Part shown: positions 1 through 45,508 of the stretch, one piece after another
Layout of the letters: every line of letters starts with the position of its first letter
Position numbering within the stretch: the first letter of the stretch is position 1
Assembly (NCBI GenBank): GCA_018818405.1
Contig: JAHIRY010000040.1
Coordinates: 1-45,508, forward strand
Direction of reading: 5' to 3'
Length of the DNA: 45,508 nucleotides
DNA from: Patescibacteria group bacterium
Lineage (GTDB): Bacteria; Patescibacteriota; Patescibacteriia; UBA11705; JABHMO01
The notes under the pieces: model-generated
What the model was told of the DNA's origin: nothing
Seen by the model: the letters and a program-made list of their open reading frames with translations, nothing else
The model's database searches: none
Translations under genes and position numbers: made by a program

Positions 1-1
1 C

Positions 2-268
2 GGTCAAAACGCCGTAATTATTTCTCTCTCGCAAATCCTCGAGCACTTCAACGGGAACATGGAGAACTTTTTCAACTTCCTCGGCGGTTTCCACGGCTCT
101 CATCAACGGACTGACGAAAATAATTTCAATTTCTTTATTTAAAAGTTGTTTTGCCAATTCACGAGCTTGTTCTATCCCTTTTGCTGTCAAATGATCATCA
201 TAATCTCCGCCGAACCGGTCTTCAATATCTCCGGTGGTTTCTCCATGCCGAATTAAATATATTTTCAT
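2..268 (-). CDS. Histidine phosphatase (phosphoglycerate mutase-like) family protein, 3' end runs off window
   Basis: Not in ORF track; manual translation from ATG at 268: MKIYLIRHGETTGDIEDRFGG...SPLMRAVETA...LRERNNYG, with RHGE motif and SPLxRAxET. Confidence 0.9.
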   Translation of the reverse strand, partial: MKIYLIRHGETTGDIEDRFGGDYDDHLTAKGIEQARELAKQLLNKEIEIIFVSPLMRAVETAEEVEKVLHVPVEVLEDLRERNNYGVLT

Positions 269-322
269 AAACAATAATCTTAAATTTTACATCGTTAGTA
301 TAAGGCATAAACGAAATTTCGC

Positions 323-832
323 CTACCGGTTTTTCAAAAAATCAACGATTGCTTGGCCGAAACGGGACGCGGCCGCCGGTCCGTTGGCTGTAATCATATT
401 TCCATCGATTACAATATCATCGGCTGAAACAATCGCTTCGCCTTCGACCAAATATTTTTCACTGCCGGCGCAAATCGTCGCTTTTTTATTTTTCAAAAAT
501 CCGCCGCGCGCCAAAATCGCCGGCGCAATGCAAATGGCGGCAACAAGTTTGTCTTGTCCGTGAAAATAATTAACCAAACCATTGATTGTTTCATCTCCGA
601 TAAAATCGAAAGCTCCCGGTCCGCCGATGATAATTATTCCGGAATAATCAGCTTCAACAACATCGGAAAAAGCCAAATCCGGCTTCACCGTTCCGCCGAG
701 CTTGCCGGCTGCGATGTCATGACTTTTCGCGCACACATCAGCTTTGATTCCATTTTGTTCGAGAACAGAGCGCGTATCAAAAAGTTCTTCGTCGCGAAAA
801 TCTTTCTGTGCGATGATCATTAACACTTTCAT
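323..832 (-). CDS. DJ-1/PfpI family protein
   Basis: F.DEE acidic motif, IIGG.G loop, AAICIAP nucleophile Cys, ITANGP. Confidence 0.92.
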   Translation of the reverse strand: MKVLMIIAQKDFRDEELFDTRSVLEQNGIKADVCAKSHDIAAGKLGGTVKPDLAFSDVVEADYSGIIIIGGPGAFDFIGDETINGLVNYFHGQDKLVAAICIAPAILARGGFLKNKKATICAGSEKYLVEGEAIVSADDIVIDGNMITANGPAAASRFGQAIVDFLKNR

Positions 833-906
833 AAATAATATTGTTTAAGTTTCCGGTATTGCGTTAAAATTCTAGCATTTTTTCCGCTGAATTTCAATAG
901 CGAAAT

Positions 907-1911
907 TTATTGATTAAATATTTCCCTCGCAGTCTCCCACATGCTGTAGTCGCCGTAATTTTCCATCAAATAATACCACCATTCCGCGCCCCAGAGATAC
1001 GCGGAAGAAAAACCGGTTTTTCGAGAATAATCCGCAATGCCCCGAAGATCATCCGCCATCATGAATTTCTTTTGTTCTTCAATGGATGAATCTTTTATCC
1101 CTCGAGGCAACCAAGGCTCTGCCTGCAATTCGGCAATTATCACATCGCCCGGATCAAGTCCCACCAAGCGCGCTTTTAACCAATAAAAAACCGGCGGAAA
1201 ATTGTAGCTCCAATAACCGAAATATTTATTATAAGTTGTTCGATAAATGCTCGTGCCAAACAAATCACCGATATTGGCGGCGCCAACCCAGGAACTTAAT
1301 TCGCCGCTGTCGGTAATCAATACGGGACGGCTGTCCAATGTTTTCACCAAGGAAATTTCTTTGCGCAGGAAATCGATATCACTCGGCGGACATTCGCCGA
1401 AAATATTCAGAAACGGTTCATTTTCCACTTGCCACATTTTTATATTTTCATATTTGCGATAACGCTCAATCACTTGCTTCATCATGGAAATCTGATAATC
1501 CTTCACCGATTCTTCGGGCAAATCGTTTATCCAGAGCGGGTTATGGCATTCCGGCCAGTGCGGAGTGCGCCGGCCAAGAACAAATATTATAGCTACTCCC
1601 CTTTTTTCCGCTTCAGTCACTTGCCAATCAAGCGCGCGGTAATCACGCTGCCACTTTTTCGGTTCAATTTCATTCCACGGCGCGGAAATTCTGATGGTTT
1701 TCACCTGCAAATCATCCAAAATCGCCAGATATGTTTGCTTCCAGTCAAGTCCGAGATATTGGCTGTAGCTTTTTGAAAATGTGACGCCCAATTGGAAATC
1801 GGGACTGGCAAAACTCTGCGCCTGCAAAAAACCAAAAAAAGCTATTAACATCAATGCGATCGCTTCACAAATAAATATTGAAATATATATTTTTTTTCTT
1901 AATGGCGACAT
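907..1911 (-). CDS. Membrane-anchored clan GH-A glycoside hydrolase (GH5/GH42-like)
   Basis: N-terminal hydrophobic anchor; WQVENEP acid/base motif; ELQAEPW nucleophile-like motif; GRRTPHWPECH. Confidence 0.75.
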   Translation of the reverse strand: MSPLRKKIYISIFICEAIALMLIAFFGFLQAQSFASPDFQLGVTFSKSYSQYLGLDWKQTYLAILDDLQVKTIRISAPWNEIEPKKWQRDYRALDWQVTEAEKRGVAIIFVLGRRTPHWPECHNPLWINDLPEESVKDYQISMMKQVIERYRKYENIKMWQVENEPFLNIFGECPPSDIDFLRKEISLVKTLDSRPVLITDSGELSSWVGAANIGDLFGTSIYRTTYNKYFGYWSYNFPPVFYWLKARLVGLDPGDVIIAELQAEPWLPRGIKDSSIEEQKKFMMADDLRGIADYSRKTGFSSAYLWGAEWWYYLMENYGDYSMWETAREIFNQ

Positions 1912-1950
1912 AAAAATTAAATTGCTGTTTATTATTTACAATGACAACGA

Positions 1951-2862
1951 TTAAATAACCATAAAAAACAAACCTACAAAAATCAGTATAATGGCGGCTG
2001 TTTCCTGAATAATTTCAAGCCGGGAAAATTGCTCGCGAAAAAAACGCGGAAATTTTTTTGAAACGATAAATATCAAAATTAACAATATTGCGTATTGCAA
2101 ACCGGCCAGCGCGTTGACAACCGTGGCGCTCGCAAAATAAATCGCAACATTCATTCCCAGGAAATAAAGGCCGGCTAAAGATTTATTAATCGCGAGAATC
2201 GCAAAACCGGATTTTGTTTTTTTTCCCGTCTTTGCTTTTTTTTCTTTTCGAAATATTTCACGGCGAACAGAGCCGGAAAAAAGTAATGGGAGCGCGGCCG
2301 CGAAACAGCCGACTCTCGCCCAGGCGAATCCGGTGGAAAAAGATTCTTCCAGATAAACCGCGCGCGCGAAAACATAGGAAATTCCGAAAAATATTCCGGC
2401 AATGAGCGCCCAAATCAAGCCTATGTGCCAGCCATTGATCTTTCGGCTTTTTTCAAATGAAATCAAGAAAATGCCGGCAAGCAAAAAAGCGATCGCAATC
2501 AATTGATTTTGCGCCAGGCGTTCGCCCAGCCAGAAATAAGAAAGAACAAATGAAACGATGGGAACAATGCCACCGACAAACGGGCTGATGTGCGAAGCTT
2601 CACCTTTTTTCATGGCAATGTAAAAAAACAAAAGCGCGACAGTAAAAAAGGCGCCGGACAGCAATGAAATTATCAACAGTCTTATTTCCGGATGAAAATT
2701 AAAATCAAAAAAGACAAACGCCAAACCGAGCAAATTCACCACCGCGGTCCAAAAAGTCAGAGCAAACGGATTGAATATTTTTTTTGTCAATAAAAATTTG
2801 TCGAGAAAAATCGCGACAGCATTGGCGAATTGAGATATTAAAACGATTGGAAGCCAAATCAT
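1951..2862 (-). CDS. EamA/DMT family transporter
   Basis: About 10 hydrophobic segments, GEASHISP and LGERL motifs. Confidence 0.8.
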   Translation of the reverse strand: MIWLPIVLISQFANAVAIFLDKFLLTKKIFNPFALTFWTAVVNLLGLAFVFFDFNFHPEIRLLIISLLSGAFFTVALLFFYIAMKKGEASHISPFVGGIVPIVSFVLSYFWLGERLAQNQLIAIAFLLAGIFLISFEKSRKINGWHIGLIWALIAGIFFGISYVFARAVYLEESFSTGFAWARVGCFAAALPLLFSGSVRREIFRKEKKAKTGKKTKSGFAILAINKSLAGLYFLGMNVAIYFASATVVNALAGLQYAILLILIFIVSKKFPRFFREQFSRLEIIQETAAIILIFVGLFFMVI

Positions 2863-2969
2863 GTTAATATAATAGCATATTTTAAATTCTTCTTGTAGCG
2901 AATAACGCGCTCTCTTGCAAACAATTTACAATAATAAACGGCCGAACTTTTTTGTTCGGCCGCGAGATT

Positions 2970-3467
2970 TCAAAACGCGAGAAACAATTGAACTGCCGGC
3001 GATTTTTTTCGAACCGGCTCGTCCGGAAAAAAACATTTAAACGCATTATCTTTGGTGACAGCGCCGAAGATTCCCAGCGCTGATTTCAAAATGCCGATGA
3101 ATTCTTTTTGATCCGAGCGGGAAAAACTGAGAATTGAGGAAAACTTCAAAGCAACAATCCACCGGCGATAACCGAGAACTTTCGGAACACATTCTTCGCA
3201 AAAACACTTCAGAAAAACGGTTCGCCCGCCGCTGTCATCGCACAGAACAACAGCTGCCGGCCGGTTGCAATCGCATTTCAACATTACGCGCGAATTTTCG
3301 CCGAGCGCGAGCACTTTTTCCACTCGAGCAATCAAATTGCGTTTGCTCTTGTCAGACGCGAACAAACGCGGAATCTTTTTCAAAAAAGAATAGCCCTTCG
3401 GATCGAACATCAGCTGTTCGACCGCTTTTCCATTTAATTCTCCAAACCAAATGTTGTAAGGTTCCAT
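2970..3467 (-). CDS. Hypothetical protein with CxC and CxCxxC motifs
   Basis: 165-aa ORF filling the gap between co-oriented genes; KCDC and CFCEEC. Confidence 0.6.
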   Translation of the reverse strand: MEPYNIWFGELNGKAVEQLMFDPKGYSFLKKIPRLFASDKSKRNLIARVEKVLALGENSRVMLKCDCNRPAAVVLCDDSGGRTVFLKCFCEECVPKVLGYRRWIVALKFSSILSFSRSDQKEFIGILKSALGIFGAVTKDNAFKCFFPDEPVRKKSPAVQLFLAF

Positions 3468-3527
3468 CAGCTCCTCCGCTGTTTGTTTTCAACAAATAAC
3501 AATACCAATAAAACACTATTTTGTCAA

Positions 3528-4280
3528 CTACTCGAGGAATAACAATAATGACATAACTCCGATTCCCAGAATAATAGCGGTCAACTGATAAATCGCTTTG
3601 CAGCCGGTGCATTCGCCTTTGTGCAATTCGGGAATCAGATCCGAGCCTGCAATGTAAATAAATCCGCCTCCGGCAATTGACAAAAGAATCAAGGAAAGTC
3701 CTTCGATATTTCCGGCCAGCAATAAGGTTAAAATCGCGCCGGCCATGGCGAAAATTCCGGAAATAAAGTTCCAAAATAATGCCTTGCCTCGGGAAAATCC
3801 GGAATAAAGCAAAACTCCGAAATCGCCTATTTCCTGAGGAATTTCATGAAAAATCACAGCCAAGGTTGTGGCGATTCCGAGCGGAACGCTGAACAAAAAA
3901 CTGCCGGCGATAATCATTCCATCGAGAAAATTATGAAAACCGTCGCCAACCAAAATCGTATAAGCCATTGGTTTCAGCTTGTGTTCACTGCAATTTCCTC
4001 CTTTGTGGCAATGATGCCAATGAATGATTTTTTCCACAATGAAAAAAAGTATTAAACCTAAAAGAAAATAAAAACCGGTCAGCGTGGTAAATTTTTCTTC
4101 TTCAACAATTTCCGGAAGAATGTGAATAAAAACATCGCCCAAAAGAGCGCCGACGGAAAAACTGACCAAATACAACAAAAGGTGCTGAAGTTTTTCATGC
4201 TTTATTCCCATGAATAAAACGCCGACCAGAGAAATAAAACTGACAATAGCAACTCCGGCAATCGTGTAAAACCAAATCAT
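3528..4280 (-). CDS. ZIP family metal (Zn) transporter
   Basis: GDGFHNFLDG and FHEIPQEIGDFG signature motifs, His-rich loop HWHHCH. Confidence 0.93.
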   Translation of the reverse strand: MIWFYTIAGVAIVSFISLVGVLFMGIKHEKLQHLLLYLVSFSVGALLGDVFIHILPEIVEEEKFTTLTGFYFLLGLILFFIVEKIIHWHHCHKGGNCSEHKLKPMAYTILVGDGFHNFLDGMIIAGSFLFSVPLGIATTLAVIFHEIPQEIGDFGVLLYSGFSRGKALFWNFISGIFAMAGAILTLLLAGNIEGLSLILLSIAGGGFIYIAGSDLIPELHKGECTGCKAIYQLTAIILGIGVMSLLLFLE

Positions 4281-4303
4281 AAATTAAATGTTTAAATTAT
4301 TTA

Positions 4304-6145
4304 TTACCGATATGAATCAACCAAATGCAAAGATTTCAAAACCGACCACTCTTTTGTTTTTTTCAATTCATCCATATTATCCAAATCCAAATCTTCCAGA
4401 ATATAACTGTCATCTATGTAAATTCCCAACGCCATTTTCAAGCTTTTTTGTTCCGACGCGGTTGTATGCGAATATAAAGATTTCAAGGCCGTAAAATCTT
4501 TTTTCGAGTCATCCTCCAGCAAATCAAAGAAAAATGCAAAATCAATGTCCTCGCAAATATCTTCTATAAAATAAGTATCTTTACCGCACATAGAGAGAAG
4601 AGCCTTCAACAGCATTGAATATTCTCTTGTTCTGTAGATATCGGTTAAACCCGCTTGCCTGCACTCGGCCGCAAGCTCGTAATGCAGATTTTCCGCTTTT
4701 TCCAGTATTGCGCTTTTCAATTCTTCGGTTAATAATTCCGGCCGTCTTTTCAAAAGCGCGACGCCGAATCTCAAATCATCCAAAGAAAGGAAATCTTGCA
4801 AATTATGCACGCATTCTTTTTCTTCAAACTCATGCAAATCATAAAACTCGCCCAAATATTTTGGAATGATTTTGTATTGAGTCGGGGGCAAAAAGAAAAA
4901 CAAAATTTCAACTTCTTTCCGAACTTCTTCGCCGACAGCCGATGCCGCCCGCGAAAGCCCCTCCATTGTTCGGACGGTTGAAACAAACTTTTCCTTTAGA
5001 TTTATTTCCAGCTTAGCCAAACATTCTTTGAGCGGCTGATCAGTGAAATCGCTTTCTTTCAGATACTCTATTTTCCATATGAGCTTTTGCATATGACTGC
5101 CGGCAGTGCTGAATGCGCCAGCCCTATTGTCAAAATCAAAAAGCCGATAAGCCGAAGCGCCGAAATTCCGTTCCTCCGCTTCTTCATAAGCGGCTACAAT
5201 TTCATTATGCAAGATATCAATATAATCATTCGCTCTGCCAATAAATCTCAACTGCCTCGCCGCCGAATCCTCCAGCATCCGCCGTTCTTCTCCCTCAAAA
5301 AAGCCGACTAATTCTCTCTTGTCTTGATAACTGGAGACTCTATGATTCAGTCTGTCCGCAGGAATAAACGCACCCAGATAACCATCATTAATATTGTGAA
5401 CATTTTCATGATTAATTGTCTTTTCTTCTTCAGCGGGAGTTGATGCTTTGATGAAATTGAAGGGCGTGTCCGTATAATGAATTCCTTGCGTTCGCCTGTC
5501 ATTTGCTGAAATTTTTCTTTCGAAAGCCGACGGCTTCATTACTATATTCAAGCTGAACGGCGATCTGCCAATGCGCTGAATGTCCTCGGCTTTTATTTCT
5601 TTTGGAATGCGAGGATACAGCAGTTTAATTTCATGAATAAGCGATTCCGGTTCTTCCGGTAAATTTCTGACAATATTATTTTTTTTCAATATAATTCCTA
5701 TCTGCCTGCGCATGAACGCCAAAAAATCAACAATTCCTTGCGGATCCAAAAGAGCTTCCATTTCTTTTTGTTTTTCCTCTTCTTTTTGTTGTTCCTCACG
5801 TCTTTCCGTTTCCTCATTCATCTCTTCAGATTCCCAGTCTGATTCATCATCTTCAGCGAATATCTTTTCCAGCTCAGCGGCAAGTTCTTCCTCTTGTTTT
5901 TGCCTATATTCCGCGTATATTCGCGCGCGCGCTACCAATTCGGGCGGAAATTTTTTTACGCTTTTATCCCAGATTTCCTCGACTTTTTCTTTTATCGCCG
6001 GATCATTCGGATCGAATTTTTCCGCCGCGCGAAAAAACTCTGCCGCGAATTGAACTTTTTTCCGCAGATTATTCAAAATTTCTCGGCGGCGTTCCGGCCA
6101 GATCGATTCCGGCTTCGGTTTCTGCGTCATTGTTTCTTTGACCAT
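4304..6145 (-). CDS. Hypothetical 613-aa protein with acidic stretch and HExxH motif
   Basis: Long ORF; HENVH motif; no family recognised. Confidence 0.75.
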   Translation of the reverse strand: MVKETMTQKPKPESIWPERRREILNNLRKKVQFAAEFFRAAEKFDPNDPAIKEKVEEIWDKSVKKFPPELVARARIYAEYRQKQEEELAAELEKIFAEDDESDWESEEMNEETERREEQQKEEEKQKEMEALLDPQGIVDFLAFMRRQIGIILKKNNIVRNLPEEPESLIHEIKLLYPRIPKEIKAEDIQRIGRSPFSLNIVMKPSAFERKISANDRRTQGIHYTDTPFNFIKASTPAEEEKTINHENVHNINDGYLGAFIPADRLNHRVSSYQDKRELVGFFEGEERRMLEDSAARQLRFIGRANDYIDILHNEIVAAYEEAEERNFGASAYRLFDFDNRAGAFSTAGSHMQKLIWKIEYLKESDFTDQPLKECLAKLEINLKEKFVSTVRTMEGLSRAASAVGEEVRKEVEILFFFLPPTQYKIIPKYLGEFYDLHEFEEKECVHNLQDFLSLDDLRFGVALLKRRPELLTEELKSAILEKAENLHYELAAECRQAGLTDIYRTREYSMLLKALLSMCGKDTYFIEDICEDIDFAFFFDLLEDDSKKDFTALKSLYSHTTASEQKSLKMALGIYIDDSYILEDLDLDNMDELKKTKEWSVLKSLHLVDSYR

Positions 6146-6196
6146 AAATTTTCAGCAATCAGTTTTTTATTTATTCAATCTTTTTACAAAGAATCT

Positions 6197-7315
6197 TTAA
6201 TTTTTATTTTTCAAATATCGCGCGGCCAGAACCGTCGCGATCGGCACCGCCAGAATCAAGCCAATGCTTCCGGCCAGAGTTCTCACAATTTCCGTTGCGA
6301 TCATTTCATTGTTGACTATTTGTCCGAACGAACTGTTTTCATTGGTGGTGAAAAGCAATAACAAGGGCAAAGAAGCCCCGGCATACGCGAGAAACAAAGT
6401 GTTGGTCATTGAACTGATGTGGTCAACCCCGACGTTCAATCCTTTTTTATATAATTCATAAGTTGTCAATTTATCATTTGCACTTCGCAATTCCTCGACT
6501 GTTGATATTTGAGAAATAACAACATCATCCAATACGCCCAATGTTCCGAGAATTATTCCGGCGAGCAAAAGTCCTTGGAAATTTATGGAAAAATCTATTT
6601 GTCCCATCAAAAACAAAACTTCCTCCGAAGCGGTTCCGCTTAATTTTGTTAAAAAAGAAAAAATAATTGAAATAATGCTCGTAATAAACAAACTCAGAAC
6701 AATGCTGAACATGGCGACATGGGATTTTTTCGTCCAGCCCCAAGTCAAATATATTATTGAAGCCAATATAATTGTTGAGCCGACAATGCTGACCAAAAGA
6801 GGGCTGTATCCTTTTAAAATAAAAGGAATAATTCCCAGCATAATGATCAGAAAAGTAATAATCAGACTTAAAATGGATTTAATGCCTTTTCCTCGTCCCA
6901 CCCAAGCGGTCAAAAGAGCAAACAGCGCGGCCAGAAAATAAATATATCCGGTTCTGACATAATCTATAATATAAAAAGCCATTTCGCCGTCAGGCAGACT
7001 GGAAGCTGAGACAATGACTTTGTCTCCTTTTTTGACTGAAGTTTTTTGAAAAACATCAATGTCGCCGATGCCGTAATAAATCACTTCTTTGTCTTTCCAC
7101 TCGCCTTTTGTTCCGCGCAATTTAACATTCTGCTGAATTTCGGTCGAGCCGTCTTCCCTTTCAATGGTTTTTTCTTCCAAAATTTGAACGGCCTTTGCTT
7201 CAAACACTTGCTCGTCGGCAATCGGCTGATCGCTGGATTCCGCCGGTTCCTGAGCAAAGAGCAAGACCGGGAAAAAAATCATCAGCAGTGAAATTGTTAT
7301 TATCAGCTTTTTCAT
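6197..7315 (-). CDS. YibE/F family membrane protein
   Basis: GxLDDVxISQ, GVDHISSMTNTLFLAYAGASLPLL, EIVRTLAGSIG; start moved to signal-peptide-like MKKLII (7324 also possible) rather than track start 7420. Confidence 0.9.
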   Translation of the reverse strand: MKKLIITISLLMIFFPVLLFAQEPAESSDQPIADEQVFEAKAVQILEEKTIEREDGSTEIQQNVKLRGTKGEWKDKEVIYYGIGDIDVFQKTSVKKGDKVIVSASSLPDGEMAFYIIDYVRTGYIYFLAALFALLTAWVGRGKGIKSILSLIITFLIIMLGIIPFILKGYSPLLVSIVGSTIILASIIYLTWGWTKKSHVAMFSIVLSLFITSIISIIFSFLTKLSGTASEEVLFLMGQIDFSINFQGLLLAGIILGTLGVLDDVVISQISTVEELRSANDKLTTYELYKKGLNVGVDHISSMTNTLFLAYAGASLPLLLLFTTNENSSFGQIVNNEMIATEIVRTLAGSIGLILAVPIATVLAARYLKNKN

Positions 7316-7387
7316 AATTTCCATTATACACATCCAGCATAGCAAAAATCGCCCGCGAGTGGCAACCCCGTTAAGCACTTTATAATA

Positions 7388-7416
7388 TTGACGAAAAGCT
7401 ATTTTTGCGTTAGTAT
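7388..7416 (+). promoter_or_regulatory. Sigma70-like promoter for the tRNA-Gln locus
   Basis: TTGACG (7388-7393), 17-nt spacer, TAGTAT (7411-7416). Confidence 0.5.
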
Positions 7417-7462
7417 ACAACTAGGTTTTATTTATTATTGCGGAATAAATCATGCGATTTAT

Positions 7463-7586
7463 TTTAAATTGTTCGGCGATCGTCCTCCTTCGCTGAAGCA
7501 GCGGAGGATAAATCTAAATTCTTTTATAAAATTTAAATTGTTCGGGGATCGTCCTCCTTCGCTGAAGCTACGGAGGATAAATCTAA
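7463..7586 (+). repeat. Tandem imperfect 55-bp direct repeat (69-bp period): tRNA-Gln 5' end plus inserted hairpin
   Basis: 7463-7517 vs 7532-7586, 52/55 identical by manual alignment. Confidence 0.9.
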
Positions 7587-7644
7587 TGGTAGGACTCCAG
7601 GTTTTGGTCCTGGCTATCTAGGTTCGCCCCGTCGCCGGACGGGG
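7542..7644 (+). pseudogene. Disrupted tRNA-Gln copy
   Basis: Matches the intact tRNA from 5' end to GGTTCG but has a 30-nt insert in the D stem; after the T loop it continues as hairpin CCCCGTC-GCCG-GACGGGG with no normal T stem, acceptor end or CCA. Confidence 0.8.
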
Positions 7645-7671
7645 TGACACCTTGAACAATTGATACTTTAT

Positions 7672-7745
7672 TCGGGGATCGTCTAATGGTAGGACTCCAG
7701 GTTTTGGTCCTGGCTATCTAGGTTCGAATCCTGGTCCCCGAGCCA
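7672..7745 (+). tRNA. tRNA-Gln(TTG)
   Basis: Acceptor TCGGGGA/TCCCCGA, anticodon arm CCAGG-TT TTG GT-CCTGG, GGTTCGAATCC T arm, discriminator G, encoded CCA. Confidence 0.97.
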
Positions 7746-7747
7746 TG

Positions 7748-7777
7748 AACTACTCGCTTTTTTAGGCGGGAGTTTTT
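7748..7777 (+). terminator. Intrinsic terminator after tRNA-Gln
   Basis: Bulged stem AACTACTCGCTT/AGGCGGGAGTT followed by T run. Confidence 0.55.
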
Positions 7778-7912
7778 GTTTTACCGAAGTATGCGAGAGT
7801 TCGTGGCAGGCTCTTCAATTCACTATTTTTGATTATATATATATTGGTTCGAATCCTTCTTTGGTTGTTTAATCGCCCATATATAGTATAATAAATTTTA
7901 GATTTAACATTT

Positions 7913-8326
7913 ATGACAGATTATACAATCATTTCAAAATTTAGAAATAAAGAAAATTGTGATCTACTTGCTAAAAAATTAGAAGAGAAAGGCAAGAGTT
8001 GTTACAATTTTTGTAATAAGCCCGCTGATCCCAATAATCCCGAAGCTCATCCGGAAGAACAAATGAGGGTATTCGAGGAAACAAAAGATTTTTTTAATAA
8101 TGAATATTTTAAAAAAGTTTTCAAGGAAGATCTAGCCGGATTAAAGAATGCTAATACGGTAATCATGCTATTGCCGGCAGGAAATTCAGTTCACATAGAA
8201 GCTGGCATTGCATACGGTCTAGGAAAGAAACTTGTGTTAATAGGAGAGCCGGAAAAGCCTGATAGTCTTTATTTAATATTTCATAAAAGATACAAAGATA
8301 TTGATGAATTTTTAAAAACTATCTAA
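7913..8326 (+). CDS. Nucleoside 2-deoxyribosyltransferase-like (NDT) protein
   Basis: DLAGLKNANTVIMLLPAGNSVHIEAGIAYGLGKK fits the NDT D...D...ExGxAxxLGK pattern. Confidence 0.75.
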   Translation: MTDYTIISKFRNKENCDLLAKKLEEKGKSCYNFCNKPADPNNPEAHPEEQMRVFEETKDFFNNEYFKKVFKEDLAGLKNANTVIMLLPAGNSVHIEAGIAYGLGKKLVLIGEPEKPDSLYLIFHKRYKDIDEFLKTI

Positions 8327-8450
8327 TTCAGTTCTAACATTGTCCGCGCCCCCGAGCCATGAATAATTTTCAATTATTATATCATAGAAACGGGGATGAG
8401 AAGTTTATTCCGAGGATGATGTGATAGAAATAACGATTCCCGAGACAACG

Positions 8451-8479
8451 AAAAAAACTCAGCTTTGTGAGTTTTTTTT
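8451..8479. terminator. Bidirectional terminator-like hairpin
   Basis: AAAAAAACTCA...TGAGTTTTTTT. Confidence 0.6.
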
Positions 8480-8592
8480 GAGTTACTGTACTAGAATAAA
8501 AAGGGAACCCCGATCAGATAGGCTATTCCATATATAATGGAAAAATAAACAAAACACTCTTTAAACCTGCTAAAAAATATTCCCAAGAATTC

Positions 8593-8781
8593 TTATTTGG
8601 ACTTATATGCTGTTTGATAAGTATCTAACAACTTACGCTGTTCCTTAATTGCCCCCTCCGCCGCTTTTTGAACAATTCTCTTTTGCTCTCGAGAAGACAA
8701 TCCAAAAAATGTTACCTCTTTTGAAGTACCAATTCCGAAAAATTTTTTCATTATACTTTTCATAAAGAAATTATACAACAT
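8593..8781 (-). CDS. Small protein overlapping the zeta toxin stop; candidate antitoxin or partner
   Basis: 62 aa, ATG overlaps the zeta gene end by 11 nt. Confidence 0.55.
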   Translation of the reverse strand: MLYNFFMKSIMKKFFGIGTSKEVTFFGLSSREQKRIVQKAAEGAIKEQRKLLDTYQTAYKSK

Positions 8782-9478
8782 TTCTCAATACCTTGTCTAA
8801 TGACATAATATCATACTTATTTTTTATGAAAATGTCAACCTTGTCAATATTTATCTTAAAAGTCTTCGCGGTATTATCAATATTTTTTTCAACAAAATAT
8901 AATAAAACATTATCCTTAAAATATTCTTTTATTTTGTTCGTTGTTTCAATGGAATTAAAATATTTTTCTATAAAGGCTTCTTTAGGAACCCTTCGACCTT
9001 CTATTTTTTCTCTTTTCTTTGTAAAATCCCAAGCAATTACTGGATTTTGATAAATAAAGAAAATACCAACCATCCGCCGCCTACGTAAGGTTCTTTTAAT
9101 ATTGCTTACCTGCTTATCATAATTACAAAAAGTACTATCCATAATACAATTATACTTTTTTTGTAGAACAAAATCGTACAACTTCTCTACTCCAAGATTA
9201 CAAGCTGATTGTACCAAATCTGAATTTTTTCCATCATATGACGGGAGGGCATATCTTATTTCATCTGCATCAATACGAACAAATGGTTTTCCCAGCAGCG
9301 ATATAAGAGTCTTGGCGAATTCTGTTTTTCCAGCGCCCGGTGCTCCTGCCATGAAAAATGTAATTGGGTTGGTCACTGGTTCGACATTAGATTTTTTTAT
9401 ATAATCTTCAACTATCTTTTTTTTATTTGTTTTAAGAAACTCCAATGCCCCTAATTGTATTTCTTTATCCTTTAACAT
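8771..9478 (-). CDS. Zeta toxin family P-loop kinase
   Basis: Walker A GAPGAGKT, RIDADEIR, IMDST, ExRxV motifs. Confidence 0.85.
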   Translation of the reverse strand: MLKDKEIQLGALEFLKTNKKKIVEDYIKKSNVEPVTNPITFFMAGAPGAGKTEFAKTLISLLGKPFVRIDADEIRYALPSYDGKNSDLVQSACNLGVEKLYDFVLQKKYNCIMDSTFCNYDKQVSNIKRTLRRRRMVGIFFIYQNPVIAWDFTKKREKIEGRRVPKEAFIEKYFNSIETTNKIKEYFKDNVLLYFVEKNIDNTAKTFKINIDKVDIFIKNKYDIMSLDKVLRNVV

Positions 9479-9639
9479 ACCCTGATATTATACATGGATT
9501 ATACTTAAATTTTCAACACCAGCCTCAGCGGCAAGTCCTAAAAAACTCACTTCAGTGTGCTTTTTGTGTTACAACTTGAAATTTAATTTTAATTGTGATA
9601 AGTTATCACTTAATGAAAATTCAAAGAGGAGGCAAGCTC

Positions 9640-10335
9640 ATGGGAAACGGACAACAGCCGAATCATTTGAAAATGCTCTTTAACAAAAAACTGGAAGTGC
9701 TAATCAGCCTTATACTTTCCACGGCGACAGATTGTTTGCATCCGGAGGAAGTCAAACAACTTAAAAAATTACAAAGTATTGCCAATCGTGGAGAAAAAAC
9801 TTGGAAAAGATTGCCGCTGAATACTGCTTATGATGCTTTGTTTTTTATTTTGTACGGATTTCGACCGACGGATTCACCCGAAGACATAAAAACTCTTGTA
9901 ATTGCCAGGGCAAAAATCATTGTTGATTTGATAGCGGGACAAGACAAATGGAATTTCGCGGATTTATTTAAAATCTGGGAAAAAACCACCTTAATCGGTA
10001 ATACCGTTTCCAATCCGGTCATTGGCGCGCGGTTGGTGACATTGCACAGCTGGCAAAGATTCTATTCGAGAAATCCGACAAACACAATTATTAGCGAGAT
10101 ATTGAAAAAAAATTTCACCGACGCTTTCGAGCTGGCAGTCCCGGAAAAATTAAGCGGAAAGGCGCTGGTTGACCGATTGATCCAAAATAAATTCGAACCG
10201 GTATTATACCTCAGGTGCGCAAAACGAAATTTACGATTTGTCGTGCATGATTATGAAGAATCAAACGGCAACAAAGGCGCGATACTAACAGTTGAAGTTC
10301 CTCTGATTTCCAGACATCATCGCGAGCGATGGTAA
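9640..10335 (+). CDS. Hypothetical protein
   Basis: ORF with GAGGAGG SD 7 nt before ATG 9640; upstream TTGAAA-N17-TAAGTT with extended TG. Confidence 0.7.
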   Translation: MGNGQQPNHLKMLFNKKLEVLISLILSTATDCLHPEEVKQLKKLQSIANRGEKTWKRLPLNTAYDALFFILYGFRPTDSPEDIKTLVIARAKIIVDLIAGQDKWNFADLFKIWEKTTLIGNTVSNPVIGARLVTLHSWQRFYSRNPTNTIISEILKKNFTDAFELAVPEKLSGKALVDRLIQNKFEPVLYLRCAKRNLRFVVHDYEESNGNKGAILTVEVPLISRHHRERW

Positions 10336-10407
10336 AAACAGACCGCAGGCAAAATTGCCGGCGGTCATTTTTTTTATTTTTAACAATTCGCGAGAAAATA
10401 AATCGGA

Positions 10408-10548
10408 TTATTTTTTTCCTTTGCCCGATGTTCTCGCGGCGGCAAAACGGGAAGTCTCCGAACCGCTTACTTTGGAAGAAGAACCGCGCGGACGCAATTT
10501 GTCTTGTTTTCTCTGCAAATATTTTTGCATCGGTGTTTTGTATTTCAT
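10408..10548 (-). CDS. Putative small basic protein (46 aa)
   Basis: Below ORF-track cutoff; MKYKTPMQKYLQRKQDKLRPRGSSSKVSGSETSRFAAARTSGKGKK; extended -10 TGATATAAT just upstream. Confidence 0.4.
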   Translation of the reverse strand: MKYKTPMQKYLQRKQDKLRPRGSSSKVSGSETSRFAAARTSGKGKK

Positions 10549-10657
10549 ATGGCAATGTCATTATATCATTTTTTTCATTTAAAAATAAAATAATCGCGCA
10601 AATCTTTTTCATGTCTCTCAAAATATGCTATGATGAATTTGCAAATAAAAATAAAAT

Positions 10658-11995
10658 ATGGATTCAGAAAAAAAAGCTTATGTTGTCGCGGTTGACATGG
10701 GATACGGGCATCAGCGAGCCGCCTATCCCCTGCGAAAGCTGGCGGTAAATAATAAAATCATAAATACCAATTCTTATCGCGGCATTCCCAAGTCCGACAA
10801 AAAAATTTGGCAAACAAGCCGGGAATCTTATGAATTCATTTCCCGATTCAAAAAAGTTCCGATTCTGGGAGAAGCCGCTTTTGACATTTTTAATCTGCTG
10901 CAAAGCATTCCGGATTTTTATCCCAAAGAAAATCATTCCGCGCCGACGCTCCAGCTGAAATACATTTATCATCAAATAAAAAGCAAAAAATGGGGAAAAC
11001 ATTTAATTGAAGAGCTGAGCAAACGGCCGCGTCCGCTCATTACCACCTTTTTCATTCCCGCGCTAATGGCCGATTATTACAATTATCCCGGAGAAATTTA
11101 TTGTCTGGCGACTGACACGGACATCAGCCGGGCGTGGGTGCCGATGAATCCCAGGAAAAGCAAAATCAAATATTTCTCGCCGAGCTATCGCGTGGCGCAA
11201 CGATTGAAATTGTACGGAGTGGATGAAAAAAACATTTTTGTCACCGGATTTCCCCTGCCCGATGAAAATGTCGGAAAAAACGAAATCATTGTAAAACAAG
11301 ATCTGGGAAAAAGGCTTTTCAATCTGGATCCGAAAAAAATTTACACAAGCAACTACAGAGAAACTATTTGCCAACATCTGGGAGCAAAAAATTTTCCAAA
11401 GAAAAAATGCCATCCGCTAACGCTGATGTTCGCGGTCGGCGGAGCGGGCGCGCAAAGAGAATTGGGAATCAGAATTGTAAAAAGTTTGAGAAAAGAACTA
11501 AAAAACAACACTCTAAACATTATTCTGGTCGCCGGAATTCACAATGATGTCAGCCGATATTTTCGCAATGGCATCAACAAGCTCGGCCTGAGAAAAAATC
11601 TGGACAAAAACATTAAAATAATTTACAGCCAGAACAAGCATAATTATTTCAAGAAATTCAACCGCGCCCTGAGGCACACTGACATTCTCTGGACAAAACC
11701 GAGCGAACTCAGCTTTTACACCGCGCTCGGCCTGCCGATAATCATGTCCGAGCCGCTCGGATCGCAAGAAGTTTTCAATCAACACTGGCTAAGGACTCTC
11801 GGTTCGGGCATAAATCAGGAAAATCCCGATTATACCAATCAATGGCTCTTTGACTGGCTGGACAGCGGCTGGTTTGCCGAGGCGGCAATGGACGGATTTC
11901 TGAAAGCATCGACTCAAGGTCTGGAAAATATCGATAAAGTCATTCATCACAAACCGGAAAAAACGGTCAGCATTACAAAAGTATTGCCATATTAA
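10658..11995 (+). CDS. Glycosyltransferase-like protein (GT-B; MGDG synthase/UgtP-like)
   Basis: N-terminal DMGYGHQRAA resembles GxGHxxAA; GFPL, GGAG, TKPSEL and LGLPII resemble the GT28 C-terminal domain. Confidence 0.6.
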   Translation: MDSEKKAYVVAVDMGYGHQRAAYPLRKLAVNNKIINTNSYRGIPKSDKKIWQTSRESYEFISRFKKVPILGEAAFDIFNLLQSIPDFYPKENHSAPTLQLKYIYHQIKSKKWGKHLIEELSKRPRPLITTFFIPALMADYYNYPGEIYCLATDTDISRAWVPMNPRKSKIKYFSPSYRVAQRLKLYGVDEKNIFVTGFPLPDENVGKNEIIVKQDLGKRLFNLDPKKIYTSNYRETICQHLGAKNFPKKKCHPLTLMFAVGGAGAQRELGIRIVKSLRKELKNNTLNIILVAGIHNDVSRYFRNGINKLGLRKNLDKNIKIIYSQNKHNYFKKFNRALRHTDILWTKPSELSFYTALGLPIIMSEPLGSQEVFNQHWLRTLGSGINQENPDYTNQWLFDWLDSGWFAEAAMDGFLKASTQGLENIDKVIHHKPEKTVSITKVLPY

Positions 11996-12019
11996 AAAAG
12001 AGGCTGACGCCTCTTTTTT
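11994..12019. terminator. Bidirectional terminator between convergent genes
   Basis: AAAAAAGAGGC-TGAC-GCCTCTTTTTT. Confidence 0.85.
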
Positions 12020-12052
12020 GAAATAATCGAATCGGAAATAAAAAGATCGGGT

Positions 12053-13666
12053 TTATTTTTTCACGCAAGCGGAAACAAACGCGTTGAACAGCGGATGGCC
12101 GGTGAACGGTCGGGATTTGAATTCCGGATGAAACTGCGTGGCAACGAAAAACGGATGACTCGGAATTTCAATAATCTCGGCCAGCAGTCCGTCCGGAGAA
12201 TTTCCGGCGATCATCATTCCGTTTTTTTCTAATATTTCACGGTAATCATTGTTCAATTCATAGCGATGGCGGTGCCGCTCGGAAATATTTTCCATTCCGT
12301 AAGCGGAAAAAGATTTTGAACTTTTTTTCAGAACGCACGGATAATCGCCGAGCCGCATGGTCGCGCCGTAATTTTTCTGTTCTAGATTTTTTATTTGTTC
12401 CGGCATTACATGGATCACTTGATCTGACGCGTTCGGATCAATTTCCTGCGAAGTTGCGCCGGAAATTCCGCAAACATTGCGCGCGAATTCAATGAACGCG
12501 AGCTGCATGCCGTAGCACAATCCGAGAAAAGGAATATTATTTTCTCTCGCAAATTTAATGGCCATCATAATTCCTTCCGTTCCCCTCGCGCCAAATCCGC
12601 CGGGCACAACAATGCCGTCAACTTGCGGCAATTCATTTATTTTTTGCGGATCATTTTCATATTCTTCCGAATCAAGCCATAAAATTTTCGGAATTCTTCC
12701 ATTCAACCACGAAGCGTGATTGATGGATTCAATCACTGAAATGTAAGTGTCTCGGCAGGATTTCAAATTAAAATATTTTCCCACAATTCCAATAGTCACT
12801 TCATCGGACAAATTTTTTATTTTTTCCGATAACGATTCCCATTCGCTCAAATCCGACTGCCGAGCTTCCAGATTCATCGCTTTGAGCAACACCTCGCCCA
12901 AATTTTCTTTTTCAAAATTAACGGGAATATCGTAAATCGAATTCACATCAGGCGCGGAAATAATTCTTTCTTTCGTCAGACTGCAAACCGTGCTGATTGT
13001 ATTCTTGATAGCATCGCCGACCGGACTCTCTGCTCGGCACAAAATAAAATCAGGCGCTATTCCGGCTGAATTCAGAGTTCTGATCGCGTATTGCGTCGGC
13101 TTTGATTTTTGCTCGCCGAGAAGACGAGGCGTCGGCAGATAGCTGACCATGACAAAAGAAACATCTTCCGGATTTTTCGCTTTCATCATGCGCGCGGCTT
13201 CCAAAAACAATAATAATTGATATTCTCCGACAGTGCCGCCGAGCTCGACAATCGTCACTTCAGAGTCATTTTTTTCCTGGCATTGCATGATTCTCCGAAT
13301 AATTTCATTGGGAATATCGGGAACAACTTCCACATCTTCGCCATTATATTCCAGATTTCGTTCTCGGCGAATGACTTCCTGATATACTTGGCCGGTGGTG
13401 ATATAATTGTCGCGCGTGCAAATCTGATCGGTGAATCTTTCATAATTTCCCAGATCTTGATCAGCTTCCACTCCGTCCATTCCGACAAAAACTTCGCCGT
13501 GCTCAGCCGGACGAATGGTTCCCGCGTCAATATTCACATACATGTCGCACTTGATATTGGCAATGCGAAAACCTTTTGATTTTAAAATACTTCCCAGCGA
13601 AGCGGCGGCCACGCCTTTTCCCACAGAGGACATTACTCCGCCAACAACAAAAATAATTTTTTTCAT
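12053..13666 (-). CDS. pyrG: CTP synthase
   Basis: GGVMSSVGKG, VPGGFGARG, GLCYGMQ, RHRHRYE, QFHPEF. Confidence 0.98.
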   Translation of the reverse strand: MKKIIFVVGGVMSSVGKGVAAASLGSILKSKGFRIANIKCDMYVNIDAGTIRPAEHGEVFVGMDGVEADQDLGNYERFTDQICTRDNYITTGQVYQEVIRRERNLEYNGEDVEVVPDIPNEIIRRIMQCQEKNDSEVTIVELGGTVGEYQLLLFLEAARMMKAKNPEDVSFVMVSYLPTPRLLGEQKSKPTQYAIRTLNSAGIAPDFILCRAESPVGDAIKNTISTVCSLTKERIISAPDVNSIYDIPVNFEKENLGEVLLKAMNLEARQSDLSEWESLSEKIKNLSDEVTIGIVGKYFNLKSCRDTYISVIESINHASWLNGRIPKILWLDSEEYENDPQKINELPQVDGIVVPGGFGARGTEGIMMAIKFARENNIPFLGLCYGMQLAFIEFARNVCGISGATSQEIDPNASDQVIHVMPEQIKNLEQKNYGATMRLGDYPCVLKKSSKSFSAYGMENISERHRHRYELNNDYREILEKNGMMIAGNSPDGLLAEIIEIPSHPFFVATQFHPEFKSRPFTGHPLFNAFVSACVKK

Positions 13667-13692
13667 AATTCAAACAACTGAAATTTTATTTT

Positions 13693-14139
13693 TTACGAAA
13701 CGATTTTCGCGGAAATGCGCAGTTCGCTTTTCAAACCCGGCGCAACATCAATGCCGATTTTGTATTCACCTTCCTTTTTTATCGGCTGTTCCAATTTTAT
13801 TTGTTTCACTTTCAAATCAATTCCCTGTTCTTCCAAGGATTTTATTATTTTTTCGCGAGTGACGCCGGCAAAAAAAGTTCCTTTTTCATCGGCTTTTTCC
13901 GAAAAACTTATGACAGTTGATCTCAGACGAGAGGCCAATTCTTCCGGATTCACCGATTTTTTAATTTTCTTTTTTTCAACAGCCTTTTCAGTTGCTCGCA
14001 CTTTTGTTATTTCTCTTTCTGTGGCAAGGTTTGCCAATCTGCTCGGCAGTAAATAATTTCTCGCGTAACCGACGGCAACTTCTTTCACCTCGCCTTTTTT
14101 CCCCAACAAATTAATGTTTTTCAATAAGATCACTTTCAT
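13693..14139 (-). CDS. rplI: 50S ribosomal protein L9
   Basis: MKVILL...[21 protein letters not shown]. Confidence 0.97.
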
Positions 14140-14167
14140 AAAATTTTACAATTATCCTCCTCATTAA

Positions 14168-15433
14168 TTATTTCTTTAGCAATTCCAGCGCTTTGTCCAA
14201 TTGAGGATCTTTCTTGTTTTCATAATCTTCCTTTGTCAGATCCACTTCAATGTCAGGCGCGATTCCTTCTTCATTGATGCTCCGGCCGTTCGGAGTCAGC
14301 CATTTCGCGATCGTGATTTTCAGAGCAGATCCGTCAGGCAATTTTTTCAACGCTTGAACAGAACCTTTGCCAAAACTTTTCTTTCCCACAATATCCGCGA
14401 TTTTGTAATCCTGAAACGCGCCGGCGACAATTTCCGAAGCGGATGCGCTGCCTTCATTGATCAGCACAACCGTTTTTATTCCTTTGAGCGGACTATTATT
14501 TTCCGCGTTGTATTTTATTTCATTTCCATCACCCATTTTTTCAATCAAAAGCAAATCATCCTGAATCCAAGCTGAGGAAATATTGAGTGCTGTATCCAGA
14601 AACCCGCCGGGATTGTTGCGCAAATCCAGAATAATTCCCTGAACATTTTTTGATTTTGCTTCTCTGACAAATTGAGAAAACAAATCATCAGTATCGCCGT
14701 TGAAACCGCTCATTTCAACATAAGCGATATTATTTTCCAAAAATTTCCACTTTACGCTTTTCATTTTGATTGTATCTCGCAGAATCTTCACATCGCGCGC
14801 TTCTTCTTCTCCGCTCACAATCAACAATGTCACTTCAGTTCCTTTCGAACCGCGAATCAGATGAACCACTTTGTCGAGCGGCTCGCCCACAACTTCCTTG
14901 CCGTCAACCGCCAATATTTTATCGCCGGACTTGAGTCCCGCTCGGCTGGCCGGCGTATCAGGCAGCGGCGCTATCACGGTAGCGATGCCGTCCTTGAGTC
15001 CGAGTTGCGCTCCGATGCCTTCAAATTCTCCGGAAATTTGCAACTCAAATTCTTCATTTGTTTTCGGATCAAAGAAAACGGTGTAAGGATCATCAAGACC
15101 GGCGACCAATCCTTCGAGCGCGCTGTAAAATATTTTTTGTTCATCAATCTTTTCCTTGTCAACAAAATCACTGTTTATCAGAGTCCAAACTTGTTCCACC
15201 AAACTATTTTGAAAAACTTTCGGCAGTTCCGTTTCCTTGTATATGTCAGGATTCAATTTTAAATTTATTTTTCCGCTGGTTATTTTTCCGATAACAAATC
15301 CGCCGACCGAAGAAATTATTATTAAGACAATTATTCCGATAATCGCCAATCCGAATCGTAAATTTTTCTTTTTTGCGCTGGCTTGCATAGTTATTGAAAC
15401 ATTGGAAAATTCCGCAAATGTTTTTTTCCGCAT
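14168..15433 (-). CDS. ctpA: S41 carboxy-terminal processing protease with PDZ domain
   Basis: LDDPYT, GIGA, LDLRNNPGG, SASASEI (Ser), FGKGSVQ (Lys); real start may be near 15388. Confidence 0.93.
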   Translation of the reverse strand: MRKKTFAEFSNVSITMQASAKKKNLRFGLAIIGIIVLIIISSVGGFVIGKITSGKINLKLNPDIYKETELPKVFQNSLVEQVWTLINSDFVDKEKIDEQKIFYSALEGLVAGLDDPYTVFFDPKTNEEFELQISGEFEGIGAQLGLKDGIATVIAPLPDTPASRAGLKSGDKILAVDGKEVVGEPLDKVVHLIRGSKGTEVTLLIVSGEEEARDVKILRDTIKMKSVKWKFLENNIAYVEMSGFNGDTDDLFSQFVREAKSKNVQGIILDLRNNPGGFLDTALNISSAWIQDDLLLIEKMGDGNEIKYNAENNSPLKGIKTVVLINEGSASASEIVAGAFQDYKIADIVGKKSFGKGSVQALKKLPDGSALKITIAKWLTPNGRSINEEGIAPDIEVDLTKEDYENKKDPQLDKALELLKK

Positions 15434-15483
15434 AAAGATACGGCAATAAAATATTTATCGAAATTTTCAAACTATTTATTTTA

Positions 15484-16737
15484 TTATTCCACTCGTTTGA
15501 TATCAGCGCCGACATTTCCCAGCCGTTCTTCAATCTTTTCATAACCGCGGTCGATCTGATAAATATTATCAATTTCAGTTGTGCATTCCGCGACCAATCC
15601 GGCCAGAACCAAGGAAAAACCGGCGCGCAGATCCGGACTTTCCAGCCGGCGGCCGTACAATGGAGTCGGTCCGTTCACAATCACGCGATGAGGATCGCAC
15701 ATAATTATTTTCGCGCCCATCTGATTCAACTTGTCAGTATAAAACAATCGGCCTTCAAAAATCGTTTCATGAACCAAGCTGACGCCCTTTGCCTGAGTCA
15801 GCAATACGGTGAACGGCTGTTGCAAATCAGTAATAAATCCGGGATATTCATGCGTGACAATATCCACGGCTCTGATATTTTTTGACGCAGTGACTTCAAT
15901 CCAATCTTTGCCGACTTTGTAATCAACTCCCATTTTGTCAAACATGGAAAACAAAGATTCCAAATGATCCGGACGGCAATTCACGACGCGCAGAGGATTG
16001 CCGACCAGCGCTCCCAAAATGGCAAAACTGCCGGCCTCAACTCGATCGGGAATTATTTCAACTTCTCCGGCGTTCAATTTTTTCACGCCCTCAATAATGA
16101 TAGTGGAAGTGCCGGCGCCGGAAATTTTCGCGCCGCAAGCATTCAAATATTCAGCCAGCGCCGGAATTTCAGGCTCGGCCGCGGAATTTTTCAACACGGT
16201 TTTTCCCTCCGCCAGAGCAGCGGTCATCATCATCACTTCAGTGGCGGTGACGGAAATTTTGGGAAAGAAAAAATTCATTCCTTTTAATTTCACTGCTTTG
16301 AAATGATAGCTGTCGTTTTCCTCAGTTATTTTCGCTCCGAATTTTGCAAATCCATCGATAAACAAATCTATCGGACGCTGTCCGATGGCGCAACCGCCCG
16401 GATGCGGCAATTTGACTTCGCCTTTTCGGAGGAGAATCGGACCGATGAGCAGAATGGCGGCTCGAATTTTTTTCACCAATCCGGGATCAAGCTCGGTTGA
16501 AGTTATTTCCGCTGTTTGCATTTTTACGGTTGTTCCTTGCCGCCGGATCTTGCTGCCCACGGATTGGCACAATTCAAGCAGCCGATCAACCTCTTCAATG
16601 TTCGGAACATTTTTCATTGTAATTTCCTTTTCCGACAAGAGCGAAGCGGCAATCACTTTCAACGCTTCATTTTTCGCGCCGTGCACGGAAATTTCTCCTT
16701 TTAATTTTTTCCCGCCGTTTATAATGAATTTTGACAT
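15484..16737 (-). CDS. murA: UDP-N-acetylglucosamine 1-carboxyvinyltransferase
   Basis: GAKNEAL, PGGCAIGQRP (catalytic Cys), DRVEAGS, SPDLRAG, IDRGYE. Confidence 0.97.
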   Translation of the reverse strand: MSKFIINGGKKLKGEISVHGAKNEALKVIAASLLSEKEITMKNVPNIEEVDRLLELCQSVGSKIRRQGTTVKMQTAEITSTELDPGLVKKIRAAILLIGPILLRKGEVKLPHPGGCAIGQRPIDLFIDGFAKFGAKITEENDSYHFKAVKLKGMNFFFPKISVTATEVMMMTAALAEGKTVLKNSAAEPEIPALAEYLNACGAKISGAGTSTIIIEGVKKLNAGEVEIIPDRVEAGSFAILGALVGNPLRVVNCRPDHLESLFSMFDKMGVDYKVGKDWIEVTASKNIRAVDIVTHEYPGFITDLQQPFTVLLTQAKGVSLVHETIFEGRLFYTDKLNQMGAKIIMCDPHRVIVNGPTPLYGRRLESPDLRAGFSLVLAGLVAECTTEIDNIYQIDRGYEKIEERLGNVGADIKRVE

Positions 16738-16803
16738 AAATTTATCACAAAAAAGTAATATAAATTATACAATGCCAGTTTATCACAAATTTTTCCTAAA
16801 ATA

Positions 16804-16827
16804 AAGAAGGGGCTTTCACCCCTTCTT
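16804..16827. terminator. Terminator hairpin downstream of the 957-aa gene
   Basis: AAGAAGGGG-CTTTCA-CCCCTTCTT. Confidence 0.7.
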
Positions 16828-16842
16828 GTATCTCTAATTCAC

Positions 16843-19716
16843 TTAAAATCCATATTCCAATTTATCCGGCTCTGCCGGAAAAATCTGATCAGGTTCAGGC
16901 AGGTCTGTCTGCCAAGCAAATTTAACATAATCAACATCTGCGGTTAATCGCTCTTCACCTTGCGCGACCAGCGTTTCCATTTCTTCTGAAGATCCCAATC
17001 CCAATGATTCAGGAGCGGCTGCCGCCGGCGCCTCTAAAACAGCGGGGCTCGGAACCTCAACATCAGGAACCACTCGCATAAATTTCATTGCGTGCTCGGA
17101 AATATGTTCTTTTCCAATACTCAATTCCGGCAATCCGCCGGGACCTTTGCCCGGAACAAGTTCCAGGTGCAATCCCGGATGCGGAGTTTTTACATAGCCC
17201 CATTCTTCGGGCGTGAATTTGAATTTCAACTCTTTCAGCATATTTACTTTCCAATCATGAATTTGCTGAGCGCTCATCCCCTTGAACATTTCCGGATTTT
17301 GATTGATCAATCTGCTCATTCCATGCAAGAAACCTTCTCCTGAAGTAAGCTCTGTTCCCAGCTTTCCCATCGGAGCAATGGCTTCCACCGCTTCGGGCTC
17401 GATTTCGCCCGCTCCGCCCGGTCCTTCAATCGGCGCTTTTGCCGGAGCTGCTTCGGCGAATTTTCCGTGCAGATATTCCTGGATAATTCCGCTGCCGACC
17501 AGCAATCCGATTCCGATCGCCGTTGCTTTCATGGCCGCGTCAGCGTAAATCGCTTTTTTGGTTCTTTCTTCAATGGCTTTGTCGGTTGCCGCCATGTTCT
17601 CCTTGAAGAACGCGGCCAGCGCCGCTTTTTTATTTTCAATTGTTCCTTCCTGCTGTTCCAGCATTTTTATCTTTTCTTTCATTTCCGCTCGCGCTTCTTC
17701 TTCCGCTTCTTTGGTTATTATTTCATTGTCATCCAGAACAGACACCAATTCCACTTGAACTTTCGTATCCAGCTCCCAGTCGGATTCCGCCAGTTTGCTC
17801 TCATCAATTTCCTCCGGCTTTTTTCCTTTCCAAGCTTCAATGATCTTGCGATCAAGCATTTCCATTCCCGGACCGTAGGCGGTGACTCCGCTGTTCTTCT
17901 CGATAAATGTCTGAACATCGGGCGGAAGCTTGTCGAATTTATCCTGCAATTCGCCGGAAACTTTTGCCCATCGTTTATAATTCTCAGTTGTCGGATCATC
18001 TCCCTTTTGCGGAGACAGCTTGTTGTCCATCAAATATTTCAGTTTCAAATAACCAATGGCTGCGGCGACTTTTTCTTGAATCTTTTCATTTTTCCTGTCT
18101 TCGATCGCATCATTGAGCAATTCCCGTTTCGGACTGTCCGGCGGAGCTTCCGTCTCGTCGGCTTTGAGAGCTTCTTTCATTCGCTTGTATTTTTCTTTCA
18201 TCAAAAGCCGATATGTGGGATTTTCAGATGGTTTATATCCCTGCAAAACAGGCACTGATTCAAAATAAGTGATCATTTTGTCCAGATCCGCATTGTCCAT
18301 TTGCGGCGCTTCTCTGGCTTCGAGTTCAAGCAATTTCTCATTGTACTTGTCGCGAGCGCCCTCTTTGTTGCTGCGCCTTTTCATCCAAGTAATATTATTT
18401 TCCGCGACAAAAGAATCCATTTCTTTCTGGCTTTCGGCTGATAATTTAATTTTCGGCGCCAATGCGTCCGCTCCTTTTTTCATCAAATCATAGGAACCGA
18501 CTCCGGCTCCGACACCGCCAATGATTTTTCTGTAAGCCAGAACTCCGGGAAGCGCGCCAATGGGACCGGCCAAAAGAAATCCGCCGCCAACCAATCCGAC
18601 GGCAACGCCCAGTCTCAGGACTCCGGTTTTTTTCCACCATTTGTAAAATTTATTTCCCCAGCCTTTTTCTTTTGCAAAAGCCTCGGCTCTGTCATCAGCC
18701 AGCAATGCTTGTTCAGCCAGCATGAGCTTAACATTTTCCGCCACTTCCACCGCTCTTTCCGCGGAATATTCTTTGTACGCGTCATTGCGTTCCATTTGCG
18801 ACTGCTTGTATCCGCCTCGATCAACCACTCGGCGCATCCAGCCGGTAATTCCGCTGTATTTATTAGTGAGAGCCGCGTCTTTTTTCGCAAAGCTTGCTCG
18901 CAGTTCATCCAAATTAGGCTCAGCAGCCGTTTCAGCGCCGGATTCAGGAGTCGGCGGTTCTGTCGGCGGAGCTTCCGGAGTTGAGGGCGGAGCTTCCGGC
19001 AATTCCGGCGGAGCTTCAGGTTTTTCTGGCGGAGCTTTTGTTTTTTCCGTCGGAATTTCAGGAGTTTCAGGAACAATTTTCGTCGGCGCTTCCGGTTTCT
19101 TCGGCGGAGTTTTCGGAATTTCAGTCATCTCAGGTAAACTAATATCTTCCTCGCCGACATGCACGGGCGGTTCTTTTAAAATATCCATTACTTTATCACG
19201 CAATCCGAGGTCATCGGTAATTGTCCGCACTGCCGGGCTGTCAGGCGTTGCGCCTTCATCTCTAATTGCTTCCAATCGTTCGATAAGTTTATAAGTTGCA
19301 ATATTTCGTCTGCCATGCGAATCGCGAAAACTGCCGATCTTTCGCACTGAATCAATCAATGAATCAATATCAGTTGCTTCTCGAATCAATTTTGTCGCTT
19401 CGCGCGTCGGCATTTCTTCTTTTTTCACTCTTTTTGCCGGCTTGGCCGCGCCCTCTTCGAGCGCTGTCAGGCGCGCTTCCAGTTCAGCTCTTTTTTGTTC
19501 CGCTGTTTTTCGCAAAGGTTGAGCTTCTTTTTCAGCGCCGGTATCTTCCAGCTTTCCCAAAACCGAATCAAAATGGGCAAGCGTTGCCTGCGCCTCTTTC
19601 ATTATTTCTTCGCGCAATTCAGCCGGCGTCTTTTCTTTTTTTTGTTCCGGCGCTTCTCTGGCCGCTTCAGCTGTTTCAAACGGCTTTTTTTGCACGGATT
19701 CTGCTTTTCTAGCCAT
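16843..19716 (-). CDS. Large hypothetical membrane-associated protein with Pro/Glu-rich repeats
   Basis: 957 aa; 7-aa xAPPxxP repeats (GGCGGAGCTT x4 near 18966-19037); Gly-rich hydrophobic segments. Confidence 0.85.
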   Translation of the reverse strand: MARKAESVQKKPFETAEAAREAPEQKKEKTPAELREEIMKEAQATLAHFDSVLGKLEDTGAEKEAQPLRKTAEQKRAELEARLTALEEGAAKPAKRVKKEEMPTREATKLIREATDIDSLIDSVRKIGSFRDSHGRRNIATYKLIERLEAIRDEGATPDSPAVRTITDDLGLRDKVMDILKEPPVHVGEEDISLPEMTEIPKTPPKKPEAPTKIVPETPEIPTEKTKAPPEKPEAPPELPEAPPSTPEAPPTEPPTPESGAETAAEPNLDELRASFAKKDAALTNKYSGITGWMRRVVDRGGYKQSQMERNDAYKEYSAERAVEVAENVKLMLAEQALLADDRAEAFAKEKGWGNKFYKWWKKTGVLRLGVAVGLVGGGFLLAGPIGALPGVLAYRKIIGGVGAGVGSYDLMKKGADALAPKIKLSAESQKEMDSFVAENNITWMKRRSNKEGARDKYNEKLLELEAREAPQMDNADLDKMITYFESVPVLQGYKPSENPTYRLLMKEKYKRMKEALKADETEAPPDSPKRELLNDAIEDRKNEKIQEKVAAAIGYLKLKYLMDNKLSPQKGDDPTTENYKRWAKVSGELQDKFDKLPPDVQTFIEKNSGVTAYGPGMEMLDRKIIEAWKGKKPEEIDESKLAESDWELDTKVQVELVSVLDDNEIITKEAEEEARAEMKEKIKMLEQQEGTIENKKAALAAFFKENMAATDKAIEERTKKAIYADAAMKATAIGIGLLVGSGIIQEYLHGKFAEAAPAKAPIEGPGGAGEIEPEAVEAIAPMGKLGTELTSGEGFLHGMSRLINQNPEMFKGMSAQQIHDWKVNMLKELKFKFTPEEWGYVKTPHPGLHLELVPGKGPGGLPELSIGKEHISEHAMKFMRVVPDVEVPSPAVLEAPAAAAPESLGLGSSEEMETLVAQGEERLTADVDYVKFAWQTDLPEPDQIFPAEPDKLEYGF

Positions 19717-19737
19717 ACTTTTTTAAAATTTATTTTT

Positions 19738-19920
19738 TTATTCGGAAATATTTTTTATGTTTTGCATTGCCTCCGCGAGTTTGCCTTTTTCAATTTTCGC
19801 AAGCTCTGCTTTTATGAACGCATTGCCTTCGGATTCCAATTCATTTATCGCCTTTACAAATTCTTCATAAGCGGCGTTCATCTTTTCAACAATGATTGCT
19901 TGTTCGTTTTCATTTGACAT
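19738..19920 (-). CDS. Small coiled-coil hypothetical protein
   Basis: 60 aa, tightly packed between co-oriented genes, helical E/K-rich. Confidence 0.7.
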   Translation of the reverse strand: MSNENEQAIIVEKMNAAYEEFVKAINELESEGNAFIKAELAKIEKGKLAEAMQNIKNISE

Positions 19921-19932
19921 AAAAAATATAAC

Positions 19933-20286
19933 TTAAGGCGTTTGTTCAGCCGCTTGAAGCATTTCGGCTTTTAATTTCACCACTTCTTCTTTTACAATGT
20001 CCTCCAAATTCGGAACTTTTTCTCCGATAAACGCTAAAACCGCCTGCGGATTTTGTTCCATTTCCGCCATTTGTTTTTGATCCTCATCGGCCATTACTTC
20101 CATAATGCGAAGCATTACTCTTTTTTGAACCAGCTCATTCATTTGTTCGAGCATGGCTGATTTTTCGTCGTCGGGCAATGACTGCAGTCCGAGCAAACCG
20201 ATGATATTCGCCCTCAATAAATCGGTTAAAACTTGATTTGGCATAACTTTTTTATTATTATTTATATTTAATTTAGTTGAAATCAT
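19933..20286 (-). CDS. DUF5663-like protein
   Basis: NIIGLLGLQSLPDDEK...LVQKRVMLRI pattern typical of this CPR family; probable start 20244. Confidence 0.65.
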   Translation of the reverse strand: MISTKLNINNNKKVMPNQVLTDLLRANIIGLLGLQSLPDDEKSAMLEQMNELVQKRVMLRIMEVMADEDQKQMAEMEQNPQAVLAFIGEKVPNLEDIVKEEVVKLKAEMLQAAEQTP

Positions 20287-20375
20287 TTTATCTTATTTTA
20301 ACAATATCGCCAAACGCAGTTGATTTTTTATCGATTTTAAGCTATAAATTACTTGATAACCAATAAGCTAAATTT

Positions 20376-21728
20376 ATGAATATTCGAACTCGACGCATTA
20401 TCGCGCTGATATTTATCGGCATTTTCTTTGTCAGCGCGCCGATTCTCATTCTATATACAGCCGGATTCCGCTATGACATCAAGAAAGGAGGGCTGGAAAA
20501 AACCGGCGCTCTTGTCATTGAGACTACTCCGAGAGGAGCGACCGTCACACTGAACGGCCAGCCGGAAAATACGAAAACGCCGGTTCGGCTGAACAATGTT
20601 CTGCCCGATGATTACGAAATCTCAGTGGAAAAAGACGGCTACTATTCCTGGTCGAAAAAATTATCTGTCCTCAGCCGGGAAACCACTTTTGCCGAAGACA
20701 TTGTTTTGTTCGCAAAAAACGACGCCGAGAAATTGGTTGAAAATAAAATCGAGCGGCTGGACTTTTCTCCTCAAAAAAAATTCGCGGTTTATTCGACCGC
20801 TTCCGGTGAAGGATACGAACTCTTTCTCCTGGATCTGGGAAATCAAAAAACGAAAAGCTTGCTCTCCGGCGAACAACCATTTAAAAATCCAACCTCCATC
20901 TGGGCGAATGACGCGACAAAATTCCTTTTCCTGTCAAAAGAAAACGCAATCGTTTTTTCCACGACTTTTTTCAAGCAATCGAGCGATCTTTTTCCGTATA
21001 TTATTGAAAATGATTTGACTGATTTCAAATGGGACATCGGCAATGATGAAATACTTTTCGCGAGGAGCGGAAATTCGGTTTACAAAATAAACGCGGCGCT
21101 GAACCGGCTGGAAAAACCGGAACTTATTTTTCAAATGGATGACACGAAAAAACTTTTTGATTTTTTCATTTTTGAAAATGAAATATACACGATCGAACGG
21201 ATTCAAACAAAAAACATTTTGACCAAGTATCCGCTGAAGAACGGCGCGGCCAACAAAATAAGCAAGAGCATTGAGCTGAAAAATGAAAATTACAAATTTG
21301 ATTCCGTTTATCGCAATTTATTGGCGGTGAAAAACAATGAAAACAATTATTACTTCGTAAACCTCGAACTGGATAATATTGTTTTGTTCAAAAACAATAT
21401 ACAAAAGATGGAACTTTTCAACAATGAATTACTATTGATTCAGACGGATCAAGAATTATCTTTTCTCAATCTTGCGAACGGAGACATCAGCGAAAAAACA
21501 ATCGCCCGATACAGCCAAGGACTGCAAAATTCCGCTTGGCACAAATCAGCCAATTATGTTTTCGCGCTCCAAGAAAACAAGATCAGCATAATTGAAATGG
21601 ATGACAGAAACGGACACTTTGCCATCGAGATCCCGCTTTCCGCGATTTCAGACTTTGCGGTTGACGCGAAATGCAAAACCATTTTTTATCTTCAGAACAA
21701 TTATCTCTGGAAATTGGCGATTCAATAA
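20376..21728 (+). CDS. PEGA domain protein
   Basis: N-terminal TM, TGALVIETTPRGATVTLNG...PDDYEISVEKDGYYSWSKK, beta-rich C-terminus. Confidence 0.85.
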   Translation: MNIRTRRIIALIFIGIFFVSAPILILYTAGFRYDIKKGGLEKTGALVIETTPRGATVTLNGQPENTKTPVRLNNVLPDDYEISVEKDGYYSWSKKLSVLSRETTFAEDIVLFAKNDAEKLVENKIERLDFSPQKKFAVYSTASGEGYELFLLDLGNQKTKSLLSGEQPFKNPTSIWANDATKFLFLSKENAIVFSTTFFKQSSDLFPYIIENDLTDFKWDIGNDEILFARSGNSVYKINAALNRLEKPELIFQMDDTKKLFDFFIFENEIYTIERIQTKNILTKYPLKNGAANKISKSIELKNENYKFDSVYRNLLAVKNNENNYYFVNLELDNIVLFKNNIQKMELFNNELLLIQTDQELSFLNLANGDISEKTIARYSQGLQNSAWHKSANYVFALQENKISIIEMDDRNGHFAIEIPLSAISDFAVDAKCKTIFYLQNNYLWKLAIQ

Positions 21729-21738
21729 TTTTATCCGC

Positions 21739-21770
21739 AAAAAAAGCTCCGCCTGGGCGGAGCTTTTTTT
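21739..21770. terminator. Bidirectional terminator
   Basis: AAAAAAAGCTCCGCC-TG-GGCGGAGCTTTTTTT, perfect 15-bp inverted repeat between convergent genes. Confidence 0.9.
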
Positions 21771-21779
21771 ATATGGAAA

Positions 21780-22664
21780 TTATTTGCTTAATTTGATGTA
21801 AACGCCGGTGGCGAAACTCTGCAAGTAAGTATTGCTGGAACCGCGAATGGCCAAGACCGCGACGAACGCGACGATCGCCGCCAAAATGCCGATGATAATC
21901 ACGCCGACTTTTCCGACGATCAATAACGAAACCATGCCGGACAAAACAAACGGCAACATGAGAATAACCAAGGCGAGAATCGTAGCGAAACCGATTGCCA
22001 GCCAAAGTCCGACGTGAATTAATTTTGAAACAAAAGTGATGACAAAATTATTTACCAACAATTTCATTCCCGATTTGATCGCTTTCCAAAATTTATAATT
22101 TTCCAGAACAATGAAACAATAGCTGAAATGCTTGAAAAGACCGACAAACAAATTGTAGATTACCAATAATACGGCCGCGATAATTAAAATTGCCAGGAAT
22201 ACCGCATTGCCGGAATTGCTCATGTACAAATAAAGCGGAGCCGCGATTACCGCGACATTTACCAAAAGCAGAACCAATTCCAAGAGAATCAGCTGAGGCA
22301 ATTTTTTCAAACCCACTTTTACCAACTGCCAAAACTTGTATCCGCCGCCCTCGAACAAAAGACCGATTCCCATAATCAATCCGGCGCGTGCGATCAAGCT
22401 GATTAACACGAATAATAATGACAATAACAGAATAATTGCCACCATTGCAATCCAGAACGAACCTTCTTGGTTCATTGATGCGGACAAACTATTTGCCAAT
22501 GATCCATTGGAAAAATCAGCCATCATTTGCTGGAAATCGGAAATATCATACTGCAGCATCAGACTTCCGCCGCAAGCGAGCAGTCCCAGCCACCAGAGAG
22601 AAACATTTCTAATTGTCAATTTCCACGCTTTTTTTAACAAATCGCCGAAGGGAAAATTCTTCAT
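21780..22664 (-). CDS. Multi-pass membrane protein
   Basis: LLKKAWKLT...LWWLG start, about 6 hydrophobic helices. Confidence 0.8.
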   Translation of the reverse strand: MKNFPFGDLLKKAWKLTIRNVSLWWLGLLACGGSLMLQYDISDFQQMMADFSNGSLANSLSASMNQEGSFWIAMVAIILLLSLLFVLISLIARAGLIMGIGLLFEGGGYKFWQLVKVGLKKLPQLILLELVLLLVNVAVIAAPLYLYMSNSGNAVFLAILIIAAVLLVIYNLFVGLFKHFSYCFIVLENYKFWKAIKSGMKLLVNNFVITFVSKLIHVGLWLAIGFATILALVILMLPFVLSGMVSLLIVGKVGVIIIGILAAIVAFVAVLAIRGSSNTYLQSFATGVYIKLSK

Positions 22665-22786
22665 ATTGATTTTTTACGCGAACGCAAATGATTTTCGCAG
22701 TTTGAAATCCGCGCGTTTTTATTTTTGAATTAATCGCGCATTGTCTCAATTTTCAAAAGACAAATAACGGATCAATCAACTTTAAA

Positions 22787-24445
22787 TTATTGATTTAAAT
22801 TTTCAGGACAAGCTCCCATGCTTTTTTGATACAGCTGAGTGGCTCGCAAATTTGACGCGCGCAGGAGCGAGTCGCAGGTGCCGGCGTCAATCCATCTTCC
22901 TTTTATCATTTTAACATCTAATTCGTTTATCGCCAAATAAGCTTTGTGAATTTCAGTAATATCCGTCTCCGGCCGCCAAGTCGGTTTTATTCCTTTTGCA
23001 ATATGGCAAACACGCGAATCGTAGATATAAGCTCCGGGAATGGCAAAATCGCTTTTCGGATTTTTCGGTTTTTCTTCGATTGACAGCACTTTTTTATTTT
23101 CATCGAATTCCACCACTCCGAATCGCTCGGGATCAGGAACTTTAACGGCAAAAATTCTTCCGCCACCTTTGAAACTTTGGACATCTTCCGTAAAATCATG
23201 ATCAAAAAATAAATTGTCGCCGAGAATCATCGTCACATTGTCATCTCCGATAAATCTCTCGCCGATGAGATAAGCTTCGGGCAATCCGCGCGGCTCGTCC
23301 TGAATTTCATAAGTGATGCGCACGCCGAATTCTTTGCCCGAGCCGAGCAAATTCAAATAATGTCCGGCGTATTCCGGAGAAACTATCATCAAAATGTCTT
23401 TTATTCCGGCATTGATCAATGTTTCCAGCGGAAACATCACCATCGGCTTGTCATAAATCGGCAAAAGCTGTTTGCTGGTAATCTTTGTCAGCGGATACAA
23501 GCGAGTTCCCTTTCCTCCTGACAAAATGATTCCTTTCATATTTCTCGTTTCATTGATTTCCACTGACTGAACTTTTTTTTCTTCCGATTTTTCTTCGGGT
23601 TTCATTTCTCCGATATCCAGCAAAAACTCGCCAAGCGCATCCTGCCAACTTCTCTGCGGAGGCAGTTTTGTGTTTTTCAAAATGGAAAAATCCGGTCTTC
23701 GCGCCGGCCGGGGAAATTTGTCGCTCGGCACAGCATTCATTTTTACTTCTTTTTTCAATTGGCGGAAAATTTCTTCGGCAAATTCATACCAACTGCAAGA
23801 ACCGCTGTTCGTCACATGATAAATTCCGTAAGCGTATTCATTTTCAACAATCTTCTTTGTCAGGAGCGCCAAATCCGGCGCATATGTCGGACTGGCGACT
23901 TCTTCATTCACCACTTCCAGCAAATCTCTTTCGCGCGACGCCTGAATTATTTTTTCAACAAAACTTTTTTTCGCTCCCGGCTGAGAAGACGCGCGGCCGA
24001 ACAATCGCGAAGTTCGGAGCAAATAACATTTTTCACAGAAATACATGGCTTTTTCAGCGATCAATTTCGATTCTCCGTAATTCGATATCGGCGCGGCAAA
24101 ATCGGTTTCCAGATAACCGTCTTTCTTGCTTCCGTCGAAAATATAATCAGTGCCGTACTGAACGAAAATCGCGCCGATTTCCTGCGCGGCCTTGGCAACA
24201 TTCAACGGACCTTCTCCGTTTATTTTGTTCGCCAATTCGAAATTTTCTTCACAGCCGTCAACATCATTATACGCGGCCGCGTTTATTATCAAATCAGGAT
24301 GCAATTCACTGATTTTTCTTTTCACTGTTTCAAAATCGGAAATATCCATTTCATTTCTGCCCCAAAGATACAATTTTTCTTCTGCGAACGCTCGAGCCAA
24401 TTCCTGCCCCAGCATTCCGCGCGCGCCGAGAATTAAAACTTTCAT
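22787..24445 (-). CDS. rmlD-rmlA: Fused dTDP-4-dehydrorhamnose reductase (RmlD) and glucose-1-phosphate thymidylyltransferase (RmlA)
   Basis: N-half GARGMLG, NAAAYNDVD, YGESK, PARRP; C-half GIILSGGKGTRLYPLTK..SKQLLPIYDKPM, LGDN, EEKP; one uninterrupted frame. Confidence 0.93.
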   Translation of the reverse strand: MKVLILGARGMLGQELARAFAEEKLYLWGRNEMDISDFETVKRKISELHPDLIINAAAYNDVDGCEENFELANKINGEGPLNVAKAAQEIGAIFVQYGTDYIFDGSKKDGYLETDFAAPISNYGESKLIAEKAMYFCEKCYLLRTSRLFGRASSQPGAKKSFVEKIIQASRERDLLEVVNEEVASPTYAPDLALLTKKIVENEYAYGIYHVTNSGSCSWYEFAEEIFRQLKKEVKMNAVPSDKFPRPARRPDFSILKNTKLPPQRSWQDALGEFLLDIGEMKPEEKSEEKKVQSVEINETRNMKGIILSGGKGTRLYPLTKITSKQLLPIYDKPMVMFPLETLINAGIKDILMIVSPEYAGHYLNLLGSGKEFGVRITYEIQDEPRGLPEAYLIGERFIGDDNVTMILGDNLFFDHDFTEDVQSFKGGGRIFAVKVPDPERFGVVEFDENKKVLSIEEKPKNPKSDFAIPGAYIYDSRVCHIAKGIKPTWRPETDITEIHKAYLAINELDVKMIKGRWIDAGTCDSLLRASNLRATQLYQKSMGACPENLNQ

Positions 24446-24472
24446 AAAATTTAAATTTATTTATTACATGCA

Positions 24473-25486
24473 TTATCTCTTTTTGTACCAAAGATCATAA
24501 TAATCTTTGTAATCGCCGGATTTTATTCTGCGCCACCATTCCTGATTGTTCATGTACCAATCGATCATGCTTCTGATGCCGGAATCAAAATCGATTTGCG
24601 GACGCCAGCCGAGTTCAGCCTGAATTTTATAAGGTTTTATCGCATAGCGGCGGTCATGGCCCGGCCGGTCTTTCACGTATTCTATCATTTCATCGCCAAA
24701 TCCCATGCAACTTAAAATCATTTTCGTCAATTCTATATTTGATTTTTCACAGCGCGCGCCGACAACATAGGTTTCACCGATTTTCCCGCGATGAATCACC
24801 GCGTCAACGGCAGAACAATGATCATCGACATGAATCCAATCGCGCACATTTTTTCCGTCGCCGTAGAGCGGAACTTTTTCTCCTTGCAACAAATTCGTGA
24901 TAAACAAGGGAATCATTTTTTCCGGAAACATGTATTGACCGTAATTGTTCGAACAATTGGAAATCGTAATCGGCAAACCGTAAGTGTGGAAATAAGCGCG
25001 GACCAGATGGTCGGAAGCGGCTTTTGACGCTGAATACGGACTCCTGGGTTCGTACGGAGTTTCCTCGATAAACGCTTTGTCCGAATCTTCCAGAGGAAGA
25101 GAACCGAAAACTTCATCAGTGGAAATATGATGAAATCGCTTGTTTCCCAGCTTTCTCGCGGTTTCCAGCAAAACCTGAGTTCCCAGCACATTTGTCCTGA
25201 TAAAATCATCCGCGCCGAGCACAGAGCGATCGACATGGGATTCGGCCGCGAAATGAACGATAATGTCACAGTCAGCCGCAATATGCTCGAGCAATTCGGA
25301 ATTTAAAATATCACCTCTGACAAATTTATAATTCGGGTGATATTCAAAATCTTTTAAATTTTCCAAATTGCCGGCATAAGTCAATTTATCAAGATTTATA
25401 ATCTGATAATCCGGATATTTGTTCAAAATATAACGAATGAAATTCGAGCCGATAAATCCGGCTCCGCCCGTGACAAGCAGTTTCAT
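24473..25486 (-). CDS. rmlB: dTDP-glucose 4,6-dehydratase
   Basis: TGGAGFIGSNF, HFAAESHVDRS, STDEVFG, YSASKA, DRPGHDRRY. Confidence 0.97.
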   Translation of the reverse strand: MKLLVTGGAGFIGSNFIRYILNKYPDYQIINLDKLTYAGNLENLKDFEYHPNYKFVRGDILNSELLEHIAADCDIIVHFAAESHVDRSVLGADDFIRTNVLGTQVLLETARKLGNKRFHHISTDEVFGSLPLEDSDKAFIEETPYEPRSPYSASKAASDHLVRAYFHTYGLPITISNCSNNYGQYMFPEKMIPLFITNLLQGEKVPLYGDGKNVRDWIHVDDHCSAVDAVIHRGKIGETYVVGARCEKSNIELTKMILSCMGFGDEMIEYVKDRPGHDRRYAIKPYKIQAELGWRPQIDFDSGIRSMIDWYMNNQEWWRRIKSGDYKDYYDLWYKKR

Positions 25487-25833
25487 AATATTTTTTTTAT
25501 TTTCTAACTCGCTGAAAAATATTTATTACGATAAAACTTCCGACAAAAAACCGCGAAATTTAACGAGGCTCTCGGCAGGCAACAAAAATCTTTATTCCCC
25601 GCCGTTATTGAAAATTTTTCTGAAATTCCTTATTTCATTTCTGACACCTTACTACTTTTCGGAAATTTGCGCAATGAAAATAATCACAAAAAATGCTCTT
25701 TGTAAAGTCGCATCCGGCTTACGCTAAAATGCTTGCTGAAAAAGTTTTGGCAATGCATTTTTTCGGCTGAAATTGCTTGACAATAGTCAAATTTTAATTT
25801 CTTTATTTTATTTCCCGCCAAGAGGAGGAGGAC

Positions 25834-26100
25834 ATGAAAAATAAACAGCCGGAAACAGAAGCGGAATATTATAACGAGATCAACGAACTTTCACAAAAAC
25901 TCGTTTTTTCCATCGCGGAGCAAAATGAATCCGCGACAAAAGAGTATCAGCGAAAACTTGAAACATTGTTCCCCGCCATTGCGGAAAAATTCGGGGTTGT
26001 CCTTTCCTTTTCTCCGGACAAAGAACAATCGGAATTGCCTCCGGGCGAAATTCATTATCGGCAATGGCTGAAAAAAATGGGAAATCGAAACAAGCAGTAA
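25834..26100 (+). CDS. Hypothetical small protein
   Basis: 88 aa with strong GGAGG SD, followed by terminator-like AAAAAGCTG...CAGCTTTTT. Confidence 0.65.
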   Translation: MKNKQPETEAEYYNEINELSQKLVFSIAEQNESATKEYQRKLETLFPAIAEKFGVVLSFSPDKEQSELPPGEIHYRQWLKKMGNRNKQ

Positions 26101-26225
26101 AATCAAAAAGCTGGCGGAAACATCCGACAGCTTTTTTATTGATTGAAAATTAACAGTCGAACTGTTTATTCTTTGCCATTATTATTTTCAATAAACGATT
26201 TCATTCTTATCCCGTTTCACTTTTG

Positions 26226-26630
26226 CTAAAACGCGGCTTTTATTTTTTCCGCCACTTGTTCGATTTCTCCTGGTTCATACGGTTTGCCGCCGAAAAGTTT
26301 GTGTCCGTCGCCCTCGCGCCGCGGAACAATGTGAAAATGCAAATGCGAAATAATCTGGCCGGCGGCCGCGCCGTTGTTCACGGAAAAATTGAACGCGTCA
26401 TAATTCAATCCGGACATAATGGCGCGGGAAATTTTCGGAACAATGGAAATCAACGAACGCAAAGTTTCGCCGCTCGCGTCCAACAAATTCTCGCAATGAA
26501 CCTTTGGCACAACCAGCGCGTGTCCCGGATTTGAAGGATTTATATCCAGAAAACAAATAATGGATTCATCTTCATAAATGATTTCCGCCGGGACTTCCCG
26601 ATTGATGATTTTGCAAAATAAACAATCCAT
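26226..26630 (-). CDS. HIT family hydrolase
   Basis: CLFCKII, GHALVVPK, HLHFH triad. Confidence 0.95.
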   Translation of the reverse strand: MDCLFCKIINREVPAEIIYEDESIICFLDINPSNPGHALVVPKVHCENLLDASGETLRSLISIVPKISRAIMSGLNYDAFNFSVNNGAAAGQIISHLHFHIVPRREGDGHKLFGGKPYEPGEIEQVAEKIKAAF

Positions 26631-26658
26631 AAAAATATTTTAAAAAAATAAACGTGTA

Positions 26659-27243
26659 TTAAATTCCTTTTTTCAGGAGACTGATCAGAGCGAAAAATAC
26701 GCTGATGTAAAAAAATATTTGCGCCAAGGAAATCAAAACCGGCATAGCGGCAAAAAGTCCGATCATGAGAAATGAGGCGCCGAAACATTGCAGATTCATT
26801 TTTATTTTTCCGTAATTGTTCGCCTGAATGCCGATCGGATTGGCTGACACCTTGTTCACAACGCCGGCAAGAATAAAAGTTGTTTCAATAACCAAAACCA
26901 AAACAGCCAAAACCAAATTTATTTTCAAAAGCAAAATGGCGACAACCGAGCCGACCAGCAATTTGTCAGCCACCGGATCCCACACCTTGCCCCATTCGGT
27001 AATCTGATTTCTCAGCCGCGCGAGAGCGCCGTCGAGAAAATCGGTGATTGCCAGCAAAATAAAAATCACAAACGAAATCCGATATTCGCCGGCCACCAAA
27101 TAAACGATCAAAGCGGGAGTGAAAACCAAACGGATAAACGTCAAATGATTGGGCAATAATTTTTTCGGAATAATCGGCAAGAACGGTTTTACCAAACAAT
27201 CAAACGGCGCCAATTTTTCTCCATTCATTAATTTTTCGATCAT
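26659..27243 (-). CDS. CDP-alcohol phosphatidyltransferase (PgsA-like)
   Basis: PNHLTFIR, TDFLDGALAR...TEWGKVWDPVADK, GKIKMNLQ. Confidence 0.9.
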   Translation of the reverse strand: MIEKLMNGEKLAPFDCLVKPFLPIIPKKLLPNHLTFIRLVFTPALIVYLVAGEYRISFVIFILLAITDFLDGALARLRNQITEWGKVWDPVADKLLVGSVVAILLLKINLVLAVLVLVIETTFILAGVVNKVSANPIGIQANNYGKIKMNLQCFGASFLMIGLFAAMPVLISLAQIFFYISVFFALISLLKKGI

Positions 27244-27282
27244 TTGATTTTCAAAATTATGAAGACTTTAAAAATATTTTAT

Positions 27283-27738
27283 TTATCTGTTTTTTGTCGT
27301 CCAATCGAAATTTATCGAAGGATCGTCGAACGGAATTCTCTCTTCATCGGGATTGGCCGGATCATATGTTTTATTGGTGTGATAAAAAAGTCCGACAACT
27401 TCATTTCCCAAAACTCGGTAGCCGTGCGCCACTCCCGGCGGAATCGAAATCAGACAAGGATTATTTTCGCCGCTGAATATCACTTGAGTTTCTCCTCTTG
27501 TCGCCGAATCTTCGCGCTTGTCATACAATACCACTTGCGCGTTTCCGCGGCAGACGAACCAGACATCGAATTGTTTTTTGTGCCAATGAAAAGCTTTTAT
27601 CACTCCCGGAAAAGTTTCCGTATAACTCGTTTGTTTCACTTCGCAAAAAGTTTCTTCGCCGAATTTTATGATTTCAGCAAAAAAACCGCGATCATCATTG
27701 AATTTTTTCAGCTGTTTGATTTTCACTCCGTCAATCAT
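27283..27738 (-). CDS. rmlC: dTDP-4-dehydrorhamnose 3,5-epimerase (cupin)
   Basis: DDRGFF, GVIKAFHWH, IPPGVAHGY. Confidence 0.88.
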   Translation of the reverse strand: MIDGVKIKQLKKFNDDRGFFAEIIKFGEETFCEVKQTSYTETFPGVIKAFHWHKKQFDVWFVCRGNAQVVLYDKREDSATRGETQVIFSGENNPCLISIPPGVAHGYRVLGNEVVGLFYHTNKTYDPANPDEERIPFDDPSINFDWTTKNR

Positions 27739-27788
27739 AGGATTTCTTGTTAATGAATAATCGATTATTGAATTTTAATCAGCTTCAA

Positions 27789-29846
27789 TTATTTTACCGC
27801 GATATTAATTCCGGCGGTAAAACCGTTCGGCCAAGGGAAAATCTGGGAAATCATTGTGCCGTCAGTGTTAAACATTTTGACATGCGGTCCGCCGCCTTTT
27901 CCGGCGGCAGTAATAATGTCAATTTTTCCGTTTCCATCCCAATCTCGAGCCGCGACTTTTACGCCGCCCAGAAATTTTGAATTGTAAGCTTCGAAACCGA
28001 ATAACTTTTTTCCGTTGTAATCATAGCCGTTTACATAAGAACGAGAACCGGCGCCCGCACCTGCAAGTATATCTTTTTTTCCGTCATTGTTCAAATCAGA
28101 TATCGCAACATTCGCTCCTGATAAAACAGATGCGGAAAAAGCGATAAAACTGTTTTTCAAATTTCCTTTTTCATCGAAAATTTTAATTTTCGGCAAAAGG
28201 CCTGATTTCGGTCCGGCGACAATATCATCTTTTTTGTCGCCATCAACATCGCCGACCGCGATATTTATTCCATTTTTAAAATCTTTGTTAAAAGCGAGGA
28301 ATTCCCGTTCAAGCTGTCCGTTTTGATTGAAAATTTTTATTGTCGGATCAGACTTTGATTCGGGCGCGACAACAATTTCCACTTTGCCGTCAGAATCAAC
28401 ATCGCCGGCGGAAACATTTACTCCGCCTCGAAAATTAATGTCATAAGCGAGAAAACTGCTGATTATTTTTCCCTGAAAATCAATAACTCGGACAAACGGC
28501 TGATCGCCGGCAACCGCTCCGGAGACGATTTCGCTGACGCCGTCATTATTTACATCAGCCAATTGAAAATTCAATCCGTGAAATTTATCTCCGCTGAAAA
28601 CTTGCAATTCTTTGATCGTTTGGAATTGCGAATTCAAAATTTTAATTGTTCCCGTTCCGGAAGCGGCCTTTGAAACCAGCAATTCAGAGGTGGAAACTAT
28701 GGGCTCTGCCTCGGGAGAACTTTGTTCAGCCGGCAATGCGGGAACAGAGGTTGAAACTTTCACTTTGTCAATCGCTTTTTTGATATTCAAAAGTCCGCTT
28801 CCCGCTTTATTTTCATATTTCGGATCCTGCAAAAACATCAATCCGCTTTCATCGGTTATCAATTTGATAATTTGCGCGGGACTGAGCGTCGGATCAACCG
28901 ATTTCAAGAGCGCGGCTCCGCCGGAAACGAGCGCGGCGGCAAAAGAACTGCCATTCCAATTTTCTTCGATCAAATTTCTAAAATCCAAATAATTGGTATT
29001 TTGATAAACAGAACTGACGATCTCTTCTCCCGGCGCGCCGATGTCAATGCAATCGGCGCCGTAATTGGTGAAAGTTGAAATTTGATTTTTCTTGTTGGTG
29101 GAAACAACTCCCAAAATTCTATTGACAGAAGAATCGCGATCATAACAAACGGGATAAAGCGGGTTGGCGCTCATGTCAGCGCCGGCAAGATCCATGTTTT
29201 CCGAATTTCCCGCTGCAGCCACAATCAAAACGCCTTTGTCATACGCGTTGATAATGCTTTTCTTCAGAGTGTCGCTGTATTCAGAACCGGCAAAACTCAA
29301 ATTGATTATATTCGCGCCGTTTTTCACCGCATAATCAATGGCTGAACTGACAGCCGATGAATTTCCATTGCCAACGGAATTCAGCGCCAGCAATGGCATT
29401 ATTTTTACATTTGAAGCCACGCCTTTTATTCCAATGTTATTGTCGCTGATCGCGGCAATTATTCCGGCAACAAATGTGCCGTGATTGACAGATGTCTTGG
29501 AATATCCCAGCAAAATATCCGGCTCAGTATCAGCTGAATTGGAAACAAAATTCCAGCCATGAATATCATCAATATATCCATTGTTGTCATTGTCTTTTCT
29601 GTCTCCGGCGATTTCGCGGCTGTTCGTCCAGATATTTCCCTGCAATTCCGGATGATCCAGATCAACGCCGGTATCAATGACAGCCACAATAATATTGGGA
29701 GTTCCCCGCGTCGTCTGCCAGGATTCATCCGCTTTGATTGTCTTCAAATACCACTGTTTAATATAATAAGGATCATCGGCCGCCAAGGCCGTTGAAGTGA
29801 ATAGAAAACAAAAAAACACTAAAATTACAAAAATTTTAAATTTCAT
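27789..29846 (-). CDS. Secreted S8 serine peptidase with C-terminal FG-GAP-like repeats
   Basis: Signal peptide from MKFKIF; VAVIDTG, NHGTFVAG, VAAAGN, NGSSFAAA; repeats FxAY..F.GGV.V..GDVDxDG. Confidence 0.9.
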   Translation of the reverse strand: MKFKIFVILVFFCFLFTSTALAADDPYYIKQWYLKTIKADESWQTTRGTPNIIVAVIDTGVDLDHPELQGNIWTNSREIAGDRKDNDNNGYIDDIHGWNFVSNSADTEPDILLGYSKTSVNHGTFVAGIIAAISDNNIGIKGVASNVKIMPLLALNSVGNGNSSAVSSAIDYAVKNGANIINLSFAGSEYSDTLKKSIINAYDKGVLIVAAAGNSENMDLAGADMSANPLYPVCYDRDSSVNRILGVVSTNKKNQISTFTNYGADCIDIGAPGEEIVSSVYQNTNYLDFRNLIEENWNGSSFAAALVSGGAALLKSVDPTLSPAQIIKLITDESGLMFLQDPKYENKAGSGLLNIKKAIDKVKVSTSVPALPAEQSSPEAEPIVSTSELLVSKAASGTGTIKILNSQFQTIKELQVFSGDKFHGLNFQLADVNNDGVSEIVSGAVAGDQPFVRVIDFQGKIISSFLAYDINFRGGVNVSAGDVDSDGKVEIVVAPESKSDPTIKIFNQNGQLEREFLAFNKDFKNGINIAVGDVDGDKKDDIVAGPKSGLLPKIKIFDEKGNLKNSFIAFSASVLSGANVAISDLNNDGKKDILAGAGAGSRSYVNGYDYNGKKLFGFEAYNSKFLGGVKVAARDWDGNGKIDIITAAGKGGGPHVKMFNTDGTMISQIFPWPNGFTAGINIAVK

Positions 29847-29968
29847 ACAAAAGATAATTTCATACAAAATAATTATAGCTGATTTTAATGAATTTGGGAA
29901 AATTCCAAGCTTGACAAACAACCTGTTATCTGTAATAATAAGTTGAAATCTCGGGCAAGGAGGCTAGG

Positions 29969-30856
29969 ATGAGCTCGAAAAACGAGAAATTCGGCCGAAT
30001 GGCCGAAGTGGTTCCTTTCAAACCCAGACCAAAAAAACAAGACATGGAGACAAGAGCGAGAATTCCGCATTCTGATCTGGATTCATATTTCGAAAACATG
30101 ATAAGATTGAAATTGCTTTCGAGAGATGATGTGAATCTCTTGGAAAAAGCGCTGGCTCCGCTCTTGGCGATTTTTCCTTTTCTGGAAACCATTGAAACTG
30201 TCAGAGAAGAAATCGCGCAGGAAGGCGTCACCAAAGACTTTATTCGCAGTGAAGAGCGCTGCAACTGGCTGAGCGCCGGAAGCAAAGGCGAAAGCTTCAT
30301 TGCCGGATTTGACTTTGAAAAAGCGTATGATCATTTCCTCGTCACCAGCGAGGAGGATGAAAATCGAACGGTTGTTTTTCTGGGAGGGAAAAACTCCGCG
30401 CAAAAATATGTTCCGCCCAGCCGGGCTGATGCGGAAACTTTCTTCTTCGTGATTCTCCGAATGTTCCGCTATCAATTCAATATTGAAATGAAGAGGGACA
30501 TTGATGAGCTGAACGAAAAAATCGCGGAATTGGAGGAAATCGAAGAACGAGAGAGAAAACTCAGAGATGAGGAAGATGAAGCGTCCGCTCCTCCATTGTC
30601 AGAGCTGGCAAAAGAAGCGGAGGCGCAGGAAAAAATCAAAACAACGATGGATGATGTTCGTCTCGTTGAACTCATGGCAAAGATGGGTGATCTCGCTGAA
30701 GACAAGGATGATGATGACGACATTCCGTCATTGTCGGAATTGACAGCGGAGAAATCGGTGAAAAAGCAAATCAAACCGCTGGAACCGCCAAACATGGATC
30801 CGCGGACTGAGCCGATTTCCCTGTGGCAAAAAATTCTCGCGTGGCTCAACTCTTGA
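29969..30856 (+). CDS. Hypothetical protein with acidic coiled coil
   Basis: AAGGAGG SD 5 nt before ATG; TTGACA at 29911; own terminator. Confidence 0.75.
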   Translation: MSSKNEKFGRMAEVVPFKPRPKKQDMETRARIPHSDLDSYFENMIRLKLLSRDDVNLLEKALAPLLAIFPFLETIETVREEIAQEGVTKDFIRSEERCNWLSAGSKGESFIAGFDFEKAYDHFLVTSEEDENRTVVFLGGKNSAQKYVPPSRADAETFFFVILRMFRYQFNIEMKRDIDELNEKIAELEEIEERERKLRDEEDEASAPPLSELAKEAEAQEKIKTTMDDVRLVELMAKMGDLAEDKDDDDDIPSLSELTAEKSVKKQIKPLEPPNMDPRTEPISLWQKILAWLNS

Positions 30857-30874
30857 AAACAGCCGCGCGAAAAA

Positions 30875-30910
30875 CGCGAGCCGGACATTCCGGACTCGCG
30901 CTTTTTTTTT
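30875..30910. terminator. Terminator between convergent genes
   Basis: CGCGAG-CCGGA-CAT-TCCGG-A-CTCGCG followed by T run. Confidence 0.75.
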
Positions 30911-32714
30911 ATTCATTTACTCTTTCTTTGTTTTCTCGCACAACCTTTTCAATGAATTCCGTGAATGGAATCGCGCCCAAATCGCCTTTGCCGTGCCGGC
31001 GGACAGCTACTGTTTTGTCTGTCTCTTCTTTTTCTCCGACAACCAAGAGATACGGAACTTTTTCTTTTTCACCGTTTCTTATTTTCTTTCCCAGTGATTC
31101 ATCATCATTATCGAGAACAACGCGAATTTCATTTTTCTTCAATTCCCGCGTTATTTCCTCTGCGTATTGATTGAACTTTTCCGAAATTGGCAGGACTTTC
31201 ACCTGAACCGGAGACAGCCACAGCGGAAAAGCGCCGGCATAATGTTCGATCAGCAAACCGATGAATCTTTCGAACGAACCCATGAGCGCGCGATGCAGCA
31301 TATACGGCCGTTCTTCTTTTCCTTCCGAATTGATATAGGTCATGTCAAATCTTTCCGGCAAATTGAAATCAAATTGAAGAGTGGAACATTGCCATTCTCG
31401 GCCGAGCGCGTCTTTAACTTTGTAATCCAGCTTCGGTCCGTAGAACGCGGCTTCACCTATTTCTTTTGAATATTCGATTCCCAGTTCAGAGGCGACTTTT
31501 TCCATTACAGCTTCAGTGAATTCCCAGCCTTCATCATTGCCCGTGTATTTTTCCTTGTTCGCCGGATCGCGCAATGACAAATAAATTTTATAATCGGAAA
31601 AACCGAATGAATCGAAAATATATTTTATAAAATTCGCCACTCGCTTTAATTCTTCCGCCACTTGCTCTCTCGTGCAAATGATATGCGCGTCATCCTGAGT
31701 AAATCCGCGAACGCGAGTCAATCCGGACAATTCGCCGGATTTTTCATAACGATAAACAGTGCCGCATTCCGCCCAGCGCAGAGGAAGATCTTTGTAAGAA
31801 TGCATTTCGGATTTGTAAATTTCAACATGAAACGGACAATTCATCGGCTTTAGCAAATATTCTTCTTTCGGTTTGTCCGAACCGGCGGAAGTTTGCTGTT
31901 CTTTCAATGATTTGCTCACTTCGATTGACGGATACATGCTCTCATTGTAAAAATTCCAATGTCCGGAAGTTTCCCAAAGCGCGCGACTGCCGATGTGCGG
32001 ACCGCGCACCAATTCATAACCGTTTTCCAGATGCGCTTTGTACCAAAAATCTTCAATCACCCGCCAGAGCATCGCGCCTTTCGGCTTCCACAGAGGAAGA
32101 CCGAGGCCGACGACCGGATCGAGAACAAACAAATCTTTTCCAATAACGCGATGATCTCTTTTTTCCGCTTCTTCCAAAAGATTCAAATAATTTTCCAATT
32201 CTTCATTCGTTTCAAATGCCAAGCCGTAAATTCTCTGAAGCATTTTGTTTTTTTCATCGCCCCGCCAATACGCGCCCGCCAACTTTTGCAATTTAAATGC
32301 GCCGATCTCGCCGGTTGACTCAACATGAGGACCGCGGCACATGTCTTCGAAAACAACATTGCCGTCTTTGTCGATATTTTTGTAAAAACTTATTTCCGTT
32401 TCTCCTTCGCGCGCCAGATCGTCAATCATTTCATGTTTATATTCATTGCCTTTAACTTTTTCCAAAGCTTCGGAAATCGGCAATTTATATTGTTCAAATC
32501 GGTATTTTGCTTTTACAATATTTTTCATTTCTTTTTCCAGCCGTTTCAAATCTCCCGGAGCAAAAGATTCTTCACCCAGATCAAAATCATAATAGAATCC
32601 ATTGTCAATCGCCGGTCCGATAGTTAATTTCGCGTTCGGATAAAATTTCAATACAGCCTGCGCCAAAATGTGCGAAAGAGAATGGCGCATGATTGTTAAT
32701 TTTTCATTGTCCAT
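30909..32714 (-). CDS. thrS: Threonine--tRNA ligase (no N-terminal TGS domain)
   Basis: RHSLSH, DMCRGPHV, RDHR, KPMNCPFH, LTRVRGFTQDDAH, GSFERF; start MDNEK at 32714. Confidence 0.97.
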   Translation of the reverse strand: MDNEKLTIMRHSLSHILAQAVLKFYPNAKLTIGPAIDNGFYYDFDLGEESFAPGDLKRLEKEMKNIVKAKYRFEQYKLPISEALEKVKGNEYKHEMIDDLAREGETEISFYKNIDKDGNVVFEDMCRGPHVESTGEIGAFKLQKLAGAYWRGDEKNKMLQRIYGLAFETNEELENYLNLLEEAEKRDHRVIGKDLFVLDPVVGLGLPLWKPKGAMLWRVIEDFWYKAHLENGYELVRGPHIGSRALWETSGHWNFYNESMYPSIEVSKSLKEQQTSAGSDKPKEEYLLKPMNCPFHVEIYKSEMHSYKDLPLRWAECGTVYRYEKSGELSGLTRVRGFTQDDAHIICTREQVAEELKRVANFIKYIFDSFGFSDYKIYLSLRDPANKEKYTGNDEGWEFTEAVMEKVASELGIEYSKEIGEAAFYGPKLDYKVKDALGREWQCSTLQFDFNLPERFDMTYINSEGKEERPYMLHRALMGSFERFIGLLIEHYAGAFPLWLSPVQVKVLPISEKFNQYAEEITRELKKNEIRVVLDNDDESLGKKIRNGEKEKVPYLLVVGEKEETDKTVAVRRHGKGDLGAIPFTEFIEKVVRENKERVNE

Positions 32715-32895
32715 ATTTTTATAAGCGAGAAAGCGTAAAAGCGAGATAAGTTTACCCCGCCCGCGGCGGGGCGAGTTAAGCATATGCAGCGGCGGATTGC
32801 ATCCGCCGAAACGTCGTGTCGCGACGCAAAATCTTGCGCCCAATTCTAAATAGTCTTAACGCATTTTATTTGCTTTGACGCATTCGTTTATTAAT

Positions 32896-33130
32896 AAAAA
32901 AACCAAGGTCATAAAAATTAACCTTGGGGTCCCACCAGACAGCCTGCCGTCCATTTTATCTTTCGAAATTAATAAAATCTGACGGCCTGCCGTCCGCAGC
33001 TCCGCAGAGCGCAGGACGGTTCCACCCAAGTTTCTCTGAAATTTTTCAGAGACACTCTTTTCGCCAAAACTTAGTTTAGCTCTTCGCTAAAATCCGAGTC
33101 GGATAATCGGTTGGTGGCCGATTCAATCGT
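32896..33130 (-). promoter_or_regulatory. T-box riboswitch (Thr specifier ACC) with intrinsic terminator
   Basis: T-box AGAGAAACTTGGGTGGAACCG; antiterminator CTTGGG/CCCAAG and GTCC/GGAC flanking the UGGAACC bulge; overlapping terminator CCAAGGT..ACCTTGG-T7; stem ATCGG-CCACCAA-CCGAT. Confidence 0.85.
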
Positions 33131-33144
33131 TTTGAACTGTTTGC

Positions 33145-33172
33145 ATTATATCAAAATCAAATAAATCGTCAA
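33145..33172 (-). promoter_or_regulatory. Sigma70 promoter of the thrS leader
   Basis: TTGACG-N16-TATAAT on the minus strand. Confidence 0.75.
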
Positions 33173-33179
33173 TTATCAA

Positions 33180-34325
33180 TCATTTACTGGGACGAACTAT
33201 TGTAATGACGATATGATCTTTCAAGCTGGGAATTCTTTTCACCCAGAACGGCGAAAGCGAAATTTTCACTGATTCGACGGAATCGAAATTCGCCAAATAC
33301 AATTCCACGCCTTTTGTGCTCAAGCCGGCGATTTTTTCCTTGTCGAAAATAGCATTGTCTTCCTTTATGATATTTTCTCCTTCAACATGCACTCGCACAT
33401 TGGCTGTCTTTGTATCAACATTGTAATTTTGAACATTGTAGGAAAAATTATTCATATTCAAACTCAACAACTGCTGGCCGTCCGGCACGATTGACTGCAA
33501 ACGACTGCCCGCAAGTTCGAGAATTTTCTCCTGATCCAGCGCAATGGCGGAAATTTTCAGTTTCATTTCAACCGTAAATTTATCCTTTACCGATTCCACC
33601 GGATCGGAAACATTTTCTGACACAACTTCTTTTGCCACAATGATTACCGCGTAATTTTTTCCGGAAACTTGCAGATTGAAATCTTCGAGCGCTTTTGCTT
33701 TCAAGTCTTCTTCCAATTTTTCTTTTGCGCGCGCGATGTCAGCGGCTTTTATCACGCTCACGGAAACGCCCGTGCTCTTCAAGACCGATTGGCTCTCCGC
33801 GTAAACCAGCGATTGCATGCTCTGAGACAATCCGGGAATAATGAAATTCGTTGCCGGCAATTCTTCAAATGAAGTCGGATCATCCGCGTAAACATCTGCT
33901 TCGACCTGTCCGTTGGCCGGAATATCCACGCGATCGGTCAGTCGCAATAAAACGCCGTTCGGATCCAGCAGTCTGGTGGTTTTTACCAGCGCTTGGCTGT
34001 CCCCTCTTTTATTGTAAACAATGACTTTTCCAATGGAATTTCCTGAAAGTCCTTTTGAACCGGTGGCTGTTTCCTCGAGCGAGCCGTCAACCTCTGTTTC
34101 CATCAATTTCGCCTGTAGCGAACCGGATCCGCCTCCGCCGTCAGCCTCCACGTCAGCGACAAATTCGGTTTCAAGCTTCGTCACGCGCGGAGTCACTTCG
34201 ATCACCGCTTTGCTCGCTGAAAAATAAAAAATTATTACAACCAACAAAACCGTGATAACGACAAAACCCAATATCATTTTTTTATAGCCCTCGCTCACGC
34301 CAGGGTGATTGCTTCGTATATACAT
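33180..34325 (-). CDS. Baseplate J-like domain membrane-anchored protein (common in CPR)
   Basis: N-terminal TM; GKVIVYN...Q.LVKTTRL, VYAD..., F.IPGL pattern. Confidence 0.6.
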   Translation of the reverse strand: MYIRSNHPGVSEGYKKMILGFVVITVLLVVIIFYFSASKAVIEVTPRVTKLETEFVADVEADGGGGSGSLQAKLMETEVDGSLEETATGSKGLSGNSIGKVIVYNKRGDSQALVKTTRLLDPNGVLLRLTDRVDIPANGQVEADVYADDPTSFEELPATNFIIPGLSQSMQSLVYAESQSVLKSTGVSVSVIKAADIARAKEKLEEDLKAKALEDFNLQVSGKNYAVIIVAKEVVSENVSDPVESVKDKFTVEMKLKISAIALDQEKILELAGSRLQSIVPDGQQLLSLNMNNFSYNVQNYNVDTKTANVRVHVEGENIIKEDNAIFDKEKIAGLSTKGVELYLANFDSVESVKISLSPFWVKRIPSLKDHIVITIVRPSK

Positions 34326-34465
34326 AAGTTAATGTTTTTATTTTTACTCATTTTTAATTTTATCAAAAAACAATGAAAAACAAAAGCGGAAAGATTGAAT
34401 CGCGTTGAAACCGGATGAAAGTCTGTTAATAACTTTGTTAAATAAAAATTCCGTTTGGCAGAGAT

Positions 34466-35278
34466 TCACAGCGGACTTTTTATATTTCGCAAAGCCATGT
34501 TGGTCAGATGCGTGTAAATTTGCGTTGTTCGGATATTTTGATGGCCGAGGAGTTCCTGCACATAGCGCACGTCCACTCCGTTTTCCAGGAGATGCGTGGC
34601 AAAGCTGTGGCGCAAAGAATGAAAAGTTGCTGATTTCCCAACTTTTGCTTTCTTCAATGCATTCTCAAAAATTTTCTGCGCGGTTCTCTCGGTCAATCTG
34701 CCGCCGCGCTCGCTTTCCAGTAAAAATTCATCAAAATCACGACAGCCAATCATTTTTATCAGGTCATCTTTCAGTTTTTCCGGAATTACTGAAATTCGAT
34801 CTTTTCCTCCTTTCGATTGTCTGATCGCAATTTGCAAATGAACGCAATCGATGTCTTTTATTTTTAATTTTACAATTTCCGAAACACGAAGTCCCGAGCC
34901 ATAAGCAAGCGCAATAAGCATCCGATGTTTATTATTTCTGATGGAAGCAAGAATTACGGCAATCTCTTCTCGAGAAAAAATTACGGGCAAGCGTTTCGGT
35001 TTGCGCGCATATTTCAAATTAATGCAAAACGGCGCTTTTACTATATTCTCATAAAAAAACTTGATTGCATTCAATCGCACATTAACGGTTTGACCGGAAA
35101 TGCCGCGTTCCAACAAACCCGCCAAATACTTTTTCGTCTTGTATTCATCGAATTTTTCAAAATCACAACCCAAATATCTGAAATAATCCTCAATACAACT
35201 CAAATAACTTTTCACAGTACTCCGGCTGTAATTTCGATACTTCAATTCAATTTCCATTTTCTCAATCCATTGTTGCAT
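34466..35278 (-). CDS. Tyrosine recombinase, IntI-like but lacking the IntI-specific insertion
   Basis: YSxxT..Y SAM-like N-domain, PKRLPV, GLRVSE, KGGKDR, HSLRHSFATHLL, LLGH, TQIYTH; only about 20 aa between the KDR strand region and the pre-HxLRH helix. Confidence 0.93.
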   Translation of the reverse strand: MQQWIEKMEIELKYRNYSRSTVKSYLSCIEDYFRYLGCDFEKFDEYKTKKYLAGLLERGISGQTVNVRLNAIKFFYENIVKAPFCINLKYARKPKRLPVIFSREEIAVILASIRNNKHRMLIALAYGSGLRVSEIVKLKIKDIDCVHLQIAIRQSKGGKDRISVIPEKLKDDLIKMIGCRDFDEFLLESERGGRLTERTAQKIFENALKKAKVGKSATFHSLRHSFATHLLENGVDVRYVQELLGHQNIRTTQIYTHLTNMALRNIKSPL

Positions 35279-35301
35279 AGAACCCCTCCCTTTGTTATAA
35301 T
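35273..35301 (+). promoter_or_regulatory. Pc-like cassette promoter overlapping the recombinase start codon and SD
   Basis: TTGCAT-N17-TATAAT with extended TG. Confidence 0.75.
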
Positions 35302-35313
35302 TATCTTAATCAA

Positions 35314-35322
35314 ATTATAACA
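35314..35322 (-). promoter_or_regulatory. Pint-like extended -10 promoter for the recombinase
   Basis: TGTTATAAT on the minus strand; SD GGGAGGGG before ATG. Confidence 0.6.
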
Positions 35323-35362
35323 TAAATCATAACACAATTCGTTTTAGCTACCAATTATTGCA

Positions 35363-35401
35363 TCTTATACGAAAACATTTCGCATAAGAACGAGTTATAT
35401 G
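35363..35401 (+). other. attI-like primary recombination site
   Basis: Hairpin TCTTATACGAAA-ACA-TTTCGCATAAGA, then ACGA and core GTTATATG; CGCATA box shared with attC right arms. Confidence 0.7.
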
Positions 35402-35622
35402 AAATACATGTTTTCCTTTTGGGGCTATCGCCCCAGCTCTTAAAAAGAATCCGATTTTGTTTTTCTTTTATTATAGAGGGGAAATATGGAGTTTTCTTCG
35501 CTACGCTACGAAAACATTTATTTTATAAGGGGAATAAGCGGTATTTCCTCCGCTTCGCTCCGGAAACGGTTTATTTATTAGGGGAAAACGAATACAATAA
35601 CATTTGTTAAAACATAATAACT

Positions 35623-38214
35623 ATGGCAAACGATAAAGAAGCAAAAGCGCGAATAAAAATTAATAAACTCCTTGAGGATTCAGGGTGGCGTTTTGATGAT
35701 TCTAAAAATGGAAAAGCCAACATCCAACTTGAGGCTGGCGTAAAATTCAATGAACTCGATGAAAATTTAGAAAACGCCGTAACCAGCGATGGTCGTCGCG
35801 GAGCAATTGATTTTCTCTTACTTGATAAAGACGGACGCGCGCTTGTCGTATTAGAAGCAAAAAAAGAATCAATTGATCCACTTTCCGCAAAAGAACAAGC
35901 TAGAAATTATGCACGCAACGTCAATGCACGTTTTGTAATTCTTTCAAACGGCAATATTCATTATTTTTGGGACACTAAACATGGCAATCCGGAAGTGATT
36001 TCTAGATTTCCTACCCAAGATTCAATTACTCAATTCGAAAAATGGGAACCAAATCCAAAAGAATTGGCCGAAACAAAAGTAGATGAAAATTATATTATTG
36101 AATCCCAAATGCCGGGATTTGCCAACGATCCAACTTTTCAAAATACCGACACACGAGGAGAATTTCTAAAAAACAACAATTTAAAACAACTCCGACCTTA
36201 TCAAGTAAACGCAATAAAAAGCCTTCAAACTTCGGCGCAATCAGGACAGAATCGCTTTTTGTTTGAAATGGCAACAGGCACAGGCAAAACCCTTATTTCC
36301 GCCGCCGTCATCAAGTTATTTCTCAAATCAGGCAATGCGCGCAGAGTTTTGTTTTTAGTAGATCGTCTTGAACTTGAAGATCAAGCATTTAAGGCATTTA
36401 GAAACTATTTGGGGCATGATTATGGAACTGTAATTTACAAAGATTCTCACGATTCTTGGCAGAACGCACAAATTGTCGTTTCCACAATTCAGACATTTCT
36501 TGCCGGAGACAGATACAAAAAAGATTTTTCGCCAACCGATTTTGAATTTGTTATTTCCGATGAAGCCCATCGTTCAATTGGAGGAAACAGTCGTGCCGTA
36601 TTTGAATATTTTGTCGGCTATAAATTGGGATTAACCGCTACTCCAAAAGATTATCTAAGAGGATTTGACGGAGAAAATGGCGACACTCAAAGAGAATTTG
36701 AAAGAAGGCAACTTCTCGATACTTACAAAACTTTTGGCTGTGAATCAGGCGAACCAACTTTTCGCTATGATCTTGTCGCCGGAGTAAATGATGGATTTTT
36801 GATCAATCCGATTGTGGTAGACGCACGGACAGAGATAACCACTGATTTGCTTTCCGACGAAGGATTGGCAGTTCACAAAACAAATGAAAATGGCGAATCA
36901 ACTGATGACATTTTCAACGAACGGCATTATGAGCGTAAATTTTTCAACGAGGAAACCAACATCGCCATGTGTAAGGCGTTTATGGATAATGCGCTTTTTG
37001 ATCCAATGGCAAAAAAACGAGGCATTGAATTGTTTGGCAAATCAATTGTTTTCTGTGTTTCTCAAAGGCATGCTGCCAAAATTACCAATATTCTCAACAA
37101 ACTAGCTTTTGAGAAATGGCCAGATCAATACAATGAATCAGATTTTGCCGTTCAAGTTACTTCTCTAGTACAAAACGCCCAGCAAATGACTATAAATTTT
37201 GCCAATAACATGCTTTCAGGCAAGGTACGACAACCCGAAGGCTATGATTCCAGTAAGACCAGAATTGCTGTAACTGTGGGGATGATGACTACTGGCTATG
37301 ATTGCCAGGATATTTTAAATCTTGCTTTGATGCGCCCTGTTTTTTCTCCGGCTGATTTTGTGCAAATCAAAGGGCGTGGCACTCGCAAATATACTTTTGA
37401 ATATGAAGATTATAATTCGGACGAAACTATCGCAGAACCAAAAGAACATTTTAAATTTTTCGATTTCTTTGCAACCTGCGAATACTTTGAAAATGAGTTT
37501 CCTTATGATGAAAAAATTAAACTCCCTGTAGTAAAACAAATTAAATCCGTTGAAGATATTGTTAAAAACCAAGCTAAACAAGGCGAGTTTGTCGATGAAA
37601 ACGGAAACAAAATTTTCAAAGGTCCAATTGACTTGGCAGAAAGCGACGAAGTGGCATCAATAACAGAAACACCGGTCGGAGTAGAAGGTATGCGAATTGA
37701 CCGCGAAGGATTCAAGAGAGCGGTAGAAGAAGATATACGCGGAAACGAAACCCTCAAAAACCTTTGGGAAAATGGCGATACTGAAGAAGCCGAAGATTTT
37801 GCTAAAAAACATGTACTTGATAAACCAAAATATTTTCTCAATCTTGATAAAATTCGTAAAATTTTCAATGTTGATCGTCGAATTAGCGTCAAAGAATTTT
37901 TGCAGGTTGCCTTTGGTGACAAAGATACCTTTGAAATGAAAGATGATTTATTGGAATCAGAATGGGATAAATTTCAAGAAGTAAATTTCAATAATCAGGA
38001 AATTGAAACAGAAAAATATCAAGCGATAAAAATGTTTTTCAAAGCGTATATCGTAGACGAAGAAGTCCGCGATATTATTAAACGAAACCAGCCGGCGGAC
38101 TTTTATCACTGTGCTTCATTTGATTTTTCCGAATATCAAAGACTAAATGGCTTTAAAGAACTCGTGCCAAGATACATCAAAGATTATGTATCACTTAATA
38201 CTTTTATGAATTAG
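35623..38214 (+). CDS. hsdR: Type I restriction enzyme R subunit
   Basis: D...EAK nuclease motif, ATGTGKT, DEAHRS, LTATP, MMTTGYD, QIKGRGTR. Confidence 0.93.
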   Translation: MANDKEAKARIKINKLLEDSGWRFDDSKNGKANIQLEAGVKFNELDENLENAVTSDGRRGAIDFLLLDKDGRALVVLEAKKESIDPLSAKEQARNYARNVNARFVILSNGNIHYFWDTKHGNPEVISRFPTQDSITQFEKWEPNPKELAETKVDENYIIESQMPGFANDPTFQNTDTRGEFLKNNNLKQLRPYQVNAIKSLQTSAQSGQNRFLFEMATGTGKTLISAAVIKLFLKSGNARRVLFLVDRLELEDQAFKAFRNYLGHDYGTVIYKDSHDSWQNAQIVVSTIQTFLAGDRYKKDFSPTDFEFVISDEAHRSIGGNSRAVFEYFVGYKLGLTATPKDYLRGFDGENGDTQREFERRQLLDTYKTFGCESGEPTFRYDLVAGVNDGFLINPIVVDARTEITTDLLSDEGLAVHKTNENGESTDDIFNERHYERKFFNEETNIAMCKAFMDNALFDPMAKKRGIELFGKSIVFCVSQRHAAKITNILNKLAFEKWPDQYNESDFAVQVTSLVQNAQQMTINFANNMLSGKVRQPEGYDSSKTRIAVTVGMMTTGYDCQDILNLALMRPVFSPADFVQIKGRGTRKYTFEYEDYNSDETIAEPKEHFKFFDFFATCEYFENEFPYDEKIKLPVVKQIKSVEDIVKNQAKQGEFVDENGNKIFKGPIDLAESDEVASITETPVGVEGMRIDREGFKRAVEEDIRGNETLKNLWENGDTEEAEDFAKKHVLDKPKYFLNLDKIRKIFNVDRRISVKEFLQVAFGDKDTFEMKDDLLESEWDKFQEVNFNNQEIETEKYQAIKMFFKAYIVDEEVRDIIKRNQPADFYHCASFDFSEYQRLNGFKELVPRYIKDYVSLNTFMN

Positions 38215-38216
38215 AC

Positions 38217-38474
38217 ATGTCTAAAAATAAAAAAAAACAAACAATCGGATTTTGGGATAAGGGAAAAGAAACAACACTTATTAATTGTTCTAGCGAAGGT
38301 TTTGATATTGGCCTAAAGTCAGAGGGTGAAGGGCTACTGGCTAAAAATTTTAAATCGCTAGGTAATACTACAAATTCTGATTGGTATGAAAAATGGTGGA
38401 TGAAATATATTATTTTTCCTCTTGCTGTACTAATCATTGGAGCTTTTGTTATTTTTTATATTGGATTAAATTAA
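38217..38474 (+). CDS. Small protein with C-terminal TM helix within the R-M operon
   Basis: 85 aa; 2 nt after hsdR stop and 4 nt before hsdM start; WWMKYIIFPLAVLIIGAFVIFYIG. Confidence 0.7.
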   Translation: MSKNKKKQTIGFWDKGKETTLINCSSEGFDIGLKSEGEGLLAKNFKSLGNTTNSDWYEKWWMKYIIFPLAVLIIGAFVIFYIGLN

Positions 38475-38478
38475 AACT

Positions 38479-40980
38479 ATGCTTACATCAGAAACAAAAC
38501 GACATATTGATGCGGCTAGGCAAGTCCTCGTGGGCGTAGTGCCAAACCCAACATCACAAATTGATCAGATTACCAACGCGCTGATCTATAAATTTATGGA
38601 TGACATGGATCAATCGGCTATAAAAGCCGGTGGCTCACCATCTTTTTTTACTGATGATTTGGAAAGATATGCTTGGACACGCCTGATGGATAGCAGACTT
38701 GGCAATCAAGAAAGAATGAATCTGTATTCAGAAGCTCTGATTAAATTTTCGCAAGCTAAACAATTACCCGAACTTTTTAGAAATATTTTTAAATCCGCAT
38801 TTTTGCCATATCGCTCACCGGAAGTTTTAGGATTATTTTTAAAAGAAATAAATTATTTTGATTATTCTCACCCAGAAGATTTGGGCGATGGCTATGAATA
38901 TTTGCTTTCAATCATGTCCTCTCAAGGCGATGCAGGACAATTCCGCACCCCTCGCCATATTATTGATTTTATCGTTGATGCTATCAACCCGACAAAAGAC
39001 GACAAAGTACTTGATCCTGCTTGCGGAACAGGTGGATTCTTGGTCAGCTCATACAAGCATATATTAGAACAACACGACGGCAAAAATGATCCGGAAAAGA
39101 AAGAAAAACCGCTCACCCCAGATGACAGAAGAAAACTTTTTCAAAACTTTGAAGGATATGATATCGATCCAGGCATGGTGCGAATTGCGCAGGTCAATAT
39201 GTATCTGCATCAATTCAAAAATCCGAAAATTTTTCAATACGACACTTTGGGAATGGATGAACGCTGGAATGACAAGTTTGATGTAATACTCGCCAATCCG
39301 CCGTTTATGTCGCCAAAAGGTGGTGTTCGTCCGCATAGTAAATTTAGCGTGCAGTCGAGCCGATCAGAGGTTTTGTTTGTGGACTACATCATGAACCACT
39401 TGAAACCCAAAGGCCGAGCAGGTGTAATCGTACCAGAAGGAATTATTTTTCAATCAGGAAGTGCGCACAAACAACTTCGCAAAAACCTCGTCAATGACGG
39501 GCTGTATGCAGTCGTGAGCTTGCCAAGTGGAGTGTTTCAGCCATACAGCGGTGTAAAAACCAGTATTTTGCTTTTTGATAATGAACAAGCGAAGCAACGA
39601 AGTGAGGTTTTGTTTGTAAAAGTGGAAAATGACGGCTTTGATCCGGGCGCAACAAAAAGACCTATTAGCAAAAACGATTTGCCGACTGCTTTGGATATTT
39701 TAGACAAATGGAAAACTGGCGAGAAAGTGGAAAGCAAGTTGGCGGTTTATGTAGAAAAATCCAAAATTGCTGAAAACGGAGACTACAATCTTTCCGGTGA
39801 TCGCTATCGTGTAGCAACAGATTACAGCAATGCAAAATGGCCGATGGTGGAGTTGGGAGAGGTTTCAGAAATATTAAACGGCTACGCTTTCAAGAGTGAA
39901 AAATACACAAACAATGGTATTCGAGTTATTCGAATTACAAATGTACAAAAAGGTAAAATTGTTGATGATGATCCTAAGTTTTACTCTGAAGATTCAATTA
40001 ACGAAATTGGGAAATTTTTACTCGCTAAAAGTGATCTTTTGATTTCTCTCACTGGTAATGTCGGTAGAGTTGGATTGTTACAATCTGACTTATTGCCAGC
40101 CGGACTGAATCAACGAGTTGGTTGTATTCGTCTAAATGACAGCAAACAAGTTTCAATCAGTTATCTTTTTCATGTATTGAATACAGAATTATTTGAAGAT
40201 GATTGTATAAGAGCTTCAAGTGGTGTTGCACAGAAAAATTTAAGTACAGAATGGTTGAAAAAATATCAAATTCCTGTCCCACCTCTCGAAATTCAAGAGC
40301 AAATTGTGGCCGAGTTGGACGGCTACGCAGGCATAATCTCCGGCGCCAAACAAATCTCCCAAAATTGGAAACCAAAAATTGACATCGATCCGGAGTGGGA
40401 GAAAGTGAAGCTGGGGGAAATTGCAACGCTTGTTCAAGGTATAAATACTGCGGTGGATAAGCTTCACTATATTGAAGATGGTATAAAGGTTTTGCAAGCA
40501 AATAATATTTATCAAGGATCTGTGAATTTTGATAATTTAAAATTTATAACTGCAAAAGAATTTTCAGCGATTAACACAAAATACAAACCCACGAAAGAAG
40601 ATGTTTTATATTCAAATATCGGTGCTAGATTTGGGTATGCTTCAACTATAGATTTTGATGATAAATTTACATTTTCCTGGAATGTTATGAGAATGGTTAT
40701 TTTAGATAAATCAAAACTAGACAAATTTTATCTAAAAAATATTCTTAATTCTGATTTACTTCGACAGGTTGTGCTAAGTCAAGCATCAACAAGTACGATG
40801 CCATTTATATCTGGAAAAGATTTGAAGGCAATCGAAATCCCTCTTCCACCTCTCGTTATTCAAAAGCAAATCGTGAAAAAAATCGAGGCCGAGCGCACGC
40901 TGGTGGAATCTGCCAAAAAGTTGATTGATATTTACGAAGAAAAAACAAAAGAAACGATTTCTAAACTGTGGAATGAATAA
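38479..40980 (+). CDS. hsdM-hsdS: Fused type I methyltransferase-specificity subunit (HsdM-HsdS)
   Basis: GQFRTP, DPACGTGG, NPPF (m6A); two target recognition domains closed by PPLEIQEQIV and PPLVIQKQIV. Confidence 0.92.
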   Translation: MLTSETKRHIDAARQVLVGVVPNPTSQIDQITNALIYKFMDDMDQSAIKAGGSPSFFTDDLERYAWTRLMDSRLGNQERMNLYSEALIKFSQAKQLPELFRNIFKSAFLPYRSPEVLGLFLKEINYFDYSHPEDLGDGYEYLLSIMSSQGDAGQFRTPRHIIDFIVDAINPTKDDKVLDPACGTGGFLVSSYKHILEQHDGKNDPEKKEKPLTPDDRRKLFQNFEGYDIDPGMVRIAQVNMYLHQFKNPKIFQYDTLGMDERWNDKFDVILANPPFMSPKGGVRPHSKFSVQSSRSEVLFVDYIMNHLKPKGRAGVIVPEGIIFQSGSAHKQLRKNLVNDGLYAVVSLPSGVFQPYSGVKTSILLFDNEQAKQRSEVLFVKVENDGFDPGATKRPISKNDLPTALDILDKWKTGEKVESKLAVYVEKSKIAENGDYNLSGDRYRVATDYSNAKWPMVELGEVSEILNGYAFKSEKYTNNGIRVIRITNVQKGKIVDDDPKFYSEDSINEIGKFLLAKSDLLISLTGNVGRVGLLQSDLLPAGLNQRVGCIRLNDSKQVSISYLFHVLNTELFEDDCIRASSGVAQKNLSTEWLKKYQIPVPPLEIQEQIVAELDGYAGIISGAKQISQNWKPKIDIDPEWEKVKLGEIATLVQGINTAVDKLHYIEDGIKVLQANNIYQGSVNFDNLKFITAKEFSAINTKYKPTKEDVLYSNIGARFGYASTIDFDDKFTFSWNVMRMVILDKSKLDKFYLKNILNSDLLRQVVLSQASTSTMPFISGKDLKAIEIPLPPLVIQKQIVKKIEAERTLVESAKKLIDIYEEKTKETISKLWNE

Positions 40981-40987
40981 ATAAATT

Positions 40988-42781
40988 ATGCCTCATATAA
41001 TCAAGCACAATTTACTGAAAAAAACTCTCGACGAAATCGCAGAGACTGCGCCGGATCATCTGACGATTTACCATCCGGACGAGAGCGATCAAGATGGCCA
41101 AATTCACAAATATTCTCGGACACAAATCCACCTTTTTTTAAGAGTCCATTTTGGATTATTAGACTTTAATATTGCCGAAGATCAGATTACTGACGGCACA
41201 GATGACGGTGGTCTGGATGCGTATCATATTGACGCAGAAAAGAAAACTATCTATCTTATACAATCAAAATATAAAACTACCCCGGAAGGATACCTTAACA
41301 ATGATGTCGATTGGCGCGAATTCTTTAAAATGGAGCTAGATCGTATTGTCCAAGGCGAAACGGCCTCGTCATCAGGTCACCAATATAATGGAAAAATAAG
41401 AGGTCTCCAACAAAAAATTGGAGAAATTGCTGATATAGCACGGTGGAACTATACACTGATATATTTAGGAAATGTCCCTTCTGCTATTACAAAAGAAAGG
41501 TTGTTAACTGTCAGCGGTGGAGTTTGCACAAACACAGAGATACTACACGGAAACGATTTCTATAACCAAGTTTTAATCCCATATCTTAAGCGTGACTTTT
41601 ACGACAAAGAAGACTTCTCCTTTGAGATATACATCAATCAAGAACGATCAGCAAATCGTATCAGATATTCCGTTGATTTAGCTGATGGCGAATCTGCGGA
41701 GGTCCAGCTTTGTTTTGTCCCAACAATGGAAATAGCAAGGATGATGTCGCAATACAGAAATTCGATTTTACAATACAATCCACGTTGTTATGTAGGTATC
41801 AAAAATACCGGTGTTAATGCTGACATCAGAGACTCAGTTTCTAACACGGCACATAATGAATTTTCATTACTTAACAATGGCATTACCGTTGTCTGCAATG
41901 AGGTAAATTACAACGATAATACTGCGCAACGAGGAAGAGCTTCAATTACTGTATCTAATCCACAGATAGTAAATGGCGGTCAAACAGCGTTTACTTTAGC
42001 ACATCTATTTGAGAATAATTCTGACAATTCAATTTTTGACGGAAAAGAAGTTCTCACAAAATTTATAATTATTGTAGGCAATCGAGATGAAATGATAGAA
42101 AAAATATCTAATGCTACCAATAATCAAAATCCAATAAGGCCAAGGGATAAAGCCTCAAATGATCTAAAAATGATTCAATTGCAGTCGGGCCTCTTTGATC
42201 AATATGGCGTTCTACTCGAAAGAAAGCAGGGAGAATTTTATGACTCGATAAAAGAGGGTCTTATAGACAAAAAAAATGTAATAGACAGCGTTATTCTTAT
42301 GCGTCTTTTGCTTGTATATCGTGGTTCAGTTGCAAGAGCAAGAAGTGCTGGAGAGGGTGTGCTTTTTAGAGATTACAACCTTGACGGAGTTGAAGTTAGC
42401 GAAATTTATAAGCTCATTCGAATTTACAATAAAATCTCTAATCTCGACCAACCTAGTGAAAGAGATGGACGAAAACGTTACCAAATTAATATCTGGGGTA
42501 ATGGACTTAGATACGGTCAATGGGCTATTATATATGCAGTTTATCAATTATCTAAATCCGGTGAAAATCTTAATGATTGTTTGAATCGTGTTCAATCACG
42601 ATGGATAGATTTCGAAACTACTGTTGCAAATCATGAACATAATCAAAGTTATTCTTCTGACGGCTTCGATTATGCAAACTATTATAAAGGAAGTACCATT
42701 GATCGAGATTTAAATGAATATATCCCTAATATAGGAGAATTAGTAGAATCAAAAACCGATGTGGAAATTCCGAAGATATAA
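40988..42781 (+). CDS. AIPR family (abortive infection phage resistance) protein
   Basis: DGTDDGGLDA...IQSKY nuclease-like N-terminus; NPRCYVG, LLNNGIT, PQIVNGGQT, ATNNQN. Confidence 0.88.
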   Translation: MPHIIKHNLLKKTLDEIAETAPDHLTIYHPDESDQDGQIHKYSRTQIHLFLRVHFGLLDFNIAEDQITDGTDDGGLDAYHIDAEKKTIYLIQSKYKTTPEGYLNNDVDWREFFKMELDRIVQGETASSSGHQYNGKIRGLQQKIGEIADIARWNYTLIYLGNVPSAITKERLLTVSGGVCTNTEILHGNDFYNQVLIPYLKRDFYDKEDFSFEIYINQERSANRIRYSVDLADGESAEVQLCFVPTMEIARMMSQYRNSILQYNPRCYVGIKNTGVNADIRDSVSNTAHNEFSLLNNGITVVCNEVNYNDNTAQRGRASITVSNPQIVNGGQTAFTLAHLFENNSDNSIFDGKEVLTKFIIIVGNRDEMIEKISNATNNQNPIRPRDKASNDLKMIQLQSGLFDQYGVLLERKQGEFYDSIKEGLIDKKNVIDSVILMRLLLVYRGSVARARSAGEGVLFRDYNLDGVEVSEIYKLIRIYNKISNLDQPSERDGRKRYQINIWGNGLRYGQWAIIYAVYQLSKSGENLNDCLNRVQSRWIDFETTVANHEHNQSYSSDGFDYANYYKGSTIDRDLNEYIPNIGELVESKTDVEIPKI

Positions 42782-42977
42782 AATAATAGTGTGTTTTCGG
42801 TCGGGGCAATTCACCCCTTTTCTTCCCCTCTTGCCCCTCCCTCAAACAGAAATAGGAGTTTTGGGCTTCGGGCATTCACCCCTAACCCCTCTGCCCTTCG
42901 CCCAAAACAGAAAAACAAAATCAGATTCTTTTTAAGAGCGATTTGCTATCGCAAATCAAAAGGAAAACATGTACATC

Positions 42978-43104
42978 ATATAACACTGCGTATGCGGTTA
43001 CGGCTTGCTCCGTACCTCCGCAAGCCTACACCCATATTTGCCAGTGGTAAGCACTTCGTGCAATTATACCACTGGCAAACATCGCATACGCAGGAACGTT
43101 AGCT
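42978..43104 (+). other. attC-like site 1 (127 bp)
   Basis: ATATAAC...GTTAGCT; arms CTGCGTATGCG/CGCATACGCAG. Confidence 0.85.
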
Positions 43105-43123
43105 GAAATTTTAAAATTTATTT

Positions 43124-43837
43124 ATGCCTGAAAAATATAATAATCCGTCGCCCCCAGAAAAAGAAAGTGGATTTTATAGCGACATCGTTCGGCGGTATGA
43201 AACAGAAGTAAATCGCTTTGTTCCAGGTTATGCTGAGGAAATTGTTCCTCTCGTAACTGGTGAAGTAATCAGAAAAGCTCATAACGGAGCTGTTTTAGAC
43301 CTTGGCTCTGGCGTAGGGAATGTAGATGAAATCATTATAGATCAAGCAAACCCTCAATCCATTGACTTAGTTGAAATTTTAGAGCCAATGATTGAAGAAT
43401 CTAAAAAGCGATTGGAAGATAAAAATTCCACCATTCGTTTTCATGAGATGTCCGCTGAAGATTTTGAAGCCGAACCAAATAGTTTTAATGCAGTACTGTC
43501 AAACCTTGTTATTCACAATATCCCTTATGAAGACAAAGTTAGACTTATAAGCAATATTCATAAGTGGCTTAAAGATGGTGGAATTTTTATCTGGACTGAT
43601 CTTGTGAGCTTTTCTGATACCGCCGAACTCGAAAGATGTTTTGAAGAGCGTAAAAAAATAGCCATTTCGATGGGGGCGACTGAGGAATTCGCAGAAGAGA
43701 ATTTTAAAAAGGAACGAGAAGAAGATAATATGATTACCGTTGAACAAATGACTGAAATGCTACAACAAGCTGGTTTTCAAAATATTGAAATTCTCTGGAC
43801 TCGGTACAATGAAGTGGTCATGCGAGCAACGAAATAA
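43124..43837 (+). CDS. Class I SAM-dependent methyltransferase (loosely CmoA-like), cassette 2
   Basis: VLDLGSGVG motif I, NLVIHN, LKDGGIF. Confidence 0.85.
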   Translation: MPEKYNNPSPPEKESGFYSDIVRRYETEVNRFVPGYAEEIVPLVTGEVIRKAHNGAVLDLGSGVGNVDEIIIDQANPQSIDLVEILEPMIEESKKRLEDKNSTIRFHEMSAEDFEAEPNSFNAVLSNLVIHNIPYEDKVRLISNIHKWLKDGGIFIWTDLVSFSDTAELERCFEERKKIAISMGATEEFAEENFKKEREEDNMITVEQMTEMLQQAGFQNIEILWTRYNEVVMRATK

Positions 43838-43850
43838 ATTTTAAAACATC

Positions 43851-43926
43851 AGCTAACATTGAATATCTGGTTCCGCTTCGCTCCACCCAAATTGCTCGCA
43901 ACTTCAGATATCCAGAAACGTTGTAC
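43851..43926 (+). other. attC-like site 2 (76 bp)
   Basis: AGCTAAC...GTTGTAC; arms TTGAATATCTG/CAGATATCCAG. Confidence 0.85.
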
Positions 43927-44174
43927 GAAATTCCAACTAGTAAACGAGGTAGATTGAAAGTTTGTGCAAACAAAAAAGCACGTCTTAAAAACGAACTTTT
44001 AACTGATTACCCGTCGGAACTGTCGTACAACACCGAGTATGCGGTTGCGTGAAGAAGAAATTATTGATTTTTCTTTTCATTTTAAATCTGGCTCTTTTCA
44101 ATTTTTTCTATCAGAAAGTGAAGCGCCCTGCCCGAGATGTCTCGAACAGGGCGTGATCTATGACATGAAGGAAG

Positions 44175-44549
44175 CTACGGACCCTCGAACATGATCCGCC
44201 TGCCAACCGCCCGATTGTATGCGCTGTCCTCTCCCGTCAAATCCTTTGACGTATTGTTACCCATTGCGAAAATGGTTGCGAACAGATCTGACACCATCGG
44301 GCGATCAATGCTGTCAAGTGCCAGAAGCGCTGTAAACACTGAACTGACTGGATCAGAACTCCCTGTTGCATTGTCGAGGTTGTGAGTCGAGAACTCTCTG
44401 TGAGACACCACGTATCCACCATCAGGGTTATAGCTCTTGAGCCACGCTTCCCTGTCTTTGATGAAAAGTGCTGCATCATCACCACTCAGAAGATGCCAAG
44501 AGGTTGCCAGTTCGGCACCCTCAGCGACACGCACGAAAACATGCTTCAT
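44175..44549 (-). CDS. Hypothetical 124-aa protein inside attC3, antisense to the array
   Basis: AGGAGG SD 7 nt before ATG; own promoter; hairpin 44124-44153 after the stop. Confidence 0.7.
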   Translation of the reverse strand: MKHVFVRVAEGAELATSWHLLSGDDAALFIKDREAWLKSYNPDGGYVVSHREFSTHNLDNATGSSDPVSSVFTALLALDSIDRPMVSDLFATIFAMGNNTSKDLTGEDSAYNRAVGRRIMFEGP

Positions 44550-44589
44550 GTTTTACCCTCCTAAATTCGTCGCGGAATTGCGACTTCAT

Positions 44590-44619
44590 ATATTAGCAGA
44601 TCCACACCCCACCTGTCAA
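44590..44619 (-). promoter_or_regulatory. Promoter of the attC-embedded gene
   Basis: TTGACA-N18-TAATAT with extended TG. Confidence 0.65.
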
Positions 44620-44879
44620 GCCAACGAGGGACGAAAAAATTGAAAAGAGCCCTAAATTAAGGAAAAAAATCAATAATTTCTTCTTCACTCCACCCAAATC
44701 CCGCTCTTGAAATTGAGGGTTTTAAGGGGTAAAATAGGTTGGTGTTGAAGCGAAAGTTTGTACTAAAAACGAAGGGCGGGACTTCGCATACTCGGGGACG
44801 TTAAACGTAATCAGTAAAGTGGCTATAAAGTGGAAGTCGTTCCGATAACTTTTTTAATTAGTATCATTTTTTAATTAAC

Positions 44880-45506
44880 ATGACTCAAATCGTAGAAACT
44901 TGCAAATTCGTTGTTGATAATTCTCAACACGTAAAAATAAACTTGGAAAAGGTTGATGAGTTTGTCAATTATTTTAGTCATTCCCATATCAAACATTGGT
45001 TTAATGAATCGCCCTTTAATATTAGAAATTTAGCCCCCAAAGAAAGATTGCATTTTTTATTGGTGTTTAATTCGATTAGTTTTTCTTATTGGGGAGATCC
45101 AAAATGGAGAATTAATTATCATTCCAAAGAAATAGATGGAGCCTATGGAATGATTGGAGCAATTGGCAGAGCAATTGAAAATAAGACTCCCATTTTGGAT
45201 GCAAAATTTCTTTCTGAGATTAAAGAAGAAGAGTTTAGTAAAATTTTAGAAGGAACTGTTCAAATTCCTCTTTTTGAAGATAGATTAAATATTTTGCGAG
45301 AAATTGGAACAATCCTCTTGGAAAAATTTGAAGGCGATTTTACTAACCTCATCAATCAAGCCAATGGCGATTCACAAAAATTATTGAGTTTGATAATTGA
45401 GAATTTTCCTTCTTTTAATGACTCCTCAATTTACAATGGAAGACAAGTTTATTTTTACAAGCGTGCACAACTTTTAGTTGCTGATGTTGTGCAAGCTTTC
45501 AACGGA
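44880..45506 (+). CDS. Queuosine salvage protein (Qng1/DUF2419 family), partial, cassette 4
   Basis: Not in ORF track; manual translation MTQIVETCKFVVDNSQHVKIN...FNSISFSYWG...IPLFEDR...FPSFNDSSIYNGRQVYFYKRAQLLVAD. Confidence 0.85.
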   Translation, partial: MTQIVETCKFVVDNSQHVKINLEKVDEFVNYFSHSHIKHWFNESPFNIRNLAPKERLHFLLVFNSISFSYWGDPKWRINYHSKEIDGAYGMIGAIGRAIENKTPILDAKFLSEIKEEEFSKILEGTVQIPLFEDRLNILREIGTILLEKFEGDFTNLINQANGDSQKLLSLIIENFPSFNDSSIYNGRQVYFYKRAQLLVADVVQAFNG

Positions 45507-45508
45507 CA

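Follow-up and report, generated by a model that had tools for sequence, protein, structure and literature searches.

The hairpins with facing TNC loops (TNC/TNC, or GNA/GNA on the complementary strand) that recur in the 45,508-nucleotide stretch of Patescibacteria DNA analysed here (the window) possess a common core and, judging from their sequences, very probably a single origin, and we regard it as an even call that this conserved core marks a family of tiny palindromic inserts, or modules, widespread in the ultra-small Patescibacteria, which spread as DNA. The core reads C-TWC-GC[TC]-loop-[GA]GC-TWC-G, where W is mostly T or A, and the modules would be palindromic inserts of 25-50 bases lodged in or beside already structured sequence, mostly at exact tRNA-gene ends. 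Within the window the same core occurs twice in the hsdR leader, in hairpin 1 of each of three attC-like sites, in a decayed tRNA-Gln duplicate and in the thrS T-box, where it lies in helix A2. The strand that folds would be the GNA strand, in which G.A pairs are sheared, G.T pairs wobble and the loops are compact (GNA, TTTA, CTTG and CCTG). This reading builds on the enrichment of the motif, the covariation of its outer stem, an orientation rule at tRNA ends and the presence, absence and replacement of modules together with a repeat of the target (CCA...), all of which are observed.

The common core and its occurrence

Each hairpin listed in the original prediction was found in the sequence as written (Table 1). 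Two further copies were absent from that list, namely a degenerate one at 7484-7507, in which the second loop is AGC, and a long-loop hairpin upstream of attC-like site 1, which has a counterpart in a related genome (G017:C3:12567-12617). All GC-cored TNC/TNC instances of this genome are intergenic and, amongst its 3x3 internal loops, TNC/TNC together with its complement GNA/GNA forms the top class (23 of 288).

Table 1. Positions of the hairpins and their surroundings in the window
Feature	Position	Strand	Sequence or evidence
Decayed duplicate 1 of tRNA-Gln 5' part (AAATTG + nt 1-11) with degenerate hairpin	7466..7507	+	CCTCC-TTC-GC-TGAA-GC-AGC-GGAGG
tRNA-Gln duplicate 2 (nt 1-~56, cut in T loop; 30-nt insertion after nt 11)	7535..7626	+	comparison with intact gene 100 nt downstream
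TNC/TNC hairpin, inserted module of tRNA-Gln duplicate 2	7552-7577	+	TCCTCC-TTC-GC-TGAA-GC-TAC-GGAGGA
Intact tRNA-Gln(UUG)	7672..7745	+	ARAGORN, Rfam
Other-family 3' module on intact tRNA-Gln	7743..7813	+	CCATGAACT..[46]..AGTTCGTGG-CAGG
thrS (threonine-tRNA ligase), gene behind T-box	30909..32843	-	TIGR00418, 713.8 bits
T-box A1 3' strand (CCCCAAGG) plus the U-run terminator hairpin	32896..32929	-	
Probable original A2 hairpin, displaced by module	32947..32985	-	CCGUC-[AU-rich loop]-GGACGG, suggested by orthologues
TNC/TNC module and tail in helix A2	32981..33019	-	hairpin of next row + CAGG + CCGTC
thrS T-box hairpin	32990-33019	-	CCGTCC-TGC-GCTC-TGCG-GAGC-TGC-GGACGG
T-box sequence of thrS leader	33018..33027	-	GGGUGGAACC
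A1 5' strand of thrS T-box	33025-33031	-	ACUUGGG
Tyrosine recombinase, 270 aa, integron-integrase-like, below family cut-off	34466..35278	-	PF00589 2.9e-40
hsdR leader, three units with the two hairpins below between them	35468..35588	+	TTTATTWTAKAGGGGAAWA
hsdR-leader hairpin 1	35491-35515	+	GTTTTC-TTC-GC-TAC-GC-TAC-GAAAAC
hsdR-leader hairpin 2	35544-35566	+	TTTCC-TCC-GC-TTC-GC-TCC-GGAAA
Long-loop TNC/TNC hairpin, 5' of attC-like site 1	42858..42908	+	GTTTTGGGC-TTC-GGGCA-[17]-TGCCC-TTC-GCCCAAAAC
attC-like site 1	42980..43103	+	ATAAC-A-11-bp arm, hairpin 1, hairpin 2, arm, GAAC-GTTAGC
attC-like site 1, hairpin 1 (nested TAC/TAC and TCC/TCC)	42997-43031	+	GT-TAC-GGCTTGC-TCC-GTACC-TCC-GCAAGCC-TAC-AC
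attC-like site 2	43852..43926	+	hairpin 1 at 43870-43886: GT-TCC-GC-TTC-GC-TCC-AC
attC-like site 3	44027..44806	+	hairpin 1 arms 44044-44073 and 44662-44693, TGC and TCC loops

Using a descriptor composed of an outer stem of at least 5 bp, TNC, an inner stem of 2-4 bp, a loop of 3-5 nt and TNC, this genome gave 23 matches, whereas 40 dinucleotide shuffles gave 4.9 +/- 2.4, with a maximum of 11; this bears out the expectation that the motif is commoner than in shuffled controls. The reversed genome, where hairpins are retained and TNC becomes CNT, gave 2 matches. For the window itself the figures are 4 against 0.23. Across 41 related genomes, the core C-TNC-GC-N3-4-GC-TNC-G matched 516 times against 98 in the control, with a patchy distribution over the phylum. 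When the 3' half of the hairpin and its tail were used as the only anchor, an exactly complementary 6-nt arm followed by TNC was present upstream at 34 of 41 sites, in five arm variants. One core, C-TWC-GC..GC-TWC-G, lies inside unrelated covarying stems in every listed context and recurs phylum-wide, and the proposed kinship of the hairpins very probably holds.

The hairpin described originally as an insert in a tRNA is indeed present; its host, however, is a truncated and decayed duplicate of tRNA-Gln, and not the working gene. The intact tRNA-Gln carries at its 3' end a module with the layout of the TNC modules, without TNC loops. The hsdR leader has homologues on another contig of the same genome (C1:1919-1943) and in a relative (G017:C3:7825). 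Its two hairpins (35491 and 35544) and the tRNA-Gln insert are without a CAGG tail or target repeat and may therefore have arisen by a different process.

Modules at tRNA ends and in the thrS T-box

Of 177 hairpins, 53 are in contact with a tRNA end, although tRNA ends make up by our estimate ~0.15% of the sequence searched. Their orientation follows a rule obeyed by 52 of the 53, with 35 in the sense direction at tRNA 3' ends, 17 antisense at 5' ends and 1 exception. In modules at 3' ends, TNC is on the sense strand and the stem opens with the CCA of the tRNA itself, paired with a TGG in the 3' arm; behind the module come a loop of 4 nt (CAGG or CAAG) and another CCA. Modules at 5' ends have the inverse orientation, and tRNA nucleotides 1-5/6 form part of their arm.

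Among the tRNA-Ile(GAU) copies of one family, 2 have an empty 3' end, 3 have a TNC module there, with three different arm sequences, and 4 have a module of the TGAAGT/TGTAGT type; CCA is repeated after each module, whether of the TNC or the other type. On tRNA-Asn, a 19-nt palindrome is flanked by two copies of CGGAGCCA. Of the 44 tRNAs of this genome, 13 bear modules that keep this layout but have another interior, and 4 bear the TNC type.

A comparable case is provided by the leader of thrS (32896-33135, minus strand), which displays the features of a T-box, i.e. GGGUGGAACC, A1 CUUGGG/CCCAAG, A2 GUCC/GGAC and a terminator with U run, upstream of thrS. This layout is common to 8 related genomes. 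With Rfam RF00230, for which the gathering score is 93, the leader reaches no more than 21.4 bits. The orthologues all keep the A2 stem GUCC/GGAC; it bears a plain loop in G014, G001 and G012, and a TNC module with tail in the window, G010 and G024. G010 and G014 are members of one genus. Judging from these orthologues, the TNC hairpin of the thrS T-box has been inserted into helix A2 and is missing from some of them. Presence or absence at orthologous sites together with a short target repeat, as is generic for miniature mobile palindromic elements, is thus seen at the tRNA-Ile(GAU) 3' end, the thrS T-box and tRNA-Asn with its repeated CGGAGCCA. The mobility reading is drawn from the comparison of genomes. 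The arms match the target, a feature which ordinary transposition does not explain.

A different account, possible but rather unlikely in our estimation, regards the modules as working parts of transcripts, namely tRNA leaders and trailers which pair with the mature ends for processing, protection or termination, and not as mobile DNA. The first arm X, or its repeat X2 behind the loop, would pair with the complementary arm X', giving X:X' or X':X2, a device which the T-box would use as its antiterminator. The boundaries of the modules do coincide with mature tRNA ends, defined only in RNA, and X, X' and X2 permit two mutually exclusive hairpins, which in the T-box corresponds to antiterminator/terminator logic. 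In many cases a U-rich stretch comes after the small X'-CAGG-X2 hairpin, for instance GGCGGG-CAGG-CCCGCC-TTTTTATTTT on contig C47 of this genome. The inverted module 5' of tRNA-Gly(UCC) is common to this genome, G017, G020 and G023, being syntenic and retained across families, which fits a retained function and mobility equally. However, because the motif has opposite orientations at 5' and 3' ends, leader RNAs would contain GNA loops and trailer RNAs UNC loops, and the stem mismatches are mainly A.C in the trailer sense, which do not pair in RNA. Moreover, within one family, and even within a single genus, some orthologous tRNA ends have no module or an unrelated hairpin, only 17 of the 44 tRNAs of this genome possess any such module, and an Rfam search gave no family match. 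Nor do the hairpins have the form of intrinsic terminators, in which a GC-rich hairpin is directly followed by a U run; the TNC hairpin is followed by CAGG and the repeat of the 5' arm, a U-rich stretch succeeds only some copies, and several relatives have a separate terminator further downstream.

Folding strand and candidate enzymes

The GNA strand has the better predicted fold in 99 of 106 cases, a preference which is partly built into the energy parameters. Stem mismatches on the TNC strand are more often A.C than G.T (22 vs 9, p=0.03), where A.C corresponds to G.T on the GNA strand; this asymmetry is weak, and some of the copies are related. The fold predictions and the mismatches together weakly favour a folded GNA strand. 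[quoted passage not shown] Copies with 3-nt loops match in sequence, on the GNA strand, the known DNA mini-hairpin GCGNAGC (PMC13037366), as GCGTAGC at 35491-35515 and as GCGAAGC at 35544-35566 and 43870-43886. The idea that the elements are selected as folded DNA on a specific strand is weakly favoured as regards the GNA strand, and is not supported as regards the direction of replication: no replichore bias is present in the 360-kb single replichore of G017 (12 minus vs 10 plus), and orientation tracks the tRNA end instead.

A further reading, in line with the suggested shared recognising enzyme, is that a single enzyme recognising single-stranded DNA, either a RAYT/IS200-type HUH transposase or the integron-like recombinase, acts on all these hairpins through the GNA/GNA fold. 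The stable loops and better fold of the GNA strand (PMC13037366, PMC9975016), the position of this strand as bottom strand at the attC-like sites, and the occurrence of Y1 transposase genes and of an integron-integrase-like recombinase in the genome agree with this proposal, which we nevertheless consider improbable. Like REPs, the TNC modules are short, intergenic, multi-copy palindromes that would act as folded single strands. The RAYT-like gene of this genome (contig C29, PF01797 2.8e-08) is, however, flanked by REPs of its own GTAG-hairpin family, GTAGAGACGCATTGCAATGCGTCTCTAC, whereas TNC hairpins lack GTAG, are absent from its flanks and occur also in genomes devoid of any Y1 gene. In IS200/IS605 elements, hairpin ends act as single-stranded DNA and a short internal sequence by the hairpin pairs with the target, as is envisaged for the TNC modules; yet the modules are gene-free, 25-50 nt long and show no lagging-strand bias, and the IS200-like copies here end in unrelated CCCCG..CTTG..CGGGG hairpins without TNC/GNA loops. 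Four relatives with 10-23 cores (G016, G021, G028 and G030) gave no Y1 match, and core number does not follow Y1 count (rho 0.25, p 0.11); the RAYT/IS200 transposases thus show no link to the motif. Nor does the recombinase, as genomes with and without a close orthologue of it do not differ in motif number (Mann-Whitney p 0.59), and G006, G033 and G038, which are without one, have 23-41 cores.

The best enzyme lead, and only a lead by correlation, is provided by small stand-alone GIY-YIG nuclease genes, which adjoin modules and co-vary with them in number. Genomes with more copies of these genes tend to have a larger core excess (rho 0.52, p 0.0005; p 0.004 when permuted within kinship groups), 3 of 4 such genes lie within 110 nt of a tRNA and, in this genome and G017, a GIY-YIG gene located after tRNA-Pro and before the following tRNA has inverted copies of a module on its two sides. 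Gene copy number and core excess each show a correlation with genome size as well (rho about 0.33-0.35), and the association may just mirror the general load of mobile DNA.

That the hairpins have no common origin, and that GC-rich hairpins of AT-rich genomes merely converge for physicochemical reasons on a few stable loop and mismatch motifs, would suit their heterogeneous contexts (tRNA ends, T-box, attC-like sites and leaders), the CAGG tail missing from some instances and the generic stability of the loops (PMC9975016), but is hardly to be expected when the likeness goes beyond the loop ends and takes in the whole core with its closing pairs and inner GC(TC) stem, when a reversed-pattern control is five times rarer, and when other abundant hairpin families here (TGAAGT type, CCGCAGCGTGCGG and GTAG REPs) lack TNC/TNC.

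Relation to known small palindromic elements

The three attC-like sites begin with ..AAC-A and end with ..AC-GTT. On comparison with R'' (RYYYAAC) and R' (GTTRRRY), the latter is fully matched only by GTTAAAC of site 3, whereas GTTAGCT and GTTGTAC do not fit; in site 3 the arms of hairpin 1 enclose ~590 nt, including a 124-aa ORF on the minus strand. As in integrons, imperfect palindromes bounded by ..AAC and GTT.. lie between same-strand cassettes by a tyrosine recombinase, and mismatches cause the two strands to fold differently, with the GNA strand as bottom strand having the more stable predicted fold. In classical attC sites the bottom strand is the one that recombines. The label attC needs qualification, since it depends on the recombinase, which scores 223.8 bits against the TIGR02249 cut-off of 265, in an alignment of two stretches, and 213.5 against 220 with the archaeal XerA/integron model; at these scores and with 270 aa, the recombinase at 34466-35278 does not pass for an adjacent integron integrase with the IntI-specific extra domain. 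In addition, the window sites parse as three-way junctions, and the TNC loop occurs far more often beside tRNA genes, at ends where there is no cassette array.

Amongst gene-free elements, the very small dispersed repeats (SDRs) of heterocyst-forming cyanobacteria, reportedly described by Elhai and colleagues in 2008, are said to be mobile palindromic units of 20-30 nt with no associated gene. They insert into other repeats and structured RNA genes; to our knowledge, they have not been described as tied to exact tRNA-gene ends or as having target-matching arms, and the TNC modules differ from them in phylum and sequence. The GC-rich hairpin elements of mitochondria are similar in being tens of bases long, hairpin-forming and GC-rich in an AT-rich compact genome, in their intergenic location, insertion polymorphism, short target repeat and lack of a transposase of their own, and, in Neurospora, in their location beside tRNA genes. 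The TNC modules, in contrast, are bacterial and have another core sequence, and they are fused base-exactly to tRNA ends with a strict orientation rule and target-complementary arms; we know of no counterpart of the conserved 3x3 TWC/TWC loop in the mitochondrial elements. The modules of these Patescibacteria thus appear to represent a hitherto undescribed kind of miniature mobile DNA.

Frequency and architecture of the TNC motif

All of the hairpins listed in the original prediction, which are built of an outer stem, TNC, a short inner stem-loop, TNC and the returning stem (GNA/GNA on the complementary strand), were found in place with the sequences as written, and two further copies, one degenerate and one with a long loop, are included in the table. 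Across the source genome (1.06 Mb, 48 contigs of which the window is C16, 41% GC), a descriptor requiring an outer stem of at least 5 bp, TNC, an inner stem of 2-4 bp, a loop of 3-5 nt and TNC matched 23 times as against 4.9±2.4 (maximum 11) in 40 dinucleotide shuffles, so the motif is commoner than in composition-matched sequence; four of the matches lie in the window, where 0.23 are expected. Only 2 matches were obtained from the reversed genome, in which all hairpins are kept and TNC becomes CNT. TNC/TNC with its complement is the top class (23 of 288) of the 3x3 internal loops in such hairpins of this genome, and its GC-cored copies are intergenic without exception. For 41 genomes of the same family, order and class, CTNCGC-N3-4-GCTNCG gave 516 matches versus 98 for the backwards control (34 vs 2, 40 vs 6 and 23 vs 2 in single genomes), and core enrichment is patchy in a phylum sample of 150 genomes. 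The TNC motif is a phylum-wide core rather than a local oddity.

On anchoring the search to the 3' half and tail only, (A/G)(A/G)GC-TNC-GGNNGG-CAGG, the exact complementary 6 bases followed by TNC were found within 60 nt upstream at 34 of 41 sites. Since this complementarity recurs with five arm sequences (GGCTGG, GGCGGG, GGATGG, GGACGG, GGTTGG), covariation indicates that the outer stem is a genuine helix. Amongst 106 distinct copies, the most frequent apical parts are GC-TAAA-GC (17), GC-CAAG-GC (7), GC-TGAA-GC (5) and GC-TAC-GC (5).

Modules at tRNA gene ends and other sites

The best reading is that the TNC modules form a family of miniature palindromic insertion modules preferring tRNA gene ends. 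Placement was studied in a 1.89-Mb pool comprising this genome, 400 kb of the relative G017 and samples of other genomes picked around pattern matches, where 53 of 177 hairpins abut a tRNA end. Of these, 35 are 3'-end hairpins whose TNC strand is the tRNA sense strand and 17 are 5'-end hairpins in which TNC is antisense, so that, with 1 exception among 53, reading along the TNC strand leads away from the tRNA gene and reading along the GNA strand leads into it. At the 3' end the encoded CCA opens the stem (CCAGCC or CCATCC ... GGCTGG or GGATGG), followed by CAGG and a second CCA; 5'-end modules are inverted, their arm including tRNA nt 1-5/6, as on own contig C47 (GGCGGG-CCTG-CCCGCC-GGA-GCT-CGC-AGC-GCA-G|GCGGGT). 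Exact fusion to the tRNA end, strict outward orientation and target-matching arms are three unusual traits of the modules, and the match between arm and target points to target recognition via base pairing.

The 3' layout CCA-arm..arm'-TGG-C(A/G)(A/G)G-CCA is present on 17 of the 44 tRNAs of this genome, with the TNC core in only 4 and a perfect TGAAGT/TGAACC-type hairpin in the other 13, while G017 has 9 modules on 31 tRNAs, every one of TNC type. A genome's leader modules repeat its own trailer family in inverted orientation. The module layout predates the TNC core.

Several sites give evidence that the modules insert. Of nine copies of the tRNA-Ile(GAU) 3' end from the same family, those of G004a and G001 are empty, with the following tRNA 1-2 nt away; this genome, G002 and G007 have a TNC module there, with three differing arm sequences, and G009, G012, G004b and G010 have a TGAAGT/TGTAGT-type module. 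CCA is repeated after every module. At tRNA-Asn, two CGGAGCCA copies enclose a 19-nt palindrome. The tRNA insert of the original prediction is a 30-nt insertion after nt 11 of a truncated tRNA-Gln duplicate (nt 1-56), and it recurs in a second, shorter duplicate; an intact copy of the gene follows 100 nt downstream. In G017, three tRNAs have upstream duplicates of tRNA nt 1-12 joined to a TNC module. The shared origin suggested for the hairpins is well supported.

A module is also seen within the thrS T-box, which is canonical in relatives (A1 CUUGGG/CCCAAG, bulge UGGAACC, A2 GUCC/GGAC, terminator). The A2 loop is plain in G014, G001 and G012. In G010, which is of the same genus as G014, and likewise in G024 and the window, A2 is occupied by a TNC module with a CAGG/CGGG tail. 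The CCGUC-AU loop-GGACGG that follows the module in the window looks like the original A2 hairpin. The insert may be why the Rfam T-box model scores this leader at only 21.4 bits, where the gathering score is 93.

The three attC-like sites of the window can be read as AAC-A, an 11-bp arm, hairpin 1 (GT-TNC-stem-TNC-AC), a linker, hairpin 2, the arm and RAC-GTT. Own contigs C5, C23 and C48 carry sites of this type too, and G017 has three; TNC loops are present in their hairpin 1 and in many cases also in hairpin 2. Leader hairpins stand between TTTATTWTAKAGGGGAAWA units, and own contig C1 and G017 have homologous hairpins ahead of unrelated genes; the class-D leader hairpins were rejected as a regulon signal, the downstream genes (hsdR, a short-chain dehydrogenase, an HD-domain protein) being unrelated. 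As neither attC-like nor leader copies have the CAGG tail or the target repeat, their mode of origin is less clear. In attC-like site 3, hairpin 1 has 30-bp arms around ~590 nt, within which a 124-aa ORF gave no match in Pfam and NCBIfam searches. Over the type I restriction-modification, AIPR and methyltransferase cassettes the GC skew changes sign and GC falls to 37-38%, which fits a foreign origin.

The genome has other repeats as well. In tandem arrays of 2-4 units behind tRNA-Met, tRNA-Leu and tRNA-Lys, every unit has a ~25-nt AT-rich spacer and then a hairpin with conserved GAGAAGCCTGCCCTGAG in its loop; the arms copy the T-stem 3' strand of the parent tRNA, and the units terminate in the acceptor 3' strand and CCA of their own tRNA. 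GGCAGGC(C/T), possibly a common terminal or recognition word, lies genome-wide beside several unrelated hairpin families (TNC module tails, CTTCGGCAGGCTCAGTGTGAC hairpins, the tRNA-end arrays and CCGCAGCGTGCGGGG-CAGGC). The most abundant repeat of the genome (~37 copies) is a double hairpin, CCACCGCAGCGTGCGGGG(T/A)(T/C)CCGCTCACAGCGGGACGAATT, frequently in tandem and adjoining 7-8-nt arrays. A CCCC..GGGG hairpin followed by TGACA is found upstream of tRNA-Gln and again between the second tyrosine recombinase gene and tRNA-Arg, and could be a common att-like or promoter-side element.

Coordinates of features (window positions unless a contig of the source genome, C, or of G017 is named)
Feature	Position	Detail
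Degenerate TNC copy	7484-7507
Long-loop TNC copy	42858-42908
TGAAGT/TGAACC-type 3' module	7743-7813	tRNA-Gln
CCCC..GGGG hairpin with TGACA	7627-7649; C40:99222-99256
GGCAGGC(C/T) examples	7805, 32948, 32991; C14:69301-69737, 95533-95619; C35:7110-8766
Hairpin 1 of attC-like site 3	44044-44693
ORF in hairpin 1 of site 3	44175-44549	minus strand
Cassettes with altered skew and GC	36000-44000
Recombinase beside cassettes	34466-35278	minus strand
Tandem arrays behind tRNAs	C2:1-260, 840-1100; C18:1-235; C17:20100-20360	loci L010, L005, L004
Double-hairpin repeat, examples	C38:20881-20945; C34:21342-21592
RAYT-like Y1 gene	C29:7885-8470	PF01797, 2.8e-08
Stand-alone GIY-YIG genes	C17:19706-19945; C47:2511-2777; C48:26259-26495; C14:69379-69579; G017:C3:325831-326067	80-90 aa

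Folding strand and RNA-level alternatives

The proposal that the elements are selected as folded DNA on a specific strand stands in part. The GNA strand is predicted to be the more stable in 99 of 106 copies with RNA and DNA parameters alike, a lead that partly reflects the parameters themselves. Independently of parameters, non-Watson-Crick stem positions on the TNC strand are A.C in 22 cases versus G.T in 9 (p=0.03); the A.C positions become wobble pairs on the complementary GNA strand. The loops at the apex and in the tail (TAAA, CAAG, TGAA, CAGG; complements TTTA, CTTG, TTCA, CCTG) have complementary first and last bases and fall in the YRRR/YYYR tetraloop classes, which form compact type I and type II DNA loops (PMC9975016), and copies with a 3-nt loop read GCGNAGC, a known DNA mini-hairpin (PMC13037366), on the GNA strand. 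These features lean weakly towards a folded GNA strand. There is no replichore bias: 12 copies are TNC-minus and 10 TNC-plus in G017:C3 20-380 kb, taken as one replichore from GC skew and gene strand; both orientations occur on one skew arm in the window.

The main rival reading gives the modules a working role in RNA. In the thrS T-box a module stands in helix A2, and an Rfam search of the window and 13 loci around other copies returned only tRNA, tmRNA, 16S and the sub-threshold T-box, with no family fitting the modules; selection, or origin, at the DNA level is favoured from the sequence and folding predictions. A C(UNCG)G RNA tetraloop as alternative fold needs a 3' arm starting with GG and is therefore not general. 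TNC is not a 3-bp target duplication, because the two N, mostly T or A (TT 31, TA 29, AT 22 of 106), differ in most copies and T and C are fixed. Kink-turn and bulge-helix-bulge geometries do not match the symmetric 3x3 loop.

Candidate enzymes and significance

The enzymes put forward for a shared recognition step are not supported. IS200/IS605-type Y1 genes and one RAYT-like gene are indeed present, but the flanks of every Y1 gene carry hairpins of other kinds, which speaks against an HUH enzyme as the mover; core excess does not go with the number of Y1 genes (rho 0.25, p 0.11), and G016, G021, G028 and G030 have 10-23 cores with zero Y1 matches. The RAYT-like gene is flanked, and even interrupted, by its own GTAG-type REPs, one in frame within the coding sequence and three as flanks. 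The 270-aa recombinase beside the cassettes, integron-integrase-like and scoring under the family cut-off, does not co-occur with the motif (G006, G033 and G038 have 23-41 cores and no close orthologue) and was set aside as the common enzyme.

Small stand-alone GIY-YIG genes (PF01541), which adjoin tRNA-end modules or stand between inverted hairpin repeats, offer a lead. Of this genome's four, three follow a module and are no more than 110 nt from a tRNA, and the fourth has another hairpin family on both sides. A direct and an inverted module, of TGAAGT type here and TNC type in G017, enclose a GIY-YIG gene located between tRNA-Pro and the tRNA that follows. Most relatives have 1-8 copies and four have none; genomes with more copies tend to have a larger core excess (rho 0.52, p 0.0005; within-kinship-group permutation p 0.004), genome size giving rho 0.33 in the same analysis.

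A broader and rather improbable scheme is a Patescibacteria homing system for the ends of structured-RNA genes, in which such nucleases would cut tRNA-gene boundaries, hairpin modules with target-pairing arms would enter by copying, in the form of folded single-stranded DNA, and the G.A-mismatched (GNA) strand would determine the strand used; T-box antiterminators, and likewise the folded recombination sites of an integron-like cassette system without an IntI domain, would have adopted the same module. Our literature search found no description of the modules. If confirmed, they would give the hairpin elements of fungal mitochondria a counterpart in bacteria. The modules account for odd inserts that CPR genomes have in tRNA fragments, riboswitches and recombination sites and affect the annotation of tRNA genes and T-boxes there, and their strand-asymmetric G.A design offers a simple test for genomic selection on folded single-stranded DNA.

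Follow-up and report, generated by a model that had tools for sequence, protein, structure and literature searches.

A probable tRNA-Thr-sensing T-box riboswitch with a reduced decoding module upstream of thrS in a Patescibacteria genome

Four classes of T-box leaders have been published (PMC10482949). Class I leaders have a long stem I together with stem II, class II leaders, which are glycine-specific, have a long stem I and no stem II, and the leaders of classes III and IV have a short or intermediate stem I, require stem II and are mostly translational (PMC10482949). Specifiers placed in an apical loop (class III) have been linked to stem II and mostly to translation, and a long stem I to transcription (PMC10482949, PMC7583486). 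As a rule, transcriptional control by a T-box requires the stem I platform, and a truncated stem I hardly binds tRNA unless stem II is present (PMC7583486). The short-stem T-boxes of class III in turn need the S-turn of stem II for tRNA binding (PMC7583486, PMC10482949). In structural and kinetic studies, the platform serves to capture tRNA quickly and the S-turn to keep the codon-anticodon helix in place.

We analysed a stretch of 45,508 nucleotides from a Patescibacteria group bacterium, hereafter called the window, in which a leader lies within the 465 nt that separate thrS from an unannotated ORF (33180-34325, minus strand). Most probably, this leader is a T-box riboswitch that senses tRNA-Thr through a reduced decoding module and attenuates the transcription of thrS. 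We base this reading on the sequence elements of the leader, their conservation and covariation, the match with the tRNA-Thr of the genome and the presence of mutually exclusive helices. The features are as follows, from 5′ to 3′ of the transcript.

33145 to 33172, minus strand: sigma-70-type promoter, TTGACG, 16-nt spacer and (TG)TATAAT; 11 of 12 consensus matches, extended -10
33129 to 33134, minus strand: P0 5′ strand CAAAAC, pairs with 33070-33065 and closes the four-way junction; in the minimum-energy fold
33124 to 33128, minus strand: junction strand GAUUG, occupies the position of the canonical K-turn UGA
33105 to 33123, minus strand: ultrashort stem I, AAUCGG/CCGAUU, 6 bp with the 7-nt apical loop CCACCAA; a 19-nt hairpin
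33092 to 33104, minus strand: hairpin A, AUCCG ACU CGGAU, at the stem II position, no S-turn
33075 to 33091, minus strand: hairpin B, UUUAGC GAAGA GCUAAA; in the fold
33071 to 33074, minus strand: junction strand CUAA, directly 5′ of the P0 3′ strand
33065 to 33070, minus strand: P0 3′ strand GUUUUG, from pairing, covariation and RNAalifold
33031 to 33057, minus strand: first part of the discriminator, with the purine string GAGUG (33057-33053), stem III (33052-33033) and AA (33032-33031)
33018 to 33030, minus strand: A1 5′ strand CUUGGG (33030-33025) and T-box bulge UGGAACC (33024-33018)
32929 to 33017, minus strand: helix A2, 89 nt, closed by 7 bp of GUCCUGC (33017-33011) and GUGGGAC (32935-32929)
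32923 to 32928, minus strand: A1 3′ strand CCCAAG, common to the terminator 5′ strand
32896 to 32927, minus strand: intrinsic terminator, 9-bp stem, 7-nt loop and U7
32717 to 32895, minus strand: spacer between terminator and thrS, largely REP-like GC-rich hairpin repeats, outside the T-box
30909 to 32714, minus strand: thrS, threonine--tRNA ligase, 601 aa, ATG at 32714 and stop at 30909; the gene that the leader would regulate

Transcription probably starts near 33138, and comparable promoters were observed directly 5′ of P0 in the relatives of the family. The original prediction, made from the sequence of the window, had placed a Thr codon matching thrS in a tiny terminal loop after the promoter; the codon ACC is indeed there, at 33115-33113 of the minus strand, and is followed in the loop by AA, in keeping with the purine that comes after T-box specifiers. 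P0, a long-range helix, closes the four-way junction that makes up the decoding part; elbow platform, S-turn and F-box are all missing from it, and hairpins A and B are plain helices. Motif inspection found neither AGUA nor an F-box (CCGUUA) in the leader, so that the earlier remark on a missing AGUA S-turn holds and extends to the F-box.

In the discriminator, stem III is formed by UCUCUGAA/UUCAGAGA (33052-33033), and the succession GAGUG, stem III, AA fits the RRRxG-stem III-AA motif (PMC7583486). Helix A1 consists of CUUGGG (33030-33025) paired with CCCAAG (32928-32923), and the 7-nt bulge UGGAACC sits between A1 and A2 (GUCCUGC/GUGGGAC). The terminator stem, CCAAGGUUA/UGACCUUGG (32927-32903), is followed by the U7 tract (32902-32896) and overlaps the 3′ strand of A1 by 5 nt (CCAAG), which makes the two helices mutually exclusive. 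Thus, the stem III, the bulge and the alternative antiterminator and terminator helices of the original prediction were all found where it had put them. The 75-nt insert in A2, the two hairpins enclosed by P0 in what had been called the stem II region and the REP-like spacer of ~180 nt are additions to it.

We compared this layout with those of the described systems. The class III ileS leaders of Nocardia farcinica and Mycobacterium tuberculosis (Sherwood et al. 2015, via PMC7583486 and PMC10482949) resemble the window leader in having a short stem I without an elbow platform, an apical specifier and a discriminator core made of stem III with purines, a UGGN bulge, A1 and A2; insertions in A2 have also been reported for them (PMC7583486, PMC10482949). 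They need, however, an S-turn stem II and a IIA/B pseudoknot, whereas the window leader has neither and instead carries two plain hairpins beside stem I inside P0. Their apical loop is 5-6 nt long (PMC10482949) and that of the window 7 nt. In addition, class III leaders mostly sequester a ribosome-binding site and respond to Ile, whereas an intrinsic terminator and a Thr codon are present in the window.

With the class II glyQS leader of Bacillus subtilis, the window leader shares transcription attenuation and the absence of an S-turn stem II, but the long stem I of glyQS, with its K-turn and internal specifier loop, is missing, as is the distal platform, a double T-loop stacking on the tRNA elbow. 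The class I leaders covered by RF00230, such as those of B. subtilis thrS and tyrS and a Ruminiclostridium thrS leader (L178), share with it the gene class, an ACC-type specifier, the T-box sequence and the antiterminator/terminator pair. Leaders of classes I and II have a long stem I with a distal platform (AG bulge and distal loop), in contrast to the 19-nt hairpin with a codon in its terminal loop that is seen here. As for the K-turn (GA motif) of these two classes, the RF00230 alignment puts GAUUG in the GA-motif region, where it aligns with UGA, but two hairpins lie between it and the CUAA strand, and the 3′ side lacks a GA. It is possible that the GAUUG/CUAA junction adopts a k-junction-like fold.

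The absence of the distal platform of stem I and of the S-turn of stem II counts against reading the leader as a T-box. Judged from its discriminator and its predicted logic, it is nevertheless a T-box, and one that stands outside all four described classes. In the T-box literature that we examined, the combination of a Thr codon in a tiny loop with a transcription terminator was not described, and we found no publication linking T-boxes with Patescibacteria, CPR or Parcubacteria.

The folding calculations were in line with this layout. The 256-nt leader folds with a z-score of -5.56 against shuffled sequences, and its minimum-energy fold includes P0, stem I, hairpins A and B, stem III and the terminator. 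The terminator state was calculated at -91.0 kcal/mol and the forced antiterminator state at -83.1 kcal/mol. The calculated advantage of ~8 kcal/mol for the terminator would give an arrangement that is off by default, as expected for a switch.

No match was obtained at this locus with Rfam at the gathering thresholds. The original prediction had named two T-box models for an Infernal search. RF00230 gave a weak match (21.4 bits against a gathering threshold of 93, E = 0.013) in which the part comprising stem III and the T-box was aligned at high posterior probability, and the second, ileS-type model is not shown in Rfam 15. The score of RF00230 is low because a ~70-nt junction replaces stem I, stem II and the pseudoknot. 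In TBDB, the class II model was applied only to Actinobacteria and to truncated-stem-I matches of the class I (RF00230) model (PMC7778990). Leaders of the present kind would therefore escape TBDB, as outside Actinobacteria the short-stem model needs prior detection by RF00230.

Within the 1.06-Mb genome, RF00230 and a word search found this leader as the only convincing T-box-like one. An RF00230 candidate on contig C47 (13.9 bits) was dropped, as it lies inside a coding region, and four other genomic occurrences of GGUGGNACC had no T-box context by eye and no RF00230 or R1 match (R1 is described below). At the locus itself, the T-box-like word CUGGUGGGACC (about 32937-32927) was considered as a tandem T-box and rejected: it is the 3′ strand of A2 plus A1 and has no helices of its own, and its UGGG would require C73. 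C0465 and mir-3167, obtained with Rfam at an E-value threshold, were chance matches to hairpins of the leader.

Next, we consider the distribution of the leader. The starting sample was the 700 nt upstream of thrS in 40 relatives. In 16 of these 40 regions GGGUGGNACC was present, 15 times as GGGUGGAACC and once as GGGUGGGACC, and wherever upstream sequence was in view these leaders had the same layout, with ACC in the loop of a short hairpin. Four of the 16 relatives have a dtd-thrS operon downstream of the leader. From ten hand-segmented leaders, the window leader being one of the ten seeds, we built a covariance model of 120 positions, R1. When the whole genome is searched with this model, the window leader scores 58.7 bits (E about 1e-11), a value to be read with the window's place among the seeds in mind. 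At E <= 0.01, R1 has matches in 198 of the 401 genomes sampled from the class of the window genome, with a single match in almost every case. Downstream lies either thrS or a short operon that precedes thrS and contains dtd, a GNAT-like gene or a membrane ORF. In the other classes of the phylum, 21 of ~237 genomes match at E <= 1e-4, more weakly.

Among 80 public thrS loci, 12 matched R1 above 30 bits, in records labelled Patescibacteria, Parcubacteria, Falkowbacteria, Paceibacterota and Saccharibacteria; the exceptions were one labelled 'bacterium' and one binned Gammaproteobacteria. Clostridia thrS loci gave only partial matches (22-27 bits), and the Ruminiclostridium leader mentioned above is a canonical T-box (108 bits).

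Pair counts were made on A3, an alignment of 60 native leaders to R1. Standard pairs occupy 93.8% of the cells, against about 50% when the partners are slid by one column, and compensatory changes occur at 34 of 35 base pairs; these counts lean towards R1, as the alignment was fitted to that model with the window among its seeds, and the slide control and an independent RNAalifold run lessen this bias without removing it. RNAalifold on A3 predicted the same helices, including five of the six P0 pairs unaided. In the 60 leaders, P0 is paired in 86% of cells and all six of its pairs covary, and stem I is paired in 97.5% with compensatory changes at all six pairs. The modelled pairs of hairpin A (4/4) and hairpin B (4/4) covary, as do those of stem III (5/5), and A1 also covaries, for example as GCUAGA/UCUAGC in L024.

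Conservation of the single-stranded positions was high in the same 60 leaders. The counts were G55 A58 U59 U59 G60 for GAUUG and C55 U52 A56 A59 for CUAA; the AA after stem III is present in all 60, each position of the UGGAACC bulge in 58-60, and the apical loop has the consensus Y-U-A-C-C-A-A. The window leader retains all the positions conserved in the family, namely GAUUG, the loop ACC-AA, CUAA, GAGUG, AA and UGGAACC. In one close relative (L044; G010:C15:80950-81500) we observed the stem I module with ACC ~170 nt 5′ of the discriminator, with an AT-rich insertion between the two.

We then examined the match between the leader and the tRNAs. Of the 60 thrS-family leaders, 58 have ACC as the loop triplet and two have ACA, both being Thr codons. 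The two genomes with an ACA specifier (G094 and G329) are not short of tRNA-Thr(GGU); both encode the GGU and UGU isoacceptors, and this test was neutral. The window genome encodes a tRNA-Thr(GGU) on contig C8 (5122-5197) that ends in U73-CCA, and all its three tRNA-Thr genes carry U73, which matches UGGA. Since U73 is limited to 7 of the 44 tRNAs of the genome (Thr, Gly and Cys), ACC and UGGA together single out tRNA-Thr(GGU).

Other T-boxes of the class were found as second R1 matches and as sub-threshold RF00230 matches, and the downstream genes were named by the best NCBIfam or Pfam match on N-terminal fragments. Their apical codons are as follows.

valS: apical codon GUC (L086, L096, L105, L097)
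glyS: apical codon GGC (L061, L063, L068-70, L098, L104)
aspS: apical codon GAC (L113, L106)
aspS: apical codon AAC (L102, L072)
cysteine synthase/CBS-like gene: apical codon UGC (L101)
aminotransferase: apical codon GAC (L093)

The loop codon therefore tracks the gene, the point that the original prediction had proposed to check: it is a Thr codon in 60 of 60 thrS-family leaders, and GUC, GGC, GAC or AAC and UGC stand before valS, glyS, aspS and the cysteine synthase-like gene, respectively. A failure of the loop triplet to track the identity of the synthetase, looked for across the class, was not observed. The last base of UGGN in the bulge varies in step with the discriminator base of the tRNA. 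The Thr, Gly and Cys leaders have UGGA, those for Val have UGGU, and those for Asp have UGGC or UGGU; in the window genome the tRNAs for Thr, Gly and Cys carry U73, those for Val A73 and those for Asp G73.

These data bear on the possibility that ThrRS itself binds the stem I hairpin, which would then be an operator mimicking tRNA, in the manner of the autoregulation of E. coli thrS. A short stem with a 7-nt loop, shaped like an anticodon arm and lying upstream of thrS, would fit such an operator. The loop, however, carries the codon ACC and no Thr anticodon (GGU, UGU or CGU), lies more than 390 nt from the thrS start codon and is always paired with a complete T-box discriminator whose UGGA matches U73, and the equivalent hairpins before valS, glyS and aspS bear the codons of those amino acids. 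We rejected an operator of the E. coli type, as the loop is a codon rather than an anticodon, and give ThrRS binding hardly any credence.

In two of the aspS T-boxes, L072 (G105) and L102 (G038), both of family f17, the loop of the short stem I holds AAC, an Asn codon. This suggests that their aspS encodes a non-discriminating AspRS and would be regulated through tRNA-Asn. The valS and aspS T-boxes of this class (for example L086, L096 and L113) are like the window leader in presenting the apical codon on a short stem I and in being followed by an intrinsic terminator; they differ in keeping a K-turn (for example GGC-GUUUGA...GA-GCC), an S-turn stem II (GAA/AGUAGAA) and an F-box (CCCGUUA), none of which is present in the thrS leaders. 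Six leaders of valS and aspS (L086, L096, L105, L109, L112 and L113) combine class III architecture with intrinsic terminators, a mismatch with the rule that this class is mostly translational. Some thrS leaders of the class (L092, L100, L090) have a canonical long stem I. Several T-box builds thus exist side by side in this lineage.

For the window leader, tRNA binding, the sensing of charging and read-through are what we infer from these features. Transcription would begin near 33138, and the first ~70 nt would fold as the four-way junction of P0, stem I and the two small hairpins, displaying ACC in a 7-nt apical loop that resembles an anticodon loop. The anticodon of tRNA-Thr(GGU) would pair with ACC, and the 3′ end of the uncharged tRNA, UCCA, would pair with UGGA of the bulge. 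A1 would then hold CCCAAG, the terminator (32927-32903) would be blocked and the polymerase would continue into thrS. With the tRNA charged or absent, the more stable terminator would form and transcription would stop at the U7 tract.

The leader could instead bind tRNA-Thr and act mainly on mRNA stability, on translation or on a polymerase pause, the hairpin with the U tract not being a regulated terminator. The short-stem T-boxes described so far are mostly translational (PMC10482949), and in six relatives the U tracts are interrupted and the genes begin 27-142 nt past the antiterminator. On the other hand, the terminator of the window is strong (9 bp and U7), the thrS ATG lies ~180 nt beyond it with no recognisable ribosome-binding site that the switch could sequester, and every family member inspected has a terminator-like hairpin overlapping A1, with a U-rich tract 3′ of it, rather than a sequestered ribosome-binding site. 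These last points sustain the earlier claim that an ultrashort stem I with an apical specifier is coupled to a transcription terminator, and they make a regulatory step at another level very unlikely in our view.

We lean towards regarding the thrS leaders of this class as a distinct and undescribed T-box architecture, a fifth one beside classes I-IV: a terminating leader with a ~70-nt junction closed by P0 and a Y-U-ACC-A-A loop, and with no platform, S-turn or pseudoknot. If this is true, the loop-loop contact and the discriminator would suffice for co-transcriptional sensing of tRNA, contrary to the view that a transcriptional T-box cannot capture its tRNA fast enough without the stem I platform. 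T-boxes are a model system for RNA-RNA recognition, and a family that would drive a terminator with neither platform nor S-turn, present in roughly half of the genomes sampled from one CPR class, would test the published rules directly. The leader would also offer a very small tRNA-sensing module for engineering.

The original prediction had called CPR a group with few known riboswitches. This lineage is not poor in T-boxes as such, since canonical long-stem T-boxes also occur in the class, with 6 of 151 genomes above the Rfam cut-off. Standard annotation (Rfam, TBDB) misses leaders like the present one and so undercounts the riboswitches of CPR genomes.

The copy in the window differs from most of its relatives in A2. 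The closing helix of A2 surrounds a branched insert of 75 nt (33010-32936), composed of a small hairpin and a long imperfect hairpin, so that the element measures 89 nt here against about 16-27 nt in most relatives. One relative, G010, has an intermediate insert (A2 of about 58 nt) with similar sequence at its start. BLAST against the genome found no other copy of the insert, and a mobile repeat was ruled out on this ground. Within the insert (32971-32994, minus strand), a 5-bp GC hairpin, GACGG CAGG CCGUC, is followed by the U-rich AGAUUUUAUU and looks terminator-like. We speculate that the polymerase might pause here, or that the hairpin might act as a weak premature terminator inside the antiterminator, and that the insert might thereby add decision time. 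A lineage-specific insert in the antiterminator/terminator domain of an otherwise functional T-box is also known from stem Sa of the staphylococcal glyS T-boxes (PMC9177973, PMC4574755), which differs from the present insert in position, sequence and lineage. The bottom pair of A2 is G33017-C32929, in place of the G.U wobble that is found in 29 of 60 relatives and that has been described as a proposed steric sensor of T-boxes. This G-C pair and the 75-nt insert, which could disturb folding, are further points against the T-box reading.

The spacer of ~180 nt between the terminator and the thrS ATG contains two REP-like copies (32840-32791 and 32780-32739, minus strand). BLAST found 6 further copies of at least 32 nt in the genome, on contigs C14, C2, C45, C48 and C17, together with many partial matches; the identity of these 6 copies is 85-98%, and in 5 it reaches at least 88%. 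These hairpins look like REP- or MITE-like elements, and as dispersed repeats they are explained without a regulatory role. A promoter scan of the spacer found no promoter-like site between the terminator and thrS. As thrS is also single-copy in the genome, read-through of the terminator appears to be necessary for its expression.

The enlarged A2, its G-C pair and the REP-like repeats that have invaded the leader might also mean that the window holds the decaying relic of a T-box, in which the insertions have disabled switching and thrS owes its expression to leaky read-through or to a spacer promoter that escaped recognition. The patchy distribution among close relatives, about half of the class having no R1 match, would also agree with decay. 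Against this, all the positions conserved in the family are intact, the insert is closed by the 7-bp A2 helix and folds as a self-contained branch, a related insert has been retained in G010, the repeats lie 3′ of the terminator and hence outside the switch, and the spacer scan gave no promoter-like site. We consider decay unlikely and prefer the reading of a working tRNA-Thr-sensing T-box.

The gene downstream is well identified as thrS: its product scores 714 bits with TIGR00418 (cut-off 384) and has the Pfam domains tRNA_SAD, class II core and anticodon-binding domain. The protein lacks an N-terminal TGS domain, and its editing domain (tRNA_SAD) follows soon after the start. In this genome, the one T-box-like leader that was found would thus govern an aminoacyl-tRNA synthetase gene present as a single copy. 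Immediately 5′ of the thrS promoter lies an ORF of 381 aa (33180-34325, minus strand), which has no Pfam match.

Two further groups of leaders were noted in the class. Two T-box-like leaders with a variant core (AGGAUGGGACCGCG), L080 (G111) and L081 (G141), stand before a gene that by eye resembles a PNP/UDP-family nucleoside phosphorylase gene, which is an unusual T-box target. Seven leaders (L103 of G065, L110 of G063, L107 of G047, and L075, L094, L095 and L111) have in common GGGUUGGGC (UGG, Trp) and a conserved F-box-like block, and stand before trpS-like genes as well as low-molecular-weight phosphatase-like and other genes.

Follow-up and report, generated by a model that had tools for sequence, protein, structure and literature searches.

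A probable integron-type gene-cassette platform in a Patescibacteria group bacterium, with a tyrosine recombinase that lacks the I2 domain

Results

Layout of the array

The DNA analysed here (the window) is the whole 45,508-nt contig JAHIRY010000040.1, below called C16, of assembly GCA_018818405.1, which stems from a Patescibacteria group bacterium. On this contig, a tyrosine recombinase gene on the minus strand (34466-35278) is followed by a docking site (35338-35405) and then by four units, which are divided by three sites (B, C and D) that are predicted to fold and share one common architecture. The individual features are as follows.

34466..35278, minus strand: 270-aa tyrosine recombinase (PF00589, 2.9e-40, plus Phage_int_SAM_4, an N-terminal SAM-like domain)
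35293..35354, both strands: putative divergent promoter region (consensus matches only)
35338..35405, plus strand: attI-like docking site, a conserved block directly upstream of the recombinase gene
35394..42984, plus strand: unit 1, a 7.6-kb multi-gene defence cassette (Pfam, NCBIfam and PADLOC matches)
35394-35622, within unit 1: leader
35623-38214, within unit 1: type I restriction subunit R
38217-38474, within unit 1: 85-aa ORF
38479-40980, within unit 1: fused methylase-specificity subunit
40988-42781, within unit 1: AIPR/AbiU
42782-42984, within unit 1: trailer
42977..43105, plus strand: site B, CATATAAC-AC-TGCGTATGCG ... CACCCATAT ... CGCATACGCA-GGAAC-GTTAGCTG
43098..43857, plus strand: unit 2, a one-gene cassette with a SAM-dependent methyltransferase ORF (43124-43837, Methyltransf_25/11)
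43850..43927, plus strand: site C, CAGCTAAC-AT-TGAATATCTG ... CACCCAAAT ... CAGATATCCA-GAAAC-GTTGTACG
43920..44031, plus strand: unit 3, a 112-bp cassette that no ORF fills
44024..44807, plus strand: site D, expanded to 784 bp, CGTACAAC-AC-CGAGTATGCG ... CACCCAAAT ... CGCATACTCG-GGGAC-GTTAAACG
44175..44549, minus strand: 124-aa ORF in hairpin 1 of site D, relatively GC-rich (GC 0.515)
44800..45508, plus strand: unit 4, a queuosine-salvage (Qng1 / Q_salvage) cassette, with an ORF from 44880 (PF10343, 8.7e-46)

As a sequence-only reading of this DNA had claimed, the 270-aa recombinase is transcribed away from the array, its gene being divergent from the cassettes. Each unit opens with GTTnnnnn and closes with its own reverse complement wherever that end can be read. 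All the 8-mers that had been listed for this pattern were found where that reading placed them, namely GTTATATG at 35394 with CATATAAC at 42977, GTTAGCTG at 43098 with CAGCTAAC at 43850, and GTTGTACG at 43920 with CGTACAAC at 44024, and the fourth unit opens with GTTAAACG at 44800; the observation also extends beyond that first account. With respect to the unit ends, the matched cores stood, but the idea of plain palindromes had to be replaced: the sites form three-way junctions that contain a conserved linker, and the unit ends are long inverted repeats. An attC-like site bounds each cassette at its 3' side. Cassette genes were co-oriented in every array that we read, and their cargo is of the accessory or defence type (type I restriction-modification, AbiU, Fic, nucleases, MazG and methyltransferases). 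The 1.06-Mb genome carries one such recombinase gene, at least eight loci with attC-like sites and three docking sites, two of which (on C1 and C5) have no recombinase gene next to them.

The docking site consists of a direct repeat, TTCGTTTTA (35338-46), an inverted TATACGAAAAC (35366-76), a left arm with spacer, TTCGCATAAGAACGA (35379-93), and a right arm, GTTATATGAAAT (35394-405). It forms an imperfect inverted pair of ATTTCnnnnAA(C/G) half-sites, further copies of which lie upstream, and its core resembles a dif-type inverted pair (ATTTCGCATAAG-AACGA-GTTATATGAAAT). In 24 other loci, too, this attI-like block lies directly against the recombinase gene, and the genome itself has three copies of it (C16, C1 and C5). 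As for the putative promoters, an extended -10-like TGTTATAAT at 35293-35301 on the plus strand, read by eye, is directed into the array and recurs ahead of the orphan docking site of contig C1; a consensus scan returned a promoter-like TTGGTA-17-TATGAT (35354..35326, minus strand) that points towards the recombinase gene.

The recombinase

The top NCBIfam match of the recombinase was the integron-integrase model TIGR02249, albeit in two stretches and with 223.8 bits, short of its cut-off of 265; PRK15417 gave a score of 145, with the cut-off at 435. All Xer models likewise remained under their cut-offs (XerA_Arch, 213.5 vs 220; XerC, 182 vs 335; XerD, 175 vs 330). Among solved structures, the best match was VchIntIA (2A3V), in an alignment that comes in two pieces and skips chain residues 203-239, and a MAFFT alignment with IntI1 revealed insertions of ~10 and ~31 residues that are missing from the 270-aa protein. 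Both alignments agree with the earlier remark that the IntI insertion is lacking: the roughly 40-residue IntI-specific (I2) insertion is absent from this recombinase as well as from every one of ~60 homologues, which are all ~270 aa long. According to the alignment, the catalytic R, K, HxxR, H and Y are all present (GLRVSE, KGGKDR, HSLRHSFATH, LGH and IYTH), and a KSPL at the C-terminus is shared with IntI.

A tree with IntI and XerC/D, as had been proposed, placed the recombinase with IntI and apart from Xer. The branch that separates this group from XerA/C/D and from the genome's own Xer (on contig C40) had a support of 100/97, and the recombinase family formed its own clade (97/80), sister to the IntI clade (100/99), in a tree of limited sampling with few Xer and IntI representatives (two sequences for XerA) and long branches, rooted at its midpoint only. 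The best match of the C40 recombinase is XerD/XerC, and it scores above the XerA_Arch cut-off. Among 61 relatives, the array recombinase is patchy (37/61) and the C40 Xer type is found in 58; the former is an accessory gene, unlike the near-universal Xer type.

Architecture of the attC-like sites

Read along the array, each site comprises ...AAC, 2 nt, a 10-nt arm, a three-way junction with CACCCAWAT, the second arm, 5 nt and GTT.... The predicted fold contains an R stem (...AAC / GTT...), an asymmetric internal loop (~2 vs ~5 nt), a 10-bp L stem, a 2-nt bulge and the three-way junction. It is the shape and not the sequence that the sites have in common; they range from 78 to 784 bp, all lie in one orientation, and they keep their unpaired features, that is, the TT bulge, the 2x5 loop and an AA/CA mismatch at R-stem positions 10-11. 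For site B, the predicted DNA fold had z values of -5.8 (bottom strand) and -6.0 (top strand), with energies of -35.7 vs -32.5 kcal/mol, respectively. The geometry of site C matches that of B and D, and its one arm mismatch is A.C on the top strand and G.T on the bottom strand. Within the array, R'' and R' of a single site pair over 3-4 bp only. Between the L' motif and GTT, the spacing varies from 16 to 18 nt. In the L' arm, TTCGnATA is 1-2 nt farther away from GTT than in the docking site, so that the folded site is no simple copy of the latter.

In site D, hairpin 1 is built from 24-bp stems (44049-72 / 44665-88) that enclose a gene between them. This 124-aa ORF had no match in Pfam, NCBIfam or PADLOC, and its GC content of 0.515 is above that of the neighbouring cassettes (0.32-0.37). 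On C1, the arms of site D occur a second time; there they enclose a different gene, a 98-aa ORF that is unrelated to the 124-aa ORF, and are then followed by GTTAGCTG. The ORFs within site D and within its C1 copy both lie on the opposite strand.

Covariation was assessed on sites that had been picked by their unpaired motifs only and that comprise 29 distinct arms. The L arms covary, as 28 of 33 sites carry the complement (at least 9/10) of their own L' arm, compared to 3.9% for swapped arms. The bottom strand was predicted to be more stable in 44/46 sites, and the predicted folds of these related, non-independent sites contain 102 G.T pairs on the bottom strand vs 25 on the top strand. Such a G.T bias on the antisense strand speaks against a sense-RNA element, which would show the opposite bias. 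A comparison with Rfam returned no family that matches the sites.

Matched unit ends

The start core matched the unit's own end in all three readable units of this array and in 8/9 fully readable units genome-wide, while random start/end pairs among real sites agree at all 5 variable positions in 5.6% of cases. Single 8-mers are weak evidence, given that 18 of 100 shuffles yielded at least two copies of GTTATATG; the whole core pattern is beyond chance. Complementarity between the two ends of a unit spans ~76 nt in unit 1, 26 nt (24/26) in unit 2 and ~25 nt in unit 3. A unit start that is the reverse complement of the unit's own end is the footprint expected of a circular or single-stranded cassette form in which both ends pair. 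In orthologous 318-aa Qng1 cassettes, found on metagenome contigs, the unit ends ~75 nt past the stop codon with the reverse complement of its own start core; three different matched core pairs occur among these orthologues, and the match is exact in 6/9 and has one mismatch in 3/9.

Linkage to the recombinase and footprints of movement

In Patescibacteria loci, all motif-defined sites (27/27) were located upstream of the recombinase gene and on the array strand, compared to zero such sites downstream of the gene in about twice as much sequence. Contig breaks within 1.2 kb of the gene were found upstream in 26/60 loci and downstream in 6/60. Across the 61 relatives, sites were present in 21/37 genomes with the recombinase vs 4/24 without it (p = 0.003), based on a narrow search pattern with which 16 of the 37 recombinase-bearing genomes show none. 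The proposed linkage between homologues and arrays is borne out by these 27/27 upstream sites, the attI-like block in 24 loci and the association across genomes.

Several units recur in different contexts. The methyltransferase unit comes after two different sites, on C16 and on C5, where the start of unit 2 is 96.8% identical over 125 bp and the junction reads ...GGCGAC|GTTAGCTG. Unit 3 follows an attC-like site on C16 and directly follows the docking site on C1 (89.5% identity), and a further copy lies on C30. In L055, whose recombinase is just 49% identical to that of C16, the leader, the trailer and site B are 92% identical to those of unit 1 while the cargo differs; this identity begins exactly at GTT, and a different unit comes after GTTAGCTGAAAT. 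The unit-1 leader type also heads units on C1, C23 and L044. Where identical units sit in different contexts, the breakpoints fall within AC|GTT, and we infer cassette activity from these comparative footprints.

Discussion

We consider it probable (roughly 0.8) that this locus represents an integron-type gene-cassette platform whose recombinase lacks the I2 domain. The idea of a non-canonical integron class, put forward in the sequence-only reading, thereby gains support from the insert-less enzyme, its position as a sister to IntI, the linked arrays and the matched cores.

An alternative would be a pdif-like module exchange of the duplex Xer/dif type, in which L'-spacer-R' serves as an ordinary duplex core site, no folded DNA is involved, and the array enzyme or a housekeeping Xer carries out classical two-strand recombination. 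Indeed, even IntI can perform duplex-by-duplex reactions (PMC4792948). The docking site also resembles a dif-type inverted half-site pair, the L' arm bears the same TTCGnATA motif, the recombinase has no I2, like Xer proteins, and L'-R' direct repeats would yield identical excision products. We nevertheless regard this explanation as unlikely, since it accounts neither for the pairing of each start with its own end and the co-changing cores of orthologous cassettes, nor for the 29 distinct covarying L arms, the conserved three-way junction and the bottom-strand G.T bias. Moreover, the variable spacing between the L' motif and GTT is ill-suited to a duplex core site, and the sites track the accessory recombinase and not the near-universal Xer. 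The pdif modules of Acinetobacter plasmids are likewise discrete gene modules that lie between Xer-type sites in varied contexts. However, pdif modules are bounded by plain duplex sites of 28 bp that alternate in orientation and are served by the host XerC/D, whereas the array described here has folded sites of 78-784 bp, a single orientation and a dedicated recombinase adjoining it.

Alternatively, the recombinase could flip units on and off at their terminal inverted repeats instead of excising them, as in shufflons and other phase-variable systems. Inverted repeats of 25-76 nt do flank every unit, other bacteria are known to switch type I restriction-modification loci by means of recombinases, and sites D and C1a contain ORFs of the opposite strand. 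Against this, the cassette genes are all co-oriented in the arrays read, the unit-1-type leader keeps its orientation to the preceding site in C16, C1, C23, L044 and L055, and an ORF-less unit of 112 bp offers nothing to switch. Furthermore, the presence of units in different loci and genomes requires excision and insertion. Among the instances compared, no segment was seen in both orientations, in contrast to shufflons and phase-variable restriction-modification systems, and we judge inversion to be very unlikely.

That the sites are passive intergenic repeats (REP/MITE-like palindromes, terminators or RNA-processing signals) to which the neighbouring recombinase is unrelated would fit with intergenic palindromes over at least eight loci of the genome and with the four of 24 genomes that carry sites without a detectable recombinase. 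Yet the perfect position and strand bias relative to the recombinase gene (27/27), the conserved docking site at that gene, the own-core rule, the compensatory core changes, the breakpoints at AC|GTT, the wobble bias of the antisense strand and the lack of an Rfam family match make this highly improbable. Finally, a canonical integron that is merely divergent in sequence is scarcely credible despite the integron layout, the integron-integrase model as top NCBIfam match and VchIntIA as best structure, as it is contradicted by the insertion missing in all ~60 homologues, the TIGR02249 score under the cut-off, a clade separate from IntI, and a 2x5 loop, conserved linker and three-way junction unlike those of classical attC sites, whose internal loop is roughly 5x6.

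Under the preferred reading, a platform of the integron type, many features are shared with integrons, especially sedentary chromosomal ones such as that of Vibrio cholerae. These include a recombinase gene that diverges from its docking site, accompanied by accessory repeats and a promoter-like element; co-oriented, mostly promoterless cassettes with accessory or defence cargo; imperfect palindromic end sites with ...AAC / GTT... boxes, in which shape prevails over sequence and unpaired features are kept; start cores that are complementary to the unit's own end; and a bottom strand that is predicted to fold better. Like CALINs, some arrays here have no neighbouring integrase gene. The differences concern the enzyme, which has no I2 domain, falls outside the IntI clade and scores under the integron-integrase cut-off, and the sites, with their 2x5 loop, TT bulge and three-way junction with the CACCCAWAT linker. 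The ends pair over 25-76 nt here and over 7 there, genes occur within site hairpins, multi-gene cassettes of up to 7.6 kb have a common leader/trailer frame, and several docking sites exist in one 1.06-Mb genome.

With Xer/dif systems, including archaeal XerA, the array recombinase shares its size, its domain layout and the absence of I2, and the docking site is similarly made of inverted half-sites around a short centre. It differs in scoring under the XerC, XerD and XerA cut-offs, in lying apart from them in the tree, in its distribution (37/61 vs 58/61 relatives) and in going with cassette arrays instead of a single chromosomal dif. The protein group is probably the same as, or overlaps with, the 'Cand' subgroup of Smyshlyaev et al. 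2021 (PMC8138268), judging by the description of its members as simple Xer-like tyrosine recombinases of candidate phyla, for which an Xer-like role was suggested. That work is a protein classification only, and cassette arrays, docking site and folded sites are absent from it. Our literature search, which was limited in reach, returned no prior description of such a platform.

In the mechanism that we propose, the recombinase would excise a cassette via strand exchange between two successive sites, and the excised circles would be inserted at the docking site. As in integrons, or when Xer integrates the CTX phage, the enzyme would act on a folded single strand, here the bottom DNA strand, with a cut that may fall within or beside AAC on that strand, and a single strand exchange would give a product that is then resolved by replication. 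In the case of the CTX phage, an enzyme without I2 does recombine a folded single strand by one strand exchange plus replication (PMC7790495, PMC3442271). The TT bulge, the 2x5 loop and the R-stem AA/CA mismatch are likely the handles for the I2-less enzyme.

In published work, recombination by integrons is held to require the additional domain of IntI (Messier and Roy 2001, as cited in PMC9668308 and PMC7790495). A recombinase that is sister to IntI but lacks the domain thought necessary for folded sites consequently bears on the origin of integrons. We tentatively raise the possibility, which we consider doubtful at present, that this family is a long-missing relative that reveals this origin, with folded-hairpin cassette capture predating the I2 helix or being independent of it. 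On this more speculative reading, a compact Xer-like enzyme would read a dif-mimicking hairpin by its bulges and loops, one recombinase could serve several docking sites in trans, and a leader/trailer frame could be reused among cassettes. Cassettes might also be born by genes lodging in hairpin loops, as seen for site D, its C1 copy and a HEAT-repeat gene in L019/C23.

The end of unit 4 is unreadable because the contig stops there and the 3' part of Qng1 is missing from the assembly. The sequence-only reading predicted that the next site, beyond the contig end, would begin with CGTTTAAC, in line with what is seen in relatives. Another unit that opens with GTTAAACG closes with ...ACGTTTAAC.

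Cassette units and the sites between them

The window, which is the entire 45.5-kb contig C16, comes from a 1.06 Mb genome of 48 contigs with an estimated completeness of 100%. Its cassette array lies divergent from the gene for a 270-aa tyrosine recombinase and holds four units, and the 8-mer cores that a sequence-only reading had placed at the unit starts and ends were all found there. Consecutive units are separated by structured sites of one common architecture, here named B, C and D (sequence read by eye, coordinates verified).

Features of the array
34466-35278, minus strand: tyrosine recombinase gene
35338-35405: docking site (attI-like)
35394-42984: unit 1, a 7.6-kb defence cassette (type I restriction subunit, 85-aa ORF, fused methylase-specificity protein, AIPR/AbiU protein)
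42977-43105: site B, CATATAAC-AC-TGCGTATGCG ... CACCCATAT ... CGCATACGCA-GGAAC-GTTAGCTG
from 43098: unit 2, a SAM-dependent methyltransferase cassette
43850-43927: site C, CAGCTAAC-AT-TGAATATCTG ... CACCCAAAT ... CAGATATCCA-GAAAC-GTTGTACG
from 43920: unit 3, 112 bp without an ORF
44024-44807: site D, CGTACAAC-AC-CGAGTATGCG ... CACCCAAAT ... CGCATACTCG-GGGAC-GTTAAACG
from 44800: unit 4, the queuosine-salvage gene Qng1, truncated by the contig end

In these sites the left arm is followed by GTT and the right arm is preceded by AAC and a 2-nt bulge (TT or AT), while a conserved linker between two variable hairpins gives sites B, C and D a three-way junction. The unit ends are inverted repeats extending far beyond 8 nt (about 76 nt in unit 1, 26 nt with 24/26 matching in unit 2, about 25 nt in unit 3), and the repeats of all three share a 2-nt mismatch at positions 10-11 (GAAAT versus GATGT). 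Within the array, pairing between R'' and R' of a given site extends over 3-4 bp only, and in the folded sites the L' motif stands 1-2 nt farther from GTT than it does in the docking site. Site D, at 784 bp, is expanded: the 24-bp stems of its first hairpin (44049-44688) enclose a 124-aa ORF on the opposite (minus) strand (44175-44549), which has a GC content of 0.515 versus 0.32-0.37 in the neighbouring cassettes and matched no family in Pfam, NCBIfam or PADLOC. Rfam returned no family for the sites or array flanks, and no tRNA or tmRNA gene adjoins the arrays on contigs C1, C5, C23 and C33 of the same genome.

Within unit 1, the fused type I methylase and two-domain specificity subunit is a single 833-aa protein (38479-40980; N6_Mtase and two Methylase_S domains), and the 85-aa ORF, which is unannotated (38217-38474), sits between its gene and that of the restriction subunit. 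A conserved leader (about 210 nt) and a trailer are shared by multi-gene units in the window (35394-35622 and 42782-42984), on contigs C1, C23 and C39 and in the metagenome loci L044 and L055; each repeats part of the other in inverted form (GGGGCTATCGCCCC hairpin; AGAGGGG versus CCCCTCT). They look like a reusable frame, since L055 carries both at 92% identity around entirely different cargo, and might serve as a promoter, in pairing of RNA ends or in the folding of very long cassettes. At the other end of the array, no contig overlaps the window end, the 3' part of the Qng1 gene is absent from the assembly, and no site-like ACGTTTAAC was found elsewhere in the genome. A second, divergent Q_salvage gene lies outside any array (contig C14, 31689-32276; 347-aa open frame; 31.9 bits against a family cut-off of 25 bits), which may make the Qng1 of the cassette an additional copy.

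Complementarity of unit ends and site arms

The sequence-only reading had also claimed that each unit ends in the reverse complement of its own start. Indeed, this own-core rule is obeyed exactly in 8 of the 9 fully readable units of the genome, whereas random start/end pairs among real sites match at all five variable positions in 5.6% of cases. Automated pairing of consecutive sites across loci was misleading, as the filter lost real sites such as site C and the arrays hold other subtypes; read by eye, the L044 array follows the rule as well.

For covariation, sites were defined solely by the unpaired motifs of their right half and not by complementarity. A complement (at least 9/10) of a site's own right arm was found upstream of the linker in 28 of 33 such sites, which comprise 29 distinct arm sequences, versus 3.9% with swapped arms, and in 26 of these 28 an AAC stands 0-4 nt before the left arm. 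Judged from these sequences, the arm complementarity is true covariation.

Predicted DNA folds of whole sites were more stable for the bottom strand in 44 of 46 cases (mean -22.3 versus -19.5 kcal/mol for the top strand) and contained 102 G.T pairs on the bottom strand versus 25 on the top, although the sites are interrelated and these counts are thus not independent. Within the 9-nt arms alone G.T and A.C showed no asymmetry (5 versus 5); the strand asymmetry appears in whole-site folds only. The predicted bias agrees with folding of the bottom DNA strand, as in attC, but not with a signal in sense RNA.

Docking sites with and without a recombinase gene

The sequence directly upstream of the recombinase gene reads ...TTCGTTTTA...TATACGAAAACATTTCGCATAAGAACGA/GTTATATGAAAT. 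At its core, two ATTTCnnnnAA(C/G) half-sites form an imperfect inverted pair, separated by a short spacer. Further half-site copies, direct and inverted, lie upstream of this core and recall the accessory repeats of attI1. Promoter-like elements at the docking region face both directions (consensus scan; TGTTATAAT by eye). Another 24 loci keep the docking block beside the recombinase gene. This genome has three copies of it, one next to the recombinase and two orphans, located on C1 (minus strand, about 2878-2809) and on C5 (minus strand, about 805-716); each orphan has a housekeeping gene and a promoter-like element upstream, cassettes downstream and no adjoining recombinase gene. The orphan blocks with their cassettes imply that the single recombinase acts in trans.

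A short recombinase on the IntI side of the tree

The recombinase consists of a SAM-like N-terminal domain and a tyrosine-recombinase catalytic domain. Its best NCBIfam match is the integron integrase model TIGR02249, at 223.8 bits against a cut-off of 265 and in two stretches, followed by XerA_Arch (213.5, cut-off 220), XerC (182) and XerD (175). The nearest solved structure, the Vibrio integron integrase 2A3V, likewise aligns in two pieces, with chain residues 203-239 skipped. We aligned the recombinase and its homologues with IntI1 from an annotated plasmid, E. coli XerC and XerD, and PDB fragments. Neither the recombinase nor any homologue, all of which are about 270 aa long, has the two IntI insertions (about 10 and about 31 residues), and the alignment with IntI1 and 2A3V thus agrees with the earlier claim that the IntI-specific insertion is missing. 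The 270-aa family and IntI share a C-terminal (K/R)SPL ending, which Xer proteins do not have.

In a maximum-likelihood tree, IntI (100/99) and the 270-aa family (97/80) were separated together, with support of 100/97, from XerA (two sequences), XerC, XerD and the second recombinase of the genome; the tree has few outgroups, long branches and a midpoint root only. The placement among IntI and XerC/D that the sequence-only reading had called for therefore falls on the IntI side, on this thin sampling and midpoint root (100/97).

An identity as a Xer protein can be set aside on model cut-offs, distribution and clade. The genome encodes only two tyrosine recombinases, the second of which, on contig C40, scores best to XerD/XerC. 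Among 61 relatives, the 270-aa enzyme occurs in 37 versus 58 for the C40 type, which makes it an accessory enzyme and not the dimer resolvase. The platform would work like an integron, but its recombinase is set apart from IntI by the missing insertion, a score below the model cut-off and a separate clade. The 270-aa family comprises more than 7,000 protein clusters, whose members go by no more specific name in public annotation than 'XerD' or 'tyrosine recombinase/integron integrase'.

Linkage of sites to the recombinase gene

We examined 60 loci with recombinase homologues of 31-67% identity (41-67% without the most distant locus), mostly labelled as Patescibacteria lineages with a few Leptospira and Fibrobacteria, some bin labels being doubtful; the closest loci are labelled Falkowbacteria or Uhrbacteria. 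The 27 motif-defined sites were without exception upstream of the recombinase gene and on the array strand, with none downstream, despite 429 kb searched downstream versus 230 kb upstream; this supports the linkage of homologues to arrays that the first reading had set as a test. Contig ends fell within 1.2 kb of the gene upstream in 26 of 60 loci and downstream in 6, as expected next to a variable or repeated array. Among the 61 relatives, hand-filtered true sites were present in 21/37 with the recombinase versus 4/24 without it (odds ratio 6.6, p = 0.003).

Family members were also found on contigs labelled Gammaproteobacteria, Bdellovibrionales, Altiarchaeales and Actinomycetota, probably mislabelled bins, and in Leptospira and Fibrobacteria (L007, L009, L012, L014, L016, L017, L027, L050 and L058-L062). 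Since the Leptospira and Fibrobacteria members form deep branches of the recombinase family, the family may extend past Patescibacteria.

Footprints of cassette mobility

Several units occur in more than one context. The methyltransferase unit follows site B in the window and a different site on C5, with junctions ...GGAAC/GTTAGCTG versus ...GGCGAC/GTTAGCTG. Unit 3 lies between two attC-like sites in the window and immediately after the docking site on C1. A second copy of the site D arms lies on C1, where it brackets another inner gene and GTTAGCTG comes next in place of GTTAAACG; this copy was the useful match of a permissive palindrome scan of the genome, which otherwise returned mostly noise. 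In L055, whose recombinase is 49% identical, the unit-1 leader is present at 92% identity from GTT exactly, and the sequence upstream of GTT is unrelated. L055 and the window also have the trailer, site B and GTTAGCTGAAAT in common, while the L055 cargo differs from that of unit 1 (Fic and a methylase-like protein); beyond GTTAGCTGAAAT, L055 runs on into a unit found on C1 in this genome.

In orthologous 318-aa Qng1 cassettes from metagenome contigs, the cores differ, with start and end altered together.

Start and end cores of Qng1 cassettes
L073: start GTTAGACG, end CGTCTAAC
L074, L076, L080, L081: start GTTATACG, end CGTATAAC
L084: start GTTAGGCG, end CGCCTAAC

In three further Qng1 loci the start and end cores are one base off. 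These compensatory changes are hard to account for unless the ends pair. They also lend support to the prediction of the sequence-only reading that the GTTAAACG unit of the window would end in CGTTTAAC. In locus L019, a non-Qng1 unit with the start core GTTAAACG ends in CGTTTAAC. An L019 unit starting with GTTAAACGTAAT was considered as a Qng1 cassette and ruled out, its gene being of the HNH type.

Proposed mechanism and its context

Anatomy, covariation, linkage and breakpoints are the demonstrated parts of this platform, and we infer the recombination steps. A recombinase dimer would bind a folded site at its R and L stems, much as it would bind the duplex docking site at both arms, and one strand would be exchanged in or next to AAC/GTT. 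Excision would join two successive sites, and insertion would join a circle to a docking site; the product would then be resolved by replication, as it is in integrons and in CTX-phage integration by Xer (PMC4792948, PMC7790495, PMC3442271).

Smyshlyaev et al. placed Xer-related recombinases of candidate phyla in a 'Cand' group, with no arrays described (PMC8138268), and the archaeal integron integrases reported in 2022 do carry the insertion (PMC9668308). A literature search, with subscription journals largely outside its reach, returned no description of the present platform. This window contributes a small genome with three docking sites and at least eight site-bearing loci, a defence operon of 7.6 kb as a cassette within a reusable leader/trailer frame, genes nested in the sites' own hairpins, and the compensatory-core evidence from the Qng1 cassettes.

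A large conserved family beside IntI that lacks the IntI-specific additional domain (I2) and is physically tied to cassette arrays with attC-like folded sites would allow ordinary assays to ask whether I2 is needed for cassette recombination at hairpin sites. Patescibacteria with genomes of about 1 Mb would possess a dedicated means of swapping defence and accessory genes, the cargo here including a complete type I restriction-modification and Abi operon. The platform may also explain the frequent contig breaks beside the recombinase gene in metagenome assemblies. As current integron finders require the IntI domain, they presumably miss such platforms.

Site subtypes and nested genes

In the C1 copy of site D (about 2690-2170), hairpin 1 likewise holds an opposite-strand ORF; the two ORFs are unrelated and both have about 50% GC. 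A HEAT/DNA-alkylation-repair-like gene lies in forward direction inside hairpin 2 on C23 (about 8290-7600) and in L019 (reverse strand, about 3900-4500). Genes inside site hairpins could be a route to new cassettes or a nested class of cargo.

The L044 arrays (reverse strand, 12740-12920, 13260-13320 and 14160-14380) contain plain-hairpin sites without the CACCCAWAT linker and tiny ORF-less units such as GTTAGGCAAAATGCGCCGCGCATTTTGCATAAC. Because arrays include such linker-less subtypes, site counts from a detector modelled on the three-way-junction type will be too low. On C33 (about 35140-35040) and C23 (about 4100-4010; minus strand) lies a conserved element, about 100 nt long (..GTTAGGCGnCGGGAATAAAATCCCAACACGACGCTTCGCGGATCnCACCTGTAAAAGCATACC..GGTATGCTTTTATTATACGAAC), which Rfam and ARAGORN did not match; its terminal, terminator-like hairpin runs directly into the ...GAAC box of a site, and it may be another kind of array start. 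On C48, an in-frame stop apparently divides a cassette-borne methyltransferase (minus strand, about 40330-39530) into two ORFs (72 and 180 aa), and this may be a cassette gene in decay.

Follow-up and report, generated by a model that had tools for sequence, protein, structure and literature searches.

Several described recombination systems lie close to the locus considered here. The single-recombinase Xer/dif systems, such as those of archaeal XerA, XerH and XerS, work on 11-bp arms around a centre of 6-7 bp, while elements inserted at chromosomal dif use the host dimer-resolution recombinase together with a single dif, and the CTX phage presents a folded single-stranded hairpin imitating dif. 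In integrons, a divergent recombinase gene and a nearby attI are followed by co-oriented cassettes, and most attC sites carry a G after AAC on the bottom strand (PMC2727003). In the dif modules of Acinetobacter, C and D modules alternate between inverse 28-bp sites (PMC13141974). The window analysed here, a stretch of 45,508 nucleotides from the Patescibacteria (tiny, uncultured bacteria), contains an integron-like gene-capture array whose cassettes have paired ends (Table 1). In these terminal inverted repeats, each cassette probably carries both strands of the lower (R-side) stem of an attC-type site of its own, as far as can be judged from sequence comparison and predicted folding.

Table 1. 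Recombinase gene, recombination sites and cassettes of the array
Feature	Coordinates	Strand	Remarks
Tyrosine recombinase, 270 aa	34466..35278	-	closest to integron integrases, without the IntI-specific insertion
attI-like core, ATTTCGCATAA-GAACGAG-TTATATGAAAT (11-7-11)	35377..35405	+	right arm is the start of cassette 1
Cassette 1, 5' arm, stem 1, GTTATATGAAAT + 16 nt	35394..35421	+	mismatch AA at 35403-35404
Local hairpin in cassette 1 5' arm, GGGGC-TATC-GCCCC	35422..35435	+	first G common with stem 1
Cassette 1, 5' arm, stem 2	35436..35469	+	34-nt inverted repeat, 94%
Cassette 1 cargo	35623..42781	+	type I restriction subunit R, 85-aa ORF, fused M-S subunit, AIPR protein
Cassette 1, 3' arm, stem 2	42906..42939	+	34-nt inverted repeat, 94%
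Local hairpin in cassette 1 3' arm, GATTTGC-TATC-GCAAATC	42940..42957	+	
Cassette 1, 3' arm, stem 1, ending ACATCATATAAC	42957..42984	+	mismatch CA at 42974-42975
attC core 1	42985..43097	+	A, 11-nt arm CTGCGTATGCG, branched loop, arm CGCATACGCAG, GAAC
Cassette 2, 5' arm, GTTAGCTGAAATTTTAAAATTTATTT	43098..43123	+	ends at ATG
Cassette 2 cargo, class I SAM-dependent methyltransferase, 237 aa	43124..43837	+	
Cassette 2, 3' arm, AAATAAATTTTAAAACATCAGCTAAC	43832..43857	+	overlaps stop codon
attC core 2, arms TTGAATATCTG and CAGATATCCAG, spacer AAAC	43858..43919	+	
Cassette 3, 112 nt, no ORF, ends GTTGTACGAAATTCC and GGAACTGTCGTACAAC	43920..44031	+	partial pairing
attC core 3, arms CCGAGTATGCG and CGCATACTCGG	44032..44799	+	
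Cassette 4 start, GTTAAACGTAAT..., queuosine-salvage gene	44800..45508	+	continues beyond window

A repeat search combined with the ORF coordinates bears out the end pairing that an earlier note on this DNA had read from the letters. In cassette 1, the outer block pairs at 26/28 nt (93%) and the inner block, which the note had also listed, at 32/34. In cassette 2, 43095-43123 matches 43832-43860 over 29 nt (90%), or 24/26 when counted from GTT; its ORF coordinates place the ATG at position 27 and the stop codon within the 3' arm, as had been claimed. In both cassettes the outer blocks are mismatched only at positions 10-11, the AA of the start (43107-43108 in cassette 2) being opposed by a top-strand CA (43847-43848), which reads TG once reverse-complemented, exactly as the note had it. 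Cassette 3, described there as pairing for 9 bp and then partially, does pair over 9 bases and then at about 13/18 allowing for a one-base bulge; copies of this cassette occur on contigs C1 and C30. When the arms were shuffled, the best match anywhere downstream was at most 18/26. Also in the window, attC core 1 is 99% identical to the core of a related locus (L052), in which the local hairpin of the cassette 1 3' arm reads AATTTCT-TTC-AGAAATT, with three compensated pairs, and a minus-strand ORF (44175-44549) lies within one loop hairpin of attC core 3.

In order to test positions 13-26, 32 cassettes were picked on positions 1-12 only. At least 11 of the 14 positions pair in 24/32 cassettes and all 14 in 16/32, with a sequence that is different in every cassette; the extension is absent from the other 8/32, so that it is not strictly required. 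Paired cells amount to 92.7%, compared with 62.9% after shuffling, covariation scores 0.756 versus 0.176, the observed value being attained by 0/500 shuffles, and controls with slid arms give 35-49% pairing. The stem has a common length: at positions 13-23 pairing never drops below 96%, at position 27 it is down to 42%, and position 26 is the commonest stem end. Unrelated cassettes share no arm sequence beyond position 12, yet their arms covary. Pairs are of Watson-Crick type in 320/336 cells, with a single top-strand wobble; such near-perfect pairing could come from arm-to-arm copy-correction instead of selection. Compact cassettes have their ORF start 24-42 nt past GTT and its stop 17-31 nt before AAC. 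As a control, the ends of four class 1 integron cassettes pair over 7, 12, 8 and 8 bases, and their positions 13-26 match at chance level. Complementarity of just 7-8 bp and no conserved mismatch, the outcome which the earlier note had named as telling against its claim, is not what the family shows, the pairing being extended in 24/32 cassettes and the mismatch conserved over 60 loci.

The comparison set consisted of 60 related Patescibacteria loci. Scanned for attC-like structures, they yielded 57 sites, every one of them on the array strand and none on the opposite strand. Besides the invariant AAC and GTT, position 4 is A and position 7 a pyrimidine; the cassette start has the consensus GTTAnnyGAAAT and the end, reverse-complemented, GTTAkryGATGT, so that the AA/TG mismatch at positions 10-11 is conserved, and positions 8-12 are kept family-wide, as GAAAT on the start side and as ACATC on the end side. 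In the logos, A10 and A11 occur in 46/51 starts, and T10 and G11 in 42/57 and 46/57 reverse-complemented ends. The patterns used to select the 32-cassette covariation set already excluded pairing at position 10; the logos come from structurally chosen sites, free of this bias, and show the same asymmetry, which persists when flank criteria are left out. With the mismatch conserved and long pairing common, end pairing is a rule of the family, and the logo of both ends which the note had proposed as a check speaks for it. The 11-nt inner arms pair in the 57 sites, 36 L stems are perfect 11-bp helices with fixed spacing, and none of these 36 sites has extrahelical or bulged bases in the L stem. 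An asymmetric loop of A versus RRAC (1 nt versus 4 nt) is likewise conserved, shorter than the classical spacer and unlike it. Site polarity is strict: in the motif census, which gave ratios of 28:0 and 45:2 in favour of the array strand, all 28 occurrences of ACGTTnnnnGAAAT were on that strand, ACGTTnnnnGATGT had 0 occurrences, and no cassette start bore the end-type motif.

The recombinase gene is the only one beside the array. Its product has integron integrases as best matches, but is equal to XerA in length and can be aligned with it from end to end. The integron integrase model TIGR02249 matches it with 223.8 bits, in two stretches and under the cut-off of 265, and model positions 178-236 have no match. 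The best solved structure is that of IntI4 (2A3V), residues 203-239 of which have no counterpart, and IntI1 is about 45 residues longer across the same span; in these three comparisons, the IntI-specific additional domain (I2 helix insertion) was not found. A second recombinase elsewhere in the same genome is more Xer-like and the better XerD/XerC match (246 bits), so the array enzyme is probably dedicated to the array. The gene and the array are divergently arranged, with attI some 115 nt upstream of the gene. This site is identical to E. coli dif, the string of which was confirmed in papers, at 17/22 arm positions; its layout TTCGyATAA..AACGA|GTT is kept in related loci, and a second attI-like site is present on contig C1.

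Taken together, these features suggest a folded site which would be complete only in an excised, probably single-stranded circle, where the two ends of a cassette meet. It would form a long hairpin with a variable terminal loop, an 11-bp bulge-free L stem, an internal loop of 1 versus 4 nt and an R stem of about 26 bp. Crossover would take place at G|TT, inside the hairpin and 26 bp above its base; integration would then part the strands of the R stem, one of which would end up at the far side of the cassette, and so leave inverted repeats. In agreement with this, when the same cassette stands behind different sites, identity begins at GTT. The predicted folding energy of the cassette 2 site is -26.2 kcal/mol (z -6.5) in the circle form versus -7.6 kcal/mol (z +0.7) in the array, and the mean advantage of the circle form over 15 cassettes is 16.5 kcal/mol; 14/15 of these fold more stably as bottom strand than as top strand. 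In the array, R'' of an attC site pairs with the next R' through conserved positions only, the match to whichever cassette comes next averaging 3.6/14 over positions 13-26, and the fold is weak, which speaks against the proposed structure as regards the start of excision. Folded single-stranded DNA would be the substrate, the covarying arms and the better folding of the bottom strand being indirect hints that it may be this strand. Positions 1-12 (GTTAnnyGAAAT with ACATCrnnTAAC) would be the arm bound by the recombinase, 11 bp long, Xer/dif-like and cut at its inner edge, whereas positions 13-26 would act as a sequence-free clamp, which must pair in order to close the mismatch and keep the arm duplex. 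In the bottom strand the mismatch would always consist of T.T and T.G, in the top strand of A.A and A.C. The asymmetric positions lie inside this apparent 11-bp Xer-type arm, and a role as a binding or orientation determinant is plausible. With a recombinase devoid of the IntI insertion and L stems devoid of extrahelical bases, the mismatch is plausible as a strand or orientation mark, and strand choice and cassette orientation may be set by the mismatch together with the 1-versus-4 loop. The earlier note had supposed that it might replace the missing protein domain; since the usual strand markers are absent, it would rather replace those extrahelical bases.

The note had also seen in the repeats a possible record of how genes are captured. 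In a stronger form, they would be leftovers of cassette making (a gene entering the loop of a palindrome, or an inverted duplication) with no present function, a view for which ORF-less units of arm plus loop can be cited (cassette 3 and mini-units in the related loci L041, L025 and L014), as well as genes sitting inside attC-core loops and end modules of about 185 and 200 nt that are 92% identical between the window and L052 around different cargo. Nevertheless, we regard it as unlikely, because the arms are under purifying selection. In six array-borne orthologues of cassette 2, the coding sequence is 83-88% identical and its third positions 70-78%, while the arms are identical at 24-26/26 positions (one with a single-base deletion) and the 3' arm at 25-26/26. 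The arms of orthologous cassettes change at about a tenth of the rate of synonymous sites, and in two cassette 2 copies outside arrays they have decayed. In addition, related end families differ at several positions, each mirrored in the opposite arm, the mismatch sequence is fixed, and the stem length is common to the family. Against a paired stem, two cassette 2 orthologues have an altered R' core (AAGT, AGGT) facing an unaltered R''. Covariation, common length, slow change and decay outside arrays together argue that the arms are a maintained functional stem, not a fossil, and the capture record finds no support in them.

Other functions for the arms fare less well still. Action on double-stranded DNA, as in the dif modules of Acinetobacter, with the repeats as inward Xer-type arms plus accessory sequence, would suit the dif-like attI and the alternation of cassettes and attC cores as two separately exchangeable module types. 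It is quite improbable, given that spacing is not the same at the two junction types (4 nt plus G versus 1 nt), which keep their orientation in 36 perfect sites, that arms free to vary and yet covarying are not required by double-stranded recognition, that the census shows no inverted module though dif modules invert, and that a single recombinase gene adjoins the array. Pairing of untranslated ends in RNA, serving to process, stabilise or silence transcripts, would explain why the arms make up nearly all of the untranslated flank, up to the start codon and over the stop codon, and why the local hairpins of long arms keep an identical sense-strand loop in both arms. The near absence of G-U type pairs (1/336 cells), the better folding of the antisense strand, the 7.5 kb between the cassette 1 arms, the presence of the inner 12 bases, which are recombination-site motifs, at attI too, and the lack of an Rfam match make it very unlikely. 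Least credible of all, to the point of being barely tenable, are small transposons inserted at attC sites by chance: transposons typically have terminal inverted repeats of 26-72 nt and the long end modules do form sequence families, but the repeats start exactly at the GTT/AAC crossover triplets and contain the family-wide site motif, the arms of unrelated cassettes have nothing in common beyond position 12, every motif-bearing start in the window's genome adjoins an attC-like hairpin, and neither a transposase nor a target duplication was seen.

Among the points that count against the attC-type stem, which we favour, is the behaviour of the cores. Nearly identical attC cores stand 3' of unrelated cassettes and one cassette is followed by different cores, so that cores are not linked to the upstream cassette, an unlinking which crossover at G|TT alone does not predict. 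The cassettes therefore do not behave as units of a gene with its own attC that cross over only at the G|TT of R'. With neither an IntI insertion nor extrahelical bases, strand choice may be relaxed, and it is conceivable, though we would hold it only tentatively, that both folded strands are cut (bottom G|TT in R', top AA|C in R''), cassettes and cores being alternating independent modules. Each module would then hold both strands of one helix, a private R stem of 26 bp or L stem of 11 bp, and genes could sit in the loop of either kind.

Compared with integrons, the locus has the same general plan of divergent recombinase gene, nearby attI and co-oriented cassettes, and shares AAC...GTT cores close to RYYYAAC/GTTRRRY, paired inner arms, a variable terminal loop and GTT junctions; the C before GTT corresponds to the bottom-strand G after AAC. 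It differs in the recombinase without the IntI insertion, the L stem without extrahelical bases, the R stem, which measures about 26 bp and has a fixed 2x2 mismatch (7-12 bp in the class 1 array), the attC core untied from its upstream cassette, and an attI made of a dif-like inverted arm pair. With the single-recombinase Xer/dif systems it has in common the size of arms and centre. Unlike these and CTX-type elements, it has long cassette arrays with a private stem per cassette and involves no phage or replication genes; the better XerD/XerC match lies elsewhere in the genome. As in the pdif modules of Acinetobacter (PMC13141974), two module types alternate, with inverted copies of one kind of arm and independent exchange. 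However, pdif sites are fixed 28-bp double-stranded sequences with distinct XerC and XerD arms and a 6-bp spacer, whereas here the arms vary freely but covary, spacings differ between junction types and polarity is never inverted; neither uniform 28-bp sites nor modules in either orientation were found in the structural scan and the motif census. If cassettes and cores do behave as independent modules, the system would stand between Xer/dif and IntI/attC, combining integron logic with dif-module logic, and would apparently be widespread in Patescibacteria.

The array lies on the plus strand, divergent from the gene of a tyrosine recombinase, and runs from an attI-like site through cassette 1, core 1, cassette 2, core 2, cassette 3 and core 3 to cassette 4. 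Each attC core, the hairpin site between neighbouring cassettes, follows the plan AAC, A, 11-nt arm, loop, complementary arm, RRAC, GTT, and anti-phage defence genes are found in many of the large cassettes. An earlier note had claimed that the complementarity of the cassette ends reaches far past the usual core, with a further inner block in cassette 1, and the repeats listed in the table bear this out. Counting positions from the GTT of the cassette start, the outer block of cassettes 1 and 2 is mismatched only at positions 10-11, where AA at the start faces CA (top strand) at the end, the very AA versus TG difference which that note had singled out. The ends of cassette 3 pair, again as described there, for 9 bases and then at about 13/18 with a one-base bulge. 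For shuffled arms the best downstream match was never above 18/26. Given the limits of the cassette 2 ORF, its ATG directly follows the 5' arm and its stop codon is covered by the 3' arm.

Coordinates of the array features in the window
Feature	Positions	Strand	Description
Tyrosine recombinase	34466-35278	minus	270 aa; beside array
attI	35377-35405		ATTTCGCATAA-GAACGAG-TTATATGAAAT
Cassette 1			7.6 kb; type I restriction-modification genes and AIPR
Cassette 1 outer arms	35394-35421 vs 42957-42984		28 nt, 26 paired
Cassette 1 second block	35436-35469 vs 42906-42939		34 nt, 94%
Cassette 1 end modules	35394-35580; 42792-42984		about 185 nt (left); about 200 nt (right)
Hairpins in cassette 1 arms	35421-35435; 42940-42957
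Short hairpin units	35480-35590; 42800-42905
Cassette 2 arms	43098-43123 vs 43832-43857		24/26 paired
Cassette 2 ORF	43124-43837		methyltransferase
Cassette 3	43920-44031		112 nt; no ORF

Relatives of the recombinase were found at 60 loci, nearly all in Patescibacteria genomes, and a structural scan of these loci with the pattern AAC-N-arm...arm-NNNN-GTT returned 57 sites, all on the array strand and none on the opposite one. The logo of cassette starts reads GTTAnnyGAAAT (A10 and A11 in 46/51 each, T12 in 42/51) and that of the reverse-complemented ends GTTAkryGATGT (G8 and A9 in 55/57 each, T10 in 42/57, G11 in 46/57), an asymmetry which persists without any flank criteria, though that set includes some false sites. 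Since the start and end logos, the check proposed in the earlier note and here built from 51 starts and 57 ends, differ at positions 10-11 family-wide, both mismatches belong to the site as constant features, being A.A and A.C when read on the top strand and T.T and T.G on the bottom one. Site polarity is strict: all 36 perfect sites have the 1-versus-4 (or 3) spacing, the array strand has 28 copies of ACGTTnnnnGAAAT and the other strand none, the counts for ACATCnnnnAACA are 45 against 2, and no end-type motif was found at cassette starts. A sequence rule is thereby available for cassettes in ultra-small bacteria, namely GTTAnnyGAAAT, cassette, ACATCrnnTAAC, with private pairing to position 26.

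This private extension was analysed in 32 cassettes from more than 20 genomes, whose starts and ends had been matched by positions 1-12 alone. Positions 13-26 are paired at 11/14 or more in 24 of the 32 and at 14/14 in 16, the extension being absent in about a quarter, so that the relatives are not confined to the 7-8-bp complementarity, lacking a fixed mismatch, which the earlier note had set against its own reading. In the ungapped alignment (A1), 92.7% of cells are paired compared with 62.9% in shuffles, and the covariation score of 0.756, compared with 0.176, was reached by 0/500 shuffles; as a control, the partner was shifted by one to three columns, and pairing was then 35-49%. Four pair types occur at each of positions 13-21, and Watson-Crick pairs fill 320/336 cells, the top strand having a single G.T. 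From position 13 to 23 no less than 96% of cassettes are paired, at 24-26 the values are 83%, 88% and 75% and at 27 it is 42%, position 26 being the commonest stem end. Where a compact cassette has one gene, its ORF starts 24-42 nt past GTT and stops 17-31 nt ahead of AAC, and therefore the stem is nearly all the non-coding DNA that the cassette keeps. In long cassettes each arm also has a local hairpin, beyond which a second stem extends for about 30 bp; at least nine cassettes share this three-part plan, though not its sequences. As control, a class 1 integron was taken (pMG252; blaCARB-2, aadA2, cmlA and catB11); its ends pair for 7, 12, 8 and 8 bases, and positions 13-26 match at the chance level of 5, 2, 3 and 4 of 14, so that the greater length of the Patescibacteria stems over the usual core is real.

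In the long arms (the window and the related loci L052, L043, L025, L001 and L031) the two hairpins do not mirror each other: in both arms it is the top strand that has the loop TATC or TTC. Comparison of the window with L052 shows covarying stems (GATTTGC/GCAAATC vs AATTTCT/AGAAATT), and all this points to a strand-specific role; a reading of the cassette 1 hairpins as terminators was rejected, T runs preceding them on either reading strand. A subclass of cassette ends without 13-26 pairing (L016, L035, L036, L040 and contigs C23 and C48 of the window's own assembly) has GGTC or CCTC replacing CATC and a GC-rich local hairpin adjoining the 3' arm; the core behind such an end often has AGGGATATACG or AGGATTATGAG as its arms and a spacer of 3 nt.

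Orthologues of the cassette 2 methyltransferase (70-86% protein identity), eight of which were traced through the protein database and taken with their flanks, allowed the arms to be compared with their cargo; a metagenome scan with the cassette 2 protein gave no match besides the window's own metagenome contig. Six of the eight are array-borne, one directly behind an attI beside a recombinase gene and the rest behind various attC cores. Their coding sequences are 83-88% identical in nucleotides and 70-78% at third positions, with identities of 24-26/26 in the 5' arm (a single-base deletion in one) and 25-26/26 in the 3' arm. The two copies outside arrays have decayed arms and, in related long-end families, differences are mirrored in the partner arm. 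These observations argue for a stem that is maintained and is not a relic. In two orthologues (L068, L071) the core of the 5' arm is AAGT or AGGT, although that of the 3' arm is still AGCT and no change is seen at positions 9-26; the upstream core may at times take positions 4-7 along with it. The copies outside arrays (L074, between an MFS transporter gene and another gene, and L075) are probably cassettes fixed in the chromosome.

When the end of cassette 2, core 2 and the start of the same cassette are joined as they would be in a free circle, a continuous hairpin results, with -26.2 kcal/mol as DNA on the bottom strand (z -6.5) and -20.0 on the top strand (z -5.0), compared with -7.6 (z +0.7) for the in-array form, core 2 with the cassette 3 start, where the outer helix is not formed. 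When fifteen cassettes were folded, the circle form surpassed the in-array form in stability by 16.5 kcal/mol on average, and in 14/15 the bottom strand was the more stable. Within arrays, a 3' arm and the neighbouring 5' arm pair through the conserved positions only, positions 13-26 averaging 3.6/14 matches. An Rfam search returned nothing at threshold.

The points of exchange could be read from cassettes found in several contexts. In the assembly, the core that precedes cassette 2 on contig C16 differs from the one on C5, cassette 3 follows core 2 on C16 but adjoins an attI-like site on C1, and cassette 1 shares its ends with a relative at L052 behind different attI flanks; in every case compared identity begins at GTT, which fits the classical G|TT crossover. 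Unexpectedly, the attC cores are not tied to the upstream cassette: two pairs of cores (L035:3190 and L073:1432, 92% identical; L036:3098 and L040:14411, 99%) have unrelated cassettes on each side, identity beginning right after AAC, and at least two core types follow the cassette 2 orthologues. Linkage to the downstream cassette was not found either, 0/10 similar-core pairs having a common one.

The ORF-less cassette 3, which may be a small RNA gene or an empty cassette, has three copies in the assembly (including C1 and C30) at about 93% identity in different contexts, two of the differences improving arm pairing. The attI-like site on C1 (minus strand, about 10437-10506; 87% identical to the window attI region) lies behind an RNase Y-like gene without an adjoining recombinase gene, and is followed by the cassette 3 copy and then by attC core 3 with a different gene in its loop. 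The end modules of cassette 1 are 92% identical to those of L052 with different cargo; across loci with related modules (the window, L052, L043, L025, L041, L002 and C23) the cargo is type I R-M with AIPR in the window and type IIG R-M, HaeIII R-M, an N4/N6 methylase, Shedu or Fic in relatives, and the conserved ends apparently serve again and again to carry defence genes, for the most part as the first cassette. Short hairpin units, with a GTT start, an AAC end and CGCTTCGCTCC or CGCTACGCT in the loop, are shared by the end modules of cassette 1, attC loops and the mini-cassettes of other loci.

The best family match of the recombinase is the integron integrase model, below the cut-off and split, with model positions 178-236 unmatched. 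Among solved structures IntI4 is the best match, but the window enzyme has nothing that corresponds to IntI4 residues 203-239; XerA structures align with the enzyme end to end. Standard integron finders, which need the IntI insertion, would miss such a recombinase. The TTCGyATAA...AACGA|GTT plan of attI is kept in related loci. Xer-type enzymes cut at the inner edge of their binding arm and, on this reading, TTAnnyGAAAT would be an 11-bp binding arm with G|TT as its inner edge. No common register was found for the attI left arm, the L (inner-stem) arms and the R (outer-stem) arm: the L arms (nnGnrTATnyG) are unlike the R arm in any register, and for this reason no sequence-specific binding is claimed at L. 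Compared with E. coli dif (GGTGCGCATAA-TGTATA-TTATGTTAAAT; PMC3025954, among other papers), attI has 17/22 arm positions in common.

The comparisons establish the anatomy of the sites, their conservation and covariation, the selection on the arms and the junctions. From these we infer that the terminal repeats are the basal outer stem of an attC belonging to the cassette itself, the two strands of which integration has separated, and that a folded single strand would be the substrate. Positions 1-12 would form a putative binding arm with a built-in 2x2 mismatch, and positions 13-26 a sequence-free clamp by which the arm could be duplex, despite the mismatch, in the free folded circle. Because bulged bases are missing from the L stems and the insertion from the protein, the mismatch and the 1-versus-4 loop are the remaining asymmetric features and hence candidates for the choice of strand and orientation.

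Other explanations fare less well. A reading of the repeats as a relic of gene capture, which the earlier note had suggested they may record, is contradicted by an extension which is paired, covarying and limited to a common length, and by arms conserved under selection among orthologues. Wobble pairs are lacking and the antisense strand folds better, which contradicts a role of the arms as RNA. Repeats that begin at crossover triplets and, in the window's own genome, stand only beside attC hairpins contradict a transposon. The alternating modules do fit a double-stranded system resembling dif modules (PMC13141974), but the unequal spacing, the free but covarying arms and the absence of inversion speak against it. 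Finally, the host Xer enzyme acting with dif alone is a weakened proposal, since a second recombinase on contig C40 is the better match to XerD and XerC; for the same reason, the enzyme of the array is probably dedicated to it.

The searchable full-text literature on integrons in Patescibacteria or the candidate phyla radiation, or on extended cassette-end repeats, yielded no description of such a system. If confirmed, the split-stem reading would represent a second way to build a structure-specific recombination site, and nature would have provided a test case for the setting of orientation and strand choice. Xer-type recombinases are regarded as the ancestors of integrons. In classical integrons the extrahelical bases of attC are read by the IntI insertion, and both features are considered to permit the recombination of folded single strands (PMC2727003, PMC4792948). 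The layout is common to classical integrons and the window system. Nevertheless, three defining features were looked for and found absent (the IntI insertion, extrahelical bases and an attC linked to its cassette), and therefore the system is a variant of the integron kind and not an integron member: a long stem specific to each cassette, with one fixed mismatch, stands where classical integrons have the first two of these features.

Follow-up and report, generated by a model that had tools for sequence, protein, structure and literature searches.

Can a whole operon sit in a cassette array as a single gene cassette? We asked this of a 45,508-nt window (the whole stretch of DNA that was analysed) from a Patescibacteria genome of ~1.06 Mb. 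In it, hsdR, a small membrane ORF, a fused hsdM-S gene and an AIPR/AbiU gene follow one another, in that order, between an attI-type docking site and the first attC-type site of an array, attC1. A preliminary description, made from the sequence alone, had taken this block for a single first-position cassette of 7704 bp with matched ends. We confirmed the length, the genes and the ends, and the evidence set out below supports one unit in the first position. The block is probably one gene cassette of an integron-like capture platform (Table 1).

Table 1. Features of the first-position cassette and its surroundings (↓ marks the boundary or exchange point).
Feature	Position	Strand	Basis
Tyrosine recombinase, 270 aa, IntI-like, without the IntI-specific insertion	34466..35278	-	Pfam Phage_integrase 2.9e-40
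Promoter-like element facing the array: TTGCAT, 17 nt, TATAAT with TG extension	35273..35301	+	direct sequence reading
attI-type docking site, TATACGAAAACATTTCGCATAAGAACGA↓GTT	35365..35396	+	repeated copies in the same genome
First cassette	35395..43098		
Cassette leader, 229 nt	35394..35622	+	BLAST recurrence across the class
Leader: R' box GTTATAT, left inverted repeat	35394-35469	+	
Leader: hairpin A	35421-35434	+	
Leader: hairpin/T-rich modules B1, B2	35491-35515, ~35540-35569	+	
Leader: promoter-like TTTATT, TACAAT (17-nt spacing)	35570-35575, 35593-35598	+	
hsdR, type I restriction subunit	35623..38214	+	ResIII 1.2e-39, HSDR_N / HSDR_N_2, PADLOC REase_I 7.8e-58
85-aa ORF with C-terminal hydrophobic, transmembrane-like helix	38217..38474	+	translation
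Fused hsdM-hsdS, 833 aa	38479..40980	+	N6_Mtase 1.6e-57, two Methylase_S stretches, PADLOC MTase_I 2.2e-99, Specificity_I 1e-50
AIPR / AbiU-like abortive-infection protein	40988..42781	+	PF10592 114.7 bits (cutoff 25), PADLOC AbiU 2.2e-25
Cassette trailer, ~200 nt	42782..42984	+	inverted repeats I2 and I5
Trailer: two hairpin modules	~42793-42905	+	
Trailer: right inverted repeat	42906-42984	+	
Trailer: hairpin A'	42941-42956	+	
Trailer end: R'' box ATATAAC	42978-42984	+	
attC1: AAC-A, 11-bp arm, two inner hairpins around CACCCATAT, complementary arm, GAAC, GTT	42978..43104	+	
attC1 exchange point, G	43098		
Cassette 2 (SAM methyltransferase) with attC2	43099..43926	+	ends GTTAGCT / AGCTAAC match

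The two ends of the cassette correspond to each other well beyond the short boxes at which cassettes are delimited. The left boundary (...CGCATAAGAACGA↓GTTATATG at 35394) falls in an attI-type junction that reads ...AACGA↓GTT, and the right boundary is given by the ATATAAC that begins attC1, a folded attC-type site. The left R' box, GTTATAT, matches this right R'' box, and the match continues into an inverted repeat of ~75 nt at the cassette ends: past the 7-nt boxes, 28 nt are complementary at 93% and 34 nt at 94%, at a distance of 7.5 kb. Complementary R' and R'' boxes are expected of exchange at G↓TT and were present both in this cassette and across arrays, where they are evidence of a footprint only. 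In related arrays the boxes matched in 20 of 45 adjacent site pairs, compared with 6.6% of random pairings (p about 1e-12), and matched boxes mark true cassette units; 25 of the 45 adjacent attC pairs were unmatched, so attC sites are sometimes missed. The start of the neighbouring cassette 2 recurs on contig C5 after a different, 0.6-kb cassette (96.8% identity over 125 nt), and this occurrence in two contexts points to modular exchange at G↓TT. By its length, its four genes and a promoter-like element in its leader, the first cassette departs from the classical small cassette, which is mostly one promoterless ORF of about 0.5-1 kb.

We compared the recombinase and its sites with those of integrons. 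Against TIGR02249 the recombinase scored 223.8 bits, below the cutoff of 265 and in two stretches, and its best PDB match was VchIntIA (2a3v), in a two-piece alignment that skips chain residues ~203-239. With 270 aa against ~320, it does not have the additional domain of IntI. Because it lacks this insertion, the platform is integron-like and not a formal integron, and the rules of classical integrons are only analogies here. In size and domain layout the protein resembles XerA (NF040815, 213.5 bits, just under the cutoff of 220); however, Xer acts at a single chromosomal dif site, whereas this recombinase adjoins a cassette array, and a separate Xer homologue of ~320 aa is encoded elsewhere in the genome. 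As expected of an attI site, the docking junction lies 116 nt from the divergent start codon of the recombinase and is accompanied by an outward promoter-like element. This TTGCAT-17-TATAAT element may act as a promoter facing the array; in the same genome, contig C1 has a similar TTGTTATAAT ahead of its attI copy. Over 34 nt, attI is 93% identical on C1 and identical on C5, and the ...AAAC(G/C)A↓GTT junction is conserved in other genomes (G023, G017, G022 and G202).

attC1 scored 67.5 and 64.9 bits with two covariance models of attC, which were made from six sites with a hand-set structure and then from 23 model-aligned sites. Across the 23 sites AAC and GTT are invariant, and it is otherwise structure, not sequence, that is conserved, as in attC sites generally. 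Pairing in the arms reaches 96%, and both partners have changed in 8 of the 11 arm pairs; because the alignment was made by fitting to the model, these values are biased towards pairing. The arm covariation score was 0.574, compared with 0.115 in shuffles. The spacers are asymmetric, with 1 nt after AAC and 3-4 nt before GTT.

Between these sites the cassette is organized as a leader and a trailer around its cargo, and this frame is widespread. Of 401 genomes of the class, 81 have the leader by BLAST, and these span 78 genera; leaders are 77-97% identical across families in which the cargos are unrelated. In an alignment of 21-27 leaders, conservation drops a few nucleotides past TACAAT. Pairing within the leader hairpins is 94%, and both partners have changed in 4 pairs. 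Leaders carry one or two hairpin/T-rich modules. The trailer mirrors the leader, and related trailers occur in contigs C1, C39 and C33 and in genomes G017, G022 and G032. The leader promoter was not picked up by a simple sigma-70 scan, and neither leader nor trailer rose above shuffles in similarly simple promoter and terminator scans run on the two cassette ends. The promoter-like box in the leader is proposed from its conservation and not from a promoter scan. An Rfam search of 35200-45508 at E up to 1 returned sub-threshold chance matches only, and none in the leader. Since the leader ends in its own promoter-like element, expression may be independent of the array promoter, and the frame may make its contents a self-expressed, insulated unit.

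The same frame recurs across the class with other multi-gene cargos, mostly R-M and other defence genes. In G202, the boxes (GTTATATG / CATATAAC) are identical to those of our cassette, and the cargo consists of an EcoRI-type methyltransferase, GmrSD/HNH and two unknown genes; between G202 and the genome studied here (G000) the leader is 97% identical and the trailer plus attC 79% over 338 nt. A 7.6-kb cassette at array position 2 in G017 holds RadC-Dam, Dam, an AlwI restriction endonuclease, SIR2 and HerA, that is, a type II R-M system plus SIR2-HerA. Biosynthetic operons are framed as well: seven genes in ~7.4 kb in G032, and eight in the 8.8-kb first-position cassette of G022, whose boxes match in part (GTTGATC and AGCTAAC). 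Within the genome studied here, further frames lie on C23, around a second type I R-M system, and on C1. Other cassettes with matched ends measure 10.3, 7.6, 5.5, 4.2 and 4.0 kb. The median length of 26 frame cassettes was 3.97 kb (up to 10.3 kb), the median of all attC spacings being 999 bp, and DNA methylases and restriction subunits dominated the cargo tallies. The preliminary description had taken the first position to be the best expressed one, but other genomes have the frame at position 2 or further along the array, so that the first position may not matter. The platform carries whole operons as single cassettes.

The cargo of the first cassette had been described at the outset as an anti-phage load, and the PADLOC matches to REase_I, MTase_I, Specificity_I and AbiU agree with this. 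HsdR, HsdM and HsdS were all matched in Pfam, NCBIfam and PADLOC, with M and S fused, although no NCBIfam equivalog cutoff was reached, and the AIPR protein exceeded the PF10592 gathering score. These matches support a complete type I R-M system with an abortive-infection gene, which we predict to act against phages. The 85-aa ORF had no family match in profile scans, and its slot between hsdR and hsdMS is variable: homologous modules have nothing there, a 178-aa ORF or an NYN gene. The AIPR gene followed hsdMS in every homologous module examined, and the order hsdR-hsdMS-AIPR was conserved in more than ten contigs. AIPR was found in 1 of the 401 genomes of the class and was absent from the other 400, so the defence module is accessory. 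The three-gene module also occurs outside arrays, on nine to eleven other contigs, where its flanks are unrelated; a search for array-free copies of the R-M block with the same flanks as here was negative. Eleven contigs encoding AIPR or hsdMS proteins with 75-85% identity showed no leader, trailer or attC.

The preliminary description had further proposed that the system mobilises whole operons. That operon-size cassettes with matched ends recur is borne out. For the 7.7-kb cassette itself, we searched for an empty site, in which attI would be joined to what follows attC1 (attI↓GTTAGCTG, also written attI↓GTTAGCTGAAATTTT), and for the joint of an excised circle (...GCAGGAAC-G↓TTATATGAAAT, also written ...CGCATACGCAGGAAC-G↓TTATATGAAATACATG). 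Neither of these, nor a second copy of the cassette, was found in the assembly or in a scan of metagenome contigs. A scan of metagenome contigs for 28 nt of attI returned contigs of the same sample and one other organism only, in which the site lies behind a tRNA gene, and it returned no empty-site variant. The 7.7-kb cassette may nonetheless be mobile.

It is also possible, but in our judgement rather less than probable, that the R-M/AIPR genes replaced an earlier cargo in a resident frame by homologous recombination in the conserved leader and trailer, as could happen once foreign frame-bearing DNA had been taken up. The 7.7-kb unit, perhaps too large for excision, would then not need to have been moved by the recombinase at any time. 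The similarity of leaders around unrelated cargos would provide ready homology arms; leader and trailer have diverged unequally between G000 and G202; and capture by classical integrons declines with cassette size. In addition, the nearest relatives of the cargo (81-82% nucleotide identity) are found without a frame and away from arrays; some other route may therefore have brought the cargo into a frame that was already there. However, such an exchange requires a donor in which the module is already framed, and none was found. The cassette's own R' and R'' boxes match, and matched boxes also bound large cassettes at various positions in arrays, as would be expected of units that move whole. 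The two routes, exchange of cargo and movement of the whole unit, are not mutually exclusive.

The long, conserved inverted repeats raise another explanation, namely that leader and trailer are transposon-like or MITE-like ends of an independent element that targets the GTT of attI and attC sites with passenger genes, apart from cassette recombination. Terminal repeats of ~75 nt that are conserved across genera, with variable cargo between them, would fit such an element, but we consider it very unlikely and rejected a transposon. No transposase domain was found in the 88 cargo ORFs of the 26 frame cassettes, and there is no target-site duplication at the cassette ends. The first four variable nucleotides after GTT (ATAT, ATGT or AGCT) differ between copies and are in each case complementary to the R'' box of the same copy, as in ordinary small cassettes, and every copy has its own attC with covarying arms.

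If the block is a single cassette, it should not be divided by further attC sites, and the preliminary description had reported none inside it. This held: with filters off, both covariance models matched only attC1 and attC2, the best interior scores being 10.9 and 9.6 bits (E = 4.6 and 9.2), and two arm scans of the block found no arm pair of at least 10/11 at any distance. The gaps separating the four genes are 2, 4 and 7 nt, which leave no space for an attC site between them. A hand-made hairpin finder that allows G-T pairs was noisy, and attC1 alone was prominent in its output. That the block consists of several cassettes, fused or split by sites that have decayed or lie beyond the models, is therefore most improbable. 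The leader hairpins do resemble the inner hairpins of attC (CCGCTACGCT loops), and the weak 10.9-bit match lies at 35438-35528, as might be expected if a cassette lacking an ORF had fused with the cargo long ago; the unmatched pairs in relatives leave room for missed sites. On the other side, the outer ends match over 75 nt, and hsdR-hsdMS-AIPR is kept as a unit in more than ten unrelated contexts. Given the negative models and arm scans, we rejected hidden sites. It is hardly credible that repeats of attI or of the leader led the metagenome assembler to mis-join the cassette to the recombinase/attI region: attI, leaders and trailers are indeed repeated in the genome, and contigs C1, C5, C23 and C39 break in them, but the identical attI repeat, at just 34 nt, is too short for a mis-join, and the other leaders, at 70-77% identity, are too diverged for one. 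A frame cassette directly behind attI is also found in G022, G082, G080 and G202.

Returning to a single cassette, we propose the following mechanism. The short IntI-related recombinase, without the IntI insertion, would join attI to folded attC-type sites by strand exchange at G↓TT, so that the unit from TTATAT to the G of attC1 would be inserted at attI as a whole. Cargo would be loaded between leader and trailer, here a widely travelling three-gene defence module and the 85-aa membrane ORF. In an excised circle, the frame would extend the recombination hairpin to a stem of ~90 bp. In its strongest form, which we regard as speculative and rather doubtful, this proposal would give Patescibacteria dedicated 'operon-vector' cassettes: the frame would supply its own promoter and hairpin insulators, the 75-nt repeats would form a ~90-bp hairpin or cruciform, a Xer-like integrase without the insertion would thereby capture and excise multi-gene units of 4-10 kb, sizes at which classical capture fails, cargo would be swapped within the frame, and whole restriction and other defence systems would be traded between distant ultra-small bacteria.

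The platform shares with integrons, such as the sedentary chromosomal integron of Vibrio cholerae, a divergent tyrosine recombinase next to a docking site, a co-oriented array of units that end in a folded imperfect palindrome with invariant AAC...GTT, covarying arms, and G↓TT bounds with complementary R' and R'' boxes. It differs in the three-part fold of its attC sites with a conserved CACCCAAAT linker, in the extra attI copies without a recombinase in this genome, and in a recombinase without the IntI domain that recognizes folded attC sites. In a literature search, we did not find a leader/trailer frame with long inverted-repeat ends described for integron cassettes. Classical capture falls with size, and one screen in V. 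cholerae did not recover a cassette whose attC sites were separated by 4 kb (preprint 10.64898/2026.03.17.712381), whereas the cassette described here, with four genes in 7.7 kb, is well above the roughly 4 kb at which classical integron cassettes reportedly stop moving. Classical integron cassettes also carry anti-phage cargo (bioRxiv 10.1101/2024.07.02.601719), and Sucellos, Ogmios and Divona are defence cassettes of the V. cholerae array (preprint 10.64898/2026.03.17.712381). The BRiC cassettes of mobile integrons likewise stockpile defence genes, and two-gene cassettes are known. Those examples hold one or two genes, whereas our cassette holds a full type I R-M system with an abortive gene and another frame holds the five-gene R-M plus SIR2-HerA set.

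In these bacteria with ~1-Mb genomes, the platform carries complete multi-gene defence systems and biosynthetic operons, each as one bounded unit of 4-10 kb. If such units move, the functions that can be captured as cassettes widen from single genes to whole operons, and this would explain how whole defence systems are exchanged without large defence islands in tiny genomes. A recombinase without the insertion also bears on the origin of integrons and on what the IntI insertion is needed for. The frame, present in about a fifth of the sampled genomes of the class, provides a handle for finding these cassettes in metagenomes. Integron-finding software clusters attC sites with a default limit of about 4 kb; such clustering would split these arrays, and the integrase would go uncalled.

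The gene content of the cassette also has a parallel in the prr locus, a type I R-M system with an embedded abortive-infection partner, PrrC inside hsd. Like prr-like loci, the cargo couples R, M and S to a suicide or abortive gene that forms a second line of defence. Unlike in those loci, M and S are fused in one protein, the partner is of the AIPR/AbiU type and not an anticodon nuclease, and a variable slot lies between hsdR and hsdMS.

Open reading frame (ORF) listing and HMM scans recovered the four genes of the block, hsdR, a small ORF, hsdM-S and AIPR, in the places and order first proposed for them, and PADLOC called a type I restriction enzyme, methyltransferase and specificity subunits together with AbiU. 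Judged by its genes, the cargo is of an ordinary kind, a type I restriction–modification (R-M) system with an Abi gene. The window is the entire 45.5-kb contig C16 of a 1.06-Mb genome (48 contigs; completeness rating 100%). The nearest matches of its threonyl-tRNA synthetase (59-62%) are in MAGs labelled Candidatus Paceibacterota, Patescibacteria group and Moraniibacteriota, and the 'tiny genome' of the preliminary description is therefore that of a CPR/Patescibacteria bacterium.

Features of the block and its boundaries in the window
Feature	Position	Evidence or remark
Tyrosine recombinase, 270 aa	34466-35278	upstream of block, divergent
Left boundary, ...CGCATAAGAACGA↓GTTATATG	G at 35394	
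hsdR	35623-38214	ORF listing and HMM scans; PADLOC type I REase
85-aa ORF, hydrophobic helix at end	38217-38474	ORF listing
hsdM-hsdS fusion, 833 aa	38479-40980	HMM scans; PADLOC MTase and specificity subunits
AIPR/AbiU gene	40988-42781	HMM scans; PADLOC AbiU
Right boundary, ATATAAC	42978-42984	opens folded site ending GAAC-GTTAGCT
Exchange G, right end of block	43098	

The two boundary Gs give the 7704 bp reported earlier, and the ends indeed match: the termini are inverted repeats well past the 7-nt boxes (28 nt at 93% and 34 nt at 94%), broken by one small hairpin per side (GGGGC-TATC-GCCCC on the left, ATTTGC-TATC-GCAAAT on the right). Three more units lie downstream with ends likewise paired (GTTAGCT/AGCTAAC, GTTGTAC/GTACAAC, then GTTAAAC). 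In related arrays, all four variable positions of the complementary R' and R'' boxes matched in 20 of 45 adjacent site pairs, compared with 6.6% of random pairings (p ~1e-12). Matching R' and R'' boxes do mark genuine cassette units.

We searched for interior sites with attC covariance models built first from six sites and then from 23 sites of relatives. Across the 23 sites the 11-bp arms were 96% paired, with both-side changes in 8 of the 11 pairs, in an alignment that was fitted to the model and favours pairing; on this model-fitted alignment, the arm covariation score was 0.574, against 0.115 when shuffled and at most 0.076 with partners slid. Run unfiltered over the whole window, both models found attC1 and attC2 as the sole sites, and their strongest matches inside the block reached just 10.9 and 9.6 bits (E = 4.6 and 9.2). 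Because the array site at 44025-44806 encloses a gene, we added a scan for arm pairs at any distance, which found none of at least 10/11 inside the block. The intergenic gaps within the block are 2, 4 and 7 nt, and there is therefore no space for an attC between genes. By models, arm scans and gaps alike, the claim of no internal attC-like site holds.

The 229 nt 5' of hsdR and about 200 nt 3' of AIPR form a conserved frame: related leaders and trailers enclose other cargos too. This is plainest in G202, a genome in one contig from another family: its leader matches the block's at 97% over 206 nt, boxes GTTATATG and CATATAAC are the same, and the trailer plus attC have 79% identity to those of the block, with a cargo unlike the block's (an EcoRI-type methylase, a GmrSD/HNH enzyme and two unknown genes). 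Within the same genome as the window, framed cargos are a second type I R-M system (contig C23) and an SDR with a radical-SAM gene (C1). Among relatives, G017 has a 7.6-kb cassette at array position 2 with RadC-Dam, Dam, AlwI endonuclease, SIR2 and HerA genes. The 8.8-kb cassette of G022, in first position, carries eight biosynthetic genes, one of them for an ArgRS paralogue, and that of G032 (about 7.4 kb) carries seven genes, among them those for a carbamoyltransferase and a dehydroquinate-synthase-like enzyme. Cargo families are mostly DNA methylases (14 matches, four families), ResIII helicase-nucleases, GmrSD, HpaII and SMC/AAA_21 ATPases, with a biosynthetic minority. In the G022 cassette (L023 10205-19016 = G022:C2, minus strand), the arginyl-tRNA synthetase paralogue stands amid two radical-SAM enzymes, an SDR, a GFO oxidoreductase and a cytidylyltransferase, an operon that suggests an aminoacyl-tRNA-dependent product.

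Of the 401 genomes sampled from the class, 81 have the leader by BLAST, and 78 genera are represented among them. The distance from leader to next attC in 26 leader-bearing cassettes, an upper bound where a site was missed, had a median of 3.97 kb (range 1.2-10.3 kb), and 23 of the 26 held at least two ORFs; attC-to-attC spacing in the whole order, likewise an upper bound where a site was missed, had a median of 999 bp, with 55 of 61 below 4 kb. Matched boxes bound spans of 10.3, 7.6, 5.5, 4.2 and 4.0 kb. The block does lie directly behind attI, as the preliminary description emphasized, but an attI-type junction adjoins only 5 of 27 leaders and an attC about 20, so the first position is not special to frame cassettes. 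Such a conserved frame with long inverted repeats was not found described in the literature searched.

The hsdR-hsdMS-AIPR order was kept in all 11 other contigs with homologous modules, with AIPR or hsdMS proteins 75-85% identical and the closest at 81-82% nucleotide identity. None of the eleven carries the leader, trailer or attC, and their flanks are unrelated; the module thus occurs outside arrays with differing flanks, not with the identical flanks that would have spoken against a cassette. The hsdR/hsdMS gap is a variable slot, occupied by the 85-aa membrane ORF in the window and by a 178-aa ORF or NYN gene elsewhere (L046, L047), and empty in most copies. At E <= 1e-60, AIPR was found in this genome alone among 401 of the class. 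One of the eleven (L042, a Logan contig from SRR22000184) has the module, with AIPR 84% identical, adjoining ArdC and Toprim genes, probably on a plasmid or phage; its correct translation needs TGA = Trp, so the module crosses genetic-code boundaries. From all this, the cargo is a defence module of sporadic occurrence that moves horizontally and was loaded into the frame.

The top model for the recombinase was integron integrase, yet below cutoff and in two pieces, with archaeal XerA nearly as close. Its closest solved structure is VchIntIA, in an alignment that skips the IntI-specific insertion (chain residues ~203-239). Among 41 related genomes, 38 have homologues of this short recombinase, frequently at contig ends; among 26 genomes from the order, 23 have arrays with the same attC site type. 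Two further attI copies in the genome have cassettes behind them and no adjoining recombinase (C5:719-752, 34 nt identical; C1:2809-2851, 93% over 43 nt). G202 also has an extra copy of the attI docking sequence, followed by cassettes and with no recombinase next to it, directly downstream of a tRNA gene (L052 = G202:C1, near 108.7 kb), and four metagenome contigs (L162-L164, L167) have the docking sequence and cassettes, no adjoining recombinase and a tRNA gene immediately upstream. On C5, a 0.6-kb cassette (GTTATGTG...CACATAAC) precedes a 96.8%-identical copy of the methyltransferase cassette start that here follows the R-M block; units have therefore been exchanged exactly at G↓TT, presumably by recombinase-driven strand exchange. 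No account of arrays of this type in Patescibacteria turned up in the literature searched.

The best-supported reading is that the block is one cassette of this integron-like platform, which would have been inserted whole at attI by exchange at G↓TT, the frame making its multi-gene cargo self-contained. The main competing account is that homologous exchange via the conserved leader and trailer brought the cargo into a frame already in residence, and that excision of a unit of this size is no longer possible. Classical integrons do penalize cassette size: with 4 kb between its attC sites, a cassette went uncaptured in V. cholerae, where recovery dropped with size (R = -0.54; preprint 10.64898/2026.03.17.712381). 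That the platform carries whole operons as single cassettes is supported by the spans of 4.0-10.3 kb with matched boxes. For the block itself, no second copy turned up in the genome assembly, and a scan of metagenome contigs showed no empty-site variant. Read as a single cassette, the block works like an integron cassette, although two features that define integrons are missing: the recombinase lacks the IntI insertion, and a four-gene unit of this size with a promoter-like leader departs from small promoterless cassettes. The frame with its long inverted repeats is an addition.

An alignment of 21-27 leaders gave a fixed order: GTT, a 4-nt variable box, GAAAT, a T-rich stretch, hairpin A (GGGCTATCGCCC), AGAGGGGA, hairpin B (GTTTTC...GAAAAC) and GATTTATTTATAAGGGGAAAACGAA-TACAAT. 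The loops of hairpin B resemble those of attC inner hairpins, and in the leader of the window the hairpin-B module is present twice. Conservation stops a few nucleotides past TACAAT or TATAAT, even where the upstream sequence differs. TTTATT lies 17 nt before TACAAT, and the arrangement looks like a promoter with its start point at the frame/cargo joint, though it was not picked up by a simple promoter scan. Pairing in the hairpins is 94%, and four pairs carry compensatory changes, which lends them modest support. A modelled joint of an excised circle, the cassette's attC end with its own leader, is predicted with DNA parameters to form a continuous stem of ~90 bp with a four-way junction (-91 and -98 kcal/mol), a result of the terminal repeats that illustrates rather than tests.

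A hairpin module (AAGGAGTTTTGG...GGGCATTCACCCC...CCCCTCTGCCC...CAAAAC) begins a few nucleotides from the stop codon of many cassette genes (window 42793-42905, C1:1-100, C3:246-275, C33:35470-35512, C39:19596-19660 and C48 near 38430); it recurs across the genome, and several contigs break in it. Some attC-type sites have perfectly complementary 11-bp arms 680-780 bp apart (window 44025-44806, C1:2035-2716, C23:7619-8329), each with an antisense small gene inside that has its own flanking inverted repeats; the C1 gene differs from the window's. An insertion-sequence-like element with the common end ...GGGAATAAAATCCCAACACGACGCTTCGCGGATC...TTATTATACGAAC adjoins attC-type sites on C23 (~4030-5200, minus strand) and C33 (~35040-35330), appears to interrupt one in C33 and resembles IS110/IS1111 elements, which target attC sites. 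An ORF-less cassette of ~100 bp (GTTGTACGAAATTCC...GGAACTGTCGTACAAC) is 81-90% conserved in three arrays of the genome (window 43926-44025, C1:2660-2820, C30:4341-4459). The final visible cassette of the window (44880-45506) encodes a queuosine-salvage protein (Q_salvage, PF10343) and runs past the contig end.

Follow-up and report, generated by a model that had tools for sequence, protein, structure and literature searches.

Three repeats in the window, a stretch of 45,508 nucleotides from a Patescibacteria group bacterium (CPR), are probably the cassette recombination sites, analogous to attC, of a CPR integron-like platform in which the L box is interrupted by a hairpin (H1). This assignment supports the attC-type identity proposed in the first-pass annotation. 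It builds on the anatomy of the sites, their conservation and covariation, the repeats between their boxes, the matched ends of the cassettes and the fixed orientation beside a recombinase gene, all of which are demonstrated here.

The three sites lie on the plus strand and share one parse, which is the one proposed previously: AAC, a single A, an arm of 11 nt, H1, a CC linker, a second hairpin (H2), the complementary arm, RRAC and GTT (3/3). H1 always reads GT-TNC...TNC-AC and H2 AWAT...ACWT with an A.C mismatch at pair 3, and the unpaired segments ahead of GTT are GAAC, AAAC and GGAC. Read directly from the sequence, the sites extend from AAC to GTT over 42982-43100 (site 1, 119 nt), 43855-43922 (site 2, 68 nt) and 44029-44802 (site 3, 774 nt); the earlier lengths of 127, 76 and 782 bp refer to the same, real sites but count four flanking bases per side. 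The arms are complementary at 11/11 positions in sites 1 and 3 and at 9/11 in site 2 (one T.G, one A.C). Moreover, CACCCAWAT occurs three times in the window (43029, 43884 and 44691), compared to 0.54 expected occurrences.

Site 1 begins with the R'' box ACATCATATAAC (42973-42984), which was assigned by the consensus of 93 and 104 sites given below. It is followed by the unpaired A and the 5' arm (CTGCGTATGCG, 42985-42996), 11/11 complementary to 43083-43093; of the arm, the initial 4 nt count as central spacer, and L'' begins with the other 7 nt (42990-42996). Next come H1, a branch hairpin of 35 nt (GT-TAC-GGCTTGC...GCAAGCC-TAC-AC, 42997-43031) seen in the DNA folds of both strands, the CC linker (43032-43033), which is CC in 87/93 and 87/104 sites, and H2 (43034-43082), also seen in the DNA fold. 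H2 opens with ATAT, which completes L'', and closes with ACAT, with which L' begins; between these two 4-nt segments there is a variable apex. Complementarity and consensus then place the 3' arm CGCATACGCAG with the unpaired GAAC (43083-43097), and the consensus places the R' box G|TTAGCTGAAAT (43098-43109), where cassette 2 starts and which is complementary to the R'' box of site 2 (AGCTAAC). Site 2 (43846-43931) is a minimal site, defined by the parse and a covariance-model score of 77.6 bits, and consists of R'' (43846-43857), A (43858), arm (43859-43869), H1 (43870-43886, 17 nt), CC (43887-43888), H2 (43889-43904, 16 nt), arm (43905-43915), AAAC (43916-43919) and R' (43920-43931). Site 3 (44020-44811) is a long site, defined by the parse and by the same site type elsewhere: R'' (44020-44031), A (44032), arm (44033-44043), H1 (44044-44693), CC (44694-44695), H2 (44696-44784), arm (44785-44795), GGAC (44796-44799) and R' (44800-44811). 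Its H1 stem of approximately 24 bp (44049-44073 with 44662-44688) encloses a 124-aa antisense ORF (44175-44549), and sites with the same arms and H1 stem are found on contig C1 (2039-2712) and in locus L031 (5815-6472).

The sites belong to a platform whose layout, in the window and in related loci, is a recombinase gene divergent from the cassette array with an attI-like site between them. The gene (34466-35278, minus strand) encodes a tyrosine recombinase of 270 aa, assigned by Pfam, NCBIfam and structure matches, which is IntI-like and lacks the I2 region. It matches Pfam Phage_integrase (2.9e-40), the NCBIfam integron integrase family TIGR02249 in two stretches (223.8 bits, under the cut-off of 265) and XerA (213.5, cut-off 220). 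Among solved structures it is closest to VchIntIA (2A3V, 5e-43); the alignment is again in two parts, and chain residues 203-239, which make up the I2 region, are left out. Thus, in both the VchIntIA and the TIGR02249 comparisons, the IntI-specific additional domain (I2 helix) around patch III is absent from the recombinase, and all 60 homologues have a length of approximately 270 aa. A 381-aa ORF downstream of the recombinase (33180-34325) was considered as a conserved accessory protein and discarded, as it matches no family and its synteny is not kept at other loci. The attI-like double-stranded core site, ATTTCGCATAA-GAACGAG|TTATATGAAAT (35377-35405, plus strand), was read directly and consists of two 11-bp inverted arms around a 7-bp centre. 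It is an instance of a conserved motif, A(C/T)TTCGYATAA-WAACGAG-TTAnnnGAAAT, which precedes the recombinase gene by the same distance in approximately 35 related loci. The crossover in this site would be at G|TT (35394|35395).

The start of cassette 1 at 35394 is complementary to, and thus matches, the R'' box of site 1, and all three cassettes of the window have matching ends (3/3). When the R'' of a cassette was compared with the R' left at its other end, the variable tetranucleotide matched at 4/4 positions in 28/52 neighbouring pairs, compared to 7.6% of random pairs, with positions 7-8 always mismatched. Moreover, cassette 2 has another copy, on contig C5, which follows a different site, and the identity of the two copies begins at AC|GTT.

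We then analyzed how widely the sites are spread. An anchor-only scan (AAC-A-arm/arm-N2-4-GTT, interior ignored) of this genome and of the fetched arrays of relatives recovered 55 sites, and the succession arm, H1, CC, H2, arm was present in 55/55. A covariance-model search of CPR genomes, as suggested in the first-pass annotation, found matches in 62 of 401 genomes drawn evenly from the phylum (approximately 15%), across 61 genera. The specificity of the model was judged from the remaining 339/401 genomes, which gave no match, and from 706 kb in which none was on the wrong strand. In 60 recombinase loci, all matches (65/65) are located upstream of the recombinase and on the divergent strand. 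The constant orientation, the matching cassette ends and the compensatory changes led us to reject a MITE-like or chance repeat as an explanation of the sites.

The conservation of the branched fold (arm, H1, CC linker and H2) at variable length, as well as the covariation of the arms, the H1 base and H2 pair 2, had been proposed from the three sites and now extend to approximately 200 sites from more than 40 genomes. Among 46 distinct sites 93% of the cells are paired and 13/19 pairs show compensatory change, giving a covariation score of 0.661 compared to at most 0.134 when the partners are slid. A set of 104 sites from 18 other genomes, none of which was used for building the model and which is the only independent set, gave 93.8% paired cells, compensatory change at 15/21 pairs and a score of 0.50 compared to at most 0.045. 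Covariation was seen at 8/11 arm pairs in the first and 9/11 in the independent set. The arm pairs are Watson-Crick or G.T in 98% (alignment A1) and 93.5% (alignment A3) of cases, without bulges. The pair counts from these two alignments are partly circular, since complementarity was a criterion in choosing the arms, parsing demanded three H2 pairs and A3 was fitted to the covariance model. The basal pairs of H1 covary among sites (GT/AC, GC/GC, GA/TC, AC/GT; recorded also as GC/AU and UA/CG/AU), and so does H2 pair 2 (A-T/T-A/C-G), while H2 pair 3 is A.C in 88/93 and 100/104 sites. Compensated variation is seen in the stems of both hairpins and at 8-9 arm pairs, whereas sequence conservation is seen in both 11-bp boxes, in the CC linker and at the A.C pair. 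On a MAFFT alignment not fitted to the structure (A2), RNAalifold recovered AAC/GTT and the arm but not H1 and H2, since their basal helices are too short and their interiors cannot be aligned.

Two elements of the earlier description have to be modified. The paired helices recur in the further sites, whereas the CACCCA junction is kept only in part: CC-AWAT is retained, but the preceding CA represents basal pairs of H1 and covaries with the H1 start. CACCCAWAT was therefore dismissed as a universal signature, many true sites having CGCCCA, CTCCCA, TTCCCA, CGTCCA or CAACCA. Furthermore, a stable H1 hairpin is limited to about two thirds of the sites. H1 ranges from 8 to 60 nt, up to approximately 1 kb when a gene is inside, can shrink to 8-17 nt, and for 15-19% of the H1 segments no structure is predicted in isolation. 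What stays constant is an insertion at the H1 point, which is not always a helix. In long sites with gene-sized loops, H1 or H2 is still closed by stems of 12-25 bp.

In canonical attC sites, R'' (RYYYAAC) and R' (GTTRRRY) are inverse cores with the crossover at G|TT; the order is R''-L''-variable terminal structure-L'-R', and the folded bottom strand is recombined by IntI. Two or three single extrahelical bases protrude on the R''-L'' arm of the L stem, and little sequence is conserved beyond AAC/GTT. The CPR sites resemble them in their location at cassette ends, in arrays that are divergent from a tyrosine recombinase gene with attI beside it, in their AAC...GTT cores and in the complementary ends of one cassette. 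Both boxes are present as well. The consensus of R' is GTTAtrYGAAAT and that of L'' (arm end and H2 start) ATATnYGAAAT; R'' is aCaTCryATAAC and L' (H2 end and arm start) ACwTCrnATAt. The R'/L'' and R''/L' repeats were both reproduced in the two data sets (93 and 104 sites). R' can be written as GTT-A-K-R-Y and R'' as R-Y-M-T-AAC, AAC and GTT being invariant in the anchor-selected sets, and R' is frequently classical (GTTAGGC, GTTAGCT or GTTAAAC). As judged from the sequences, the L box comprises 11 bp: 7 bp from the end of what had been called the arm, followed by the initial 4 bp of H2. Its sequence recurs in the R box (TATnYGAAAT / ACWTCrnATA) and in the left arm of the attI-like site, and the same C.A mismatch is found in both boxes. 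H1 and CC branch from the L'' strand, between L-box positions 7 and 8; what had been described as a three-way junction is an interrupted L box.

Thus the canonical R-box/L-box plan appears to be kept rather than abandoned, with R box, partly unpaired spacer (5 nt on the R''-L'' side), L box and variable apex in succession, and the departure from this plan had been overstated. The two sides of the spacer, 5' with 5 nt and 3' with 7-8 nt, form 4 bp and a 1x3-4 internal loop; the 3' part of the spacer is NNAC or NAC in nearly all sites. The loop, described as 1x4 and non-canonical in the first-pass annotation, occupies the place of the unpaired central spacer of canonical attC. The absence of single extrahelical bases, in contrast, stands: none were found on the R''-L'' arm, the arm pairs of A1 and A3 being free of bulges. 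In their place there is the H1+CC branch of at least 8+2 nt, extra unpaired material that is on the same arm as in canonical sites. The CPR sites therefore differ from canonical attC in having a branch of 8-60 nt (approximately 1 kb when it bears a gene) plus CC inside the L box instead of extrahelical bases, boxes of 11 bp that are conserved in sequence (TATnYGAAAT), a conserved C.A mismatch in both boxes and a spacer that is 2-3 nt longer on the 3' side; their recombinase differs from IntI in lacking the I2 region.

Branching as such is no departure from attC: in Vibrio cholerae repeat (VCR) sites, the L stem is known to be topped by a large branched terminal structure (PMC2727003). The repeats might thus be ordinary attC sites in which the L box is the 7 bp at the arm end, and H1 and H2 are a conserved branched variable terminal structure outside the recognised region, which aids hairpin formation or is inherited baggage. 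The elements follow one another as in the canonical plan (R''-5 nt-7 bp ... 7 bp-spacer-R'), the VCR structure can be deleted (PMC2727003), and the small size of some H1 segments and the lack of structure in others are compatible with a dispensable element. However, the VCR branch is situated beyond the L stem and its base is not conserved in sequence, whereas the CPR branch starts inside the L box, at the same base of the R''-L'' arm in every site, and is flanked by CC-AWAT/ACWT, which are near-invariant throughout the phylum. AWAT/ACWT moreover extends the repeat of the R box and the attI left arm and includes the same C.A mismatch, and the canonical extrahelical bases are absent together with the protein region that reads them. 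We consider it unlikely that these are ordinary attC sites.

Folding of both strands with DNA parameters yielded the three-way junction of site 1 on either strand (z approximately -6.5), in agreement with the earlier description, but site 2 was indistinguishable from shuffled sequences (z +0.5 and -0.5), so that its fold is based on comparison and not on energy. Among the 46 short sites, the minimum-energy fold contains the junction in 35 cases on the top and 38 on the bottom strand, and the bottom strand is more stable in 43/46. Bottom-strand folding had been suggested from the conserved C.A pair, which is a G.T wobble on that strand. This argument is weak: outside the conserved pair we counted 31 top-strand A.C and 23 top-strand G.T, that is no general bias, and mismatch bias in the variable stems was rejected as support for bottom-strand folding.

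It is highly improbable that the structure acts in RNA, as an intercistronic terminator, processing site or transcript stabiliser with only a secondary link to cassette ends. A sense transcript would form the same helices, and the sites are intergenic and have a single orientation; yet the conserved C.A mismatches weaken the sense-strand fold, which is the less stable one in nearly all short sites, and the partner of R'' is at the other end of the cassette, which is sensible only in a circle or at the DNA level. In addition, there is no matching Rfam family: a scan of 35200-45508 at a permissive threshold gave chance-level matches only, none of them on the sites.

For the cassette sites with an interrupted L box, we propose the following mechanism, in which folding of a single strand in vivo, the strand used and the cleavage point are what we infer from the comparisons above. 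Each site is an imperfect palindrome, one strand of which would fold such that R'' pairs with R' and forms an R box carrying the G|TT crossover. The central spacer would come next, and then the L box with its 7 arm bp stacked on the 4 bp of H2. The folded L'-spacer-R' strand would resemble the double-stranded attI-like site (ACTTCGYATAA-7 bp-TTAnnnGAAAT), and might accommodate a pair of monomers of the short IntI-like recombinase. H1, the asymmetric spacer and the C.A mismatch of both boxes may mark the strand and the orientation that are recombined, H1 presumably substituting for the extrahelical bases in this role. Cleavage would occur at the R box (AAC/GTT) only, and the junction would be resolved by replication, as in classical integrons and in the XerCD integration of folded single-stranded CTX phage DNA.

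In this latter case, described by Val et al. in 2005, the attP(+) of the CTX phage is reportedly a folded single-stranded forked hairpin that XerCD recombines at dif. The parallels are that a folded single strand recreates a double-stranded core for a Xer-type recombinase without I2 helix, and that the central region is partly unpaired, which allows one strand exchange only and leaves the junction to replication. The phage site, however, is a single integration site, with no cassette array and no conserved branch in the binding arm. XerA/XerC/XerD-dif systems are similar in that the recombinase is Xer-like in size and domains and the attI-like site has an 11 bp-7 bp-11 bp core, whereas dif is a plain duplex site without a conserved palindromic partner half, and pdif modules have inverted flanking sites instead of direct, folded ones whose ends match.

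Conventional double-stranded, Xer/dif-like recombination of the L'-spacer-R' palindrome at each cassette junction with attI would assign the palindromic 5' half (R''-L'', H1 and H2) to transcription termination or cassette insulation. L'-spacer-R' does resemble the attI-like site and provides a contiguous double-stranded palindrome at every cassette junction, and the recombinase lacks the I2 helix, the gain of which is held to have made single-strand recombination possible (PMC7790495). This explanation is nevertheless improbable. It leaves both the tetranucleotide complementarity between R'' and the R' of the other end and the covariation of the 11-bp arms (8-9/11 pairs) unexplained, and the spacer would have 8-9 bp in double-stranded attC compared to 7 bp in attI.

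In integrons, recognition of folded attC is held to depend on the extrahelical bases, which are read by the IntI-specific I2 helix. The CPR system has the full integron logic (attI, matched ends, R and L boxes) with neither I2 nor extrahelical bases. A more far-reaching reading, which we regard as possible rather than probable, is that these are phylum-wide integrons without I2 helix, in which a folded single strand is recognised and the branch within the L box replaces the extrahelical bases. The gain of I2 is held to be the step from a Xer-like enzyme to the integron integrase (PMC7790495). If the I2-free reading is true, the CPR platform would be an ancestral or independent route from Xer-type duplex to integron-type single-strand recombination, one that allows whole genes within the hairpin loops of recombination sites. 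If the branch is the strand mark, it would be a second solution to structure-specific recombination, and the origin of integrons would become testable. Full-text literature searches returned no description of integrons or of such sites in CPR bacteria; standard integron finders probably miss the arrays, since they seek an IntI with the additional domain and canonical attC sites. By the model matches, about 15% of the sampled CPR genomes appear to have an integron-like system. Defence genes are among the cargo of these arrays, whose hosts have very small genomes.

The window corresponds to contig C16 in a genome assembly of 48 contigs totalling 1.06 Mb (41% G+C). A tyrosine recombinase gene of 270 aa lies on its minus strand (34466-35278), and four units, separated by three repeats (sites 1-3), run divergent from it. 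Unit 1 (35395-42984, 7.6 kb) carries hsdR, hsdM-S and an AIPR gene, unit 2 (43124-43837) is a methyltransferase cassette (cassette 2), unit 3 is short and unit 4 contains a queuosine-salvage gene. All units start with GTT-nnnn-GAAAT and end with the complement of their own start, as in the pairs GTTAGCTGA.../...TCAGCTAAC and GTTGTACGA.../...TCGTACAAC; in the 7.6-kb unit, the start GTTATATGAAATACATG is found at 35394 and the end CATGTACATCATATAAC at 42984. Such complementary ends are the signature of integron cassettes. The start of cassette 2 has a second copy on contig C5 of the same genome (C5:1-300, minus strand, versus window 43096-43220), which is 96.8% identical in a comparison spanning 125 nt of the cassette, where the contig end is reached. 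This copy lies 3' of a different, unrelated attC-like site, and its identity to the window begins exactly at AC|GTT.

The first-pass annotation had proposed a common parse for site 1 (AAC..GTT 42982-43100), site 2 (43855-43922, 68 nt) and site 3 (44029-44802), and direct reading confirms it: AAC, A, an 11-nt arm, a first hairpin H1 (GT-TNC...TNC-AC), a CC linker, a second hairpin H2, the complementary arm, a spacer and GTT. H2 reads AWAT...ACWT with A.C at pair 3, the 3' spacers are GAAC, AAAC and GGAC, and CACCCAWAT occurs three times in the window, in sites 1-3 only, versus 0.54 expected. In site 3, a stem of ~24 bp closes an H1 loop of 650 nt containing a 124-aa antisense ORF. When folded with DNA parameters, site 1 adopts the suggested three-way junction on both strands (z ~-6.5), but the 68-nt site 2 behaves like shuffled sequence.

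More sites are present in the same genome on contigs C1, C5, C23, C33 and C48, and a pattern search of related genomes found them in at least 12 of 41. An anchor scan of the genome and the arrays of these relatives, which used the frame only (AAC-A-arm / arm-N2-4-GTT, TA required in the arm) and left the inner motif unused, recovered 55 sites, all of which parse inside as H1, CC and H2. Their linker is CC, rarely TC, GC or CT. The CACCCA junction, in contrast to what had been expected, is not universal in these sites, as CGCCCA, TTCCCA and CGTCCA are also found. When H1 starts with GC, GA or AC, it ends with GC, TC or GT before CC. Since start and end change together, the "CA" of CACCCA provides the 3' strand of the two basal H1 pairs, which covary. 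A covariance model built from the 55 full sites was then used to search the candidate phyla radiation (CPR), as the annotation had advised, and matched in 62 of 401 evenly drawn phylum genomes, belonging to 61 of 320 genera. The observation of the sites is real and general.

That the branched fold is conserved, as claimed, is borne out by the identical parse of the anchor-found sites and by compensatory changes in two alignments. A condensed alignment of 46 distinct sites, made up of the arms, H2 pairs 1-6 and the basal pairs of H1, has 93% of its cells paired and a covariation score of 0.661, versus at most 0.134 with slid partners, and 13 of its 19 pairs show compensatory changes; here the arms were chosen for complementarity and the parser required H2 pairs 1, 2 and 4, the H1 pairs and H2 pairs 5-6 being free. 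In an independent set of 104 sites, recovered by the model from 18 of the 62 genomes, none of them used in model building, 93.8% of cells are paired, 15 of 21 pairs show compensatory changes and the score is 0.50, versus at most 0.045 with slid partners; fitting this alignment to the model biases it toward the structure, and the slid controls and compensatory pair types are still clear. H1 pair 1 is GC in 78 and AU in 11 of these sites, H1 pair 2 is UA in 44, CG in 17 and AU in 8, and H2 pair 2 covaries as predicted (AU 48, UA 40, CG 5). RNAalifold, run on an unfitted MAFFT alignment, recovered AAC/GTT and the arm and nothing else, so the short basal H1 and H2 helices rest on covariation and single-sequence folds. 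The minimum-energy DNA fold of the top strand includes a three-way junction in 35 of 46 short sites and that of the bottom strand in 38, and the bottom strand is the stabler one in 43 (mean -19.8 versus -17.7 kcal/mol). The conserved C.A pairs aside, G.T and A.C mismatches are balanced. Folded alone, H1 has an energy of -2 kcal/mol or lower in 62-66% of sites, while 15-19% show no structure in it; the shortest H1 segments measure 8-17 nt. Thus, what remains constant is an insertion at a single point on one strand, which is usually, not always, a hairpin. Across all sites, conservation extends to a pyrimidine-rich internal loop at the H1 base (GTTCn / nTTCAC) and to the CC linker, which is near-invariant; the base-pairing model does not explain this.

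The claim that the sites depart from the R-box/L-box plan proved wrong. Position frequencies were taken over 93 sites and again over the independent 104, and they reveal both boxes, the L box being interrupted by the branch. R'' (aCaTCryATAAC) and R' (G|TTAtrYGAAAT) form the 5' and 3' ends of the site. L'' (ATATnYG^AAAT, with ^ marking the insertion point of H1 and CC) consists of the last 7 nt of the 5' arm and the first 4 nt of H2, and L' (ACwTCrnATAt) of the last 4 nt of H2 and the first 7 nt of the 3' arm. The arm is therefore a composite of a 4-bp central spacer and 7 bp of the L box, which runs on across the junction into the H2 base. L''/L' repeats R'/R'', without the GTT triplet. Both boxes have a C.A mismatch at the same position (ACWT versus AWAT in the L box, ACATC versus GAAAT in the R box), and the R box has an A.A mismatch as well. 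Between the boxes, C-A-NNNN on the 5' strand and NNNN-(R)RAC-G on the 3' strand make up four pairs plus a 1x3-4 loop, corresponding to the central spacer that is unpaired in canonical attC. Two forms of R'' exist, one being ...ACATCnnnnAAC and the other ...GTCGGGrCnnnnAAC or TCACCCTCnnnnAAC (e.g., contig C23 3377-3389, L031 9472-9483). The second occurs together with AGGGATATACG or AGGATTATGAG arms and a 3' spacer of 3 nt, and the two resemble site subfamilies within one array.

The attI-like site next to the recombinase gene, ATTTCGCATAA-GAACGAG|TTATATGAAAT (35377-35405), has two 11-bp inverted arms 7 bp apart, and the first cassette begins at its G|TT. Its motif, A(C/T)TTCGYATAA-WAACGAG-TTAnnnGAAAT, recurs in ~35 of the related loci, always equally far upstream of the recombinase start. 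The left arm has the L' and the right arm the R' sequence, so that the folded attC-like site rebuilds the attI duplex from one strand; the attI-like site thereby supports the box assignment. A purely double-stranded crossover at L'-spacer-R', on the other hand, would select neither for matching R'' and R' ends within cassettes nor for compensatory arm changes. The variable tetranucleotide of R'' is fully complementary to that of the R' preceding the same cassette in 28 of 52 neighbouring pairs and matches at three of four positions in a further 10; among random pairs, a full match occurs in only 7.6%. Of the neighbouring pairs, 92% are mismatched at positions 7-8. These end matches are evidence that the fold, and not the duplex sequence alone, is likely to matter.

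The recombinase scores best against the integron-integrase model, yet split into two pieces and under the cut-off. Among solved structures, its best relative is the integron integrase VchIntIA (5e-43), and the alignment skips residues 203-239, the IntI-specific region. Vibrio cholerae repeat (VCR) sites have a branched terminal structure that can be deleted (PMC2727003), so branching as such is not new. Unlike in VCR and known attC sites, however, the branch here starts within a binding box of conserved sequence, with near-invariant flanking bases phylum-wide. Single extrahelical bases are absent, and so is the I2 region, by which classical integrons read such bases. XerCD acts on a folded single strand of CTX phage, showing that lack of I2 need not prevent an enzyme from using a folded mimic of its duplex site. 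The sites appear to be a novel form of integron attC that goes with an IntI-like recombinase lacking I2. According to PMC7790495, I2 acquisition is what permitted single-strand recombination. For archaeal integrons, canonical attC sites and IntIs with the additional domain are reported (PMC9668308). Full-text literature searches for integrons or sites of this kind in CPR bacteria turned up no description.

The recombinase has 60 homologues, all of ~270 aa, in MAGs labelled Uhrbacteria, Falkowbacteria, Kuenenbacteria, Moranbacteria, Berkelbacteria, Roizmanbacteria, WWE3, Peregrinibacteria, Saccharibacteria, Gracilibacteria, Nomurabacteria and others, one MAG being labelled Altiarchaeales. All 65 model matches in the homologue loci are upstream of the recombinase on the divergent strand, with none on the opposite strand in 706 kb, and no conserved accessory gene was found beside the recombinase. 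In the Altiarchaeales-labelled locus (L053), whose recombinase is 57% identical, an attI-like site (ACTTCGTATAAAAACGAGTTATCCAAAAT) lies ~90 nt upstream of the recombinase gene and a single weak model match at 9654-9763 (E = 7.5e-5), pointing either to spread between domains or to an error in binning. Site 1 (42970-43112) recurs nearly base for base in L096 (62-204), beside a recombinase only 49% identical, and several H2 types, e.g., AAATTTTTCTTCCACTTCGTTCCAGAAAAACTT, are found again across families. It seems that site types move from one lineage to another.

The 7.6-kb restriction-modification/AIPR cassette has long inverted repeats on both flanks (35405-35470 and 42905-42975; e.g., CTCTTAAAAAGAATCyGATTTTGTTTTTC), reaching well past the R box, and starts similar to its own (GTTAGCTGAAATATTCCTTTTCTTTTCTGGGCTATCGCCC) come after sites on contigs C1 and C23. 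Whole genes lie within the H1 or H2 loops of some sites, closed by stems of 12-25 bp: window 44044-44693, contig C23 7623-8325, L060 1200-1901, L033 3419-4527 and 4562-5119, L037 938-1794 and L058 3829-4396. These ORFs encode 124-233 aa, in sense in some sites and antisense in others, and the cassettes concerned have next to nothing between R' and R''. The 199-aa ORF in the C23 H2 loop has a 93% identical counterpart in another genome (L060). Finally, one H1 type (GTTCAAGAATTTTT...AAAAATTCTTTCAC) carries TAAGGAG or TAAGGAA in its loop (L069 5834, L076 96, L085 6654, L097 6732).
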